NCBI GenBank assembly: GCA_026770705.1 | Contig: JANJGN010000034.1 | Coordinates: 3,782,001 to 3,846,000, forward strand | Origin: Isurus oxyrinchus | Lineage: Eukaryota | Length of the DNA: 64,000 bases | Reading direction: 5' to 3' | Part shown: piece by piece, positions 1 to 64,000 of the stretch | Position numbering within the stretch: the stretch's first letter is position 1 | How the letters are laid out: the number at the start of each line of letters is the position of its first letter | Position numbers and translations under genes: made by a program | Notes under the pieces: model-generated | Databases searched by the model: none | The model's input: the letters and a program-made list of their open reading frames with translations, nothing else | What the model was told of the DNA's origin: nothing

Positions 1-138
1 AAAACAAAATATGTATCTGTCCATTTCTCCTTTAACAGTTGTAATTATTCTGCATCCAAGTAACAATTATGGGCACTTTTCACTCCCGAAAGACCCCCAA
101 ACTATGCGAGCACTGCTATGCTCTTTGGAATGATCGAT

Positions 139-513
139 CTAAATGGTATATTTGGTGAGAGCTTTGGTGCCTTAGGAGAGGGCGTGTTTGGCCAGTTCGC
201 CTGCAAGCATAAAGCTGCATCTCCCTGGCAGAGATGGTGTGGCGCTTGCTGTAATGAACTACCCATGAAACCCCGAAGGCGAACACCCGAAAATGTCGAC
301 CATGAAGGAATTCATAACACACATGACATGGACGAGATCTTACGCAGGGTGGAGCTGGGTCAGCACCCTCTACACATAAGTGTCATAATAGCTTGCCACA
401 TTTCCTTTGCTTTTAGTCGGCTTCATTGTGACATTAGTTCCTGACTGCTTTGATGCCTTTCCTAAGGAACCACCCTTCACCACAGCTGGCAACTCAGGTA
501 TTCCACTAGACAT
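139..513 (-). pseudogene. H2B: Histone H2B variant pseudogene
   Basis: Minus-strand translation across frames gives MSSGIPELPAVVKGG..SYYDTYV*RVLTQLHP..ISS..VMNSFMVDIF..HYSKRHTISAREMQ..GELAKHALS*GTKALTKYTI*, colinear with H2B (SYSIYVYKVLKQVHP, MNSFVNDIF, HYNKRSTITSREIQ, GELAKHAVSEGTKAVTKYT). In-frame stops at 370-372 and 172-174 plus frameshifts. Confidence 0.92.
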
Positions 514-853
514 GGAGCAACTATGAGTGGAGTACAAACTTTTCCTAGCCCACAACCCGTCAGGTTGCACTATTAGTGCCAATATTTAACTCAATCTCAA
601 ACATAGTCAAATATTTACCTTCACTACTATTAGACACTGGATATAATAAACTTTAAACAGGATAATTGATTTCTTATATCTAAAAAAAATAAATCATTTC
701 TAAGAGCTGATGAACAGATCATTGTAATCTATAAGAATTACAATTTTCCCTTTGTCTCATGTGCGGCCATCTCCCATGCACAAACACAAACACACAGAAA
801 AGACACACACACACATAAAGGGCAAAGAAATGTGGCCTCTGCACAAGTCGACG

Positions 854-929
854 ATTGGCAAAATAAATACGGCCTAAAAAAGGGAAAAGCTCACAATGTG
901 TTGACCCTATCGATCTGCTGCGCCATCTT
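854..929 (-). promoter_or_regulatory. Possible relic promoter motifs upstream of the H2B pseudogene (CCAAT box, YY1-like AAGATGGCG)
   Basis: ATTGG at 854-858 (CCAAT on minus) and CGCCATCTT at 921-929, 340-415 bp upstream of the H2B ATG. Short motifs that could occur by chance. Confidence 0.3.
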
Positions 930-2039
930 GTATATACAGATCCCTAGCCGTAGTGCATGCCAGGAGGTTGTAAAAAATGGAGCATCAACATGAAGGCTAA
1001 TAGAGCTGGATCAATACTTCTTGGCTTATCAGCTCTTCTTTACATTCCAGGTGGCACTACTGAGATAAGCATTACTGGCTGGATATGCATAACCATGCTG
1101 CATTTCGTGCAAGGCAAAGAGACCACGAGCTTGGCAGCTTTCCCCTTCTCAGTTCATTCCCACTGAATCCAAAGCTACAAAATGATAACCTAAATCTCAA
1201 TTCTACATCGTGATTTCCAAAGAACCGCTAGGGCCTTTACATTTGAAACAATTTCAGACTCATAGATGTTTACAACCAGAAATGGCTGCCCATCAGGTTC
1301 GCGCCGGTGAACACAAATTTGATTACACTAATTACATTTTCCAGCGCTTGGTCCATACGTGGGGACATGGCAGCAGAAGTGAAACCGTAAACACTTGCCA
1401 AATGTTACATGAGTTTCTGAATCAACTAAGCTTTCAGGCATTGAATTCGATACTCCCACCGCACAATGGATGAAAATTTTTTCCCTCAACTTCACATTCA
1501 TCCTTCCAATTACTACCTGAAATCAATAGCCCCGGTTATTGCTCCCTTCACTATTGGAAATAGGTGCCTTCCTGTCTACTCCATCTATAATCCTCATAAC
1601 TGTATAAACCTCTTCCCTTTCTATGTTGAGTTACCAGATTATTTCACAGTCCTCCACCTTGATGCCTATACCAGCGTTGTCTTTTTTTCCATTGGGAAGA
1701 TCTAAGCACAGTATTCACTGAGGGGTGCACCAAAGTCTTCCTGATCCACACACAGATTAAATATATTGCCCCTAACTGGCACTAGGCTTTCCTCTTCTTG
1801 TTCATTATATATTTAAATAAAACCATTTTTTTTATTCCACACACCGATGATTTCTCTTGCACTCTTGCCACTTTCTTGGCTTGCTCTTTAACTCCCCCCG
1901 ACTCTTTTTATACTCCACTCAAGAGTTCTACCATATTATGCCCTCGGTTTCTGCCATAAGATTCTCATGTTTACTTAATACTAAATTTTATAGCCCTTGA
2001 CATCAAGGATTCCCCGGACATGGAGCCCCTCTTTGAATT

Positions 2040-3833
2040 GGAGGGAAAATAACTGCCCCCTATTCTTGCCATTTCCTCCTTGAATGCCTCCCATTATTCT
2101 CTAAAGTTTTATTTGCAAATATATGCTCCATGTCCACTTGGCCAAATTTATCTCATGTTAGCATAACTTGCCTTTCCACGTTTTATTATTTTATTCCGAG
2201 CTCTAAACTATCTTTGTCTATAACTATCGTAAAGCTAAATGAGTTGCAGTCACTACCACTGAAATGTTCCCCATGTAATCAGCCTTCCACCTGCCCGTGT
2301 TTTATTCCATATGTTGTGTCCAGAACTGCCCTCTTTGTTCGCTTTCTAAGTAGTGCATAAAAAAGTTCTCCTGGAAGCACGTTAAGTGTTTTGCTCCCTC
2401 CCACCCTTGCACAGTGGAACTATCCCAGTTAATATTTGGGTAGTTAAAATCCCTCCCAATAATGCCTTTTCCTTCTTACACCTGTCGGACATTTGTTTTC
2501 ATATTTGATGCTCTATCTCTCCCTGAAAGTTTGGCGACTTATAGTACATAGCCAGCAAGGTGGTTGCCCCACTGCTTTTTCAATTCTACCCATATGGTCT
2601 CATTTGACGATCCTTCCCAGATATTATCGCTCCCCACTACTTTAATTGATTCCATGAGCAATATTGCCACCCCACTCCTCTAGTATTGCCTTTTCTATCT
2701 CGCAAGAATACTCAATAATCAAGAATGCTGAGCTGCCAATTTGGCCCTTCTTTTAGCAGCTATTTGTCAAAGCTATGATATCATACATCGGCGTCCCTAT
2801 CTGTGTCCTCAGCTCATCTGTCTTATTCATCACGCTGCTTGGATTAAAGTCAATTCCATTTATTGTACAGTAAAATCATTCTTATCCAGGCTATTTGTCC
2901 TCTGCCTCACAGATTCATTGATTTGTGTCTTAAGTTCGAATTCTACCTCAGCTTCTCCCGCCTCTCAACTTCTTCTCAGGAATCCACTCCAACCCCGCTG
3001 CCAATTTAGGTTAAATCTGCCCCAAAAATTACCCGCGAGGATGTGTGTCATTTTAAAGTCGTCCAACCACCCACATAAAACATGCCAATGCCCCTGGAAT
3101 CTTAACCATTCCCTCGAACACCATCTCTCTAGCCACACACTCATCTGCTCTACTTTTCTTTCCCTATACTTACTACTGTGTTGCGCCGGGTGTAATAAAA
3201 AGATTTATACCTTTGAAGAAGTCTGGCTTTTCACTCTCCCCCTTCAAAGCACCCTACAGCTGTTCTTGACCTTGGCAAGCGGGAAGCAACATGCTATCCT
3301 GGAGACACATTTATTACGACTGAAGCACCTGTTCACAACTCACACGAACGGACCACCTAGACCTATCACCATTCCATACAACTTCGCCCCCAAAACCACC
3401 CCCCCTCCCCCTCCACCCAGTAGCTGAACTATCCACATATCCGTGGCCTTTTCTCTGCTTAGCCGCCGGAGAGGAAGCAGCACTCCAGTCTTTTCCAAAG
3501 CTGCAAAGCAGTTTGGGAGCGATATACACTTGTGGACCTCCCTCACTACCTGTCTGATACCCTTCTCCTGTCTGGCTATCAACCATTCCCTCTCTGCTTG
3601 TACTTCCTTAACTTTGCATTGACCATGTCCTGAAACGTGCTATCAATGGGCCTCTTAGTCAGGTGAAGGCACTGCAGTGTCCCCCAGTACCAGTCAACTT
3701 GCAAAACCCAGAGTTGGATTTGCGCCTGTTGGAGGCACCTGCTGCAGAACTTGTCCTCCAGGCAGCCATGAGCGCCCACAACTTTCCACATAGCACAGGA
3801 TGGCCGAATCACGCATCTGAGCTCCCCACACAT
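2040..3833 (-). mobile_element. CR1-type LINE remnant (ORF1 zinc-finger region and ORF2 APE)
   Basis: Minus frame reads RDFNYPNINWD (GDFN APE motif) at ~2420-2455; ORF 3579..3833 has a Cys-rich SCAMW..CSRC segment like CR1 ORF1 N-termini. Confidence 0.75.
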
Positions 3834-4119
3834 ACCTTAACTATATAGAATACAGATCCTTGCTCGTAGTTTAACCTTAGTCCAACTTGAGCATCAACCA
3901 GATGCTACATCCACAATATAGTCTTGGTGCTGTTGACTGTCTATCCCAGGGTTCTCCGCATGCACTCTCCTCCCAATCCATTAAAGTAGTTACAGTTCAA
4001 TTACACATGCAGCTTTCCCTATAAAAGACAATGCTGATTACTTAGCTGAATCTATTCTGGTTCTTAGAAAGCAATTTATTTCTACCAGTTGTGGATGACC
4101 TTATGACCGTTTCTGAACA

Positions 4120-5015
4120 AAGAACAAACAACACAGAAAGTTAGAGCATAACAACTGGCACTTCGGCCCTACAGTCCTGCACCGATCATATTGACCTTCA
4201 ACTAAAATATTTTCCACTTCTGGGGTCCATATCACTCCATTCCCTTCCTATTCATGCATCTGTCAAGCTGCCTCTTAAACAGCACTATTGTACCTACTTC
4301 CACCACCTCTTCTGGCAGCAAATTCCAGAGACTCACTACCCTCTGTGTAAAAGAAAGGTTGCCCCGTATATATCTTCTAGTGTTTTCTCCTCTCACCTTA
4401 AATCTATGTCCCCTAGTAATTGACTCTTCCACGCTGGGACAAAAAGCTTCTACTCTCTCCATGCCTCTCAGAATTTTGTTAACTTTTATCAATTCACTCC
4501 TCAATCTCCGTTGCTCTAGTGAGAGGAATTCGAGGTTCTACTACCTCTCCTCATAGCTAATAACCTCCAGATCAGGTAGAAAGTTGTTAAACCTTCTCTG
4601 CACCCTTTCCAATGTCTCCAACCTGGTTACCAGAATTGCATGCAATTTTCCAAGTGTGGCCTAACGAAGGTTTCATACTTCCTATCTGTTTCTCTTTAAA
4701 GATATATTACTGAGAAGTGCAAATGATGTAAATTTGCATAATTTAAAAAACACAATCATTCACGGAAATTCTAAAATAAAAGCAAAATACGGCAGCATGA
4801 CTTCCCAGCTTTTATGCTCAATAACCCTGCCAATGAAGACAAGCATGCCATATGCCTTCCTGGCTAACATACCCACCTGTGTTGCCAATTTCAGTGACCT
4901 ATGGACCTGCAATTGGCCTCTGTCCGTCGATGCAATTAAAGGTTCTGCCATTTAATGCATAATTATTCCTGCCTGTATTAGGCCTTCCAAAATGTACAAC
5001 CTCGCATTTCTCTGT
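4120..5015 (-). mobile_element. CR1-type LINE 3' fragment
   Basis: ORF 4232..4504 (ELIKVNKILRG..TRGHRFKVRG..FTQRVVSLWNLLPEEVVE..FKRQLD) is the typical CR1 ORF2 C-terminus; 4760..4951 continues upstream ORF2. Confidence 0.9.
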
Positions 5016-5209
5016 TTAAATAAATCCTGGTTAACTTTCTCATGTCAGATGATGCAAAGTGCTTCTAAATGTTAAACAAAAATGTAACTGCTGGACATAT
5101 GGTTCTTATGGAACAAAATGTCTTTCACCTGGCAAAAATCTTCTGCCCGACTCATTTAAACTTTGTTTCTTTCAACTATTACATTTACTCGGTAGTCAGT
5201 TGTCTCCCG

Positions 5210-6200
5210 CTCCCTGCTGTGAAATTGTCACATTTCAAGATTCCCACAGTCCAATTTAGCACTTCTCCACATCTCCCCCAACCAAACCCCACCCCATCCC
5301 CACAGGAGCACTGGCAAATATTCTGGTGGGAGCATTCCTCCCTATCTTGTTCAGGGGCAGGCATTCCGGCCCATACAAGCCACAGTTTCCCGAGAACTGG
5401 ACCTCGTGAGTCAGAAACCTGATGGCCTCCCGCCTACATCAGGTTTCCAACCACGTACATAATCTCTCCACTCTCGTCTGTATATGCTCACTACCACGTA
5501 GCACTGGGAGTAATCCTCTGATTCCTGCTTTTGAGGTCTTGAAATTCAGTCTCCTTCCAGCTCCAGAAAATATAGTCTCAGAACGCCAACACCTTTCCAA
5601 CCTAAGTCATTCGTACACAATTTGGCGATGATCTCTATCTGCTCATCCTTCCCCAGAAGAATGTCCAGCAGCCGCTCCATGACAACACTGATCATGTTAT
5701 CAGGGAGGTAACATACCATCCTGGAGTCACGTCTACAGCCACAGAAGCATCAGTCTGTTCTGCGAGCTAAAATTCGTCAATAATTGCTGCTAGCCCTTTC
5801 TTCTTCCTCCTGTCTGCACACCTGAGTCATCTACCATGCCAGAAATTTGTTTCTGGCTGCATTCCTCCAAGAAACTGATGCACTCAATATTAACCAAAAT
5901 GGAAAACACATTAGTGAAAGGGAAACCAGGGCTCAGCAGCTACCTGCCTGTTTCTCTAGGACTGCCTGGCTATCACAGATCTCCATCCTGTCATGCTTCG
6001 AAGCTATAATTTTACAACCACTTTGAACTGATTACCCACGTAGCTTTCAGCACTCGCTTATGGCACAATGACTCCAGCCTCCACTTGACCTCCGAAACCC
6101 AGAGTTCAAGTTTATACTGCTGGTGACACTTACTGCACATGTGGTGTTCCAGGTCAGCAATAGTCTCCCGGATTCTCAATTTCTACAGGACAAACATTGT
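5210..6200 (-). mobile_element. CR1-type LINE ORF1 remnant
   Basis: Minus strand reads SRMVCYLP (~5700-5725, esterase-like ORF1 motif) and MCSKCHQ (~6120-6140). Confidence 0.6.
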
Positions 6201-6642
6201 ACACAACGTAACTGCCCTTTCACGTCACTCAGTAGAGTTTACTTTGTTTTACATTGGCTTACTTATATTATTTAACATACTTGGGTTTTGTTTCAATTTT
6301 TCCCATGCGTCTGTGCTTCTGCCTTTAATCTAAACAGCTACTTATTTAAAGAAAGATAGATTCTTCTAATGTTGAGCTACTTAAATGCACACTGAAAGAA
6401 TGTTTTCTGACAAACCAATGAACACGCAAATGTCCCTTAATGTCACTCTGATGTTCCTTTGGAAACTCGGCCAACTCTCATGTCAGTCAGCCCCAGTTTG
6501 CTTTGCTCTATGAAGGACAGTGAAGGCAATGAGAACTCGCCTTCTCGTTTCTTAGCTCCCGGGTAGAGGTGTCTCTCAAAGTTGCGGTCCATTTTTTTCA
6601 CTCTCGGAAGGAAATTGAAAGCCTCCAGCCTTGCCCTCTTGA

Positions 6643-6952
6643 TTATCTACTTCCGAGTAGATGATTCACCTTCAGGTCCGGTTGTCCCTCTGCCCACCAA
6701 GGTTGAGTCACAGGTTGAGTTCTAATGTAAGCGTGCAGAATATCCATTAACGAACAAATTTCCTGATTTCACACTTTGATTTCTGTCAGAAGGCGATTTC
6801 TCTGAGCTCTTATAATCAAAGCTGATTTTCTAGGGTCCTGCTTTCTGCTGCATTTCTAACTGACTGATATTGGGTCCACTTTTCCATCACTTGTGAATAA
6901 TTCTGCCTTGTGAATAATTTGTGCCCGAGCTTCTGTGTTTCTCTGTTCTTTT
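6643..6952 (-). pseudogene. Putative 3' exon of the coiled-coil gene, disabled
   Basis: gtgttttgttttgcaa (CAG>CAA acceptor) then phase-1 (E)KNRETQKL..RQNYSQVMEKWTQYQS; after frameshifts SALIIRAQRNRLLTEIKV*NQEICSLMDILHAYIRTQP. Internal duplication of AATTATTCACAAG. 3' end uncertain. Confidence 0.5.
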
Positions 6953-7489
6953 TTGCAAAACAAAACACTGTGCTACCCTATATGTTGATTAGGCAGAAAT
7001 TCATTCAAGCTCAACGTAACCTACAGCCATAACGTAGCCATAACGTCACAACATAATAATGCTCAGAAGAAAGTTATTCGGCCATTCGAGAGCATTGTGG
7101 CTCCACAAGGAACAATCCACTCAGTCCCACTCTGCGTTATAATCCAACATCCCAGGTGTTCTATTTCCTTCAAACGCCCATCTAGTTTATTTTTTAGCCA
7201 TTTTTTTCAAACCATGCTCCTTCAATCCTCTGCCTCCATTAATACAAGAGCAGCGTGCCCTCGCCATTACCACTCACTGCATGAAATCAACACAATCATA
7301 ACCCTCATGCTAATCCTGTGGAATTCTAAGGCACCGTTGCAGAGGAAGCGGATATTTAAATTTGTTGTGACATTGATAAGCCTATTGACTTCACTGGGAC
7401 TGGAAAATCCCGCCGCCAGAAAGTTCGTAAATTTCTACACCATATCTTGCAAAGTGTAAATATGTTTTCCTCTATTCCTTCCACAATAA

Positions 7490-8190
7490 GCCAATGAGGC
7501 AGGCAGAAGCAGAAATAAACATGGAAATGGAACTGGGGAAGTATGCCAGGAAAATTACAGTCACCAATGGAATGGTGCTGACTAAATTATTGGAGCTGGA
7601 GGCTAACAAGAGCCTAGTTTCTGATGGACCTCATCCTTGCCTCTTAAAATAAATGGCTAGTGACATAGTTGGTGCATTGATTTTAATTTCCAAAGCTCCC
7701 CAATTTCGAAGAAATTCCAAATAGATTGGAAAATTGCAAATGTAACTCCATTATTCTAAATGGGAGGAAAAGAGACAACAGAAACCACAGACCAGTTAGC
7801 ATAAAATCTGTTTTATGGCAAATATTTGAAGTTATATTATATCAGTAATAGCAGGATGATTGGATCAGCTCAACATCACCAGGCAGGGTCACCATCGCTT
7901 TCTGAACAGCCAATCGTGTTTAACCAATGTATTGAAATTTTTTGAGGGAGTAACTTGCGCCTTAGAAGAATGGGATCAGGTGGGAGTACTTTACGTATAC
8001 TTCCACAAGTCAGTTGACAAGGTGCCACGTCAAGAATATTATGGCAAATAAAAGCTAAGGGTATAGAGGGTAGCATATTGGCATGAATAGAAGATTGACC
8101 AGCAAACAGAAAACTCAACTGACATGAATGGATCTTTTCAGGTTGCAAGATGTAATGACTGGTCTGCCACTTGGATCTGTGCTAGGAGCT
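7490..8190 (+). mobile_element. CR1-type LINE reverse-transcriptase fragment
   Basis: ORF 7860..8051 SCLTNVLKFFEGVT..VLYVYFHKSVDKVP matches the CR1 RT motif SCLTNLLEFFE..YLDFQKAFDKVP. Confidence 0.85.
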
Positions 8191-10539
8191 CAAGAGATCG
8201 GTATTTTCAGGTTAACTTTGGGTCACACCTTAGGAGTTTTTATTTCCACCGTACAGGTGACTATTTCAATTAGTTATTCATAACTGTTTAACAGTGACAC
8301 GTTCAATAGTGACAAGCTGTTGATGAAATGAGCCTGTAGGTATGGTATTCTACCTTTTAAAGTTAGAAAATGAGAGGTCCGTCATTGTTTGATTATTAGA
8401 TTTGGCTGTAAAAGGGGGCCAGACTGTAAAAAATGCCAGATTGTCGCAACCCATACCCTGTGCTTTTCAGTCAACCCCCAAGCCACTGAGGGAAGCGTCA
8501 TAGCCTTAGTTAGACCTACAGTGTACCAAGCAATGAATACTTCCGTGTCGAAAGTGCTGTTTTCAAAAATAGACTTCAAAACACGGCCATGTGTTGCCAA
8601 ATCAAGCGTACTCTATGGCACTGATTTGAGAAAGCCAAACAGCCAGCTATTTCTCCCTGATGCTGAGTGCTATTGCTTGGAATCCCTGTGGTCGAATTAG
8701 GGTGAAGATATTGCATGATAGAATCATAGAATGACCACAGCACAGAAGATGTCTATTTTGCATGTGCGGCCAATGCCTGCTCTTTGCAAGAGCAAATCAT
8801 AGAGTGTCAATCCACAGTAGCCCTACAGTTTTTTTTTTCTCCTCTGATATTTATTTAATTTTTTTTAGTAATCTAGAAGTGCACAAAACAGGAACTACTT
8901 TTTTTCCCCTTGCAGTGCAAATGGAAATGTAAGATGTGCGGGGACCCCCTAAATTTAAGCCATCCCCTGACATTCTGAATCCTTGCACATTAAGGGTTTT
9001 TCATTAAACCAGCATTGATGCCTTACCTTCAACTGCCTCCGCATTAAACCCTGACAATTGCGTCATTACACATGTAACATTCTCCCCCTCTGTCATCATC
9101 ATTGAGATGCTCGTAAACACCTAATGTGATAAAAAATCATTTCTCCTACTTCTATTATTTTCTTCAGTGGCACCTTGTTCCTTTTCTTTAACGTCCCTAT
9201 GAAGTGAAATGATATATTTTCATACAGAAAAGGAGTAACACACACTCATTTTCTGAATCATTTTTAAAAAATTCAGCCCATGGTTGCCACACCTAGCTCG
9301 CCCCCTGATGCAGGGCATTAATGATGGCATCTCTAAACACAAGTGATTTCATATCGGGACATGTATTTGGCGAGTTTACTCAACTCATCGACCGAATACT
9401 TTCGTACAACACTCTCCTGATTGCATTTCATACACCCGTGATAGCTCCACGTTATGTTCCTTGTATCTCAATGCATTGCACTATCCCTTCTGCAATAGAT
9501 TGGATTACGTTCTACCTTCTGAATTAAAGAGTTGTGAAATCATTCTTATTCAGTACAGGTTGTCACCACAGCGAGGTACGCATTAAGCTGGCAGAAAATA
9601 TTCAGCACAGCACTCTGGAATTGATGGGTCATGGATGATAATTGAAACTGAGACTTTTCATGACGCTGTGAAATATCAAACATCTCTATTAAAACAACAG
9701 CTGCACTGCCCATCAGGTTGGCACCTCCTCATGTATTACTGAAAATCACAAAATAAGATGTTCCCAACGTAACATATTAATATATCTAGTATATTGTCTG
9801 TTCCCATGGCTGACATATTCCATAATTTTTGGAGTGTTCCTACAGTTCTACAGAACTTCTCTCCATGCGCAAAGTATGTGGGAGGCCACAGAGTCATGAA
9901 GCACAGCATGTGAACGGGGAAGCTTTGCTTCATGCGCCAGGAGCTGAACTCCTGAATCACGAGCATGGCAACGTGGGGAGATGGGAAAACGTTGTCATCA
10001 CATTTAAAGACTGCAGGCCTGAATGGTTATGTGTCACTCCATTTTCATCTCATTGCGATCTACCTCATCCTTTCAGTATTACCTTCGCCTCCATTCCCTT
10101 CACCTATCTATCTTGTCTGTCTTAAAGATATATAAAATGACCTGAAACCAGTGGAAACATTTCAAACATGTCACGGCAATGAGAATTGCAAGAATGGCTG
10201 CAGAGTGGCAATCTTAACGGACCTCTTTGATTTTTGTAAGCAAGTCCCTCGAGATTGAAAAATGTCTTGCATCCAGAGTGAAGGAATGGGTTCCCAGACG
10301 GCTAAAAACTGAAATGCACGATCAGCTGGGTTTTCCCAGACATGGGTCAGTGGGCCTGTTAAGGCTTTGGTAAATGAATGGTTCGGATATTTATGCATTC
10401 TTTAGAGGCCATTGCATCGATTTCCTTGCTTAGCATCCCTGACACAATCGCTCAAATTGCTTGGTAGCATCCCAAAGGAATAATTCAATTTCTTGACTGA
10501 CACAAGAAGCACCTATATTTCAGGGGCTAATGTTCTGGC

Positions 10540-13286
10540 GAAAGGATTTCAAATTCCAATTTCAATCACCAAAGCTGACCTGGCAGCGCCAGAACTAACC
10601 AACCTGGTGAAGAACAGAATAATTTATATGCCAGCTGCTGCCAGAGCTATGTCATGAAACAACTACCTAGAGATCAAAATACACTACTTGACTTAGCTTT
10701 CACTAATATGAAAGTTGCAAATGACCCCTTCAATTATCGTGCAAACAGGAGTTACTATCACAAGGAATGTTTTCCTCGCGGAAAATTGATCACGTCTTCC
10801 TTTGGCAAACACACTGCATCTTTTTTATCTCTCCCTGAAACATTAGCACGATGCGAACTCAGATAGATTCAGCGCTGTTTGGGCAGGTCAGAAGGGATCG
10901 CCCATGAACAGCTGTGAATAATGAGCTGCTGCAGAAATTTATTCAACCATAACCTGTTACATCATGGTTCAGAACATCACTCGTTTAAGATTATCGCGGA
11001 TGCAGGAAATTAACTCTTGCTGGAACGAGTTCTCCAGGATAGCCTCCGGGGAATCACCACCAGGCATTCCTACAAACGATTTGCCAAACTGATGAAAATA
11101 CAACAAAACGCTAATTGCATGATGGTTTAATAAACAATTACCTGGAGATTTTTGTTCTGTAAACAATTCAATCCTCAATAATGGGCAAAGCACAGAACGG
11201 CAGGTTAAAATATACGACTGAAAAAATTGAAAAGTCCATCAACCAGTAGTCCGGCATGGGTGAACCAACGCCTGGAAATCCTCCTGAAGGGCCCAAGGAA
11301 TTCGTTTCCCTCCACAGTGTGATAAAAAAGAAACAGTATAAGGCACTGATTAAGGCCAAGACTATGGAAATTTACAATATGTCAACTGTGGCAAAGAAAA
11401 CCTATTCTCATAACTAGCTGCGAGCCTAAGCAAGCAGCTGTGGTGCTGCAACACTCCCTGCAAACGTTGAAAATTGCCCTTACATATTTTGGCCACAAAC
11501 GAAAGTTATCAGGAAAAAATTGCCCTATACTACTAACATTCCGTAATGAACTCTCAATCATCAACTCCTTAGATTCAGTTAAGGTCCCATTTAATTGGAA
11601 GAGAGCAAATGTAACTCCAATGCACAATGCCAATGCTGTTTCCAATTGCTATAAATGACGTGGATGAAGGGATGGATGGGATAGATGCCGCCTGGTGGAT
11701 GATTCATTGACAGGTAGGTAACTAACTTTTGAAACCTGTATAAGGAGGGTACAATCAGATAGAGATACGTTAACTGAGTGGGCAAGGATAAGAAAAAAGG
11801 AGCATAATGTGGAACAATGAGATAATGTCCTTTTTGGTAGGAGAAATAAAATATAAGCTTATTGTACAGATAGTGAGGTATCTGAGGTACAAGGGGACCT
11901 GGGTACCCTAGCACATGAATCACAAATGGCTAGAATGCAGCAATAGGATGAAAATAGAAAATGTAATCAAATGTTATCATTTATTGCGAGGCCAATTTAA
12001 TGCAAATATAGGGAGGTTTTGCTTCCCACATATAAGTCACTGGTGAGGCCATGTTTGGAATAGCATATAGATTACTCGTCACCTTTCTTAAGCAAGGATG
12101 TAAATGTGTTTGGAAAGTTCAGAAAAGGTTTAGTGGATTAATACCAGGAATCGATTGGTTGTCTTGTGGGGAGTGGTTAGAAATGCCAGCATGTATTGCT
12201 AGAGTTTAGAAGCATAAGACGCAAATTGATTGAAACATAATAGGGGTTTTGACAGCGTTTGTGTCTAAGTAGAGAGGATGATTCCTCTTGCAGGGGAATC
12301 CAGAATTAGGGTTCATTGTTTAAATATAAGCGGTCACTCATTTAATGCAGATATGCTGCATTTTTTTTATTTTTTACACAGAGAATATATAGTGTTTTGA
12401 AATCTCTTGCCGAAAAAGGTAGTGTAAGCAAATACTTTAAATATTTCTAAGGCAGAGGTTAGTAGATTTTTGGTAAACACATTGGTAATAGGTTATCAGG
12501 ATGCTGATTTCAGGTTGCTATCGATCAGTCATGATCTTATTAATTGGCGGAGCAGGCTGCTGAGGCTGAATTGCCTGCCCATGTTCCCTGTCTGTATGTT
12601 CGTATGTATGCACGCACAGGCATATACATGGTGTGCGATGTGATAGGCAGGGTGTACTAAAATGTTAATTGTCCAGAATACTTGCACCCCAGTTTGCAAA
12701 AAATAGTGAGAGTGCAGATAGCACAAGTGGTCAGCATAAAATAAGTTGTGGGTAAGGTTTTTGAAACATTAATCAAGGAAACTGACTAATAACAAATAGG
12801 CTCGGTTTGAATCTTTAAGGAAATGTTGGACTAATCAACTTAAAATTTAGAAAGATATAACAAAAACATTGATGAATAAAATGCAACCAAACTTGCCTGT
12901 GTGTACTTGAAGTAAGATTTGATTGCATCAGACAGAAAAAAAAATACTTGTTGAAGGAGTGGATTTCATTATACAAAAGTGTGAGCGCAAACTTTTATCA
13001 TAACTGGCTTAAATACAGAAAACAGCGATTTGTGCTAAGCGGTTGTTCAGCATCTTTGCTATTGCCTGGCTGTGGTGTCGCCCAAGTGCTTTTTGCAGTC
13101 AAGCTACTTTCTGCTTCTATACCAATTTCTTTCATTTTGTAATTCAGAATAGTGATTTAACATTTGGCAGATTATATCAAATTCAAGTTGATGGACAGTG
13201 AGAAAGACTCCCAATTTATTTTAGAAGGAACAGAGAAAGAAAAACCTCACAACAACAGAAGGTAGCAGCTGGTCTACAAAAAGAAA

Positions 13287-13350
<64 letters not shown>

Positions 13351-14110
13351 GTCCAAGTATATACATATAAGTTGATTCTTCTACTCGATGTTAACAAATT
13401 TGCAGGCAAGCCAAAAAGCGAATTTGAAAGTCATGCAATGAAACAAGACATTCGTCGGCTAGCAGAATGTAAGGAGAGTCGCAGCTTGAATTTGAAACGG
13501 GAAGGTACGAATTGATTAATTTAAGGAGAAGGGATAAGTTTACGCACAAAATGTTCAATATTTCATTTCTAAATGCTGTGCAGAGACAGATTATTCTGGC
13601 GTAAATGTGCATAGAAGCATGAAGCTGGCACGTCATATTGAGTGGGAAATTAGCTGAGATTATGGGCTGTTGCGCTTCATAAATAGTGATTAGGAATATT
13701 CATTAATATCTGTTTAGCCCATGACTAGACCATTGGATCCAAAACTGCTCGTCACAGTTTAGGAAAGCCGGTGAATAGGTGCAGATGAAGTTCGCCAATG
13801 TATTTCGGGCTACGAATTGCAATGTTAGGTTGAAGAAGTTCTGGTGTTATATCCTTGAAACTGAAGGAGTTATGGAGAGATTTGAAGAGGTGTCCTAAGC
13901 ACTGGAGGCGTTAGAGAAGGCAGTCATAGAAACCTCTTTTTGTCAACTGTTCGTACAATCATTAGAGAACACGGCTTTAAGATGTGGGCTTTCGATGCAG
14001 AGGGTCAGTCATGTATAACGTTCTCTGCATCGATTGGTATTGTACTTAACTCACTGCCTGGGAGCGTGCTGAAAGCAGAGGTGATGAGCAATTTATCAAC
14101 GCAAATTTGA
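10540..14110 (+). mobile_element. Cluster of old LINE fragments (L2/CR1-like then CR1 3' ends)
   Basis: NTLLDLAFTN (ORF 10654..10866), WKRANVTP (ORF 11440..11658) and degenerate CR1 C-terminal sequence to ~12600; paralogous copies at ~21110-23650 and ~32300-33150. Confidence 0.65.
13290..13346. repeat. (TA)n microsatellite
   Basis: Uninterrupted TA run. Confidence 0.98.
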
Positions 14111-14785
14111 TGGGCGTCTATTTCTCTCAGAATGGATTACATAATTCCACTATCAAAGACATGATTAGCTCCAGTTTTTGCCTTTCTTACTTATTACATC
14201 CTTGATGAAAGCATTCTCTTTGCTGAAAGTTTTAATCAAGCATATGCGATTCCTCAACTACTGAGAGTGATCTGTATTTTCAGATTAAGATCGGGAAATT
14301 CATTGGGATTTTTAAAAGCTTGACTTTTTTTTCATGGACTGTTGTTGATAGGAACCGATAGCATTCATTAGCAGAGATGGAAAATGATGGATCAGTGATT
14401 CCTTGCTTATTTATTTTAGCTGGAAAAGTGTGATGAAATATATGCCAGATTCTCCATACTCATATCCTCTGCTTCACAGTCAAACTCCAAAGCACAGACT
14501 GTAGTCTTGGTTAATGCTCTGCTGTATAACCAAGAACTACTCCAGCTTCGTAAGTGTTATTTTCCAAATGAGAATTCAAACCAAGGCCACGTTTCAACAA
14601 AATAACTTATACTCGATGGCACTGTTTTGAGGATGCTCAACAACAAGGTAATTCTCTGCAATGCCGAGTGTTACTACTTGTCTTTTAACTAATGGTATTG
14701 CAAATATAATTTACTTTGTTAAATTTGAGGCATATTCATCTGAAACAATTCAAGCTGAATTTGTTGCATGCTTTACAGTGCTGAC

Positions 14786-14821
14786 CTGCTCCACTGAACT
14801 TTTCAATGAGTCGTGCAATCT
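14786..14821 (-). CDS. 36-nt phase 1-1 microexon, (E)IARLIEKFSGA
   Basis: tttttcttttcctctctccag|AGATTGCACGACTCATTGAAAAGTTCAGTGGAGCAG|gtcagc; open; paralogous to 24216-24251. Confidence 0.8.
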
Positions 14822-17800
14822 CTGGAGAGAGGAAAAGAAAAACACGTTTTGTAACGCACGTTGAAATATATTCACGTTTCATCATTAAATTTAAACAAAA
14901 AGCAACATCTAAAAAATGCTGAGTCGAGGTCCAGTAAATTGAAGGTTTACTTTCGTGAATCATGGTATGGATCTGCGAAGAGCTGTCAAATAACTTTGTG
15001 CTTTCGCTCTTCCTCCGTTATTCTTTTCAGGTGCAGACTTTGGACTTGATGTTTTTCGATGCCTATCTATGCTCACGCCTTATAAATAAGCAAAACACTG
15101 AATATTGAAACGTTACATTCACTGTGAATTCCTGACAAAATTGATGGAATTTCTAGCAGAAAGATGCAAAATCGAAGCAGTCTAACCTTATTTCAAGGAA
15201 GAACAAGTATATTTGCCTTTTCTTCTCTGAGAGAAATTCAATGAGTGACACTTTGCTGCCTCATAATCATAAAGCTGATTTTTTTTTCCCAACAGATATT
15301 CATTCAGCTACATATTAAGGTTTCGCTTGAATCTATTCCGAAGACATTGTGGCAGCGCATTCCTTATCGCATTCATTTATATTTATGAGACGTCCAGCGT
15401 GCACTGATGCACGAGGCTAATAAAGAACCGACATGCATCGATTTTCATAGGCTGCGTTTGTCCTCAGTCTGCTTGCTAACCTGAAGCTAATGGCTGTAGC
15501 CTGAGGGTCAAAGTTCGGCATCAAGCATGGCTAACCAAAATTCCCACCCAGTCATACAACCTGCATGACGGTTGTTGGCAGGAAGTTGATGGTCAACATA
15601 TTCACCTGCCATATGAGGCCGGCCTCCATGGCCATCAAGCCAGTGCGACTGGAACATGTGGAATCTGGCTGCCCACTGTCCTACAATAAATCACTGTATT
15701 AATCACTCCATTCAGAGAAAGGACACGCCTGTTATCGCTTTTAATTGAATTGCTAACCAGATTGCATATGTTGTCTGTACTTCATTATCATTGAGCCAAT
15801 TACAACATTGTCTTCAGGTGCGATTTTAATGCCTGTATCAAATGTCCTCTAAACCTTCCCTTTTCGAAGTGTAACAGTCACAGTTTATCGAATCTATCCA
15901 GAAAATTGACGATTTTTCATTCATGGAACTATACTCATGAAAAGTCTCTGTGCCATCTGCCATATCATTATATTATTCCTGTTAAGTGGTGCCCAGACCT
16001 TGAACATGACTTCAGCTGAGCTCGTAATAATGTTTCATATTGGTTGACCATGACTAAAATACTTTTGCGCTCTATGTTTCTAACCATAAAGCCCACGAGT
16101 CTGTATGCTTCAATGGCCGGTAATGCAACGTGCCACAGCAACTTCAATGATAGAAGCATAGATGAAAAAAAATCAATTTTCCCCACTAGCACGTTTGGAC
16201 TTGCAAGTTTTCTTTTAAAATACATCTCATTCCTCCTAACAAATTAATCATCCGCTCTACTATAAATTGATTATCATCAGCCAGTTTCGATGCCATGTGA
16301 CCCCAATATATAAATCGACTCCTCCTTCTTTCGGTATACCAGAACACAGCTCTTCGTTCACGATAATTGTATCCATTTAAATATTCCTATTCCACCTAAT
16401 CACACTCCTTTAGCCCATTCAGGGTCTCAAATAGGCTGTTTTTGTTCAGGTTTTGCGAGCCGATTCTTCTGGTAGAGGCAAATAGAAATTATTTACTTAG
16501 TACTTACTTGTGAATATATATACATATGATATAGGGGCAGGATTCGAACATTTGAGACTTCCAATCTTCTCCTTAATTTCATATCATCGTGACTCGTCTG
16601 ATTATGGATTGAACTCGAATTCCCTTCAGCTGCCACCGCCCTTCTTCATCAATAACATTTGATTCAGTCCAGGCCAAATATCTATCTCCACCTTGCATAC
16701 ATTGGATGGTATAGGGTCAAATTCTCCTTGATATAGAAAACAAGCTTTCATACGTAGATCAAAGATGATTCCCATTTCAAAAATCCAATAACCTCCTTAA
16801 CAATGGATTAAAGCATTTAATTAATGTCAGGTCTTAGGAATTATGGCCTATACCTCCATGGTTTCAAACTCACTCGTCTCTAAAATCAACGTTTTAACTT
16901 TTCATGTTTACAGGCCGCTTTAACGTTTCCAGAATCAAGACATTGTTGTAGGCATGCAGCAGCTATTTCTGCCGCCACTTGTGAGAACTCACGTGGTTGT
17001 AGGACATCCAAAGCCGGTGACTTGTCAAGCCATTGTCCCATTGGCTTTCCAAAGACCTTTCTTCCTTCTTTAATAATGTCAGTGATTATTTGAAGTCCCT
17101 CTTTCTATTGTTATTTACCAGATAGCATTTTGTGTCAACAATCACGAAGACGTGTTCAAAATATTTTCCACGTACCTGCTAAAACCTTGCAATGCATTGT
17201 TATTCCATCAGTCTCGCCCACTGGGTGACTTGAGCTTACTTTGGAGCTATCTGGTGTGAAGCTTTTCCTATTTTACTTTTCATAGCACCTTCGTTAAACA
17301 GTGCATGATATATTTGATAATGGTTATAAAGAATTTCAATGGATTGTGGGGAAGAATGAAACTGAATGCATTTAAATGCACGCAACATTCCGAGTTAAAA
17401 TGACAAACGGATAGCATAAAAATACATAAATAATTATGATCTGAAAGCAAATACAGCGACATTGCTGCAGGGTGACACAGATTAGCCTCTGAATATTGAA
17501 GATCACATGTTAATTTATAAGTGAAGGAAGTTAGCAAAACATAGAGGCGTGGTTCTATTATTTAATTATGGTATTCTCACAATAGCGATGGTTGAACTAG
17601 GGTTTATAAACTATGATGCCTAAACGTTCAGGCAGAGGTTAGGACAAACATAAGGCAAAGCGTCGCGTGTGGGAGTGGTGGGCATATCTACACAGTTGGA
17701 GAATTATAAAGGAAGCAATAATACGAGTCTCTCGGAAAATATATCGATAGTTACATAATTTCTAAATCTACAAGGGAATTGGAAAATTCACATGGTCAAA

Positions 17801-19938
17801 GGATAACCTGGATGATGAGTTCATGGAATATTTTTGGAATAGGATCTTTGAAAAGCATGTTCTGGAACAAACAAAAAGCAGGCTATATGTTGGGCAAGAA
17901 AAACGTGTTTAATTCAAGACCTCAAAGTCAAGGACACCCCTCAGGTAGCATTGGTGATTGCCATTTACATCTTGTTTCAGGGTGAGAAGAGTGGGTCCAC
18001 GGCTCTTACTTGAAACGTCAGTAGGGAAATTTGTAAAGGCATCAAAGCGCAGCTAGCTGAAGTGAAAAGGCAAAACAGGCAATGTGGTAGGTGAGTATAA
18101 ATGTAGTTGTAACCATCTATAGGGGCATATCAGAATATGCCGAATACATACAAACCAACGAGGCAGCAAATATTCAGTTGAAATACCCACCATCCGTGGT
18201 TAGCTGAACACGAAAAGATAGTATCAAACAAAAGAAATATATATAATTGTGCAACAATGGATTGGACATATTATAATGAAACAGCGAAAAATTACAAAAG
18301 GGTCAAAAAGAAGTGGGTGAAAGAGTGCAAGAGAGAGCTAGATATAAATAAAAAGACATATTATGAGCTTCTATACATGTTATATAAAGAAAAAAAGTTA
18401 GTAAAATTAGCGTTGCATCGATAGAAAGAGAATCAGCGGCATAAATAACATTGACAGATGATGAATTGAACTGGTATTTTGCATCGGATATAACCAAACT
18501 CCCAGCAATAATTGTGAAAAAGGAAACAGAAGGGGTTCAGGCTGTCATGAAAACTCCAATAACTGGGCAAGGGGAACTGAACTTATGACTGTAGCAGGGA
18601 GATGACAAGACATATTCCAAATATCATTCCTCATTTTTACAGTAATGTGCTCCATGACCAATATTACGGCACCACCTCATTTTTACACCACTCACCTATG
18701 CGCCCTAACACCCCCACCCCCCCCAAACCCTCATGCACCTGCCTCGCCTGAAGATTATATATCTCAGAGAATTGAGGTGCGAGTCTGACCCCTCTGTATC
18801 CATGTCTCTTTGACAAAAATGATATCATCAAAGCCCTCAACCCATCCGCCTTCATGGCATGACTTTGTGATTAAAATAAATGCTATCCAGCCTTACCATG
18901 CTTCCTTGTGCCTTACTTGACTATATTCACCTTACCTTCCAGTCTGACTTGTTTTTCCTTCTGTATGTTGTCGGTGCTTGACCTCCTACTAATCTTCCAG
19001 TTCGCATCCCAGCCCTGCAAACGTACTTAACCGCCACCAACATCACTAACAAACCCACACACCCTAATATCCACAAGGATATTTTATTGGATGTTGACTT
19101 TTGGAAGTTAGATGACGGCTCAATGATCTATGCAACTATTTTACTACTTTTTGAGTGTTTTTACTCAACTCACCACAAACGTTTTGTGACAATATGTATT
19201 CAAAATATCCACACATACTGATTACTGTTTATGATTTTCTTACCGAAGGCACTTTCTAAACAATCATCATACGTAAACCATCATAGTAATGGTTAGATTT
19301 TCTGATTCTCCCATCTGCCTGTCTTCTGGAACTGTTATGTGCAATGGAATAAAAATTTTGCAAGCTTGATCACTTGTAAGAACGTAGATTTCAAAAATTA
19401 ATTCATCTCATTTTTTGTCATGAGTAATCTGTTTATTTGAGATGCCCTGCACGTTCAGATTACGTGGGTTCAGGTGCATTATTTTCTTCATATTATATGC
19501 TTCAACCTTAATCTGTAGTGCACCATTAAGAATTTGGGTGCTCACACATTGCGACTTAAAACTACGCGTGAAGGTAAGGAAATTGGCTACAAACCGAAAG
19601 TCAACACAAATCAGTCAGTTGGTTCACTGTCGCCTGAATACACAGTGTATAACTAATATTCTCCTCTAAGTGTCGCTGCAACAAATGCTTTAACTGTGAG
19701 CGCAGACTAATCAAAAGCATGGCGCAACGACGGCTCAGCTGTGCAGGGGCTCCTGAAGGAATCTGGAAAAAGATTTGCTGAGGGGTTTTAAACCCACCAC
19801 AAGTAACTTTGCAGGAAGTTGTATCGTCTGCATGAAAGCAAGGTTAAGTTTGTAATATTGATCTACCTAAATATCTACCTATCTATCCGTATTACTATCT
19901 ATGTCATCATCCAGATTAATATCTTCCTGACCGTCTAT

Positions 19939-20168
19939 NNNNNNNNNNNNNNNNNNNNNNNNNNNNNNNNNNNNNNNNNNNNNNNNNNNNNNNNNNNNNN
20001 NNNNNNNNNNNNNNNNNNNNNNNNNNNNNNNNNNNNNNNNNNNNNNNNNNNNNNNNNNNNNNNNNNNNNNNNNNNNNNNNNNNNNNNNNNNNNNNNNNNN
20101 NNNNNNNNNNNNNNNNNNNNNNNNNNNNNNNNNNNNNNNNNNNNNNNNNNNNNNNNNNNNNNNNNNNN
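19939..20168. other. Assembly gap (230 N) flanked by imperfect ATCT-like repeats
   Basis: N run with atctatc/atctacc-type repeats on both sides. Confidence 0.99.
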
Positions 20169-20219
20169 ATCTATCCTTCTACTATTCTTCCTGTCTACCT
20201 ATCTATCCGAAATACTTAC

Positions 20220-20246
20220 CACTGTCCTTGTCTTTTATCGTTTTGT
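20220..20246 (-). CDS. 27-nt phase 1-1 microexon, (D)KTIKDKDS
   Basis: ttaactttacattcttag|ACAAAACGATAAAAGACAAGGACAGTG|gtaagt; consensus donor; paralogous to 30637-30663. Confidence 0.8.
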
Positions 20247-22390
20247 CTAAGAATGTAAAGTTAATACAGATTGGTAATGCATACATAGAGTTATTGACCC
20301 GCGTTCTAATGAAGCAGAAACAAATAGTATCTAGTAGACTAAAGTGAAAAAGCTGCAGCTTTGAACACTACAATTCCAAAGGGCTGCGACATAACTCGCA
20401 ATGGACTGGTTCACTCTCATGTTACGTAGAATAAATAGATTCAAAATGGCCTGCTGATGAGAAGAATAAACATCCAAGTATCAGTTTGGGATTCATTATA
20501 TTACAACTCAAGGTGAGTTAGCTTACGATCTAGATCAAAATGTTAATGTGCAACACTGACACTTATGGACAGCTGATTAGACTGCACTTTTAGTTCTTGC
20601 ATATATATTCAAGCTGCAGATCGTACTTAAATGAAACTTAAGGTCGATAGCATAACTAAGAGGTGTTAGACAAGTGCAAGGCAAATGATTAAAAAAGGCT
20701 GAACAGGCTCTGGTTATTTTCGTTGACAGTTTGAATGCTGAGGAATGAACTATTGGAAAACAATATATAAAAATAAAATTATTTCAAGGGCCGGAAATAT
20801 GTTTCCATTTTTTGTCCCACATCAAAAACTAGGGCGCATCAACAAACAATCGTGAATGATTCCAACAGATGGGACAGCAGAAACAAATTTATCAGACAGC
20901 TGATGATATATGATGCCTCTTCATTCATGCAGTATTGGAATCTAACAGAAATAATTTTAAAATAAACCTGGAAACTGATAAAGGAAAACAAATGAAGGCT
21001 TCGTGAAGAAAATTAGAGGAAAAATTGCAAAAAGATATTCAAGGGTATTTAAAATGAAATGATCCAACTGGTGAAACAAAAGCCTAGAGGGGAAAAAATA
21101 ATGGCTCTTGACTTTGCGTTCACTAATGTGAAAGTCGAACATGACACTGTCCACGAAGTGGGCAGAGGAGTCTTTATTGCACAGTCCCAATGGAAAACTG
21201 ATCACTTCTTCCCTCTGTGAACACACTGTGTTGTTTGATTTTTCTAAGAGGCATCAGCACAATTACAAATCGGATAGTTTCAGAACAAATTTACAGCTCA
21301 GAACGGGGCATTCATGATTAGGTTTGAGTCAGGAGCTGCCACAGAACTGTATTAAACCATATCCTGCAACATTATGGTTCGCAACATCACTCAAAAGCAA
21401 TAGTCACCAGTGTACGTTGTAAATCCTAGTTCAAATAGTTGACAGGAGACCGTGTGTTGAATCACCACTAAGCATTGGTAAAACCAACTTGCCAAATTTC
21501 CGAAGATAGAAAAAAGCTCTGAGTGCTTGATAAACAGGGGAACAAGCTTACTGTTGGCAAAATGCAGCGATCTCAGAAAGAATAGAGCCCGTGAAAATGT
21601 TTTAGTCCTCTGAATCCGCAGCCTAGAATGGTGTTGGATGATGAAATTATTACCTGAACGTTGGTGTTCTGCAAACATTTCAATCCTCAGCAGTGCAAAA
21701 GCAGTGAAATTCAATGTGAATTAGAAGGCTGAAATAATTGGAAAATGTAATCAGATGGCAACTCTCGACGTCTTTCTGAAGGACTGCAGGATTTATCTTC
21801 TCTCCAGATGGTGTTAAAAAAAACAGCTGAAGGCACTGTTCAAAATCAAGACTATGGCCCTTCATAATAAAGCCACCGTGGTTTTGATAACCTATGCTCC
21901 GAACTAGCGACATACATAGTCAAGCTGGTGAATTGCTAAAACAACTCTATGCACTCCCTGCAGGCGTACAACGTTGCCCTGACATATTATTTCCACAGAG
22001 ATCAGGAAACAGTTTCCTTGAATCATTACCTCCTTAGATTCGGGGAAGGTTGCTTATGTTTGAGAGATGACACTGTCACCCAGTTATTCAACAAGTGCTG
22101 GAATCTAAACATTTAACAATTTATGTAAATAACCTGAAACAAGAGATGGAATGGATGGTTGCCTAATTTGCTGGTTTCATAAACAAGGAAAGGAAACTTT
22201 GAAGAGGATTTAAGGATGTTTCAAAATATATAGATAGGTTAAGCGAGTGGGTTAAGATGTGACAATTGGATTATAACGTGGGAGAATGTGAAATTACCTG
22301 ATTTGCAAGGCCGAATACAATATAAGAGTATTACCTATTTGGTTAGAGATTGCATGCCTCTGAAGTGCACAGTGATCTGGGTGCTTTAGT

Positions 22391-22494
22391 GAAGTTCTGT
22401 CGAAGGGTCATGAGGACTCGAAACGTCAACTCTTTTCTTCTCCGCCGATGCTGCCAGACCTGCTGAGTTTTTCCAGGTAATTCTGTTTTTGTTT
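22391..22494 (+). mobile_element. ~104-bp Penelope-terminus insertion with minimal hammerhead-like motif and 13-bp TSD
   Basis: TGGGTGCTTTAGT at 22378-22390 and 22495-22507; insert matches the 3' terminus of the GIY-YIG element at ~34720-34812. Confidence 0.88.
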
Positions 22495-24215
22495 TGGGTG
22501 CTTTAGTACATGGCTCTTAAATGACTAGGGTTCAACTACAGAAAATAAGTAGTAAAGCTATTAAAATGTTGCAATCATCTGCAAGGGGAATGGAATACAA
22601 ATGTCGTGAGGTTATGTTTAAATTGGACAGTTCACTAGAGAGAGCACATTTGGAATACCATGCACAGATTTGTTTACATTATTTAAGGTAGGTTGTAAAT
22701 GAGTTGGAAACAGTTCAGAGAAGGTTTGCCGGTCTAATTCCAGAAATGGGTGGGTTGTCTCATGAGGGCAGTTTTGACAGACTATGCATGTATCCACTGC
22801 AGTTTAAAGGAGTAACAGGCGGCCTGATTGAACCTTTATTATCTTGAGGCATCTTGACAGGCTGGTTGTGGAGAAACTGCTTCCTCTTGTGGGAAAATCT
22901 GGAACAAGCTTTCACTGTGCACAAAATTAAGGGACAACGCCCATTTAAAACAGGGATGCAGCAAATTTATATACATCAATGGGCAGTGAGCCTTTGGAAC
23001 TCTGTGCATGAACATGTGGTGGAAGCAGAGCCTGCATATCTCAAAGATGGTGCTGGGTCTATAATTCGTAAGCAAGCGTTATTGAGGGTACATGGGATGC
23101 AGATTTCAGGTTGCTCTCAAATCAGACAGGATCTTCTTAAAATGAAAGCCATATTGAGGGAGCAATTAGCGAAGAATATGGGATCTTGGACATCACAAAC
23201 AGAGAGACGGAAGATTCATTAATCTATGCTTAGGCCACCAGAAGAACACTGGTTTCAGCTGATTTCACCATACGTTAGGAAGAATTCGAGTGTCCCTCAA
23301 TAGGGCCAGATGAATTTTACCAAGCTGCTTTCAGAGATGAGGAATAAAAATTGCGATGTAAGGTTGGAGGAGCTCTTTTCTCTATCTTTGAAACAAAGGT
23401 GTTTATGGTGAGATTTGATAGCGAAATACAAAGCAATGGGGGTGTTAAATAAGGTTGACATAGACAATACCATCTTATTAGCCGGTCGTACAATGCAGAG
23501 ATGACACAATTTAAATGTATGGGCTTTCTTTGGACAGAACCGTAAAGTATAATGTGCTCTGCATCGATTTGTATTGACCTTTAACTCGGGGTTAGGAGGG
23601 TGCTAAAAGCAGAGACAATAACTAACTAATAAAGCAAATGTGATGGGCGCTAGTATATCCCATAAATGATTATATAACTCCAGTGCCAAAGGCACGATTA
23701 GCTCATGTTGAAGCATTTCGGGTCACATTAACATTTGTCTTCATGCTTGATGAAAAAAATCCCTTTCCTGGAGCTTTTAATCAAGCATCTGCGGTTCTTC
23801 CACTGCTCATAGGGATCTCCATTTTCAGATTCAGATCTGGAAACTCATTGAGTGTTTTTGATTTTCAAAGGTGACTTTTTTTTTACATTTAGTTACTCAG
23901 AAATGTTTAACAGCGAAATGTTCAACAGCATTGGACCGCAGACGATACGAAGCTCCAGAACTGATTTTCATATTTAGGAAATGAGGCATCAGATATTGGT
24001 GGAGTATCCATATCGGCTGTTAAAGGGTGAAGAGATGTATGTCAGATTTTTGCTACTCATACCCTATGTTTCCAGCTTACCTGCAATTCACAGGCAGGAA
24101 GACAATAGTCTGGCTTGATGTAAATATAAAATGTAATTCCCTTTGGTTATGACAAAGAGTATATTAATCATAAACACTTAACGTTTTAATGGCTTGGTGG
24201 CTACAATGTGCTGAC

Positions 24216-24251
24216 CTGTCTCACTGAACTTCTGATTGAGCTCTTCAAGTT
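24216..24251 (-). CDS. 36-nt phase 1-1 microexon, (E)LEELNQKFSET
   Basis: tttctgcttactccctttccag|AACTTGAAGAGCTCAATCAGAAGTTCAGTGAGACAG|gtcagc; open. Confidence 0.8.
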
Positions 24252-27200
24252 CTGGAAAGGGAGTAAGCAGAAATTAGAACGTACGTTAAATGATAACACA
24301 TGTTTTGCCATTGTAATTAAATAAGAAAAACAATACCAAAGAAAACACAAGTAAAAAAGAAAACTTTTGAGTCCTAGTCCGCTAGAATTAAGGTTTACAT
24401 GACCACCATGAGCACAGTGAATTAATCTGACAAAAGACGGCTAATTACGGGTGCGCTTCCAGGAGTTGATTGGGGTTACTCTGTTCTTCCCTTACTCATG
24501 ATGCCTGATGCATAATTTCTATTTGACGATTTGCGATGCTTATCTTCGGCACCCTTTACTAATGTGCAAAATTATTAACAATTGGAATGTCACATTCAAC
24601 ATGGTTAATGTCTAAATTGACGGAATTTCTCAAAAGAATCTGCAACACGCAACCTGGACATTAGGCTCTCCTTGCCTCTGAGCAACTTATCTCCCGACAC
24701 GCTACTGCCTTAGACCCATAAAGTTACACCATTTTGTTCTCTTCAGCCATTTGTCCAATTCCATATTAAGGCTTCGCTTGATGCATTTCCAACCACTTTC
24801 GGGCAGAAAATTCCAGATCCCTATCATTAATATTGAGAAAACCCTGAACACCCATTGAAGCATGAGACAAATGATTAAGGTATTTCCATCTATTTTCGCA
24901 ATTCCTGTTTGTCCTCCACCTGGTTGCTCACCTGAATGTAATGGCTGTAGCTTGAGGGGCAAAACTCCCTCTGAAGAATGGCTAACCAGGATTCTCCCGT
25001 TCATGCAGTCTGCATTAGGTTTGTGGCAGGATTTCAAAGTTAATAATTAACATCTTTGCCCACAATACCAGAGCGGCTTCACTTTCATGAAGCCCTGGAG
25101 TGCGACTGCAGCCTGGGGATTAGGCTATACACTGTCCCACAATAAATCCCGGCACTAATCATCTATTTTAAAGGAAGGTTTTTCCTCTTATTGGTAATGC
25201 TAAATTTGATAAACACCTTAATGTCTCTCCTCTATTTTATCATAATTAGGCCGATTGCAACACTTTCTCCCATCTAGTCTGTGCTGACGCTTCGTCATTT
25301 CAAATGTTTCAACAAATCTACACATAAACTTCCCTGTTCGAAGGCAGGCTCCCCCTGCTTAACCTCCATCCAGCTAATTGAAAATTCTCACGCATGGAAC
25401 CATTCTCGTGAATCTTTTCTCCTCCCTCTGTAAGGTCATGTTATTTTTCCTGCTATGTGGTGCCCACATCTGGAACATCACTAAAGCTGATTCTGGACCA
25501 ATGTCCTATATAGCTTTACCATGAATTCCATTGCTTTGCATTCTATCGTCCACGATACATCCCACAAGAGTTAATGCTACTTTGATGCTGACAAGACTTG
25601 CCCCAGTAACTTCAATGATATATGCAAATATGAAACAGGTCCAGTTTCCCCTCTAGCACTTTATGGCCTTGCAAGCTTTATTTAAGTTACATGTCCTTAT
25701 TCTTACTAAGAAATCTAATAATCAACACTTCACAGTATTAATTTTCTTTTCCCATTTCGACGCGATGAGTCCCTAATAATTAAATTGTTTCGTATTTCTC
25801 TCGCAATAATAGCATGCATCTCATTAGTTCTTGCTACGTATTCAAATTTCCTTTTTCCTATTCCACCTAATCATTCTTCTTTAGCCAAAGTGTCTCAGAT
25901 ATCATTTTTTTGTTTAGAACTTTGCGATCAGATTCTTCCTTGGTAGAGGCAGACAGAAAGTGTTTAAATAGTACATTCTTAAGAACATATAGACATGTGA
26001 AATAAGGGCAGGATTAGACCATTTGACCCTTGCAACCTGCTTCTCAATTTCATATGATCATGGCTGATCGGATTTAGTCTTAACTCGACTTTCCTGCGGC
26101 AATTGCCCCTTCCCTTCCACCATAAAGTTTTGACTTTATACCAGGACAAACATCCAGCTATCTCATCTTGTATACGTTAAGTGGCATAGACTGATTGCTC
26201 TTTCCTATAGAAAATATAGCTTTCAAAAGTAGAACAAATAGGATTTCCGTTTCATTGAACAACATTGATTTTTTTCGAGTCGACCATCTTTTTCTAACTG
26301 TAATGTTATAACCTCCTTAATAATGGATCGAAACAGTTTATGAATGGCAGATTTCAAGCAAAATGGCCGGCGTGTTCCTGGTTTCTACCTCCATGATCTC
26401 AATAATCAAAGTTTTACATTGGTACTTTTACAGGTTTTTGCAACTTTTCCCAAAAATCTGAGATTTTTTGAAAGCTTGCGACTACAACAAGAATAAATTC
26501 TGCTGCGACTTTGGAGACAGCCAGAGGTTCTAGTACATCTAATATGGGGTGTTGTTCAGCTGTTGCCCACAGCCTATCGATCGACGTTTTTCTGTCGCTA
26601 ATTATGGAGATTATTTGAAGTCATCACCAAATATTGAGAGTTTTGGATGATTTTTTGCGTCAACAATATTTAAGGCAATAGTTTCTCCTTAATTCTGTTA
26701 TACCCTTCTTATACAATATTACTTTCCCAGCCTCCAAAACGGAATACCGATCGCTTAATTTAGCAGCTATCTTCATTGTTATATACTCGGATGAAGCTTT
26801 TCCTGTTTTATTTTTATATAACATTTCGTTAATCAGTGCATGATGCATTTGTTAGTAGTTATAACATATAACCAAAGGATCATAACGAAGAATGTAACAT
26901 ATTGTATCCAAATGCACACAGAAGTGTAAATATAGCAGGAGAGCTGATTGCTCAAACGGAAATAATTAAGTATGATTTTACAGAAGCTGCAAACATATGG
27001 CTGCAGGCTGGCTTGGATTAGTCATGAATATTGAAAGGTAAATGACAATGAAGACTTTCAAGAAATAATGAAACATGGTGGTTTATTCCTGCAAAATAAT
27101 GATGACATTAATATAAATGAGATGGCTGAACCACGTATAAGAAAAAGTGGCATTTAAGCAGTTCGATGCAGATTAGAAATTATAAAGGCAAGACGAGACT

Positions 27201-27299
27201 TATTGAAGTGGTGCCCAGGTGTACACGATTAGAGCAGTATTAAGGAGCCTTTCCGAAAAGTAAGGCAAAAAAACAAAGAAGCTTACAATCTACACTGAT

Positions 27300-29720
27300 A
27301 CTGGGAAAAGCAGATATACAAAAAGTGGCTTGGATGCAAAGTGCATAGAATACTTTTGGGATAGTTCTTTTTTTTTCGAACAGCACGTTCTGGAGTCAAC
27401 AGGACAGTAGAGCACACTAGTTCTGGTATGGTGCAACAAGGAAGGATTAAGAAATGGCCACATATTTACGACATCCCTGGGTAGCATAGATGATTCAATT
27501 TTACATTCGGCTTCAGAGAGAGATGAATGGAACCTATACTTTTACTTTGAACTTTGAATAGGGACAAATACGAGGGCTCTAACGCAGAGCTAGTTAAAGT
27601 GAGAAAAGCAGATTAGGCCAAGGGCTAGTTCACGAGAGATGCAGTGGCAGAATTGAATCATCAGAATGTGCAAAATAGATAGAATCCAATGAGAAATAAA
27701 ACAAAAGGTCCCTGTATATGCCAACTGGGGTCAGCTAAAATGGTTCATAGAATATTAAACATAAAGAGATAGAAACATATAATTGTGCAAGTATGCATGA
27801 CACATCGGATTATTTGGCACAGTATAATGGGACGGAAAATAATTACTAAATCTTTGATAAGGAGGGGAAATAAAGTACAGGAGAAAGCTAAATAGAAATC
27901 TAAGATCATGTATTAAAAGCGTCTTTAGATATTTATGAAATTGAACTGTAAGCAAAGTGAGCATTCGGCCGATAGGAAGTTAATTTGAGGACATATTAGT
28001 GGAGATGTTAGGTGAATTGAACAGGCATTTTGCTTTGGAATTAAAGAATATCCCAGGAATACTTGTGAATCAGGAAATGGAAGGGAAGGACACACTCAGG
28101 AAAATTAAAATCACATGGGCAACGCTGCTGTGCATATTGTTTCAGCAAGAGGTTGAAAAGCTCCTGAGCCATGAAGTACTTCATCCTACAGCCATTTAAT
28201 AAGTGGCTAGTGCGATAGTTTATGCCTCGGTATTAATTTTCCAAAGAAAAATTGCTAGATTCTGGAAGGTTCTGTTAGTTTGGGGCATAACAAGTGTAAT
28301 TTTTTTCTTCAAGGAGAAATGGAGACAGGAAAGAATAAATTACTTGGCACCTCAGCTGAAATATCTCACTGGGAAAACATGAGAGTTTTTTCAAAGATGT
28401 TACAGCAGGGAATTAGATAGGTCACAGGAAGGTCGACACATGCATCATGGTTTTATCAGAGTGAAATCATGTTTAATCAAATTAGTGGACTGCTGTGAAG
28501 AACCAAAAGAGCGTGTGTATGATTGGGGAACGGACGGTTGTACTTCGCTTTGAATCCCAGAAGTCTCTGTATAATTCACCTCATGAATGATCGTTCTAGG
28601 AACTGAAATCTCGTGATGTTACAAATAACATATCGGCATGGAGCGAATGTATACATGGTAATAGGAGTCAGAGAGTATGCATAACTGATTCATTTTCTGT
28701 TTGGCTTTATGTAAGGTGTGTGCGCTACAAGGATGAGTGATGAGGCTCTAACTTTTATTTTACAATTTATACAATGGCGTGGATGAATTGACCGAAGGCA
28801 TGTTTGCTGAATTTGCTGTTGATACAGAAACAGGTTGGAATGTTCGCTGCGAGTGGGATTTCAGGAGGCTGCAAAAGGATAAGCATAGTTGAAGGTTTTG
28901 GGCAAACATATTGTAAATGGAACATAAAGAAGTACATTTGAAATTGTCCATTTTGGCACGACGAATAATCACGAAACATGTTAGCCATTTGGTGATATGA
29001 GGCAAAGTTCGGAGATGTAGAAGGACCTGCATGTGCTAGTTCATGAATTGCAAAATCGTAGTATGCATGTACCGCAAGACATTAGCAAATCTAATAAAAT
29101 ATTACTGTTAATCACAAAATGAGTTCAGTACAGGCATAGAGAGTATAAGCGACATGGATACAGACCATTTGTGACACCAATATGGAATAAGGTCTACATT
29201 TCTGGATTCCTTCTCGAAAAATGTTGTACACGCATTGGAAGAAGTTTGGAAAAATGGGGGAGCTGTTTCATGAGAATTGTTTCGATATGCTAGCCGTGTT
29301 TGTGCGCGGGTTTAGAAGAGTGAGACACAACTTGACAAAAAATCAATAGCAGCCTGAATGGGCTTGACTGTGTAGGTGTGGATATGACGTTTGCCTTGTG
29401 GGCGAATCTACAAATAGGAATCATTGTTTAAAAGTAAGTGCTCGCCGCTTTAAGAAGAGATGAGTCGATTTGTTTTTCTCCGACCGAATATCCCAGGGCT
29501 TTGAAAATCTCTTCGTCAAATGGGCTGGAAGGAATATCTGTGAATATTTGAATGCAGAGCTCGATAGACTTCTGTTAGGCAAAAGTTTGAAAGGTTATCG
29601 GGCTAGGTGGAAAGTGTAGTTGAGTTTACGATGCAAAAAGCTCTGTTCTTATTGAATGGCGAAGCAGGGTCGAGTGCCGAGTGGGCTATTCCTGCTCGTA
29701 ACTGGCATGATTGCATGTTC
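27300..29720 (+). mobile_element. Degenerate CR1-type LINE ORF2 and 3' tail
   Basis: Decayed ORF2 motifs in order (HGF..KSCL at ~28445-28475, KFA-D at ~28800-28830) ending in a CR1-like 3' tail at ~29640-29720. Confidence 0.7.
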
Positions 29721-30567
29721 GCAAGAAATGGAGTTTGCCATTTTGCCCCACGAGCATGCTGTTACTTCAATATTAAATCTGATTGTGCTGTAAAATCCAC
29801 TTTCCTGAGCCTCTCAATTTTCCTTTCAAACGTTAACCCTCCAAACTCCCGACGCCTCCAACCATCGTTGTACTTTTCTCCCTTGCATAGGAACATTTTC
29901 CTTGTTCATTCATCAACGTATTTAGTCACCCAACCTCCACTGCTCTCTGGGAGGGAGATCTCTGAAGTTTCCAAAGCATCTGAAGTAAAGAAGGAATATA
30001 TCCTCCTATCTCTGTCTTAATTGGGAGACATGGTCTTTGTTAATTGTGTTTGCTTGGTCCAGATTAGCGGGTGAAGAAAAGATCCCCTCGCCATCTTCAA
30101 TGACAAGCATCTCAGGAGTTGCAGTTATATATTAATGATTTGGATGAAGGGACAAATTTAAACATATATAAGATACATTTATTTATATACAGGCAGATTA
30201 AGTGAGTGATGAAGTTTTGGCAGATGGAGTTTAATACAGCTTTGTGTGATGTTATTCAATTTGCTTGAAGGAAACCAAAATAATGTTGCCTCTCAGTGTA
30301 GAAAACAGTGTAGAATGTAATGATCAGACACATTCAGGTGTTCTGGTGCGTCAGAATGAAGGCACTGCATGCAAGTGGTATGCTGGCAATTAGTGCAAAG
30401 AGTTTGTATTACAATGATGAATAAGTTTTATGACAGTTCTGATGGGTTTTGATGAGTCTGCATCTGGGTTACATTTTGCAGCCTTAGTCTCCATTTTTTT
30501 TTATAGAAAGGATATATTTGCATTGGTGGATACATGAAAGGATCATCCATTCATCCAACTCTTTCAC

Positions 30568-30573
<6 letters not shown>

Positions 30574-30602
<29 letters not shown>
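30574..30602. repeat. (TA)n microsatellite
   Basis: TA run ~35 bp into the intron after the 27-nt exon donor. Confidence 0.95.
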
Positions 30603-30606
<4 letters not shown>

Positions 30607-30619
30607 ACCAATCATGCAC

Positions 30620-33150
30620 CTGCGTAATATACTTACCAATTTCCTTGTCTTTTAACTTGTTGTCTTGGAATATAAAGTTGCTACACATTGGTACGCATGC
30701 ATAGATTTATTTACACTCTATCGAATGTAGCCGAACACATATACTATGTTGTTAATTAAAACGATAAAGCTGTCATTGTAAAGACCACAATTTCGAATGA
30801 CTGCAAGATGACTCGAAAAGCTTTGCAAATTGTTCGTTTTGATAACATCTCTACGAAGTGAAATGAAATATTTTGGTACAGAAAAAGGAGTTATAAAAAC
30901 ATATACTTTCTTCTTAATTTCAAGTACAGCCAGCGGCTGTTATTCATAGTGCCACGACCGCTACCCCCTCCCTGCCCCAACCACCCCCACGCAGGGCATT
31001 GGCGGTTATGAGTCTGCATTCAATTGAATTCATTTCTGCGGGCGCCTTTCGGGAGATGACTCAAAACATCTACCGAATATTTTAATAAAAAACACCCTCC
31101 TCGTTGAATTTCCCCCACACCTGACAGCTATCATATGCTCCATGTATCTGATTGGATTGCCTTATTCCTTCTGGATTAGCAAGTTGTGATTTGCTTCCCA
31201 CTCTGTACGCTATGTCATGACAGCTAGGCACATATTAAGCATGCAGAAATTGTTTTGCACAACAATCTGGGAAATGATGCGACTCCGCTGAGAATATAAG
31301 CTGAGGCAGGGTCTACCCTTTCATGACGCTGTTAAATGATAAACAGCACTATTAAAGTAACAGTTGCACGGTTCATCCTGTTGACACGTCCTTCGTGCAT
31401 TACTGGAAGAAAATAGGATAGTCACAATGCTGTCAATTTGATGCATCTGCAAAAATCCATTCCTATGCCTGACGTGTTCCCTAATTTTATGAATGTGCCG
31501 AAAGTTTAGAAGTCTTTTTTCTTTCCATGTGTAAGCCTTTTGGAACTTCCCAGGGCAGTGAGCAGGCCAAGTGAAAGGATAAATTTTGCTTAATGTGTCA
31601 GGAGCAGGAACTTGTGATTTACTGGCTTGATAGTAAATAAAGATTGAATTAATTTTATCACCTTTAAGGGTTTGCTGGTGTGCACATGTGGTTCTGTTTC
31701 ACGTAATTTTCATCTCAACGTATTCGATCTCATCCTTCACTATTTTGTTCACGTCCTACCGCCCCCACATGTCTCTCTCGTTTCTGTTAACTAAAAACAT
31801 ACAAATTGAACTGAAACCGGAGGCAAAATGTAGAAAACAAAGTAATGACAGAGAGATTTGCAAGAACGGTTAAAGAATAGCAATTTTGGTTGGCCTCCAT
31901 TACTTTTTCCAAGGAGGTCCCTCGAGATTGAGAATTACTTGTTTTGATAGCGAATCATTGGGTTCCGGGACGGCTTATTAACAATTGGTGTGTGAACGCT
32001 CAGACAAATGAATTGCTGTTTTTGATTGTGCACTCTCTCCATTGCTCCACTTCCCCGCTAAACATTTCCAACACAGTCGCTTGATGTGTCTGGTGCCTTG
32101 CCATATAATTTGTTCCAATTCTTGATGGTCATAGGATGCACCGACAACTTGGAGTCTAATATGATGGTGAGATGAGTTCAAAATCCAGAGTCAGTCAGCA
32201 AGGCTTGTCTGCAACAGGCTGATTGACCGAGCTGACGAAGACAGGAAACATGTATCAGCGAAATTGGGCATGGTCTATCGGCTGATGCAACCACGTAGAA
32301 GGAAAAGTGGAGAATCTAGTTGACTTCGCTTCCTTTAATATGCAAGTCAAAAATGGCCCTATCCTTTATCATGCAGACATGGCACATTATCGCTCAGCAC
32401 TTTTGGAAAGCAGATCACGACATCCTTCTGCAAACACACTCCATGTATTTTTTTTGCACTCTGAAGCATCAACACGATCTTAAATCAAATAGATTCAGAA
32501 CGGCCCTCGCAGCCAGTGCGGGTCATCCAGGAATAGTTGCGAATTATGAGCTGCCGCAGAAATAAATTAAACAAAATCTGTAATATTATGGTTCCGAATA
32601 TGATTCGTTTATGGTTATGTCTAAAGCAGAGAATCAAATCTGGCTGAATGGGTTGACCAGTAGAGCCTGCGATGAAACATCTCCAGGCATTGCTAGAAGC
32701 AAGTCCCCAAACTGGTGCATATAGATTAAAGCACCAAGTGAATAATTAACAGGGAAGCAGCTTTGCTTGGCAGAACGTAAAGATCTCACAAAGCACACGG
32801 TGAGTTAAAACGCTGTGGTCCTCGGAAATTCCAGCCTAGAAAAGTGCTGAATGATGAAACGATTTCCTTGAAGTGGATGTTTTGTAATCACTTTAACACT
32901 CAATAATGGAATTGCACAATGCGACTGTGTGAAGAATATAGCTGAATCAATTGGAAATTTCATCAGCCAGCTGGCCTGTTTGGGAGCACCATCAATTTGA
33001 CCTCCACCCGAGGTGCCTAAGGAGTACAATTCCCTTCTCAGCGTGATAAAAACAGCTGAATGCATTGAATAAAACCAATAAGGCAACTGCAACATTGAAA
33101 ACATATGCTGCTAACTAGCTGTGTACCTAGGAAAGTTGCTGCACTACTGC
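30620..33150. repeat. Degenerate tandem segmental duplication, copy C (partial)
   Basis: Matches 20210-20410, 9175-11460 and 21110-21960 (e.g. gaagtgaaatga..cagaaaaggagt at ~9200 and ~30855). Confidence 0.85.
30637..30663 (-). CDS. 27-nt phase 1-1 microexon, (N)NKLKDKEI
   Basis: gcaactttatattccaag|ACAACAAGTTAAAAGACAAGGAAATTG|gtaagt; weaker AAG acceptor, consensus donor. Confidence 0.75.
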
Positions 33151-33724
33151 AACAACAGTAAGAATACTCTGTAAACGCTCACAATATCACTGATAAGTTG
33201 AGTGCACATAAAGCAGCAAAAAAAAAATCACCCCGTTCAACTATTTCTGCCGAAACAATCTCTGAATCATAGCAATTTGATAGATGGCCTCATTGCTGAA
33301 GTTATCAGGTAACACTTCCTGAGTAATGATATTTTGGGATCGAGCAGGTCCATTCCTGTGAGATGTCATTTGAGACTTTGCACAAATATAAACGCAGTAG
33401 CTTAATTCAAGTGTTGCAATTATTCTAATTGCATTTGTAATGAAGGCAGCGTAAAAGAGACCATAAAAAAGGATGCAACTTGAGTTCGGTCTTGGCTGAT
33501 ATTCCATTGGCTAGGAGTCTGAACAAGTGAAATGTAAGATGTACTCGCTTAATGGTCTACGCAGCATCATAAGGCCAATCCTGAAGTTTTCACAATGGAC
33601 ATTACCACATACAGCTGCAAAGGTGCTGATACCGGCTATAGGCACATAGAAAAATATCTGGTGAACATTCAGGCTTGAAACGGTAAGGTGATTGTGACAT
33701 TCAAGCCAGATATGTACCAGTTGC

Positions 33725-34812
33725 TTTTCCTCACTTCTCAACCCACCAGCCTCCGCATTCAATGGATAATCCTCGGCCATTCTGCGATCTACAGCATGAT
33801 GACACCACCAAACACATTTCCCTTGCCCACACCCACACCTCCCACCCCCGTGCGGCATTTTGTAGGGATCAATACCTCCGAGACACCCTGGTCTACTCCT
33901 CGAAAACCCCAACTCCTCAATCCCAAACTACAGCACCTCCCCATGCCCAGTCAAAAGATGTGCACCTGCCCCTTCGCCTCCTCTGTCCTCACCGTCCAAG
34001 GGCCCAAACACTCCTTTCAAGTGAAGGAGCATTTTACTTGCATTTACCCAACTTATTCTACTGCATTCGTTGCTGCCAATGTGGTCTCCTCTACTTTGGG
34101 AGAGACCAAATGTAAACTGGGCAACCGCTTTGCAGAACACCTGCGGTCTGTCCGCAACAAGGACCAAAACCTCCCAGTTACTTGCCATTTTAACCCTCCA
34201 CTCTGCTCTCTTGCCCACAAGTCTGTCCTTGGCTTGCTGCATTGTTCCAGTGAAGCCCAACGCAAACTGGAGGAACAGCACTTCATCTTCTGACTAGGCA
34301 CTTTACAGCATTCTGGACTGATTATTGAAATCAACAACTTCAGATCTTGAACTCCGTCCTCCATCCCCACTCCCTTTTCGTTTCTTCCCCCTTCCTTTTG
34401 TTTTTTTTTCAATTATTTATATAGATTTTTTCCCCTCCTATTTCCATTATTTTTAAATGTTGTATGCCCTGCTTGTCTTTCCACCCCACTCCCACTAGAG
34501 CTGTACCTTGAGTGCCCTGGCCTCCTACTTATTTAGCACATTTGTTTAGATAATATTACAACCTTCAGCACCTCGTTGTTACTTTGACTGTGACATACTT
34601 TGATTATCTGCTCCTATCACTGCTTGCTTGTCCCTATAACCACACCACCCACTCCCCTCACTGAACCCTGCACACACACCTCAAACCAATTTATATTTCA
34701 CCCCTCCCCTAATATTCACTCAGTTCTGTTGAAGGGACTCAAAACGTCAACTCTTTTTTTCTCCGCCGATGCTGCCAGACCTGCTGTGTTTTTCCAGGTA
34801 ATTATGTTTTTG
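33725..34812 (+). mobile_element. 5'-truncated Penelope-like retroelement (GIY-YIG endonuclease C-terminus and 3' terminus)
   Basis: Frames join as NLFYCIRCCQCGLLYF/GETKCKLGNRFAEHLRSV..LPVTCHFN..RKLEEQHFIF*LGTLQ, a Penelope GIY-YIG signature with frameshift and stop; ends in the hammerhead-like terminus. Confidence 0.92.
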
Positions 34813-35459
34813 TATCGAGATACATCATCGCTCACGATGAAACTGAATGGCAATGCCGGCTTAAAGGTCCAACTGATCCAATGTTTCTCCTTCTTCTCTT
34901 TTTCAATGCCCAGCGCTGTCTTAAGAAGGGACTTTGAGCAATCTGGGCCTGCATGCACTGAAGTTCAGAATATTGGGAGGTGACATTACTGAAGCAATGA
35001 GATTTTGAGATGGCTTGACAATTTGGATGTTCTCAGGACGTTTCGTTTCCACTTGTGGGGTAATCTAGAGCTGGGGAACAGTTTCAAAGTAAACGCCCTG
35101 CTAATAAATTTGGAGTAGAGGAAACATTGCACCCTCAGATCGCTGTTAATTTCTCGATTTCAATGAAGCAGAAAAGAGTGAAGGTTGGTCATTGAAGATA
35201 TCCAAGGCTGACTTAGAAAACTTATTGATTGCCAACAGAAATAACAGTTATGAGGGTCAGGAAGGAAACTGAAATTAAGGATAAAATCATGGCAGTCAGG
35301 GATGGATTAAGTGATGAAGCAGGTTCAAAGCTCAAATAGTTTAGTTCCAATTTCCAATTTCATTTTTGTATTTTATTCATATCTGTTCAATGGAACATTG
35401 TAAAAGTGAACAGAAAGATTAACACTCCGCTGACCAGGCCTATTCCTGGTAATTCTTAC

Positions 35460-35495
35460 TGCTATCTTGCAACGTCTTCTTTAGGCGTTCAATAT
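35460..35495 (-). CDS. 36-nt phase 1-1 microexon, (D)IERLKKTLQDS
   Basis: ttttatttatattttcag|ATATTGAACGCCTAAAGAAGACGTTGCAAGATAGCA|gtaaga; open, strong splice sites. Confidence 0.78.
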
Positions 35496-35769
35496 CTGAA
35501 AATATAAATAAAATCGAATTGTTTCAGAAATGCTTTGTCCAATGCTGATCATTGCTCATTTATTTCATCTACCTCCTGGGTCACTACTTGTTAAAATAAG
35601 AATGAATTTCTGCATTTGTTTATTTATTATTTTCTCACGATCCTTTGTTTATTGATTTACCAGATTCATCACCTTGCCATTTAGTAATGATTAGAAACGC
35701 CATTTTCTGTCATGCAATGCCCCTATCCGATGATGCAAATGCATTGCCGTGTCGAATTTCAGGTGAAAA

Positions 35770-36120
35770 TATCAAGGTGAGATAACATCTCGAAGTACAC
35801 TCGGAGCATTGAAGGACATATCCGAGAACACTGAACATTTTCGAGCCTGACGTTGCAAAAGGGCCCAAATAGCTAAAGATGGCAAAGTTCCTTCAGAGAA
35901 GGATACAATTCACTTACGTTTTCGTAAAGTAATTAAATTGTTTCATGGACAGTATGTATGATACTAACTATTTGTTTTTAAAAATCCACATGCCTATCAT
36001 TAATTTTATATAAAAGCCCGGGCTGTAATCATAGTCTTTGAGCTCTTGCCTAGAACACGAATCCGGCTATTTGCATTAACATTTAAGCAACAATATCACG
36101 ATGCTTAGCATAATAAATGA
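35770..36120 (-). mobile_element. Degenerate Deu-type SINE
   Basis: Reverse-complement similarity to the SINE at 41626-41960 (aaagatggcaaagttccttc..tttcatgg..atactaac). Confidence 0.45.
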
Positions 36121-36219
36121 TCAAGGGAGTTAGGGACATTGGGACCAACAACGGGATGGAAATTGTTTTTTTTGGAACATTTATGTTATGCCCCGCACAA
36201 TTATTGAAATCATTAAGAT

Positions 36220-36552
36220 AAAAGTAAAAAAACTGCGGATGCTAGAAATCCTAAACATACACAGAAATAACTGGACAAACTCAGCATATCTGGCAGCATC
36301 TGCAAAGAGGGACACAGTTAACGTTTCGATTCCGAATAACCCTTCAACAGAACTAAGTAAAAGTAGAAGACCTCTCTCTCACCCTCTATACAGCTCCGCA
36401 TGTCCCACCCTCCCCTTAAACCAACTTTTATTTCGACTCTCCTCCATTTTAATTGCTTCTGTTGAAGTGTCATTCGGACTCGAAAAGTTAACCGTGTCCG
36501 ACTCTGGAGATGCTGACAGACCTGCTGAGTTTTTCGAGGTATTTTGTTTGTT
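36220..36552. mobile_element. Penelope-derived element with two oppositely oriented termini
   Basis: Minus terminus ~36220-36360 and plus terminus ~36400-36552 (ttctgttgaag..gactcgaaa..gacctgctgagttttt). Confidence 0.75.
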
Positions 36553-36910
36553 GTCGTAGATGAAATCAGCGCCTCGCATCAATATTTGTTAATTATTTTC
36601 GCGGGATGTAACTCAAATGACTTTGTCATGATAAGTTTAAAATTATGAAATATCTTGATGTTGAGGTTTTGTTTTGCGAGTACTAGAGGATTTGAACAAT
36701 TTGAAGTGCGCAATAGTTCAAAAGTATGAGTTTCATACAGTCAAAAAACAAGTGCATAGAAGGGTGGTACGTTTTAATAGGAAATGCATTAAAACAAATA
36801 GTGAGTGTTAATTCAGGCTCCAGCGCAGTCGACTCAAATTGTAATGCTGTGTTCTGATACAGCGGTAATAATGAGCATCTCTTGAAATGCATCTAGAAGC
36901 GGGCACTTAG

Positions 36911-36940
36911 CTGTATTGAATTCATTTAAGTTCAGGATTT
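36911..36940 (-). pseudogene. Possible decayed ~30-nt microexon, (E)ILNLNEFNT
   Basis: ctacttttta|AAATCCTGAACTTAAATGAATTCAATACAG|ctaagt; both splice sites are one change from consensus. Confidence 0.25.
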
Positions 36941-37579
36941 TAAAAAGTAGTGGAGCATGTCGCAGTACTGATCAAATATGTTTACTGTATAGAGGGTGAG
37001 AGAGAGGTCTTCTACTTTTACTTAGTTCTGTTGAAGGGTTATTCGGAATCGAAACGTTAACTGTGTCCCTCTTTGCAGATGCTGCCAGATATGCTGAGTT
37101 TGTCCAGTTATTTCTGTGTATGTTTAGGATTTCTAGCATCCGCAGTTTTTTTACTTTTATCTTAATGATTTCAATAATTGTGCGGGGCATAACATAAATG
37201 TTCCAAAAATATACATTTCATATATACACCACATTTAATTAGAAGGAGGAAAGAATTACAACTGCCGTGCTTTCTGAAGTTTCAAACTGCCAACAAATGT
37301 CTGTAAGCAGATGGAGAAGTGCACACGACGCGTTATTTCGGAATGCATAACGGATTACTGTGGAGCAACAGTGGAATATTTAAATTTTCATCAACTACCC
37401 TGGGGAGTTATATTCGGAGCGTATCAATTCCGGGTCCCTGCCATTCCGCTTTGTCATTTAATGAATAAACTTGCTTCAAGTGACAGCATAAATATAAATT
37501 AACTGGCGCTGTAACAGATTTGGGATTAATTTGTCCATTATTGATGTTCTAATTGTCAAAGCATCTATCATACACAATC

Positions 37580-37720
37580 CTGCTAAGAGATTTTCATCGG
37601 CATTTTGCTTTTCCACAATATGTGCACTGAAATGACGCTTCTTTTCTGCGTCTGTACAATTTAGAATCTGGTCAATGAACTAGCCCTTCATTTTGCTTGC
37701 CAGCACGCAGTGCTGTACGT
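37580..37720 (-). pseudogene. Possible 141-nt phase 1-1 exon of the coiled-coil gene, disabled
   Basis: cttcaatttcag|(D)VQHCVLASKMKG*FIDQILNCTDAEKKRHFSAHIVEKQNADENLLA|gattgt; one stop, non-consensus donor. Confidence 0.35.
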
Positions 37721-38096
37721 CTGAAATTGAAGCTTAAGGAATCGTTTTCTACTCAGTTATTTTTTTTTTGCCTTTCAGAAATTATATATCTGCAAAGCTG
37801 TCTCTCTCTCTCTTTCTCTCTTTCCGAGAATGAGACAAAAAATGGCCTTGTCCATAGGAGGCAGTTTAGCACCATGCAGACAATTAAATGCCACAGCGGA
37901 TCCAGGGATTCTTGACTTGAATTTGGCCCAATTTTATGTTGACTGCTAAAGTCCAGGCTAAAGTACTCCATGGAATAAATTTCTGGTTCCCTTCACAATT
38001 TATTGCAGTGTGACTATGCCTGAAAGACATTGAACTGATGACATTTTTGTCTAACCTTCTTCCAGGAAGTTTACACTTCATCACAATCAAACTGAG

Positions 38097-38880
38097 TGTA
38101 ATGAGGAAATGTGAATGCATATTGTGTTATTGGAAACTATTTTAAAATAAACTTGTAGTAGGGTCTGTGTCTGTGTATATGCGTGCCTGTGTCTTAATTG
38201 GATGAAAGACAGTCAATTCGGGTGTTTTGATGTATAGTAGCTTTGAGGTGTTAAACAGTAAGCTAGAGTGTTTTTGTGCATTTTGTTGAATAAACAACTC
38301 AAAGACTGAGAGTGAAATTTCGCGCCTAGCTAGGAGGCGCCAAGTAATAATCTTATATTACACATGACATTGACACTATTGAACTAGTTTTATTGTTAGA
38401 AGAGCTGCAGTTCAGAGGACCTAGTAATACAATGAAAATTTGCATACAATGGGAAGGATAACTATATTCAGACGAGTTTTGTGTGTGGAAATCAGATACA
38501 CGTGAGATCAAACATGCCTGTAAGCCTACCACTGTCTGCGAAGGAAACACATGGAAAGGAGACTTGCCTCGCAAGATAAAATTTGCTGTCCCTGGTGTCT
38601 GTTTAAATTATATAGATAACCAATACCTGATTTCCTGGTAGTGATACATTGGGATTTGCTTAAAAAGTTATCATGGTAGTAATTTGTAGACGTGCATGTT
38701 TTTAACTTATTATAAAATAAATGCATTTTAAATTTTATTTATGGCAAAAAACCTTCTGGAGGCTTGTTGGTTTCATATCCGAATTCAGACATACCGGTTG
38801 AAAATATAGCTTATGAAAGTTGTTTAACGTTTCCCTCTGTGATTTTATCTAACTCAGTCTTTATCAACTGCTGTGTTACA
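38097..38880. mobile_element. Candidate solo LTR
   Basis: Begins TGTAA and ends TTACA, 784 bp, internal AATAAA near 38716, no coding signal; no TSD visible. Confidence 0.4.
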
Positions 38881-41458
38881 GCACTGAAAAGCATCCAACT
38901 AACACAATAATCAACTTTGAATGTACGCATTGTTGGAAGTGGCAACCATAAGTAATTTAACCGTAATTGTGTTTTCTTTAGTTGTAACGTGCACGTGTCC
39001 CTAATCTACATTATTCTATTGGACATATGGTTTAGATAATGAGGGCATATTATGGTAACCATCCATCGACAAGTCACACTTTTTGCACGTGTTCAAACTG
39101 GCTACTGGATTGTCTTTTCCCTGATTCGATGTTTTCTTAAATTCCAACGTTCACCATTGGTAAAAGATTCTGACTCACAGTTTTAACATAGAATGTGAAG
39201 GGTATACATGGATATTTTTTTAAAATAATGTTCACATTCCCTCTAAAGCGAAACGCATTGTTTTTTTATTTTTCCTGTCTGTTTATAGCGAGCACGTTTT
39301 CCTGGTTATTTAATGCCCATCGCCTTCATAAAGTTAAACAAATAAAACGTTTTAAAGCAAAAATTAAGAAAGTACTCAACGGGAGGAGGGCTAATTGCAA
39401 TGAGATTCAAGTGAATCTTAACCCGATGAATTGAAAACAAAGTAAAAACGCTATAGGGGATGTCCAGGGAAATTTAATGCATCAGACCATGGCCGCCATA
39501 TCAATACAATGGAACCGTTGGCTTTTCCTGTGTTTTATATTTCTATTGATGCAGCGAAGTTAGATAAAGTACCAAAGCAAACATGGGCTGCGACCGAAGA
39601 GGAGGAAATGCAGAACAGAATAGAACCAATTAAGTTCATCCTCGGCTACTAAGAGGTGCATGGGTGGTGAAAATATTAGTTCTGGTTAAAATCATGCACC
39701 ACCAATTAGATATGCAAACGCGCTAGAGAACTGTGGGATTGCAAATATTACAGCCCTGTTTATAAAAGGAAGGAGCGTAAATTTGACAGCAAATTGGCCA
39801 CAGGTCAAATATCCGCCGTGCTCTAATGTTAAAGGAGACCAAATCAGTTTCCACTTGGATAAATGGCGCTTAATAAATAATGAACTCAGGCATTTCATAA
39901 AGAAATTCAGCTTTGCCGAAATTGGCATTTGATGAAGCATCAGAGAACGCTGCACAAAACTACGTGAATGACGTTGTTTATTTCGACTTTCAAAAGTCCT
40001 ATGATAACATAATAATCCCGGTTGACCAAACAATGCCGAAAAAATAGCTTTCGCCTTAACAAGCCTTATAATCGACAGGTAGCGGGAATTTTAGAGGCAA
40101 TTCGCTGCACACGGTTGTCTTATCACAAAAAAAGCCGCTAAATTAGATCTGCGAATGTATGTCTGACCGGAAATTTGACGGCTCCTGAAGCATTCGTATT
40201 GAAGTTTTTTTCTCCCGGAGACGTCGTTTATAACGCAAATAAGTATGTTTTTGTCTAATAATTGCATTGATATGCAGTCAATTAGACGGGATGAAAAAAA
40301 CATGTTTTAAACTTTTCTACATCTAAAGAAAAGATCTTTGGGCACAATTGGACATCACGTTATTTTTCAGCTTTGCTTATTGAACATGTACTCAAATGCA
40401 TTCTATTTAACGCCATAATGGAATGCAAAACATTCCAACATTCTGGCGGATTTAAAGGTGTGCTAACTGCTATGGGTAGACATTTCACATTCCCATATAT
40501 ATTTCCACCCTGAGGCTTTCGGAGAGATCAAATGATTGAAGCAGCGCATGACCTGCAAAAAGTGTGCAGCAAACTCTGTAGCTTAATGCTTAAATGCTTT
40601 TTTGCAGATTCGGAAGATGCTGCCTGATTTATTTCATATGGACGACTGAGCTCACTATCACCCTTAACACAATGAACAGGCTATTATTTCTGTTGTAATA
40701 TATTCCGCACTCTCACCAGAAATGAGGTGATTCTTCTATAGATTGTTTAAATGACCTGAACTGCAATCCATCAAAATCGTTTGCCTTAAGTTCCCCAGAT
40801 TTGGTTCCTCTGTTAATTATCTACCGAAATAGATATTAGCTAAATATCTTTTTTTTTCTCTTCTTTAACATTGTTAATTCCACAGGCAAGGACAAACAGA
40901 GATATGCAACATTGATTTTAATGTAGCAACTATTTTATATTCGAGAAAGCAACACACCTCGTTCTTTTTCATTGTACAATGGTCCTGTGAGGTTAAAAAA
41001 TTGTAACATAGATGTAATAAATGCCTCGAAGTGGAAGAAGTGATCTATTTGAAAAATAAAACATTTCACTGATTTTATTAACATTCACCTTTCCAAAACC
41101 GTACAAATGTATTAATACTACTACTAGTAACAATAATAACAATAGTTGCTATTCATTATAGTCATATTGTTTGCTAACAAAGATAACTGTACATTTATGT
41201 CTGGCGCTCTCCCATTAGAATGGTATATTCACATTGCCTGGGTTCCTTTCGGCCTATCCAGCACTTAGTTCAACAAAGCCAGAATTGAACTTCGAGAAAA
41301 TGGATTGCCATCATGACATCAGCGCAGCTGTGCTGTCCAAAACGAACGTCTGATTCATTGTGGTAGAGGGCTGTTTTATTTTCAACATATCAGCCGGCCG
41401 AATTGAGGACTTCTTCCGATAAATCTTGCGTGTGCCGAAGGCTTGCTGCCTTTCTCAC

Positions 41459-41530
41459 CATACAGCAGGGAAATTAATGTGCAACTTTCAATACTTGCTG
41501 TTCCTGAGATATTGCTTTTCTCATTGTTAC
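41459..41530 (-). pseudogene. Possible 72-nt phase 1-1 exon with mutated acceptor
   Basis: ctctcttttaatttgg|(G)NNEKSNISGTASIESCTLISLLY|gtgaga; acceptor TGG instead of TAG; 3' boundary uncertain. Confidence 0.3.
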
Positions 41531-41576
41531 CCAAATTAAAAGAGAGCACCAAATCACCAGGAAATAACAGGAGCGA

Positions 41577-41613
41577 TAATAATAATAATAATAATAACAA
41601 TAATAATAATAAT
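41577..41613. repeat. (AAT)n microsatellite
   Basis: AAT run with one AAC. Confidence 0.95.
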
Positions 41614-41625
41614 AGTATACATACA

Positions 41626-41960
41626 GGGGAGGCAGTGACGTGGTGTTATTTCTACTGGCGTAATAATCCAGAGACCCAGACCAGGCAAATGATGGTATTA
41701 GTTTTTACTTAAAATCTTTCATTAAATGCCTAATGATAACCATGAAAAGATTATCAATCTTCATAAATTTCCATTTTTTTCACTAGTGTCCCTTGGGGAA
41801 ACGAATCTGCCGTCCTTACCTGGCCTGGTCTACATGTGGCTCAAGACCTACAGCAATGTGTTTGATTCGTAAAAACTTAATGAAGTGGCCTGGCGAGCCA
41901 TCAATTCTATCATCATTGCTAGGCAGTATATAAGGAATATGGACTTCAGCGGTTCAAGGT
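41626..41960 (+). mobile_element. tRNA-derived Deu-type SINE (SacSINE1-like)
   Basis: Head ggggaggcagtg..taatccagagaccca and body aatctgccgtccttacctggcctggtctacatgtg..cagcaatgtg, as recalled for shark SINEs. Confidence 0.7.
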
Positions 41961-43284
41961 GAATGGTTGCAGCAGCGCAGGGCCTGAAGAAAGTGAACAT
42001 AACCCATTGTAATTGAATGCTTAATTGCAAATTTACATAAACTAAAGCTGGTGTCCGTTTAATTGCATGAGGCCTAAAGGGCTCAACATGTTTCTTATCA
42101 CACTATGCTGCTCATTGCTTCTGTTACCAATGTATTCTGGTGTCTTAACTCGAGGTGAGGGGATTAATTGTTAACTTGTTTTAGCACTCAGAACTGCAAT
42201 CCATCATTATAGAGTGTAATGTGTTGCCCAGAAGTAGTTGCTCTGCGAATTATCCAGCGCATTAAATATCAGTTAAATTATCTAATTGTTGGAGATGGCC
42301 ATTGATGGCATTTTTAATGGCATTACCTTACATGCTATTTATTTATTTGATCTTAGAATTTGTCCACGTATTTTCGCATATCAACACAGTTTGCTACTTT
42401 GATCATTGTATACAATGTGTTTGAAAAAAAAAATACGCTGCTCTTTTCTCTCCACCAGAACTCAAGGCTGTCTAGTCCATGATTGCACAGTTATGGTGAT
42501 GTACCGTTTACGGAAATATATATGGTGAACATGAATAGAACAAGACATTCTCCATCTATTCTGGGTATACATACTTAATGTTATCCATCAATACGGAGTG
42601 TGTCCTTAGTATGAAGATCGCATTTGTCTCCAGAAGCAGTGAGTGCCATGAATAATGTGATTATTATGGAAAGAAAAAAAAAACGCATTCATCCTATCCG
42701 CTCCATGCCTTCTTGCTTTGAATCAATATAATCATTACTGACATAGACAAATACATCAGGGAGGTGGAGAGAAGGAGTTCAAGTTGGATGTTCCTTCTTA
42801 CTGTTAATCTCAGACACTGTGGCGGGCTGAATCTGGCAGGAACGTCCTTCATTAACCTGTCAGCTCAGTCATTCGTGGGGCTTATTTAAGAAACTTTTGT
42901 AGGTTTGAGTCATGCATTGAGAAGCGTAATGTTGAGTATAGGGCAAACACGGGCGAGACCGCCTTCCCTCTCAACCCCCTCAGCCCCACATCCGACCCCA
43001 CATTACCCCCACATTCAGAAAGTCAGAAATAAATTTATTTCTGGAAAGGTAATATAACTGATGTAAAGCCAAATTTAAAGCGCTACCTTCAAACAGTGTT
43101 ATAAATTCTGACCGAGTGTAAGGACCATGGTGTCCTGACGTTTGAGTTTTATTCAACCTCTGAGATGTTTAAAACCTAAATTCCACCAAAACATTCACAT
43201 GCATAAACAATGCTTATGCTAAAGACATGCTAAAATGTGTCATCATTATATAATTTACGAGCCGAAATTGAAATAAAGATGCAT

Positions 43285-43320
43285 CTGCGCGTTTCAGATC
43301 TGCCCTGGCTTTTTCTACTT
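43285..43320 (-). pseudogene. 36-nt phase 1-1 microexon with dead donor, (E)VEKARADLKRA
   Basis: catttttttttcattttag-type acceptor|AAGTAGAAAAAGCCAGGGCAGATCTGAAACGCGCAG|atgcat; same length and phase as other 36-mers, donor GT>AT. Confidence 0.6.
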
Positions 43321-45624
43321 CTAAAATGAAAAAAAATGAACAACATTTGTCATCTGACACACTAAATGTTAATTGAATTCCATAAGCTTTGCGGCTCACT
43401 TCAATTATTATTGTATAACTATCTCAGTATTATATACGGTGGCTGTGAAGATCAAGTGTGTTTCAGTGCCAGATTTTTTTTATTTCCCAAAAAGGAAGCA
43501 ATGAGAGCGTTATGCGAATCTATTGGAAATCACTGTTGTAGACTCGGCTAGAGAAAACTAAATAAAATACACATGAATGTGAGTTAGTCTGAATAATACG
43601 GCCTCTAATGCTCTCCGTCGTAGACAGTTCAAAATTGTGACAATTCTGCAACAGTTTTGTTTCTTGGCAAATATCATGTTACAATTCTGCTAACCGTGTC
43701 CTGGAGTGCTGGAATCATTCCTCAATATTTAAACATTTCACGCCCCTTCAAACAGTTAACATAACAGCGACTGTCATTCTTTGAAACTACATGTCAAGTT
43801 TCACTCAACCTTTCCTCATAAGTCAACCCCTATCCTCAAGCATCGATCGACTGCATCTTCCCGGAACTACCTCCAATGCAAGTATAACATGCCTTAATTT
43901 AGGAAACCAGTGCTGTACACAATATTCTCGCTGTGGACCCAATAGCACTCTGTGCACTCAGAGTTACTCTTCTGTACGTTAATACTCGTTCAGCTTTTCC
44001 AAAAGACCACCACTCAATTTGCAATCTTGATAAAGCTTCTATTGTATGCAGTTCTCGGTTTTTTATGTCCTTATCAAAGAAATGGCGTTTAATTTCGTTT
44101 TTTTTTATCAGTCATCACGTATTCAAAACCGATACTTGTTAACAGATGAACTGGCGTTTCGATGGAATATAGTTCTTCCCGTGGCTTTAATTTTAATTAC
44201 CATCATGCCGTTCAACCGCCATACATTTCCATTGTTGCATCTGTCATTTTTTCACTGAGAACATTTTCACATTGCAAAAGCTCCGGTGGATGACTTACTA
44301 TTGCTACACGTTTAGAATGATACATGTAACATCGAACTCACTCTTTTGTTTGCTTACGTTTTGTCAGAAAGGATAGAGTAGGTATGTCAAAGCTTTAATA
44401 AAAATAATTTTGATGAAACTCAGTGACCTGAAACGCTGACCTGGTTTGCCCGTCCATATTCTGCCAGTCCCACATCTTACTTCCAGCACGCCTATTCTCT
44501 CTTGTTCCAGTCTCCCATCTTGATCTGCATTTCCCCTCTGACATTCATTACTGACCAATATTTGTGTGCGTTTTGCCCTCCCTGTACAGACCAATGTCTT
44601 ATTATTTTAGTCATGGCATTAGCAACCAAGGTTAATTATTCCATCAAAATCATGATTCCATTATGTCTTAGAGTTACTTTATGATATACCCAATATTAAT
44701 ATAGAATTATATAGAAGTAATTGTTGTGGAGTAGTTGATACAGCACGCATAATTCTGAGTAGGGGCTGGTTAAGGTCTACTGGTGCAAAGTTCCAGCAGC
44801 ACCATCCCACCAACCAGCCCCCACCCCTGTCCACCGTTTTATATAACAGGGAACCGTTCAGCTCAATTTTTTAATTGCAAAATGGTACAATAATCCTGAT
44901 TCTAAATTATGTCTTGAAACAAAAAAAAAAGTTCTGCCTGAAAGGTGTAGTAGATATTGCATTGCTAATCCTACATTGATCCAACGTCTCCTTCTGCCGC
45001 ACCCAACAAACTGACTCCATCCCTCCCCCATGCACGCTGTAACCCCCACACATACCTCCTACCTTCCCCGCCTTGCTTTGAAATATTCTACAACCTGAAA
45101 CATCTTATCGTATAGATTTTCTTTTTACTGAGGTGTTGCACATGCTGAGAAATAAAATTGAGTTTCTATTCGATATTCAGCGTTGACAGGAAGGTCCTGA
45201 AACATCATTCGATTTTAGGCTGTTGAATCGGGCTTTTCATGAGTCATTTCCTGGCTTCCGTGTTGCAGTTCTACTGAAGTTGTGTTCCATCTTCATTATA
45301 TGTTTTAAAATTGTAATGTTCACATTTATCTCTATTCTCTCTATTCTATTCAACAAAATATATGAATACAGCAAAGTTACAATACCCTTGCGGCACATAT
45401 GAGTGGGTAATATGTTAAGCTGAAGATGGTGCGAGGGAAGTTGAAGGAAATGTGCAGATCATCCATTCTCTGTGCATTACAATAGAGTGGATTTCCCACC
45501 AATACAACAAAAGGTACATTGGTAGGACAAATAACAAGATATTTTGTAATCTTATTTTTCTTCAGGAAAGAAAACAGTTGATGAGGCGTTACCTTGTTGG
45601 TATGTATTCAGTTTTTCGTCAGTA

Positions 45625-45625
<1 letters not shown>

Positions 45626-45657
<32 letters not shown>
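45626..45657. repeat. (TA)n microsatellite
   Basis: TA run with one interruption. Confidence 0.93.
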
Positions 45658-45715
45658 GTAATAGAGTAATAAATAGAATTCATTGGCAGCAATAGATTGC
45701 GGCACATTTGCTTAC

Positions 45716-45752
45716 CCGTCGCTTCCAACTCCTTCTAACATCCAGTGGTAAC
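45716..45752 (-). pseudogene. 37-nt phase 0-1 exon, VTTGC*KELEAT, disabled
   Basis: cattttaacat|...|gtaagc; acceptor CAG>CAT and a TAG; phases bridge the 46187 exon (ends phase 0) and 43320 exon (starts phase 1). Confidence 0.45.
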
Positions 45753-46186
45753 ATGTTAAAATGAGGACACTTTTCCAATTATAGTCATTTTCATTTTGAG
45801 AATTATTCCCCATTCAGTTGTGAGGCATGGGCGTCCCTGGCTGGCCCAGTATTTCTGTCTCTCCCTAATTGCCCTTCAGATGGTTGTGGTGAAATGCCTT
45901 CTTGAACCATCTCAGTCCTATGAGGCCTATGAACACGCACAGTGCTTTTCGGGAGGGGGTTACACAGATTTTTTAAACAAAGGCTATGAGGGAAGGGCGA
46001 TTTTTCCAAATCCGAATTGTGAATGGCTTATAGACGATCATAGTTAGATTCCCATTACGAATCCAATAAGGCATTCTAATCCATTCCAATGTCCATAATT
46101 AGGAATTTAGCGGGTATGGGCTACCAGCTGAAATGCTTCATATAATTGTCATAGCGGTGCTTAAAGTGTAGCTAGATTTGTTTTAC

Positions 46187-46253
46187 CTTAAATAATTGAA
46201 TGTGTGAGTCTCTGGCCAACAACAATTCTTTTTCCTTATTGTGCTTCAAAATT
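46187..46253 (-). CDS. 67-nt phase 2-0 exon, (K)ILKHNKEKELLLARDSHIQLFK
   Basis: tgtaacatacag|A ATT TTG AAG..TTT AAG|gtaaaa; open, in a unique island between LINE pieces. Confidence 0.55.
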
Positions 46254-46269
46254 CTGTATGTTACAGTTA

Positions 46270-48100
46270 AATCCAGGGTGCTTGAGCAAGGGAGATCAGA
46301 GTTTTTATTTCAGAGACAGTGAAGGAACAGAGATAAAGTTTTAAATCAGAATGTGTGTCGCTTGCAGGATCCAGCTTGGTGGTTGTGGAAATTCCAGTAG
46401 AATTGAGCATCGTGATTTGCTGCAGTGCATATTTTACGTGCTATTTTCAGTTCCTACTGTGCATGGAGGAAGTGAACTACTTTTCATGCGATGGATGGGC
46501 GTCGTTGCAGGTCACAAACTGTATCCAGGATGGTGCGAGAATCGTGAGTGAGGTGGGTGCCTCGCCAATCCAGGCAAACGCAGACTGTTCCAAAAGACTC
46601 TTGACCGCTGCTTTGTGGATGGTGGACAGATTATTGGCAGACAGGAGTTATATTGTCGCCTCAGAGTTCCAAGCCTGTGCCCAGCTTTTGTAACAAGAAC
46701 ATCTCAGTGGCTACTTCAGTTAATTTTCTCGTGCATATTAACAGTCGGGATTTTGAACGTTAGAGATTGAGCGATGGAAATATCCTTATAAAGCAAATGG
46801 GAATGGTTATATTCTCTATATAAAAACAAAAAAAACTGCGCATGCTGTAAATCCAAAACAAAAACTGTATTACCTGGAAAAAAACTCAGCAGGTCTGGGA
46901 GCATCGGCGGAGAAGAAAAGAGGTTACGTTTCGAGTCCTCATGAGCCAGTTCTTTCGAAGGGTCATGAGGACTCGAAACGTCAACTCTTTTCTTCTCCGC
47001 CGATTCTGCCAGACCTGCTGAGTTTTTACAGGTAATTCTGTTTTTGTTATGGTTATATTCTCAGCTGCTTACTTGATCATTGTCTGGCATGTGAGTGACA
47101 CAGATCTGATTTGCCACACATCTGCTTATACATTGTTGAGGCTTTGCCACTTGCGGATAAGGGGTGCTTCTATATATGAGGAATTCCAAAAGGTACTGGA
47201 CGCAGTGTGCATTTCAGCCATCATTACGGCTTCCAGCTGAAACGGCATGGGCCTAGTGCATTATCCCAAGGAACACCTGCAAGCAATGTCCTGAGACTGA
47301 ACTGATTGTATTTCAACAACAATGGTCATCTTGCTTTCTGTTAGGTACGACTCCAAGCAGTCGTGACCCATTACGCACTCTGGGATCCCCAAATGACTAA
47401 AATAGCCTGAAGACTCTTTGAGGCCACAATCAGGCACCTAACGTCTTCATTACAGTTGTGATGACTGTTGGCCAACGTTTTTGTTCAATACATTTGTTTT
47501 CTAGCCTATAACTAATGAGCCAGAAGCCAAAAGTGCGTGGAAAAACACAAACAGAGCCAAATGAAGAAATTTGCGCTGCACGGCATGGCAGAAAACGACT
47601 GCCGTTGCTTCGCTGCCGATCGAGACTGGAACTCTGGGGCAGTTATTTTCAGAATTGAGTTTGTTCCACTTCGGTTTTTGTTTATTTGGTTAGTACATTC
47701 CTGTTAAATATTTCACATGCCATGATGTCAGTAGTACTGGAATACCTCGGTTCGTGACAAGGCTAGATGGGGAGATCAATTTTCAGTAAAACCGTCGGGA
47801 TGTTCTCACGGCCCATATATTTTATAGTATCCAGTGCCATCAGCCTTTGCTGGATATCACATGGAATAATGTAACTGGCTGTAGTGCATGTGGTTTTGGG
47901 AGCCCCAGGAACCCTGGATGAGATGGATCATTCTCGCTAAATATGGTTGGAAATGCTTCAATATTGACTTTTGCACGCATTGTTTGGATTCAGCTGGCAT
48001 TGAGGCCGGGGATATTTGCGAATCCTCCTCATCTATTTGACTGTCCATCATCATTCATGGCTGCAATTGGCAGGACAACAGAGTTTGAATCTGTTCTTCG
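46270..48100 (-). mobile_element. L2/CR1-like LINE remnant
   Basis: Minus frame EAFPTIFSE..DPS and DIQQRLMALDTIK.MG.ENIP at ~47790-47960; 3' region toward 46270. Confidence 0.65.
46817..47048. mobile_element. Penelope-terminus insertion, two inverted termini, 14-bp TSD
   Basis: ATGGTTATATTCTC at 46803-46816 and 47049-47062; ~46857-46944 is the near reverse complement of ~46963-47048. Confidence 0.9.
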
Positions 48101-48473
48101 GTCGCATAGCTTTGTGTATTGTAGTTGAGTTCGGGTATTTAACATGCAATGTTCCCTGTGTTGCTTCAGTCTGTTTTTAAAATATTTGTTTATTGCAATC
48201 ACCACCGAATCAATTTTCTTCAAGTGGAGTTTTGGCAGAAGGTGCAAGATGTTCAACAAAATCCAGTTGCTTCAAATGCTCTAAATTGGTGTATTCTCAT
48301 CAAGGAAAACTGGGGATGAAAAGCAACACAACGGTAACACCAAGGGAGATCGTGTTGTGCATCTGCATGGACTCGTATGTAAAAAAAAAATATTGTACCT
48401 GCTGAATTATACAATTTGAGGATGTCTGATTTTCTGTGTCCACATCGGTTAACAATGATACATCTTAACTCAC

Positions 48474-48745
48474 TTACTGTCCAAAACCTTGACCAATTCA
48501 GTTCCCATTAATATCTAGGAGTAAACATCTTCAGATTTCTGCGGTACACAAATCTAAAGTTTCACAATCTTCTAATTGAAGAATTATGACATTCTTCAAG
48601 TTCTAAATTACATTATCATGATTAAAATCTCCGCTTGCATTTTTTCAAACAATGCAGCTGCCTCTCAGAATATACATTGTCTTCAAAGTATGTTTCAATA
48701 TTTTGCTCTGGTAATATTTTAGCTTCCAGAAAATCAGCACATATT
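48474..48745 (-). pseudogene. 272-nt exon, phase 2 start and phase 2 end, frameshifted
   Basis: ctgttgtgtataag|(R)ICADFLEAKILPEQ..ELVKVLDS(K)|gtgagt; both ends phase-match neighbours but length is not a multiple of 3 and stops are present. Confidence 0.5.
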
Positions 48746-50375
48746 CTTATACACAACAGAATATATGAGACCGTTTGAACCAGTCTGGCTGATGGCACAG
48801 CATTCATATCATGGGAGTGGAGCTTGGATCTCGATAAGGCAAACTTCTCATTCCATAGGTCAATATTCTACACAAGTATTTAATGTTTTTTCAATGAGAG
48901 ACAAGAACACCCAATGAGATTTCCTCGCCCTTATACAGCAACATGCTTTTGCAAAGGAGAACAAACTACCTTATTTCTTCATTCTGCAAGTGTATTTAAG
49001 CTATTTGTGATTCTGTGGTATAGACCTGAGGAAAAGCCATCGGTCTGAAACTTAATCCTGTTCAGTTAGCATTGACTCATGGCAATCTCTCAATATTTCT
49101 TTTACCATTTCATGCATTTTTTCCAATTTTTGCCATCAGCTCATCTGTTTTGTTATCAAAGCTACACACATTGAATGCGCGTCTTGGAATTATGTTTTTG
49201 TTTTGCTTAGTTTTGCTCTTATCTGCTGGTGCACTCTTTATGTGCTAACCCTTCCTGTCACACTTTGGTTACCTTACCATATATATAACCTGCTCGATTT
49301 CCTTGAAATTTATCTGTAATTAACAACGTCTCATCTGATGTGACACACTGCCTCATCCCAGCAATCTATTAACAATCCACTACATAGTTAGAATACCTCC
49401 CTACAGCCCAAATTGTAGACTCTCCAGAACATTGGCCGCTGAACGTTTTGGCTGAAGAGTTTCTAATGGTGAAGCTTCCATTTTTAATTGCACTGGTGCT
49501 AGTGCCCCATGAATCGAATTCCATTTCTGCTTCATTAATGTTTTAGCCAAAACATTGGACTATTCAACTGTGCATACCTCACACTAGTACACTTCAGGCC
49601 CCATTAGGTATCCAGATATCATTATTGCTTTCAGCATTTTACAGCAGCTGCTAATTTAATCTGCTGGTTAAAAGCCGAGCACTTTTCCTTGAAATCTCCG
49701 AGCCATTCATACCCAGTGGAACCACAACAACTCCAAGGTCACCAAAAGCCACGAGCAGATGATCCCAACTCTGTAATTGAGAGGTTTTTCGATTTGCATG
49801 AGGATACTCTGAACCACAGGCTCACTCACGTGTCTGCTCAAATTATAACAATTGTCTCCCTGTTGCTTATCAGGGCCTGTCCGTAACCTTTATTCTCTGA
49901 GTCATTGTTCCCTCGCTGGCTCGCTGCTTACATTCTCGCTTCTGCCTCATTCCTCCCTTTGAACCTCGCTATTTATATTCATGCCACTATCTCCGATTGC
50001 AGTTAAATTGATTCGCACAAAAACGTGCCAATAGCCTTAATTAATGCATTGCAAACTGCTCAACTATGCATTTCAAATGGAAGTGGAGGTTCAATATGAA
50101 ATACATTTGCATTAAATCTTTGAAATGGGGATACAAATGAAAATGCGTGCAGCGAATTCCCTCGACTGAGTGAGATCAATTGGATTATATGCAATTTACT
50201 TGAAGTTGTTGAAACGGCACACTGAATTCCACAAATGAAAAAACGTTACACAGTTAATGATTAATTTTCTACTTCCCGTCGACAGAGATTCTATGGCAAA
50301 AATGAACATTCAATATTTGCCAAAATTTAAGTGACATTACGAAAGTGAAGTCAGACATTCCGATTAATTGTTTAC

Positions 50376-50950
50376 CTGTTCAAGACCAATCACAGTTCGA
50401 TTTCTAAGTTCTCCAAAGCTTTCTTCTGTTCCTTGCTTGTGGCATGACACAGTTCTGTGTATCGAATGCTGCTTCCTCTATTTGACCTTCAAGCGGTCCT
50501 GCAGTGTAGCTTTATCTTGTTGATAATACATATTTTATCTCTGTTTGTTTGTACCCGTGGCTTGCTCACCACCACTCCTCAATAAACCATGATTAGGCTC
50601 CGCTTTCTGATAACGGCAGAATGACAACACAGGGTAGACTCATGTTTACTCGTACTGATAGTGACATGCTCAATAACATCTCTAACTAGTAGAATTGTAT
50701 TTACATTATCTCTTAGATATTCCCGATCTGTCATAAATGTCCTTCAGGGCTCGAATAGCTCCGTCAGAAGATCCATTCTTGGTGATGGATCATGGATTAC
50801 CCCATCTGGAACACTTTCCGTGTCCATGTTATTTCTATGCCAATTCGAAGTGCTTTTAAGATGGGGGAGCACTGTTTCAATACTGGGTTGAGCGAATTTG
50901 CGAATATTCGTTAGGAAGTATATATTTGATATTGTGAAAACAGATGCCAT
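50376..50950 (-). pseudogene. Putative first coding exon of the coiled-coil gene, disabled
   Basis: aaaATGG at 50950; the same frame reads ..PRMDLLTELFEP*RTFMTDREYLRD..ELCHATSKEQKKALENLEIEL*LVLN(R)|gtaaac with four TGA stops. 5' boundary uncertain. Confidence 0.45.
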
Positions 50951-51073
50951 TTTACCGGGGTAAATGCCTATGCCTGCAACGGCAAAGTTCTTCAATGCAA
51001 ATGCAAACCATTTTCCCAAAGAATCAGTGTTTGCACCGCTGGTGTGACAGAAAATAAGCAGGGATGTTGAAGT

Positions 51074-51161
51074 AAAAACAAAAAAAACTGAAGGGTCATG
51101 AGGACTCGAAACGTCAACTCTTTTCTTCTCCGCCGATGCTGCCAGACCTGCTGAGTTTTTC
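51074..51161 (+). mobile_element. ~88-bp Penelope-terminus insertion with 15-bp TSD
   Basis: CAGGGATGTTGAAGT at 51059-51073 and 51162-51176; short inverted stub aaaaacaaaaaaaactg joined to a forward terminus identical in overlap to 22403-22477. Confidence 0.9.
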
Positions 51162-51711
51162 CAGGGATGTTGAAGTGTTTTTTGGGACATTTAAATCTCT
51201 AAGAATTAAACCTGTTATTAAACAGCCTAAGCGAAAGCTCACCTAATTTTTGGACAAACCTTCAGGTGCTAGCAGTGAGCACTTTGCAGGTCCACAGAAC
51301 TGGGTGTGGCATCATAATTTCGCATTCGTGAGTCGATTGCGGATGGCCCGTCTGGTTTTAGTTTATTTTACTGCTTGTCTGGAGCAGTTCTGCAGAAAAA
51401 CTAAGCTTTCAATTCCATATTGGAGGGAAAATCGGAGATGATATTGAGTCAAGCACCTGCTGGTTCAGGTAAGCACACCATATTCCCCTCCCAAAAAATC
51501 ATTACTGAACAAAATGTGCTGCATGTTTTTGAAGAATAAATGTATAGTTCTATGATCGCAAATAAACAAGATAGCTTCAATTAATTAAAAATATCAAATA
51601 ATTGAATTTAAATTCCAAACAGCTAACATATTGGAATTTGCAACAGCTTTTTGGGAGGTAAGGGATATTTTGACGAATGTCAGCAGCATCAGCAATAAGT
51701 AATTGTTACCA

Positions 51712-51714
<3 letters not shown>

Positions 51715-51801
<87 letters not shown>
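51715..51801. repeat. (TA)n microsatellite
   Basis: TA run with a short TG interruption. Confidence 0.98.
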
Positions 51802-51802
<1 letters not shown>

Positions 51803-51809
51803 TTTAAGA

Positions 51810-53050
51810 CATAATTTTTAGGGGAGGCAAAGGGTAGTAGTGTTGGATTTCCAAAAGACGTTAGATAACGTGTCTCTTACACATTTATTAGGCAATATAG
51901 TTGCTCATGGAGCTGTTTATAACATATTAAGGCAGATAAAGGATTAGTTAATGAAAAGTAAAGATGTAGGACTGCCTGGGTGTGATCAGGTTGGTAGGCT
52001 GATTGTAATTTGGGTGGTGTTGAGGCTGGAGGGAAGGGGCGCAGTGCAGTATGCTCTCGGATCACTACTTGCTGCTCATTGAAATTTCAACCTTTATTAA
52101 TTACATACACATGGACTCCAAGTAAAGCATTTGCATTTCATAAGGCGCAAAGCCAAGGTAGGCAGGCAAGCTGTTGGGAGCGCAATTACGGGTGCTAAAC
52201 AGATATACTATTCCAGATAAGTGGTAAGAAAGCGGCAGATGGAGTATAACGCCGAGACTTGTGATGTTACTCAGTTTTGAAGTGAAAACAGTATACTTTT
52301 GAAAAGTAGATTGTTGGTGGGGTTTTTGTAGCTTTATCAGGCACAGAAAGTAAGGATGCATGAATAGGAAGCCTATAGGTCAAGTAATAGTATGTTCACG
52401 TTCGTTGCAATGGGGTGCTGGCAGGGTAGGTCCGGAGGGAAATCTTGCTTCACTTTCACAGAAGTTTAGGAGAGCAAATTTGCAGTCCCTCCGCCAGTTT
52501 TGGCCTTCAGATGAACAAAATGATACCATCATATTGGCGGCAATACAATGGAGATGCGTCAGCTTTGTTGCTGAGCTGAGAGAATTGTAGTATGAATGGA
52601 GTTTGGGAAACACAGCCGAAAAAACTCTGGGGCTCAGAGGAACGTGATGTTTTCTCATTACAAGAGTCTGAATGTCTCGAGGGAGTAAACAAGGAATGGC
52701 TGTTAACATAATGAAAGAGCAATTTACACTAACTTTGTCAAAGTGGGGGGGATGGGGGGGTGTTGGGGGAGGGGCGGAATTCCAGATAGCACTCAAATGA
52801 GAAGAAATACCTTCAAGTAAATTGCTGTGAATGATTGCAGGTTTCTACCGGAGAGGGCAGTAAATGTCTATGGATGGATATCTGTAATGCTGACGTACGC
52901 TGATATAAAGTATTCTACAGTGCAAGTCATATGGGGACTGAATAGTAAAGTGCAAGTAAGGATGAAAATCAGCCATGATCACATAGCATGGTGGGGAAGG
53001 CTAATGTGGTCGCATGGTCTCCATCTGCCTTAATGGCAAATGCTTCCTTG
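51810..53050 (+). mobile_element. Degenerate CR1-type LINE RT and 3' fragments
   Basis: LDFQKTLDNVS at ~51843-51875 and CR1-like tail at ~52960-53040. Confidence 0.65.
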
Positions 53051-53325
53051 TTATTACATTCAGTGAGTAAAGCAAATTTCACAAACCTATGACACCATGG
53101 AATGTACTGATGAACTTCAGCTATCAACGAGGTATTTATCTGCAGCTTAGCGGGAAGCTTCAGAACTCGCAAAACATAACTAAAGAAAAGAACAGTGAAT
53201 TCTTGATGATTTGATCAACGGGCCTTTACATGAATGGTCAGCTCCAGTGCCACGACCACAGCAACTGCGTTGGCTAAAGCGATTTTCAAGGATTTTCAGT
53301 TTTTCTTCGAGAATTCACACCACAG

Positions 53326-55720
53326 ACATATAGAAACATCGCAAAAAGGCGCAGGTGTAAGCCATTCGTCCCTTTGAATCTGCTCCACCATTCATCATGA
53401 TTCTGGCTGATCATCGAACTCAATAGTCTGCTCAGGCTTTCTACCCATACCCTTTGATGCCTTTCGCCCCAAGAGCTATTGCTAACTCCTTCTTGAAAAC
53501 TTAAAAAGTTTTGGTGTCAACTGCTTTCTGTAATATCGCATTCAAAAGGTTTACCACTCTCTGGCTGAAGGCATGTCTTCTCAGAGTCCTAAATGGTCTA
53601 CCCTATATCCTCAGTTTGTGACCCCTGGATTTTGATACCCCATCACTGGGAAAATCCTTCCTCCATCTACTGTCTCTAGTCCTATTAGATTATGTAGGTT
53701 TCTAGAAGATCTCCCCTCAGTATTCTGAACGCCAGCGAATATAATCCCAATCGACTCAATCTCTCCACATATCTCAGTCCCACAACTCCAGGAACAGTCA
53801 GGTAAACCGTCGCTGCATTCCCTCCATAGCAAATACAGCATTCCTCAGAAAGGTGACCAAAACTGCACTCAATATTTCACTTGTGGTCTCACCAAGGCCC
53901 TCAACAATTCCATCAAGATATCCCTGTCACTGAAGTCGAAACCAGTGGCAATGAAGGCTTACTTACCTTTTGCCTTCTTTACCACCTGCTGCACCTGCAG
54001 CCTCGGCATCAGCGATTGGTTTACAAGGGCACCAAGGCCTCCTTGCACATTCCACTCTCTCAATTTATAGCCATTCAGATAATAATCTGCCTTCCTGTTT
54101 TTACTACCAAAATGGATAAGCTCAGATTTATCCACATTATACTGCATCTTCCAAGCTTTCACTCATTCACTCAGCTTGCCCAAATAATACCGAAGTATCC
54201 CTGCAGCACCTTCGCAGCTCACCCTCCCACCCAACCTTGAGTCATGAGCAAATTGGGAGATATTGCAGTTAATTCCCTTGTACAAAACATTAATATATAT
54301 TGTGAATCACTGGGGTCCCAGCTCAGATCCCTATGGTGCCCCACTAGTCAATGCCTGCCATTTGGGAAAAGACCCATTTATACCAATTCTTTGTTATCTG
54401 TCTGCCAACCAGTTTTCTATCCATCGCAATACGCTACCCTCAATCCCAAGTGTCTTTATTTTACACGCCAATCTCTTATGTGGAATTTGTCCAAAGCCTT
54501 CTCAAAGTCCAAATGAACCACATCCACCGGCACCCCATCGGCAACTCTACTAGTGACATCCTCGAAACATTCAAATTGATTTGTCAAGTATCTTTTCCCT
54601 TTCAAAAATCAATGCTGAAACTGTCCGATTCTAAGACTGTTTTCCACGTCCTCAGCTTTAAACCATTTATAATGGACTCTAGATATTTCCCTTTACTGAT
54701 GTCAGGCTGACTGGTCTATATATTGCCATTTGCTCTCTGCCCCCCATAATTAATAGTGGGTTTATATTAGCTGCCCTTCAATCTGTAGGAACTGTTCCAG
54801 AGTCTATAGAATCTCGGAAGATGACCACCAATGCATCAACTATTTCTGTGGTCACTTCCTTAAGTACTCAGGGATGTTGATTATCAGGCCCAGTGGATTT
54901 AGCGGTCTTCAATCCCATCAATTTCCAAAACACCATTTCCCTACTAATTCCGATGTGTTTCAGTTCCTCCCTCTCACTACACCTTGTGTATCCCAGCATT
55001 TCTGGTATGTTCTTCTTGTCCTGCCTTCTGAAGGCGGAACCAAATTATTACTTAACTGACTAGACATTTCTTCGTCCCCCAATATAAATATGCATGTTTT
55101 TGACTGTAAGGGACCTACACTTATCTTCACCAATCTTTTTTTCTCTTTACATACCTGTAGAAACTTTCACTGTCTGTTTTTATGTTTCCTGCAAGCTTGC
55201 TCTCATAGTCTATTTTCGCCTTCTTAATCAATCTATTGGTCCTCCTTTGCTGAATTCTAAAATGCTCCCAATCCTCAGGCCTTTTGTTTTCTTCTAGCCA
55301 CTTTTTACGCCTATTCCTTCCATCTAATACTATGTCTAATTCCCCTCGAAATTCATGGATTGGCCACCAATCCTGTTTTTTTTTTTGCCAGACAGGAATA
55401 AACAATTTGTTACAGTTCACCCATGCACACTTTGAATGTTTGTCATCACTTTTCCACCGTCATCCGTTTAAGTAACGTTTCCCAATCCATCGTATCCGAA
55501 TCGTACCACATACCATCGTAGTTTCCTTTATTAAGATTCAATTCCCAAGCCTCAGAATCAAAAAATTCACTCTCCATCTTGATGAAGAATCCTAACATAT
55601 TATGTTTGCTCATCGCCAGGGAGTGTCGCACGACTAGATTGCCAATTATTCATTTCAAATTACACAAGACCCTTTCGTGGATGGTCTGTTCTCTCGTTGT
55701 TTTCTCAATATATCACAGCC
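53326..55720 (-). mobile_element. CR1-type LINE, 5'-truncated ORF2 with 3' tail, comparatively well preserved
   Basis: ORFs 53959..54162 (WKMQYNVDKSELIHFGSKNRKADYYLNG) and 55127..55420 (PEDWEHFRIQQRRT..KLAGNIKTDSESFYRYVKRK). Confidence 0.93.
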
Positions 55721-56179
55721 ACACTTGCAAGAACAAAGAGTATGTGATGGTGGGAGGGGCGAACGAATTTTTACATGGAGATAATGAAAAACAGGGGAGT
55801 GGGTGATCAATCGGGGGGGGGGGCGGTATGCGGGCGGCATTGGGTGGGATGCGGTGGTGGAGGTGTGTGGGAAAGATCACTTATTCGGCTGCCAACGTGT
55901 CTGCCTGATTCTGATCCAGTTTGGACTGAATAATTGTGCAGTGCCATAACAGAGGCAGAAGCAATCCCACTTGATTAAATTGCGGCACCTAAGCCCTTTA
56001 AGATTGAATAAGTTTTATAGGTGGAGACATGTGATGCAGTGGTAAGCAGCTCACAACCACAACCCGTTTTCAACTTATATCCGCTTCAGAAACAGGCCCA
56101 TGATCTTTTGACATCTGTTCTTTTCTGAATTAATGTATCAATGTGATTGCCACTGTTTCGGCAATAATTTGTTGCAAGG

Positions 56180-57500
56180 ACTTAATCAGCCTTGAGAAGG
56201 TGATGGTGACTTGATTTCTTGAAGCTGTAATTTCACACACGGCGCTCTTGGAAGGGTGACCGAGCAATTCGATGCAAGGAAGTGAAAGAACAGCACTGTA
56301 TTTCGAGGTCAGGATGGTGAGTTGTTTGAGGAGAAATTACCGGTGTTGATGTGTCCATGTGCTGGATGCACATGTCCTTCTAGATGGTTGCCGTCGTGTG
56401 TCTGGAAAGTGCTGTCTATGGAGCCTTGTGCATTCCTGCAGCGTTACGTAGAAAATGTTCACTCTTTTGCAATTGTGCATATTTGGTATCGGGTGTGATT
56501 ATCTATGGATGGGGTGTCAAATAAGCAGGCTGCTTTCCTTTGGATGGTGTTATCCTTCTTGAGTGTTTCTTGAGCTGCATTCATCCAGTCAAGTGGAGAA
56601 TATTGCGTCATACACCTGACTTGTGCCTTGTGGACAGTGCTGGAAAGTCAGGATATGAGTTACTTGCCGATGGATTCCGAGCCAGTGACCTGTTCTTGTA
56701 GCATATGTTTTCTTGCCCAGCTTAGTTTCTGGTCAATGGTATAGCCTAGGATGCTGTTAGTTGGGGAATCAGAAATGATAACCCCATCGAAAGGTAAGTA
56801 GTGATGTGTAGATGATCATTACTAGGCTTTTGTGTGGCTCGAATATTACATGCCATTTGTGAGCCCAAGCTTGGATATTGTCCAGGCCTCGCTGCATTTT
56901 AGCATGGACTGCTTCAATAACTGAATTGTCGCAAATGCTGATGACATTGTGCCATCATGAGCGAACCGCCCTGCTTCTGATTTTAAGTTGGAAGGGACAC
57001 CATTGCTGAAACAGTTGGAGATAATTGGTCCTCGATCACTTCCCTGATGAATTCCTGCAGTGGTGTCCTGCAACGGAGATTATTGGCTTCCAAAAGCTTC
57101 AACTATGATCTGTTGTGCTAGGTATCACACCAAACACTGAAGAGTTTTCCCACGCTTCCCAATAACACCAGTTTTGTAATGCATCCTTGATGCCAAACTC
57201 GGTCAAATTCTGATGTGATGCAAAGGTCAATCACTTTCACCTCACTTGTGTGGTTCAGCATTGTGTCCTTGTTTCCAAGAAGGTTTTAATGCGCTCATTA
57301 GCTGAGCGATTCTGGCAAAGCCTAAAGTGAGCATCAATGAACAGGGTACCACCATCTTCTCAAGGGCAGCAAGGGATTGGCAATTAATGTGGACACAGTC
57401 ACCGAATGCCACATCCCGTGAATGAATATAAATGCAAACTAACTGCCGCTGTCCAACAGTGTTGATGATCCCTTCCATAACTTTACTACCTCTCAGTGCG
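56180..57500 (-). mobile_element. L2/CR1-like LINE RT and 3' remnant
   Basis: ORF 56846..57073 GIHQGSDRGPIISNCF..GRFAHD is a decayed GVPQGSVLGP..FADD. Confidence 0.8.
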
Positions 57501-58539
57501 ACCCTGTATTGCCATGTCAGAATTTTGTACATTTCAGCTAAAGCACCTCTCATGCTTCTAAATTCCAGGCACCGTATACAGAATATGTTCAGGTTTCCAC
57601 ATAAGACAACCCACTCATATCAAGAACGAATATAGTGACTCCGGTTTGCCAACTTCAATACATGCATATCGTTACTTACATTTCGTGAAAAAATGGGAAA
57701 ATATCAGAGCAGAATTCATCTCACAGCAGGGCTCAGTGATTTTAGTGTCCATCCATCGCAAAAAATGTGAACATTCAAACTCTCTTCCTCATTATATGCT
57801 GTTCTTCTATTCTGGCATTTTGTATTCTATAGAGGAGTGCACCAAATTAAAAATGGGAATCAGCAGTTACGTGTTGCATTGCTGCTGAAACAATTCACTT
57901 TGCTATTCATATTGGCAATGTGAATAACATCACACTTGCACAATGTATACTCCATCAGCTGCCCATTCACATGATCTTTATGTATTCTTCTCATGTCGTT
58001 CTCACATATTACGTTGCCCTTCGCCTTTTTTTTTAATAATGCGAAATGGGCTGGTTCTCCTGATACAACATTAACGTTTATTGTCAATATCTGAGCCCCA
58101 GCATTGTTCTGTATTGCATTCCACTCGTCAGAGGATACCAAATTAAAATTGAGCTGTTTATCCAAATTCTTGCTTACTGTCTCTTAACCAACCTTCTAAT
58201 TATGCCAAAACATATATTGTCAATTCCACATGACCTTATTTTGCATAGCAAAGTTTTTGTGCGGCACCTGATCACATTCCTCAGCAGAGTGTCGTAGCTC
58301 CATATATCTTCAACTTTTTCAACAAAGACCTTCCCGCTGTCAAAAAGTCAGCAGTGCACAATGTTCAGCAACATTCAGGTTTCCTCAGACATCAAAGCAG
58401 TCTGGGTCCGTATGAATCGTTCCTGGGAGGTGTGAAGGCTTGTGAGGGTAGGTGCGGCTATCAATCGCGCTTTTCAAGTGCTAGGCCAGAAACATTTTGA
58501 TCAACAAATAATCAAAACAGTTGTCTTCGAAAATCCATG

Positions 58540-59180
58540 GCATTTCCCTCGCTAGATGGCCTCACATCAACAGCCTAGGGATTACCACTTACGAGAAACT
58601 GAGCAGAACTACCTTATAAATACAGCAGAGTTTGGAGACTGTGAATTCTGTGAAGAGTAACTCAGCACCTTACTCCCCAAAATATGTCAACATCTGCAAG
58701 GCATACTTTAATACTGTGATGGAATACTCACCATTGGCATTGATAAATCAGCTCCAACAACACTGAGGCAGCGCAACAACATCCAGAGCAAACCCGTTCT
58801 GCTGATTCGTGCCCCATCTGATACATTCAACAGCACTTCACTCTTTCACACTCGCACAGTGGAAGCAGCCTCTATCATCCACATGGTACACAGCAGGACC
58901 ATATGTGCACTTCTTTGACATTGCATCAAAACCTGTGACCGCTTTCACCAGGCGGTACAAGGGCACCATTATAACTTGGAACTAGTTATCCATTCATTCA
59001 CTGCCACTGTACAAAATCTCAGAAATCCTTTCAATACTGCGTGTTTGTTTTTCTGACAACACGTAGTCTGCAGTCATTCTGAAAGCAACACAGCGCTGCG
59101 TTTTCAAAGGAATTGGGGTTGAGCTGTAAATGATGCTCTGGTTACTGTAGACCACATCCCATGAATGAATATGCATATAT
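58540..59180 (+). mobile_element. L2/CR1-like LINE 3' remnant
   Basis: CKAYFNTVMEYSP at ~58695-58735; tail ccacatcccatgaatgaata at ~59152-59170. Confidence 0.7.
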
Positions 59181-60979
59181 AAAGGTGTTTTTCTGCTGCA
59201 TCATCTCACAGCGTAGATCTGTAGGAGGTACATATATTGTATAAAATAATTCGCTACACAAAATGATCTAATGCGTTAAAGTGTTCATGAAGTTCGGGGT
59301 AAGACGACTGTGAATTAATTAATTGACAGAATCGGGTATACGGGGAAGTTTCAAGTTGCCATGCTTGCACTGATGAAGTGCTGTAATTATCATCGTGGGG
59401 ACAGAATTATGCAAACTTTTTTAATGATATGGATAAACATTTCGTAAAGCATATTCAGCTTTAATGTCGATTTGAAGCTTTGTCGGAATCTAATATGTGA
59501 GGGAAAAATTAAGTGAGGGCAAAGCAATATAGGTAAGTTAAGTGAATGGTAAACCAAATGGAAGATGGAGGTTGTTCAATTGTGTAACGAAAGTGGAAAG
59601 TTACAACATTCAAACAAATTCATCATAATATTAGTTGCTAATGTCATTTAAAATTGATTGCAACAGAAAACACTTTTTTTTGCAGGTATAGCATGTAACC
59701 TTTGGGGCTTTTGGAACTTTGTCATGGTTGAAAAGGATTGGACTGCAAGCATAAACCATATTCGCTGCTAATTCTGTAGGGTTTTGGCGAAGCCACATCA
59801 GGAAATCTATGCAGAATTTTCGCACCAATATCAAAGGATTGATATATTTTTTTTTGCAATGAACACATAATTCATTGGTCCCTGGGACGAAATACTACTT
59901 CGATGATGAGGGGAATAGTACATTAAACATTTCCACCTTGTGGTTTCCAAACAAAAGTGTACTTGTTGTCATTGCAACTCAAACCGAAGTGTACTTACAG
60001 GATATGCATAGAGGGATTGTTTGCCATGGCTGGTGAATCAGATGACGGTGTTGGGTGGGTGGGGCGCTGGGATCCTTCCAAAAAAAGAGGCTGATGACAT
60101 TGTTCTTGAATAGGATGGGTGAACTTCCTTGACGTGCAAATTTGCATAAATCTGGATGGCTTGATTAGCTAACTTTGTGATCACGGAGGGAATCAATACA
60201 GTTGGCTGGAAGGTCCAATTAATAAAGACGGTAGCCATGATCAGCTTAATAGATAACAGAGTAACAGAAGCAAGAGTAGTTCTGCTCCTGCCATTTTCAA
60301 TTATCCTATATTTTGGTGGTGAACCAGCATTTCCAAATTTAGGCATTGATGCCATCATTCTGCAATTCAACATGGGGAGAATAAATATTATATTCAATCT
60401 AGTATTTTAAAATAGATTCAACAGTGTATGATGCAAAATCCCATAGGTATCATTGATTTGCCAGTTGTGTGTTACATAATAGAAGGCAGACCACCTCTCG
60501 CCAGTCTTCTTACATCTTTCCGTCGGGTCTACAAGCATTATAAAGAGCAAAAACTTTGAAGAGGAAATTGTGAATTTGATTTTTTTTCCCCTTTGTACAT
60601 TATAGCAGGTGACTCAATAAAAAGCAGCTCGATACAAGTAACTATCATAGGCGACTAAACGTAACAGGCATTTGAAATACAATTTGACGCTGATTTACAG
60701 CAACACATACCGGAATATCAGTTAAAATTCTTGCTTATAAAGGCACGTTTTATGCATATTTTTAAAGTAGGCCTTAAATGTTGGAAAAGGTGAAGTTTTA
60801 AGTGGGCATTCAAATTTACGGACACCAGTAGTTGAGGGCATGGCTACCAATTGTGCATCAGTGAAGATCGAGGATGAGCATAAGGATTCCAGAAATAGCG
60901 AAGGAGGCGAGCCTAGAGGAGTTTTAAACATAGAGAAGCGCAAAACAATTGAAAAGTGCTGTAGTTACATCAAAACATA

Positions 60980-63108
60980 TGTGCAAATGAAGGGTTGTCA
61001 GCTCAATAGCAAGCAGCCTCCTGTCTGTTTTACATTGAAATTCGGCGTGCATCTCCCTCTAGGCATCTGATGTTTTGCTTAGTTCAACCGTAAGATGCGA
61101 TGGCGGCAGCAAGTGTATTCTCACTTTTGGGTCCAGATAGCAAAAAATGCTACAATAAATAATACTAGGAAATATGTTCTAGAGCATAAAGAATAATTGT
61201 TGTCAATAGAACAATCATTCCCACCCAGTTACCTTTCTCACACTGTCTCAGTTTATCTTCTGTAAATAAAATAATAGACGTAATAAGAAAATCAGTATGA
61301 CTAATATTTCAAGCATTAACATAACAGTTAACGTCAGCATAGCAATATCACTGTGATTGTTCAGAAATTATCCAACAGATGGGTAGAACTTCAATACTGT
61401 ATATAATTGCCCACAGTTTCACATTCAAGGATGCTAATTCGAAAGTTGTTATTCATGAAAGTTTAAATCTTATATTCCTGCCAAAAGAACTGAATATCAG
61501 TTTGGTGGCATTCTAGACAGCCGACAATATAACTCCCATTTGGAGGCAGCAGCATTGGCAAACTTCTAACTTAATGGGTCAATATTGCCCGAGTGGTTTA
61601 TCAGGCACTAGATCTGATTGAATGTTTTTAATTCCTGATGTATGATTTCTATACGTTGATTAAAGTTTTTCTTCGTGAAAATTGTAATATGAAATGAGCA
61701 GACCTTGAGCAAGCATAATAGAATATGCAGTGTTGCAACCGAATAGCTTGAAAGCAACAGGTTTCGGCACCAAATCAGGACTCCACGACATCACTTTCTT
61801 TTCCACTTATATGTACTACTCGAACAAGTTCAAGTTTCTCAGTTTCTGAATACAGAAACCGATGTGAAAGTGTCAACATCAAATACAGATGAATACGTCA
61901 GTTGGCAATAGCCTGGCAGTTTCATCATGTCACTTGCTGCATTTTCGTTGACAACTGTGATCTCCCCCATTAAAACCTGTATCAATTAGTTCAATTTTGG
62001 ATGACATAAGTTAGAAAATACATATTGAGACTGACAGAAGTGCGGCGTTGTATCAAAATAATATTGCAATCACTCCGAAGTCAAGGTAATAAATACATTA
62101 AGTGCAACAACAAGAACAGAATTAGTGTAACTTAAATTTCACGGAACACTTTCTTTTTAGTGCCGAAGTATTACGAAACCACGCATGGTATTTAGGTATC
62201 TGTGTTCCTCTAATTCAGTCCATTTTTGCAACTCAAATGTTAATGTTCAACATTTGGCGTCTATGCATTCACCTGCCTGGGATCTAAGTTCTGGCATTTT
62301 ATTCCACGTTGCATTCATATTCTGTTCTTTACACCATGAAGATGCTGATCAAAAACGAGTGTTAACGCAAACATCTGGTCTAGTGCCAAAATATCTCCTT
62401 GTGCGGTTCGTTGTCAGATATATTTGATAACGCTGCCACATGTGCCCCTGAGGCGTATAGCTGGTTGATCTCAATATGTACGTGTAGCGTCTTGTTTCAA
62501 CTGGTGATCTAATCGATTTTTTCAGAACACGAAGATGATTTGAAAAGTTAGATTGAGATCAATATTTCCTGTTTGTGAGAGGTTATAGGATTCAGGTTCT
62601 TAATCTTAAGATCAGAGCCATCCCATTTTGTAGAGAAGTTAAGAAACTTGCCTTCTAGTCAAATCTTGCAGAGGCATGCAGCTCTTTGCAACATTAAAAA
62701 AAAAAATCTGCATTCTTAATAAACATAGCAAATTTTGCGATAGATGTTTTTCCCAAATTGAACAGCTGCAAGATAACTGATTGGATTTCGCACTTATTGA
62801 AGACCTGGTATCATTAAATGAAAAGACGGCGGACTGATTGCTGTACTTTTGCTCCAACGTTTCTGTAGTGCCAGTAATTTAGCTCGAATATGTGGGGGAC
62901 TGAAAAGTGAGATAGAAATGTTTTGCCGCAAGTGTTTTTTTTTTCCATTGTTTCAAAGCTGCCACTCAGATTCGAAGGGGCAAAGATATTTCAGAATTAC
63001 AACTTAAATATATGATAGTGGGTTTTCTCCTTTAAAATCTAACATTTTTCTTACCTGAAACACGTTGATTAGGATGCAGTTTAGATGTACTCAATTTTCA
63101 ACATGTGT
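60980..63108 (-). pseudogene. Second decayed exon chain (63108-63055, 62683-62652, 61845-61704, 61149-~60980), product unidentified
   Basis: Phases 1-1, 1-0 (AG|GCAAGT donor), 0-1 concatenate to TC*KLSTSKLHPNQRVSELHASARFD*KKLRNLNLFE*YI*VEKKVMSWSPDLVPKPVAFKLFGCNTAYSIMLAQ; fourth segment reads CYLDPKVRIHLLPPSHLTVEL after a 1-nt shift. Confidence 0.4.
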
Positions 63109-63714
63109 CTGATGCAAGTCAATACAATTAAGAATAATGAAGGTCCGCATTCAGTTATGCAGAAGGAGGAGATCCATATATGGTAAGTTATTGAATTCAA
63201 TAGTTAGCGCGGGAGAAAGCGACTTTCTGAGGCACCTTCAATATAATTTTGGAATATGGATGGGAATGTCGATGTAGCTGCCTAGAAACTGAAAAGTTTC
63301 CAGGTCGGTTATAATGTAAACAGGATGAACACGGTCCTGGAGCATTAACAAAGCATAATAACAACACAGGAAAAAAAAAAACGAGAACACATCAAAACAT
63401 AAATGTTACGCAAAAGGAGAACTGACAAAATGATTGAATTACATGGAACGTAGTAGAATGGATAGTACATGATCGATAGTATGGTTTATGTGTTCCACAT
63501 CAGGGCTGCTGCTTCCAATGAACCAGCTTTCAACCTTCTACATCGAACCCTTTTAAAATGTTATCACGCTGCATGTCATTTTGAAGCGCCTTTCCCTTAA
63601 ATACACCTGTTTTATCCACCTAAACTACTTCTTGTAACATCGATTTCTACATTCTGTATTGCAACTAGCTGCATTTCAACATTTACCCGCCGTGCCCGCA
63701 CAGCCAATTCGATT

Positions 63715-63830
63715 TCAAGGCAACAAAGTGCTTTGAAGTGTGGTCAGTCTATCAATGTACAGAAAACAGCAGCCAACTTGCCCACAGCAAACTCCCACAA
63801 ACAACAACGTGACATTGACCAAAATGTATC
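63715..63830. mobile_element. AmnSINE/Deu-like SINE fragment
   Basis: cagcagccaacttgcccacagcaaactcccacaaac resembles the recalled conserved core of this SINE group. Confidence 0.5.
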
Positions 63831-64000
63831 CTACTTAACCCCGTTATTCAAGAAGGGAGGGAGGCAGGGAAAAATAGATGAAAGAATGTATGAATTAACT
63901 AAATATTGATTTATCGAGTAAGTATACAGTTTAACATAATATTAACAAATAAAGGAAACATTTAAAAATAATCATGCAAAAAGTAGCGAGATCAATCAAA

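Follow-up and report, generated by a model that had tools for sequence, protein, structure and literature searches.

A 64,000-nt stretch of Isurus oxyrinchus contig C34 (the window; C34 position = 3782000 + window coordinate) lies, with a probability that we put at roughly three in four, inside a micro-exon gene whose predicted product has a long stalk, a segmented and parallel coiled coil, and a B30.2 head at its C-terminus, the stalk having grown by unit copying. The micro-exon candidates described below probably belong, as exons, to a single shark gene of half a megabase, whose product is predicted to consist of a coiled-coil rod and a B30.2 domain.

When 27- and 36-nt candidates were selected by splice sites only, 57 were found on the minus strand and 2 on the plus strand. 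The phase-1 frame was open in 56 of the 57, compared to 33 and 15 for the other frames. The resulting minus-strand chain comprises ~118 phase-1 micro-exon candidates over ~455 kb, 70 of them 27 nt and 41 of them 36 nt long, so that the three units described in the earlier note, with five exons in the window, represent a small part of the array. For the last micro-exons, matches were found in the same order in the catshark orthologue XP_038668997; the plus-strand control likewise produced 4 hits, which scored 10-19 versus 19-31. The chain may contain missed or false exons, as it has gaps of 14-30 kb and 27-27 junctions. These gaps, and the different exon types upstream and downstream of the window, would also fit a chain composed of two or more transcription units, with the window exons stopping short of the B30.2 exon. 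We regard such a division as very unlikely, since strand and phase are constant along the chain, a separate array accompanies each of the five C34 B30.2 exons, and no second B30.2 exon of the family occurs in the interval among the matches listed (no other member between C34:3.47 and 4.82 Mb).

Within the window, the five exons of the repeats were confirmed as minus-strand AG..GT phase-1 candidates, three of 36 nt and two of 27 nt (Table 1), and all five have hydrophobic residues at the core positions. A collagen (Gly-X-Y) reading of the 27- and 36-nt exons was ruled out, as their translations are helical. A further 36-nt candidate near 49308, read by eye, had an acceptor score of -10 and is missing from the final chain.

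Table 1. Features of the window and of the predicted gene (window coordinates unless marked C34)
Feature	Position	Strand	Remarks
Whole window inside predicted gene	1..64000	-	118-candidate chain passes both window ends, C34:3483953-3939234, ~1190 residues
Terminal B30.2/SPRY exon	C34:3474119-3474636 (locus L052)	-	Outside window, 307 kb away; entered in phase 1
27-nt phase-1 micro-exon candidate EDKLRQCEK	61233..61259	-	Upstream, same chain; flank homology to exon at window +144831
27-nt phase-1 candidate GPLYNEKER	40958..40984	-	Splice sites good; less certain
36-nt phase-1 micro-exon candidate DIERLKKTLQDS	35460..35495	-	Flanks unrelated to other two 36-nt exons
27-nt phase-1 micro-exon candidate DNKLKDKEI	30637..30663	-	AAG acceptor weak
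36-nt phase-1 micro-exon candidate ELEELNQKFSET	24216..24251	-	
27-nt phase-1 micro-exon candidate DKTIKDKDS	20220..20246	-	Duplicate of 30663-30637
36-nt phase-1 micro-exon candidate EIARLIEKFSGA	14786..14821	-	Duplicate of 24251-24216
Duplicated segment C	30629..33052	.	27-nt exon and part of intron I
Duplicated segment B	20212..30628	.	Complete unit: 27-nt exon, intron I, 36-nt exon, intron II
Duplicated segment A	9175..20211	.	Intron I copy (9175-14785), 36-nt exon, intron II copy; without its 27-nt exon
Junction and fourth partial copy	8150..9236	.	8150-8720 like intron directly past 36-nt donors; 9175-9236 like 30830-30891

The tandem duplications proposed for this region are real. A dot-plot was colinear at offsets of 9.4-9.6, 10.4-10.6, 11.2, and 21.65 kb, with 64-74% identity and a best E value of 9e-109, and the similarity extended to locus-specific DNA rather than reflecting independent LINE-family copies only. 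The sole genome-wide match of 9498-10303 was 31150-31975, that of 14013-14332 was 23547-23883, and the best match of 15893-16779 was its own sister copy; an old high-copy repeat (17350-18490, 3325 candidates) is also present in the duplicated region. Global alignments of the duplicated introns gave 68-69% identity over 4660/4967, 1865/2101, and 1835/1951 bases, and shuffled controls gave <45 aligned columns. The spacings reported previously, 11244 and 9430 bp between 36-nt exons and 10417 bp between 27-nt exons, were exact. The number of complete units had to be corrected from three: the window holds two homologous 36-nt exons and two, not three, homologous 27-nt exons, with partial intron copies. 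For the 36-nt exon at 35495, five of six flank comparisons with the other two 36-nt exons were no better than shuffles, and the sixth yielded only a 28-nt match ~500 nt away. In the copy that ends at 9175, the 27-nt exon is missing; the search near this position found only a 23-nt AG..GT stretch (9196-9174), which is probably not an exon. At the adjoining junction, the fragment 8150-8720 shows 69% identity to 14230-14706, and comparison of 9050-9178 with the post-donor introns gave p values of 0.94 and 0.048. One whole 27+36 pair might perhaps have been lost there.

The duplicated window exons agree in 24/36 and 22/27 bases and are about as diverged as the introns; their length and splice sites were retained. 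Neutral intron windows support selection on both of these features, as only 7.5% (36-nt) and 9.3% (27-nt) of such windows kept their length and the four flank bases at this divergence; the joint neutral survival of both duplicate pairs would be ~0.7%. Codon differences between the window duplicates comprised 12 replacement and 0 synonymous-only changes. Over 14 independent duplicate pairs, dN/dS was 0.69, with a pN of 0.14 at core positions versus 0.30 elsewhere. We infer constraint on splice sites, on length, and on the residues of the a/d core, and almost neutral drift at the remaining positions. The similar exon and intron identities and the uniform replacement changes, together with one weak acceptor, the copy without its 27-nt exon, and the short orthologue models, could alternatively mean that the array in the window is decaying into pseudo-exons or rarely used exons of a long intron, in which case the main product would be a short coiled-coil-B30.2 protein of the kind modeled for ray and chimaera. 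The low joint survival of neutral copies, the hydrophobic core of all five window exons, and the annotation of a 945-residue family member in catshark make this distinctly improbable.

The order of the exons supports the 12+9 residue unit as a three-heptad module that is maintained across the array. Two 36-nt exons were adjacent at 0 of 117 junctions (null 13.9), and successive 36-nt exons were 21 residues apart in 23 of 40 cases (null 8.3); none of 10000 shuffles reached either value. The heptad power of the real exon order was 0.68, compared to 0.31 +/- 0.07 for 500 order shuffles. In 39 units of the 36+27 type, positions 2, 5, 9, and 16 were 87-97% hydrophobic, a core pattern also shown by the seeds selected by splice sites only, and the g-e pairs E1/K6 and K15/E20 are typical of parallel coiled coils. 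Strict 36/27 pairing does not hold, as 26/117 junctions are 27-27 and 15/40 spacings are out of register.

This register could be a by-product: it is the automatic outcome of copying a 63-nt unit, every 36+27 copy being in frame and in register, so that unit number would drift and rod length would be no selected ruler. We give this explanation even odds. In its favor are the out-of-register spacings, a non-core pN close to the pS of 0.35, the widely varying lengths predicted for family members, and a neighboring divergent paralogue that is built of 21-nt exons instead (19 candidates). However, copies of a lone 36-nt exon would be equally in frame, and yet 36-36 neighbors are absent: four of five apparent cases held an intact 27-nt exon (flank homology or weak candidate), and the fifth also held one. 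In addition, old copies at 68% intron identity retain length and splice sites. The absence of 36-36 neighbors and these retained old copies support selection on register and are neutral as to total length.

The prediction that skipping a single exon would break the register and skipping a pair would keep it was reproduced in silico in a clean 12-unit run, where the 3.5-residue hydrophobic power fell from 5.2 to 0.9 on average for single exons and from 5.2 to 4.8 for pairs. Among the isoforms annotated in relatives, the differences are single segments of 9, 6, or 7 residues, which argues against obligatory paired skipping.

The terminal exon matched SPRY with an E value of 3e-18 and did not match the PRY model; a PRY profile search gave no C34 match among the best 150 of 313 candidates, and the exon was recovered by SPRY alone. 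In four of five RNA runs of the same species, no read aligned to the B30.2 exon, a result that is uninformative on expression. In a midpoint-rooted tree with one long branch, its B30.2 domain fell into a 15-row clade (100/99) of shark, ray, skate, and chimaera models, separate from 21 TRIM, butyrophilin, and other rows, as sister to catshark XP_038668997 (100/100; 72% identity). Judged by sequence, the Isurus gene is a member of a chondrichthyan coiled-coil-B30.2 family. Annotated coiled-coil plus SPRY models (XP_038668997, XP_038671249, XP_069775384-90, XP_042191566-8, XP_055510696, and XP_078422387) share its clade and domain content and, at 175-945 residues, are shorter than the ~1360 residues predicted for the Isurus protein. 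The database orthologues are predicted models, mostly far shorter (230-378 residues) and in one case with an N-terminus that looks wrong, and are named TRIM39-, TRIM58-, TRIM69-, or A33-like. Atlas look-alikes of the catshark protein fell into B30.2 clusters only. The Isurus oxyrinchus genome holds seven family members, two near MHC class I, and a 27/36-nt phase-1 array lies upstream of B30.2 in 7/7, with micro-exon arrays in 4/4 other C34 paralogues and 2/2 C21 paralogues. For one paralogue compared to the annotated catshark XP_038671249, 9/13 splice-selected exons matched at p<=0.04, and the order was kept for eight of the nine. Our literature search, which covered mainly non-subscription journals, found no report on this family, and the available parts of PMC6795676 and PMC2657112 do not mention it.

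The available part of PMC5938342 describes chicken BG proteins with a long coiled coil from many phase-1 micro-exons (27-37 exons of 21 nt), which differ in number from gene to gene and encode heptads that continue across exon junctions; these long tails replace the butyrophilin layout of few heptads and B30.2. The Isurus gene shares with BG the long coiled coil from phase-1 micro-exons and heptads across junctions, and the 21-nt candidates of its divergent neighbor are a further resemblance to BG. With mammalian butyrophilins (BTN/BTNL), it has in common heptad exons that lead to a last exon for B30.2, entered in phase 1. BG differs in having signal, Ig-V, and transmembrane exons, whereas in the Isurus gene no Ig was found, B30.2 is present, and the unit is a 36+27 pair in ~118 exon candidates over 455 kb. 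Butyrophilins are Ig-bearing membrane proteins with few heptads, and the Isurus B30.2 lies in a separate clade. B30.2-bearing TRIMs (TRIM5, TRIM20/pyrin, TRIM21, TRIM39, and TRIM58) also have a coiled coil, which positions the B30.2 heads for avid binding according to the available text of PMC4455283. RING and B-box (C-IV layout) were not detected in the Isurus gene, however, its B30.2 is outside the TRIM B30.2 groups, and its g-e charges point to a rod of >1000 residues in parallel arrangement, unlike the short, antiparallel coiled coil of TRIM20.

A membrane butyrophilin/BG-like gene, or a TRIM, with overlooked Ig/transmembrane or RING/B-box exons would account for the butyrophilin-like layout of B30.2 with phase-1 heptad micro-exons (PMC5938342, available part), the skate model that opens with a hydrophobic stretch, and the nearest solved structures, which are TRIM58, BTN3A1 (E 2e-20), and TRIM21. 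We consider it highly improbable. Ig gave 0 matches in 86 minus-strand and 25 of 28 plus-strand frames (80+ aa, 2+ Cys) at window 144-234 kb, and Pfam Ig, RING, and B-box gave 0 in 111 frames of the 5′ region and 0 in 54 frames of the next gene's 5′ region. SPRY was the sole domain in 5/5 family models; none had an Ig domain, which the same scan did detect in both of 2 true butyrophilin-type controls. Over 864 kb, RING patterns were absent and a single B-box pattern, chance-like, occurred, and the B30.2 clade leaves out every TRIM and butyrophilin row that was sampled. As to a signal peptide or transmembrane helix, the minus strand at 140-240 kb yielded no hydrophobic first exon that opens with ATG, and no transmembrane frame was convincing, yet the skate model opens hydrophobically. 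Searches for a first exon and for a CpG island found no start codon, which counts against the main reading. For a claudin-like GLWEC frame at +212 kb, Pfam gave no match, and its sequence looked old-repeat-like by eye. The stalk of CD23/FCER2 has three 21-residue three-heptad repeats, one exon apiece, below a C-type lectin head; a neck of the CD23/CD209 type was rejected for the Isurus gene, as no lectin motif occurred within 200 kb, no C34 match was among the best 150 of 614 candidates, and B30.2 is present instead. By analogy, the chondrichthyan gene would work like the heptad-exon tails of butyrophilins and BG, with phase-1 heptad micro-exons and a terminal B30.2 present, yet the Ig exon that marks those families was not found.

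We propose that the stalk grew by tandem copying of a 36-nt exon, intron, 27-nt exon, and intron, probably through unequal crossover, which would preserve frame and register together. Selection would then maintain splice sites, exon length, and the a/d core, with surface residues drifting. The predicted protein would likely self-associate via the stalk, so that a ligand would meet two or three heads of the B30.2 type. It would likely act as a scaffold or a soluble receptor and carry no ubiquitin-ligase or Ig module of its own. A role in immunity, guessed from the domain and the MHC-linked paralogues, is possible but tentative, at slightly less than even odds. More speculative, and in our view unlikely, is the idea that cartilaginous fishes possess their own soluble, partly MHC-linked B30.2 receptor family, in which splicing of ~100 frame-symmetric cassettes sets a stalk length of ~30-175 nm in three-heptad steps and core cysteines lock chains or bind metal; if true, isoform diversity would lie in reach and geometry, not in the binding site.

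The gene points to an overlooked ancient family in sharks, rays, skates, and chimaera, whose members are cut short in annotation and misnamed as TRIM or butyrophilin, since nearly all of their coding sequence is in 27- and 36-nt exons. The ~40 datable duplicated units of the gene could be used to test whether the duplication and skipping of exons are limited by heptad register, and the family bears on the origin of the butyrophilin and BG heptad-exon tails in the MHC region of jawed vertebrates.

Five minus-strand phase-1 exon candidates sit at the positions implied by the spacings of the earlier note, which had described three copies of a ~10-kb unit of one 36-nt and one 27-nt exon.

Phase-1 micro-exon candidates in the window
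Feature	Position	Strand	Basis
36-nt phase-1 exon candidate	35495-35460	-	AG..GT scan at the spacings of the earlier note
36-nt phase-1 exon candidate	24251-24216	-	
36-nt phase-1 exon candidate	14821-14786	-	
27-nt phase-1 exon candidate	30663-30637	-	
27-nt phase-1 exon candidate	20246-20220	-	

The proposed colinear duplication was confirmed by self-comparison of the window (dot-plot, 64-74% identity), and global alignment of the duplicated copies gave 68-69% over 1.8-4.7 kb, where almost nothing aligned in shuffled controls. The similarity extends beyond a common LINE family: 9498-10303 and 14013-14332 each have their sister copy as sole match in a search of the 5.0-Gb genome. An old high-copy repeat makes up parts of the window introns, and 1-26% of each intron is recognisable repeat common to 1.2 Mb of other DNA analysed; by eye, we take the window repeats to resemble shark SINEs and CR1-type LINEs. 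Three complete units proved an overcount, as the sole complete one is segment B (20212-30628). The duplicated segment A is without a 27-nt exon, the flanks of the 35495 exon do not align to those of the other two 36-nt exons, and a fourth partial copy lies at 8150-8720. A whole 27+36 pair might, tentatively, have been deleted at the 9175 junction. One intron contains a short N stretch where the sequence is unreadable. Three further structures were observed: a 225-bp inverted repeat around a SINE-like element (36169-36393/36985-37209, arms 100% identical), which is either recent or an assembly feature; an old 320-bp direct repeat (65%; 40531-40849/41962-42283) on both sides of the 40984 exon candidate; and, within segment C, a younger high-copy element (33722-34834) with long open frames, the single frame checked giving no Pfam match.

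The analysed DNA comprised the window and 400 kb on either side; signed positions lie outside the window, and adding 3782000 to any coordinate gives its place on the contig. Splice scores alone, applied to the window and 200 kb per side, yielded on the minus strand 26 candidates of 27 nt and 28 of 36 nt, versus 1 and 5 on the plus strand. Between -307 and +160 kb, 57 minus-strand candidates, 56 of them open in the phase-1 frame, stood against 2 on the plus strand. Profile scoring gave 43 27-nt and 39 36-nt candidates versus 0 and 0. The final chain of 118 candidates (70 of 27, 41 of 36, 4 of 30, 2 of 21, and 1 of 33 nt) runs from +157234 to -298047 and corresponds to ~1190 residues; the count leaves out candidates beyond +160 kb and two terminal exons. 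Six doubtful candidates were removed beforehand, of which 19827 re-entered through the splice rule; it, -136934, and -208151 are probably false. At the chain terminus, a phase-1 acceptor at -307364 is followed by an open frame with a SPRY match (E 3e-18). Three terminal exons match the catshark protein XP_038668997 in order, control matches being weaker, and a fourth matches by eye. All closest protein matches came from cartilaginous fish. We consider it likely (probability about 0.75) that the chain is a single gene for a predicted B30.2 protein whose long stalk, a segmented and parallel coiled coil, grew by tandem copies of a two-exon unit.

In 39 36+27 units, positions 2, 5, 9, and 16 are hydrophobic in 87-97% and position 12 in 44%, position 19 is frequently Lys, the spacing pattern is 3-4-3-4-3-4, and the g-e pairs E1/K6 and K15/E20 complement each other; position 1 takes its G from the preceding exon, which holds for 116 of 118. 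As splice-only seeds carry the identical core, the core pattern is not a product of the profile. The residue at core position 5 is Cys in 19 of 41 36-nt exons. The array keeps register, as had been proposed, with no 36-36 junctions versus 13.9 in the null; successive 36-nt exons are 21 residues apart in 23 of 40 cases (null, 8.3) and in register in 25 of 40. Heptad power of a 105-exon chain was 0.68 in true exon order and 0.31 when order was shuffled, and a 12-unit run (-166738 to -220263, excluding -208151) had a best period of 3.50. Skipping in silico in this run behaved as predicted earlier, power falling from 5.2 to 0.9 without one exon versus 4.8 without a pair. Strict pairing was not supported: 26 junctions are of the 27-27 type, and spacing also takes values of 30, 31, 32, 39, 48, and 67 residues, reflecting either a segmented rod or missed exons. 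Among five predicted ray isoforms, one is without a 9-residue and another without a 6-residue internal segment; of four predicted chimaera records, two are without a 9-residue segment and one of these also without a 7-residue segment, the correspondence of all these segments to 36+27 units not being established.

Only 7.5% (36-nt) and 9.3% (27-nt) of neutral windows preserved length and flanks, which supports the earlier claim of selection on exon lengths and splice sites. Fourteen independent duplicate pairs had a dN/dS of 0.69, with pN 0.14 in the core and 0.30 elsewhere and pS 0.35; codon differences in the window pairs were 12 replacement and 0 synonymous-only. Low core pN and neutral-window survival indicate that exon length, the core, and the splice sites are under selection, which is weak on surface residues. 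The stalk would have been extended by tandem copying of the 36+27 unit, of which the window contains old copies. Drift of unit number under register constraint fits the data as well as the selected molecular ruler suggested in the earlier note.

Paralogous B30.2 exons were found on C34, the contig of the window (four, 44-45%), and on contig C21 (two, 32-33%), all six with 27/36-nt arrays on their own strand. In a midpoint-rooted tree, the seven genome members belong to a 100/99 group that also includes models from catshark, ray, skate, basking shark, and chimaera, plus two unnamed proteins, separate from 21 TRIM, butyrophilin, and other entries, the window gene's B30.2 being sister to XP_038668997. 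At one C21 paralogue, 9 of 13 splice-selected exons match the annotated catshark protein XP_038671249; together with the terminal-exon matches to XP_038668997, this comparison between species supports coding. Residues 1-118 of XP_038668997 look retroelement-like by eye, and its annotation seems to have missed the micro-exon array. The next tandem paralogue (B30.2 at C34:2708638) has its array starting at -331917 to -392283 on the minus strand, with 8 27-nt candidates versus 0 on the other strand. Both C21 members are 2-4 Mb away from a set of MHC class I domains located at C21 93.6-100.3 Mb; a domain search found none on C34. Distant from this main cluster, class I alpha-1 and alpha-2 matches ~660 bases apart were seen at C21:66132994-66134184, both reported in 845-residue open frames. 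More than 100 PRY-bearing exons (150 scored of 313 candidates) cluster round the MHC at C21 ~83-118 Mb, and ~100 C-type lectin exon matches (among 150 scored of 614) on contig C43.

The B30.2 end is butyrophilin- or TRIM-like, but the 5′ regions yielded neither an Ig domain nor a RING or B-box, SPRY is the sole domain in five family models, and the gene falls in its own clade. A literature search found no paper on a chondrichthyan coiled-coil-B30.2 family. The teleost protein P0167 (1576 aa) is likewise a very long coiled-coil and B30.2 protein, its B30.2 placed outside the chondrichthyan clade. In its heptad micro-exons the window gene works like chicken BG tails, for which PMC5938342 gives 27-37 exons, each 21 nt long, and heptads that cross the junctions. 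A divergently oriented plus-strand paralogue at +222000 to +464000 (C34:4.00-4.25 Mb), with its family B30.2 exon at C34:4816515, may span ~800 kb; its array includes 19 phase-1 21-nt candidates versus 1 on the other strand, one heptad each, resembling chicken BG exons. The stalk of the window gene could reach ~175 nm at 0.15 nm per residue. Judging from its heptad charges and from TRIM20, whose coiled coil positions the B30.2 heads so that they bind avidly (PMC4455283), it may self-associate and bind ligands multivalently.

What the first reader, a model, noticed from the sequence alone, without database searches (positions are those of the whole stretch)
14786..35495. Five hidden microexons over 20.7 kb splice into an uninterrupted heptad coiled coil
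Seen: minus-strand GT-AG exons of 36, 27, 36, 27, 36 nt, all phase 1 and stop-free, invisible to the ORF track. Joined: (D)IERLKKTLQDS-NNKLKDKEI-ELEELNQKFSET-DKTIKDKDS-EIARLIEKFSGA. Every 7th residue is hydrophobic (I2 L9 L16 L23 F30 I37 I44 F51) with L5, L26, L47 at d positions. Neither exon alone is a heptad multiple, but each pair is 63 nt = 3 heptads. Known analogy: 21-nt heptad exons of avian BG/butyrophilin tails; no Ig or B30.2 exon was seen here, so the family is unidentified.
Basis: partly seen in the sequence, partly recalled or inferred. Interest (0 to 1): 0.85.

Follow-up and report, generated by a model that had tools for sequence, protein, structure and literature searches.

The report
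Giant shark microexon rod-B30.2 gene family
The five tiny exon-shaped segments are really in the DNA and are part of an array of about 125 such in-frame segments spread over 520 kb of shark genome that likely splice into one very long helical rod ending in a B30.2 recognition domain, a cartilaginous-fish gene family whose database entries carry misleading automatic names.

Summary
Confirmed and much larger than reported. The five minus-strand AG..GT segments sit exactly at 35460-35495, 30637-30663, 24216-24251, 20220-20246 and 14786-14821. They are 5 of about 125 predicted phase-1 microexons (70 of 27 nt, 40 of 36 nt) running from about +212 kb to -304 kb of the window, followed by one terminal B30.2/PRY-SPRY exon. 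Stops avoid the coding frame (6 of 75 versus 43 and 32 of 75). Four sister genes lie on this contig and two more beside the MHC on another; their B30.2 domains form a 100/100 clade with chimaera, skate, ray and shark proteins, apart from the TRIMs and butyrophilin sampled. No Ig, RING or B-box exon was found at the 5' ends scanned. Likely product: a cytosolic coiled-coil rod of 1,200+ residues presenting B30.2 heads, its length set by exon duplication and skipping. Against: heptad register holds at only 70 of 109 junctions, 27-nt copies show pN/pS about 1, and no transcript from this species was seen. The scan noted this architecture before in another genome (e1-8029465). New variant of the butyrophilin/BG/TRIM heptad-plus-B30.2 kind.

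The parts
35460..35495 (-). 36-nt phase-1 microexon (IERLKKTLQDS)
30637..30663 (-). 27-nt phase-1 microexon (NKLKDKEI); duplicate of 20220-20246 including upstream intron
24216..24251 (-). 36-nt phase-1 microexon (LEELNQKFSET)
20220..20246 (-). 27-nt phase-1 microexon (KTIKDKDS)
14786..14821 (-). 36-nt phase-1 microexon (IARLIEKFSGA); duplicate of 24216-24251
1..64000 (-). the whole window lies inside predicted gene A, which runs beyond both ends: likely first coding exon in a 422-bp inverted duplication at G000:C34:3,994,011-3,994,432, a 39-nt exon at C34:3,991,816-3,991,854, a chain of 125 predicted phase-1 microexons from C34:3,974,961 down to 3,478,419 (3,711 nt, median intron 2.4 kb), and the terminal B30.2 exon at about C34:3,474,116-3,474,636

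Best explanation
The five segments are part of an array of about 125 phase-1 exon-shaped segments of mostly 27 and 36 nt on one strand that ends in a single B30.2 exon, and they likely splice into one gene (gene A, about 520 kb) whose predicted product is a cytosolic Lys/Glu/Leu-rich coiled-coil rod of 1,200 or more residues with a C-terminal B30.2 binding domain. Shown: the exon array, its frame-specific stop avoidance, its fixed hydrophobic positions, the terminal B30.2 exon, six paralogous B30.2 exons and a chondrichthyan clade. Inferred: continuous splicing; self-association of the rods so that two B30.2 heads are presented together; action as a non-catalytic tether or spacer (no RING, so no ubiquitin ligase activity) that binds a target through B30.2 and links it over up to about 185 nm (0.15 nm per residue, recalled) to cytoskeleton, membrane or partner rods, as reported for the BG 'zipper protein' tail; rod length tuned by tandem duplication of the 27+36 unit (3 heptads) and by in-frame skipping, which every exon allows.
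For: Untrained splice-site scan of 464 kb: 58 stop-free 27-nt and 32 36-nt AG..GT segments on the minus strand vs 5 and 7 on the plus strand. Without a stop filter, 6 of 75 27-nt candidates have a stop in the coding frame vs 43 and 32 in the other two; 4 of 43 vs 36 and 13 for 36 nt; no such bias on the plus strand and only a weak one for 24/30/33/39 nt (17 vs 25 and 29 of 50). Hydrophobic residues at fixed positions: 36-nt exons 1.00, 0.94, 0.88 at positions 1, 4, 8 (n=33); 27-nt exons 0.81 at position 3 (n=64). Chain of 125 exons: K 19%, E 16%, L 15%, 8 Pro, no stop at any junction codon. One B30.2 exon ends the array and no other was found between it and the 5' end. Four of the last exons are co-linear with the catshark orthologue XP_038668997.1 (three by splice-aware match; one by tblastn; B30.2 72% identical; sister pair 100/100). 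In the MHC-side paralogue seven 27/36-nt exons match Narcine RefSeq protein XP_069775384.1 in order, and RefSeq isoforms of three relatives differ by in-frame blocks of 6 or 9 residues. AlphaFold model of the skate member: long helices (17-57, 67-104) then a B30.2 sandwich, pLDDT 75.9, Foldseek E 5e-15 to TRIM7 B30.2. B30.2 exons are constrained (pN/pS 0.46-0.56 over 10 pairs, uncorrected). No Ig, RING or B-box Pfam hit in 100 ORFs of the A/C head-to-head interval or 88 ORFs 5' of gene B.
Against: No transcript of this species was seen, so splicing over 520 kb and one-gene continuity are not shown. Register is kept at only 70 of 109 inter-exon steps; local periodicity drifts from 3.5 in several blocks; 5 of 8 'd' positions in the five exons are polar or small. 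In the tandem block pN/pS is 1.04 for 13 27-nt copies and 0.73 for 12 36-nt copies, and 27-nt copies are hardly more alike than flanks. About 8 or more of the 125 exons may be false (plus-strand count at the same threshold, from a profile trained on the minus strand), and real ones are probably missing. Cytosolic location is uncertain: gene B has two hydrophobic 5' microexons and three RefSeq models start with a hydrophobic stretch. Oligomer state and ligand were not tested.
Confidence: 0.6

Rival explanations
1. Same gene, but the product is secreted or membrane-anchored by a short hydrophobic N-terminus, making an extracellular, possibly disulfide-linked rod (mucus, egg-case, seminal or other gland secretion) or a butyrophilin-like anchored tail without Ig domains.
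For: The only two strongly hydrophobic small exons in 764 kb x 2 strands (ILISLIDI, VLFLVLVMRR) lie in order just 5' of gene B's first coil exon; genes C and D share a conserved early exon beginning VILALEVA / VMLAIEVA; skate XP_055510696.1, chimaera XP_042192744.1 and Hemiscyllium XP_060706632.1 begin with Met plus 11-14 apolar residues; 11 of 33 36-nt exons carry Cys at the 'd' position.
Against: Gene A's predicted first two exons (MFAFSTNTY; FVQAFEKDVKLQ) give no canonical signal or membrane segment; Narcine and catshark multi-isoform models lack one; the hydrophobic starts of database models may be read-through of a polypyrimidine tract (inference, not testable here); many solved B30.2 relatives listed are titled intracellular domains.
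Confidence: 0.2
2. The array is a cassette library: transcripts use only subsets of the symmetric exons, giving many shorter rods of different length and register, and the 1,400-residue form is rare or absent.
For: All exons are phase 1-1 and multiples of 3; relatives' RefSeq isoforms skip single 6- or 9-residue blocks; 28 register-shifting steps would shrink if some 27-nt exons are alternatives; an Atlas cluster of long SPRY-ended proteins carries the name 'isoform X51'.
Against: Strictly alternating 27/36 runs (up to 9 exons) read best as a constitutive chain; a 1,697-residue chimaera model exists, though its support is unknown.
Confidence: 0.12
3. The minus-strand array holds two or more genes, and the window exons belong to an upstream BG-like gene that has the rod but not the B30.2 domain.
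For: Gaps of 14-25 kb between predicted exons, including 20 kb inside the window; exon sequences 5' of the window resemble the start of gene B more than the 3' tandem block (by eye).
Against: Only one candidate first exon and one terminal exon were found; neighbouring genes C and D also start hundreds of kb from the next B30.2 exon on their strand.
Confidence: 0.05
4. The segments are decaying by-products of tandem duplication, no longer coding.
For: pN/pS near 1 and little exon-over-intron conservation among 27-nt copies; two weak splice sites among the five.
Against: Frame-specific stop avoidance and near-invariant hydrophobic positions across diverged copies; intact, constrained B30.2 exon with a co-linear catshark orthologue.
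Confidence: 0.03

Closest known systems
Butyrophilins (BTN/BTNL)
   Same: Heptad repeats followed by a B30.2 domain (PMC4046983, passages); BTN3A1 is the top solved-structure match of the family profile, E 9e-30; two family members lie on the MHC class I contig at 89.7 and 91.3 Mb, class I mostly at 94-100 Mb.
   Different: A few heptads there, about 170 heptad-lengths here; no Ig exon found; 27/36-nt exons dominate; B30.2 on its own long branch (0.98, 100/100) away from the butyrophilin-named rows outside the family in the tree.
Chicken BG genes and the BG 'zipper protein'
   Same: Tandem multigene family whose coiled-coil tail is built from many tiny exons; a soluble tail form acts on actin-myosin in gut epithelium (PMC4046983, passages). 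Gene C here has 21-nt exons too (19 on the plus strand vs 0 on the minus strand in 141 kb).
   Different: BG has IgV + transmembrane exons, 13-36 exons of 21 or 24 nt, and goes straight to a 3'UTR exon; gene A has about 125 exons of 27/36 nt over 520 kb and a B30.2 exon.
Enterophilins (guinea pig)
   Same: Recalled, not read: cytosolic proteins with a long leucine-zipper region and a C-terminal B30.2. Only the enterophilin-1/SNX1 interaction was seen in print (PMC13749957, passages).
   Different: No sequence comparison was possible; exon structure unknown to me; the clade found here held only chondrichthyan named members.
TRIM proteins with PRY-SPRY (TRIM39/TRIM58/TRIM69/A33-like), the names RefSeq gives to family members
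   Same: Coiled coil then PRY-SPRY; fold match to TRIM7/TRIM20/TRIM72.
   Different: No RING or B-box in the 5' intervals scanned or in the relatives' sequences read; separate B30.2 clade from the shark TRIMs sampled; coil encoded by microexons.

Membership tests
B30.2/PRY-SPRY domain proteins | C-terminal B30.2 domain | tested here: met
   SPRY 66.5 bits over cut-off 26.3; profile hits BTN3A1 E 9e-30; fold match for the skate member. Pfam PRY itself did not score.
Butyrophilin | IgV (and IgC) ectodomain exons | tested here: not met
   0 Ig hits in 100 ORFs (>=75 aa) of the A/C interval and 88 ORFs (>=65 aa) 5' of gene B; no full Ig motif there by pattern.
Butyrophilin | Signal peptide and transmembrane exon | tested here: inconclusive
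   None canonical in gene A; hydrophobic microexons in gene B; no signal-peptide predictor available.
Butyrophilin | Small heptad exons before B30.2, with a 27-nt exon next to the B30.2 exon | tested here: met
   27-nt phase-1 exon at -303.6 kb precedes the B30.2 exon; that butyrophilins have such a 27-nt exon is recalled.
TRIM | RING and B-box | tested here: not met
   No hit; absent from family relatives read.
TRIM | B30.2 nested among TRIM B30.2 domains | tested here: inconclusive
   Family is one side of a 100/100 branch against 44 other B30.2 rows; midpoint root only, so its origin inside or outside TRIMs is not fixed.
Chicken BG | IgV + transmembrane + 21-nt exon tail, no B30.2 | tested here: not met
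   No IgV; 27/36-nt exons in gene A; B30.2 present.
Enterophilin | Long heptad region plus B30.2 without Ig or RING (recalled) | tested here: met
   Architecture matches; the definition is from memory.
Enterophilin | Sequence kinship, enterocyte expression, SNX1 binding | not testable with these tools
   No sequence named enterophilin was returned by any search; primary paper not held.

The most novel reading that the evidence does not exclude
An undescribed, chondrichthyan-specific, MHC-derived family of giant microexon genes (0.5-0.8 Mb each, 100+ exons of 21-36 nt) in which combinatorial in-frame exon use and accordion-like duplication build molecular rulers of variable length and register carrying B30.2 heads: a splicing-based diversification system for immune or reproductive recognition, shared by sharks, rays and chimaeras and hidden from genome annotation.
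Probability: 0.25. Interest if true: 0.85.

Novelty: new variant of a known kind. Interest (0 to 1): 0.62.

Why it matters
It shows a multi-megabase gene cluster (at least five genes between 2.7 and 7.5 Mb of one contig, two more next to the MHC) that ORF-based annotation cannot see: the catshark orthologue is a 358-residue model called 'TRIM39-like' that keeps only the last few exons. It gives an extreme solution to the butyrophilin/BG theme of building a coiled coil from tiny exons, using a two-exon 3-heptad unit, and a natural system for asking how 100+ microexons are spliced across 500 kb and whether rod length is tuned by skipping. It also bears on the origin of butyrophilin, BG and TRIM B30.2 genes in the earliest-branching jawed vertebrates.

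Tried and rejected
Sequencing runs: no RNA holder listed for a 401-base stretch around one exon (mostly intron, a weak query); no reads were laid, so there is no read evidence either way. Three protein searches returned few family members (3, 11 and 2 hits in all); the representative search gave the family. Candidate first exon MRMAISIMQL at +215.8 kb rejected: it lies beyond the inverted first-exon pair. Candidate start MIHPLLFIIYSV for gene C rejected as a polypyrimidine tract, since a conserved exon lies upstream. The inverted repeat as a transposon end: not supported, the only close copy in the genome is its partner; the other 29 hits are short or about 70% matches to its intronic part. 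First exons of genes B, D and E were not identified; gene E's coil exons were not seen in the first 60 kb scanned for them. A 39-nt match to catshark residues 163-174 was dropped as out of order. C-type lectin/CD23-like, Ig, RING and B-box motifs: no convincing one in 664 kb by pattern. Literature: seven full-text searches listed no paper describing this family; listings only, plus passages of PMC4046983, PMC13749957, PMC12841164 and PMC10707392; no supplements were opened and subscription journals are not covered.
Full report
Observation. The window is G000:C34:3,782,001-3,846,000 of a 4.98-Gb genome; window-relative coordinates below are C34 minus 3,782,000. All five segments are present on the minus strand with AG/GT ends and phase-1 boundaries at 35460-35495, 30637-30663, 24216-24251, 20220-20246 and 14786-14821. 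Joined in a script, 8 of 8 'a' positions are hydrophobic, reached by 4 of 100,000 shuffles; 3 of 8 'd' positions are Leu. A DNA profile trained on array exons outside the window ranks the 36-nt exons 1-3 of 407 candidates and the 27-nt exons 2 and 4 of 403, with two further exons (61233-61259, 40958-40984) at ranks 1 and 3. The last four exons are a duplicated 27+36 pair: exon identity 0.81 and 0.67, upstream intron 0.69 and 0.58, against about 0.46 for random DNA.

What surrounds it. With 764 kb of contiguous sequence in hand (window), the same kind of exon continues far in both directions. An untrained splice-site scan of 464 kb gives 58 stop-free 27-nt and 32 36-nt segments on the minus strand against 5 and 7 on the plus strand. 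With no stop filter, 6 of 75 27-nt candidates have a stop in the phase-1 frame against 43 and 32 in the other frames; for 36 nt 4 of 43 against 36 and 13; plus-strand controls show no such bias and other lengths only a weak one. A profile trained on these exons or 138 exons at three thresholds (3, 8, 14 on the plus strand; this control is favourable because training used the minus strand). The working chain (threshold 14 plus three exons listed by hand) has 125 exons: 70 of 27 nt, 40 of 36 nt, 15 others; 1,237 codons, K 19%, E 16%, L 15%, 8 Pro, 29 Cys. It ends at a 27-nt exon at -303.6 kb followed by one terminal exon at -307.4 to -307.9 kb that encodes a B30.2/SPRY domain. At the 5' end the array stops near +210 kb; a second array (gene C) starts on the plus strand at +223 kb. 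Between them lies a 422-bp inverted duplication, 88% identical and with no other close copy in the genome, each arm holding an ATG nine codons before a phase-1 donor: the likely first coding exons of a head-to-head pair. Gene A would thus span about 520 kb and encode about 1,430 residues (inference). No Ig, RING or B-box family hit was found in 100 ORFs of this interval or 88 ORFs 5' of the next gene, B.

Family. The B30.2 exon has four close paralogues on C34 (2.71, 4.82, 6.40, 7.50 Mb; 44-45%) and two on C21 (89.7, 91.3 Mb), the contig that carries 24 of the 25 MHC class I matches, most at 94-100 Mb. Microexons were seen upstream of five of these six (arrays for B, C and both C21 genes, the first exons for D); for gene E only two small terminal exons were seen. 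A profile search of 1.84 billion proteins and name look-ups gave members from Scyliorhinus, Cetorhinus, Hemiscyllium, Leucoraja, Narcine and Callorhinchus, named TRIM39-, TRIM58-, TRIM69-, A33-, BTN3A1- or nuclear-pore-anchor-like, 175-1,697 residues, none with RING or Ig in the sequences read. In a 58-row tree these and the five C34 exons form one side of a 100/100 branch of length 0.98; gene A pairs with catshark XP_038668997.1 at 100/100 (the 44 other rows were ten named and the best-scoring other B30.2 domains in hand, redundant isoforms left out; midpoint root). Four of gene A's last microexons are co-linear with that catshark protein; that model looks ab initio and counts as conservation, not expression. 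Indirect transcript support comes from relatives: seven microexons of one C21 gene match Narcine XP_069775384.1 in order, and RefSeq isoforms of Narcine, catshark and chimaera members differ by in-frame blocks of 6 or 9 residues; such isoforms normally rest on RNA-seq junctions (general knowledge, not checked for these records). An AlphaFold model of the skate member shows long helices and a B30.2 sandwich.

How it likely works. In a 27+36 unit the conserved apolar positions (1, 4, 8 of the 36-nt exon; 3 of the 27-nt exon) give three 'a' and one 'd' core residues over 21. I infer a self-associating coiled-coil rod, up to about 185 nm, that presents paired B30.2 heads and, lacking RING, serves as a tether or spacer rather than a ligase, most likely in the cytosol (0.6 overall; about 0.85 that the window exons belong to the B30.2-ended gene). 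Every exon is symmetric, so duplication or skipping changes length without losing frame; skipping a pair keeps the register, skipping one exon shifts it.

Against. No read or transcript from this species was seen. Only 70 of 109 inter-exon steps keep the register, 28 shift by 2, so the rod is interrupted, incompletely called, or alternatively spliced. In the 3' tandem block pN/pS is 0.73 (12 36-nt copies) and 1.04 (13 27-nt copies), with 27-nt copies at 0.65 identity against 0.62 for flank: constraint falls on frame, splice sites and core residues only, or the surface is diversifying. Location is open: gene B has the only two strongly hydrophobic small exons in the scanned 764 kb, three database models start apolar, and 11 of 33 36-nt exons have Cys at 'd', which fits a secreted or anchored form.

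Comparison and novelty. It works like the heptad tail plus B30.2 of butyrophilins and like the microexon-built tail of chicken BG (13-36 exons of 21 or 24 nt; zipper protein acting on actin-myosin; PMC4046983, passages), and recalls enterophilins (from memory; only the SNX1 link seen, PMC13749957, passages). It fails the Ig test for butyrophilin and BG and the RING/B-box test for TRIM. PMC12841164 (passages) reports butyrophilins in cartilaginous fishes and a variable heptad number in squamates; the passages did not mention this family. Seven searches listed no paper on it. The ESM Atlas has chordate clusters of 1,277-1,802-residue SPRY-ended proteins close in features to the chimaera member (0.92, 0.90, 0.79; taxa mostly unrecorded), so long-rod B30.2 proteins already sit in databases under automatic names and may not be confined to chondrichthyans. 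Two earlier scan notes describe the same architecture in another genome; they were read after my analysis and are not independent support. Verdict: real, new variant of a known kind, interest 0.62.

Noticed in passing
L035:8011-8432 and L035:9316-9747 (G000:C34:3,994,011-3,995,747): 422-bp inverted duplication, 88% identical, 883-bp spacer, with mirrored ATG-bearing exons: likely shared bidirectional promoter of genes A and C.
   Followed up: yes
G000:C34:4,005,537-4,146,000, + strand (L036-L040, L065-L074): Gene C switches from 39/36/27-nt exons to pure 21-nt heptad exons like chicken BG (19 vs 0 on the other strand) and heads for a B30.2 exon about 800 kb from its start.
   Followed up: partly
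G000:C34:3,450,057-3,450,083 and 3,440,839-3,440,871, - strand (L054, L055): Two hydrophobic microexons 5' of gene B's first coil exon, the only two such in the scanned region; possible split signal or membrane anchor containing Asp.
   Followed up: partly
G000:C34:4,827,827-4,850,373 vs 6,433,690-6,455,835 (L086-L088, L094-L096): About 22-kb segmental duplication at 76-83% identity upstream of genes D and E, whose B30.2 exons are near-identical (pS 0.09).
   Followed up: partly
G000:C21:89.66-89.72 Mb and 91.31-91.35 Mb (L075-L084): Two more microexon rod-B30.2 genes inside the large B30.2 cluster next to MHC class I.
   Followed up: partly
window 619-636, 4307-4342, 62482-62508 (- strand): Weaker exon candidates inside the window, near the plus-strand noise level; not counted.
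   Followed up: no
window 33679-34293; 46716-47060; 50744-51190; 54348-55459: Retroelement-like and short-repeat fragments repeated many times in the flanks; some LINE-like flank fragments hit RVT_1; finer labels not tested.
   Followed up: no
PMC10707392, protein table: A 'zinc-binding protein A33-like' entry (A0A401NX33) is listed in a shark skin proteome; whether it belongs to this family was not checked.
   Followed up: no
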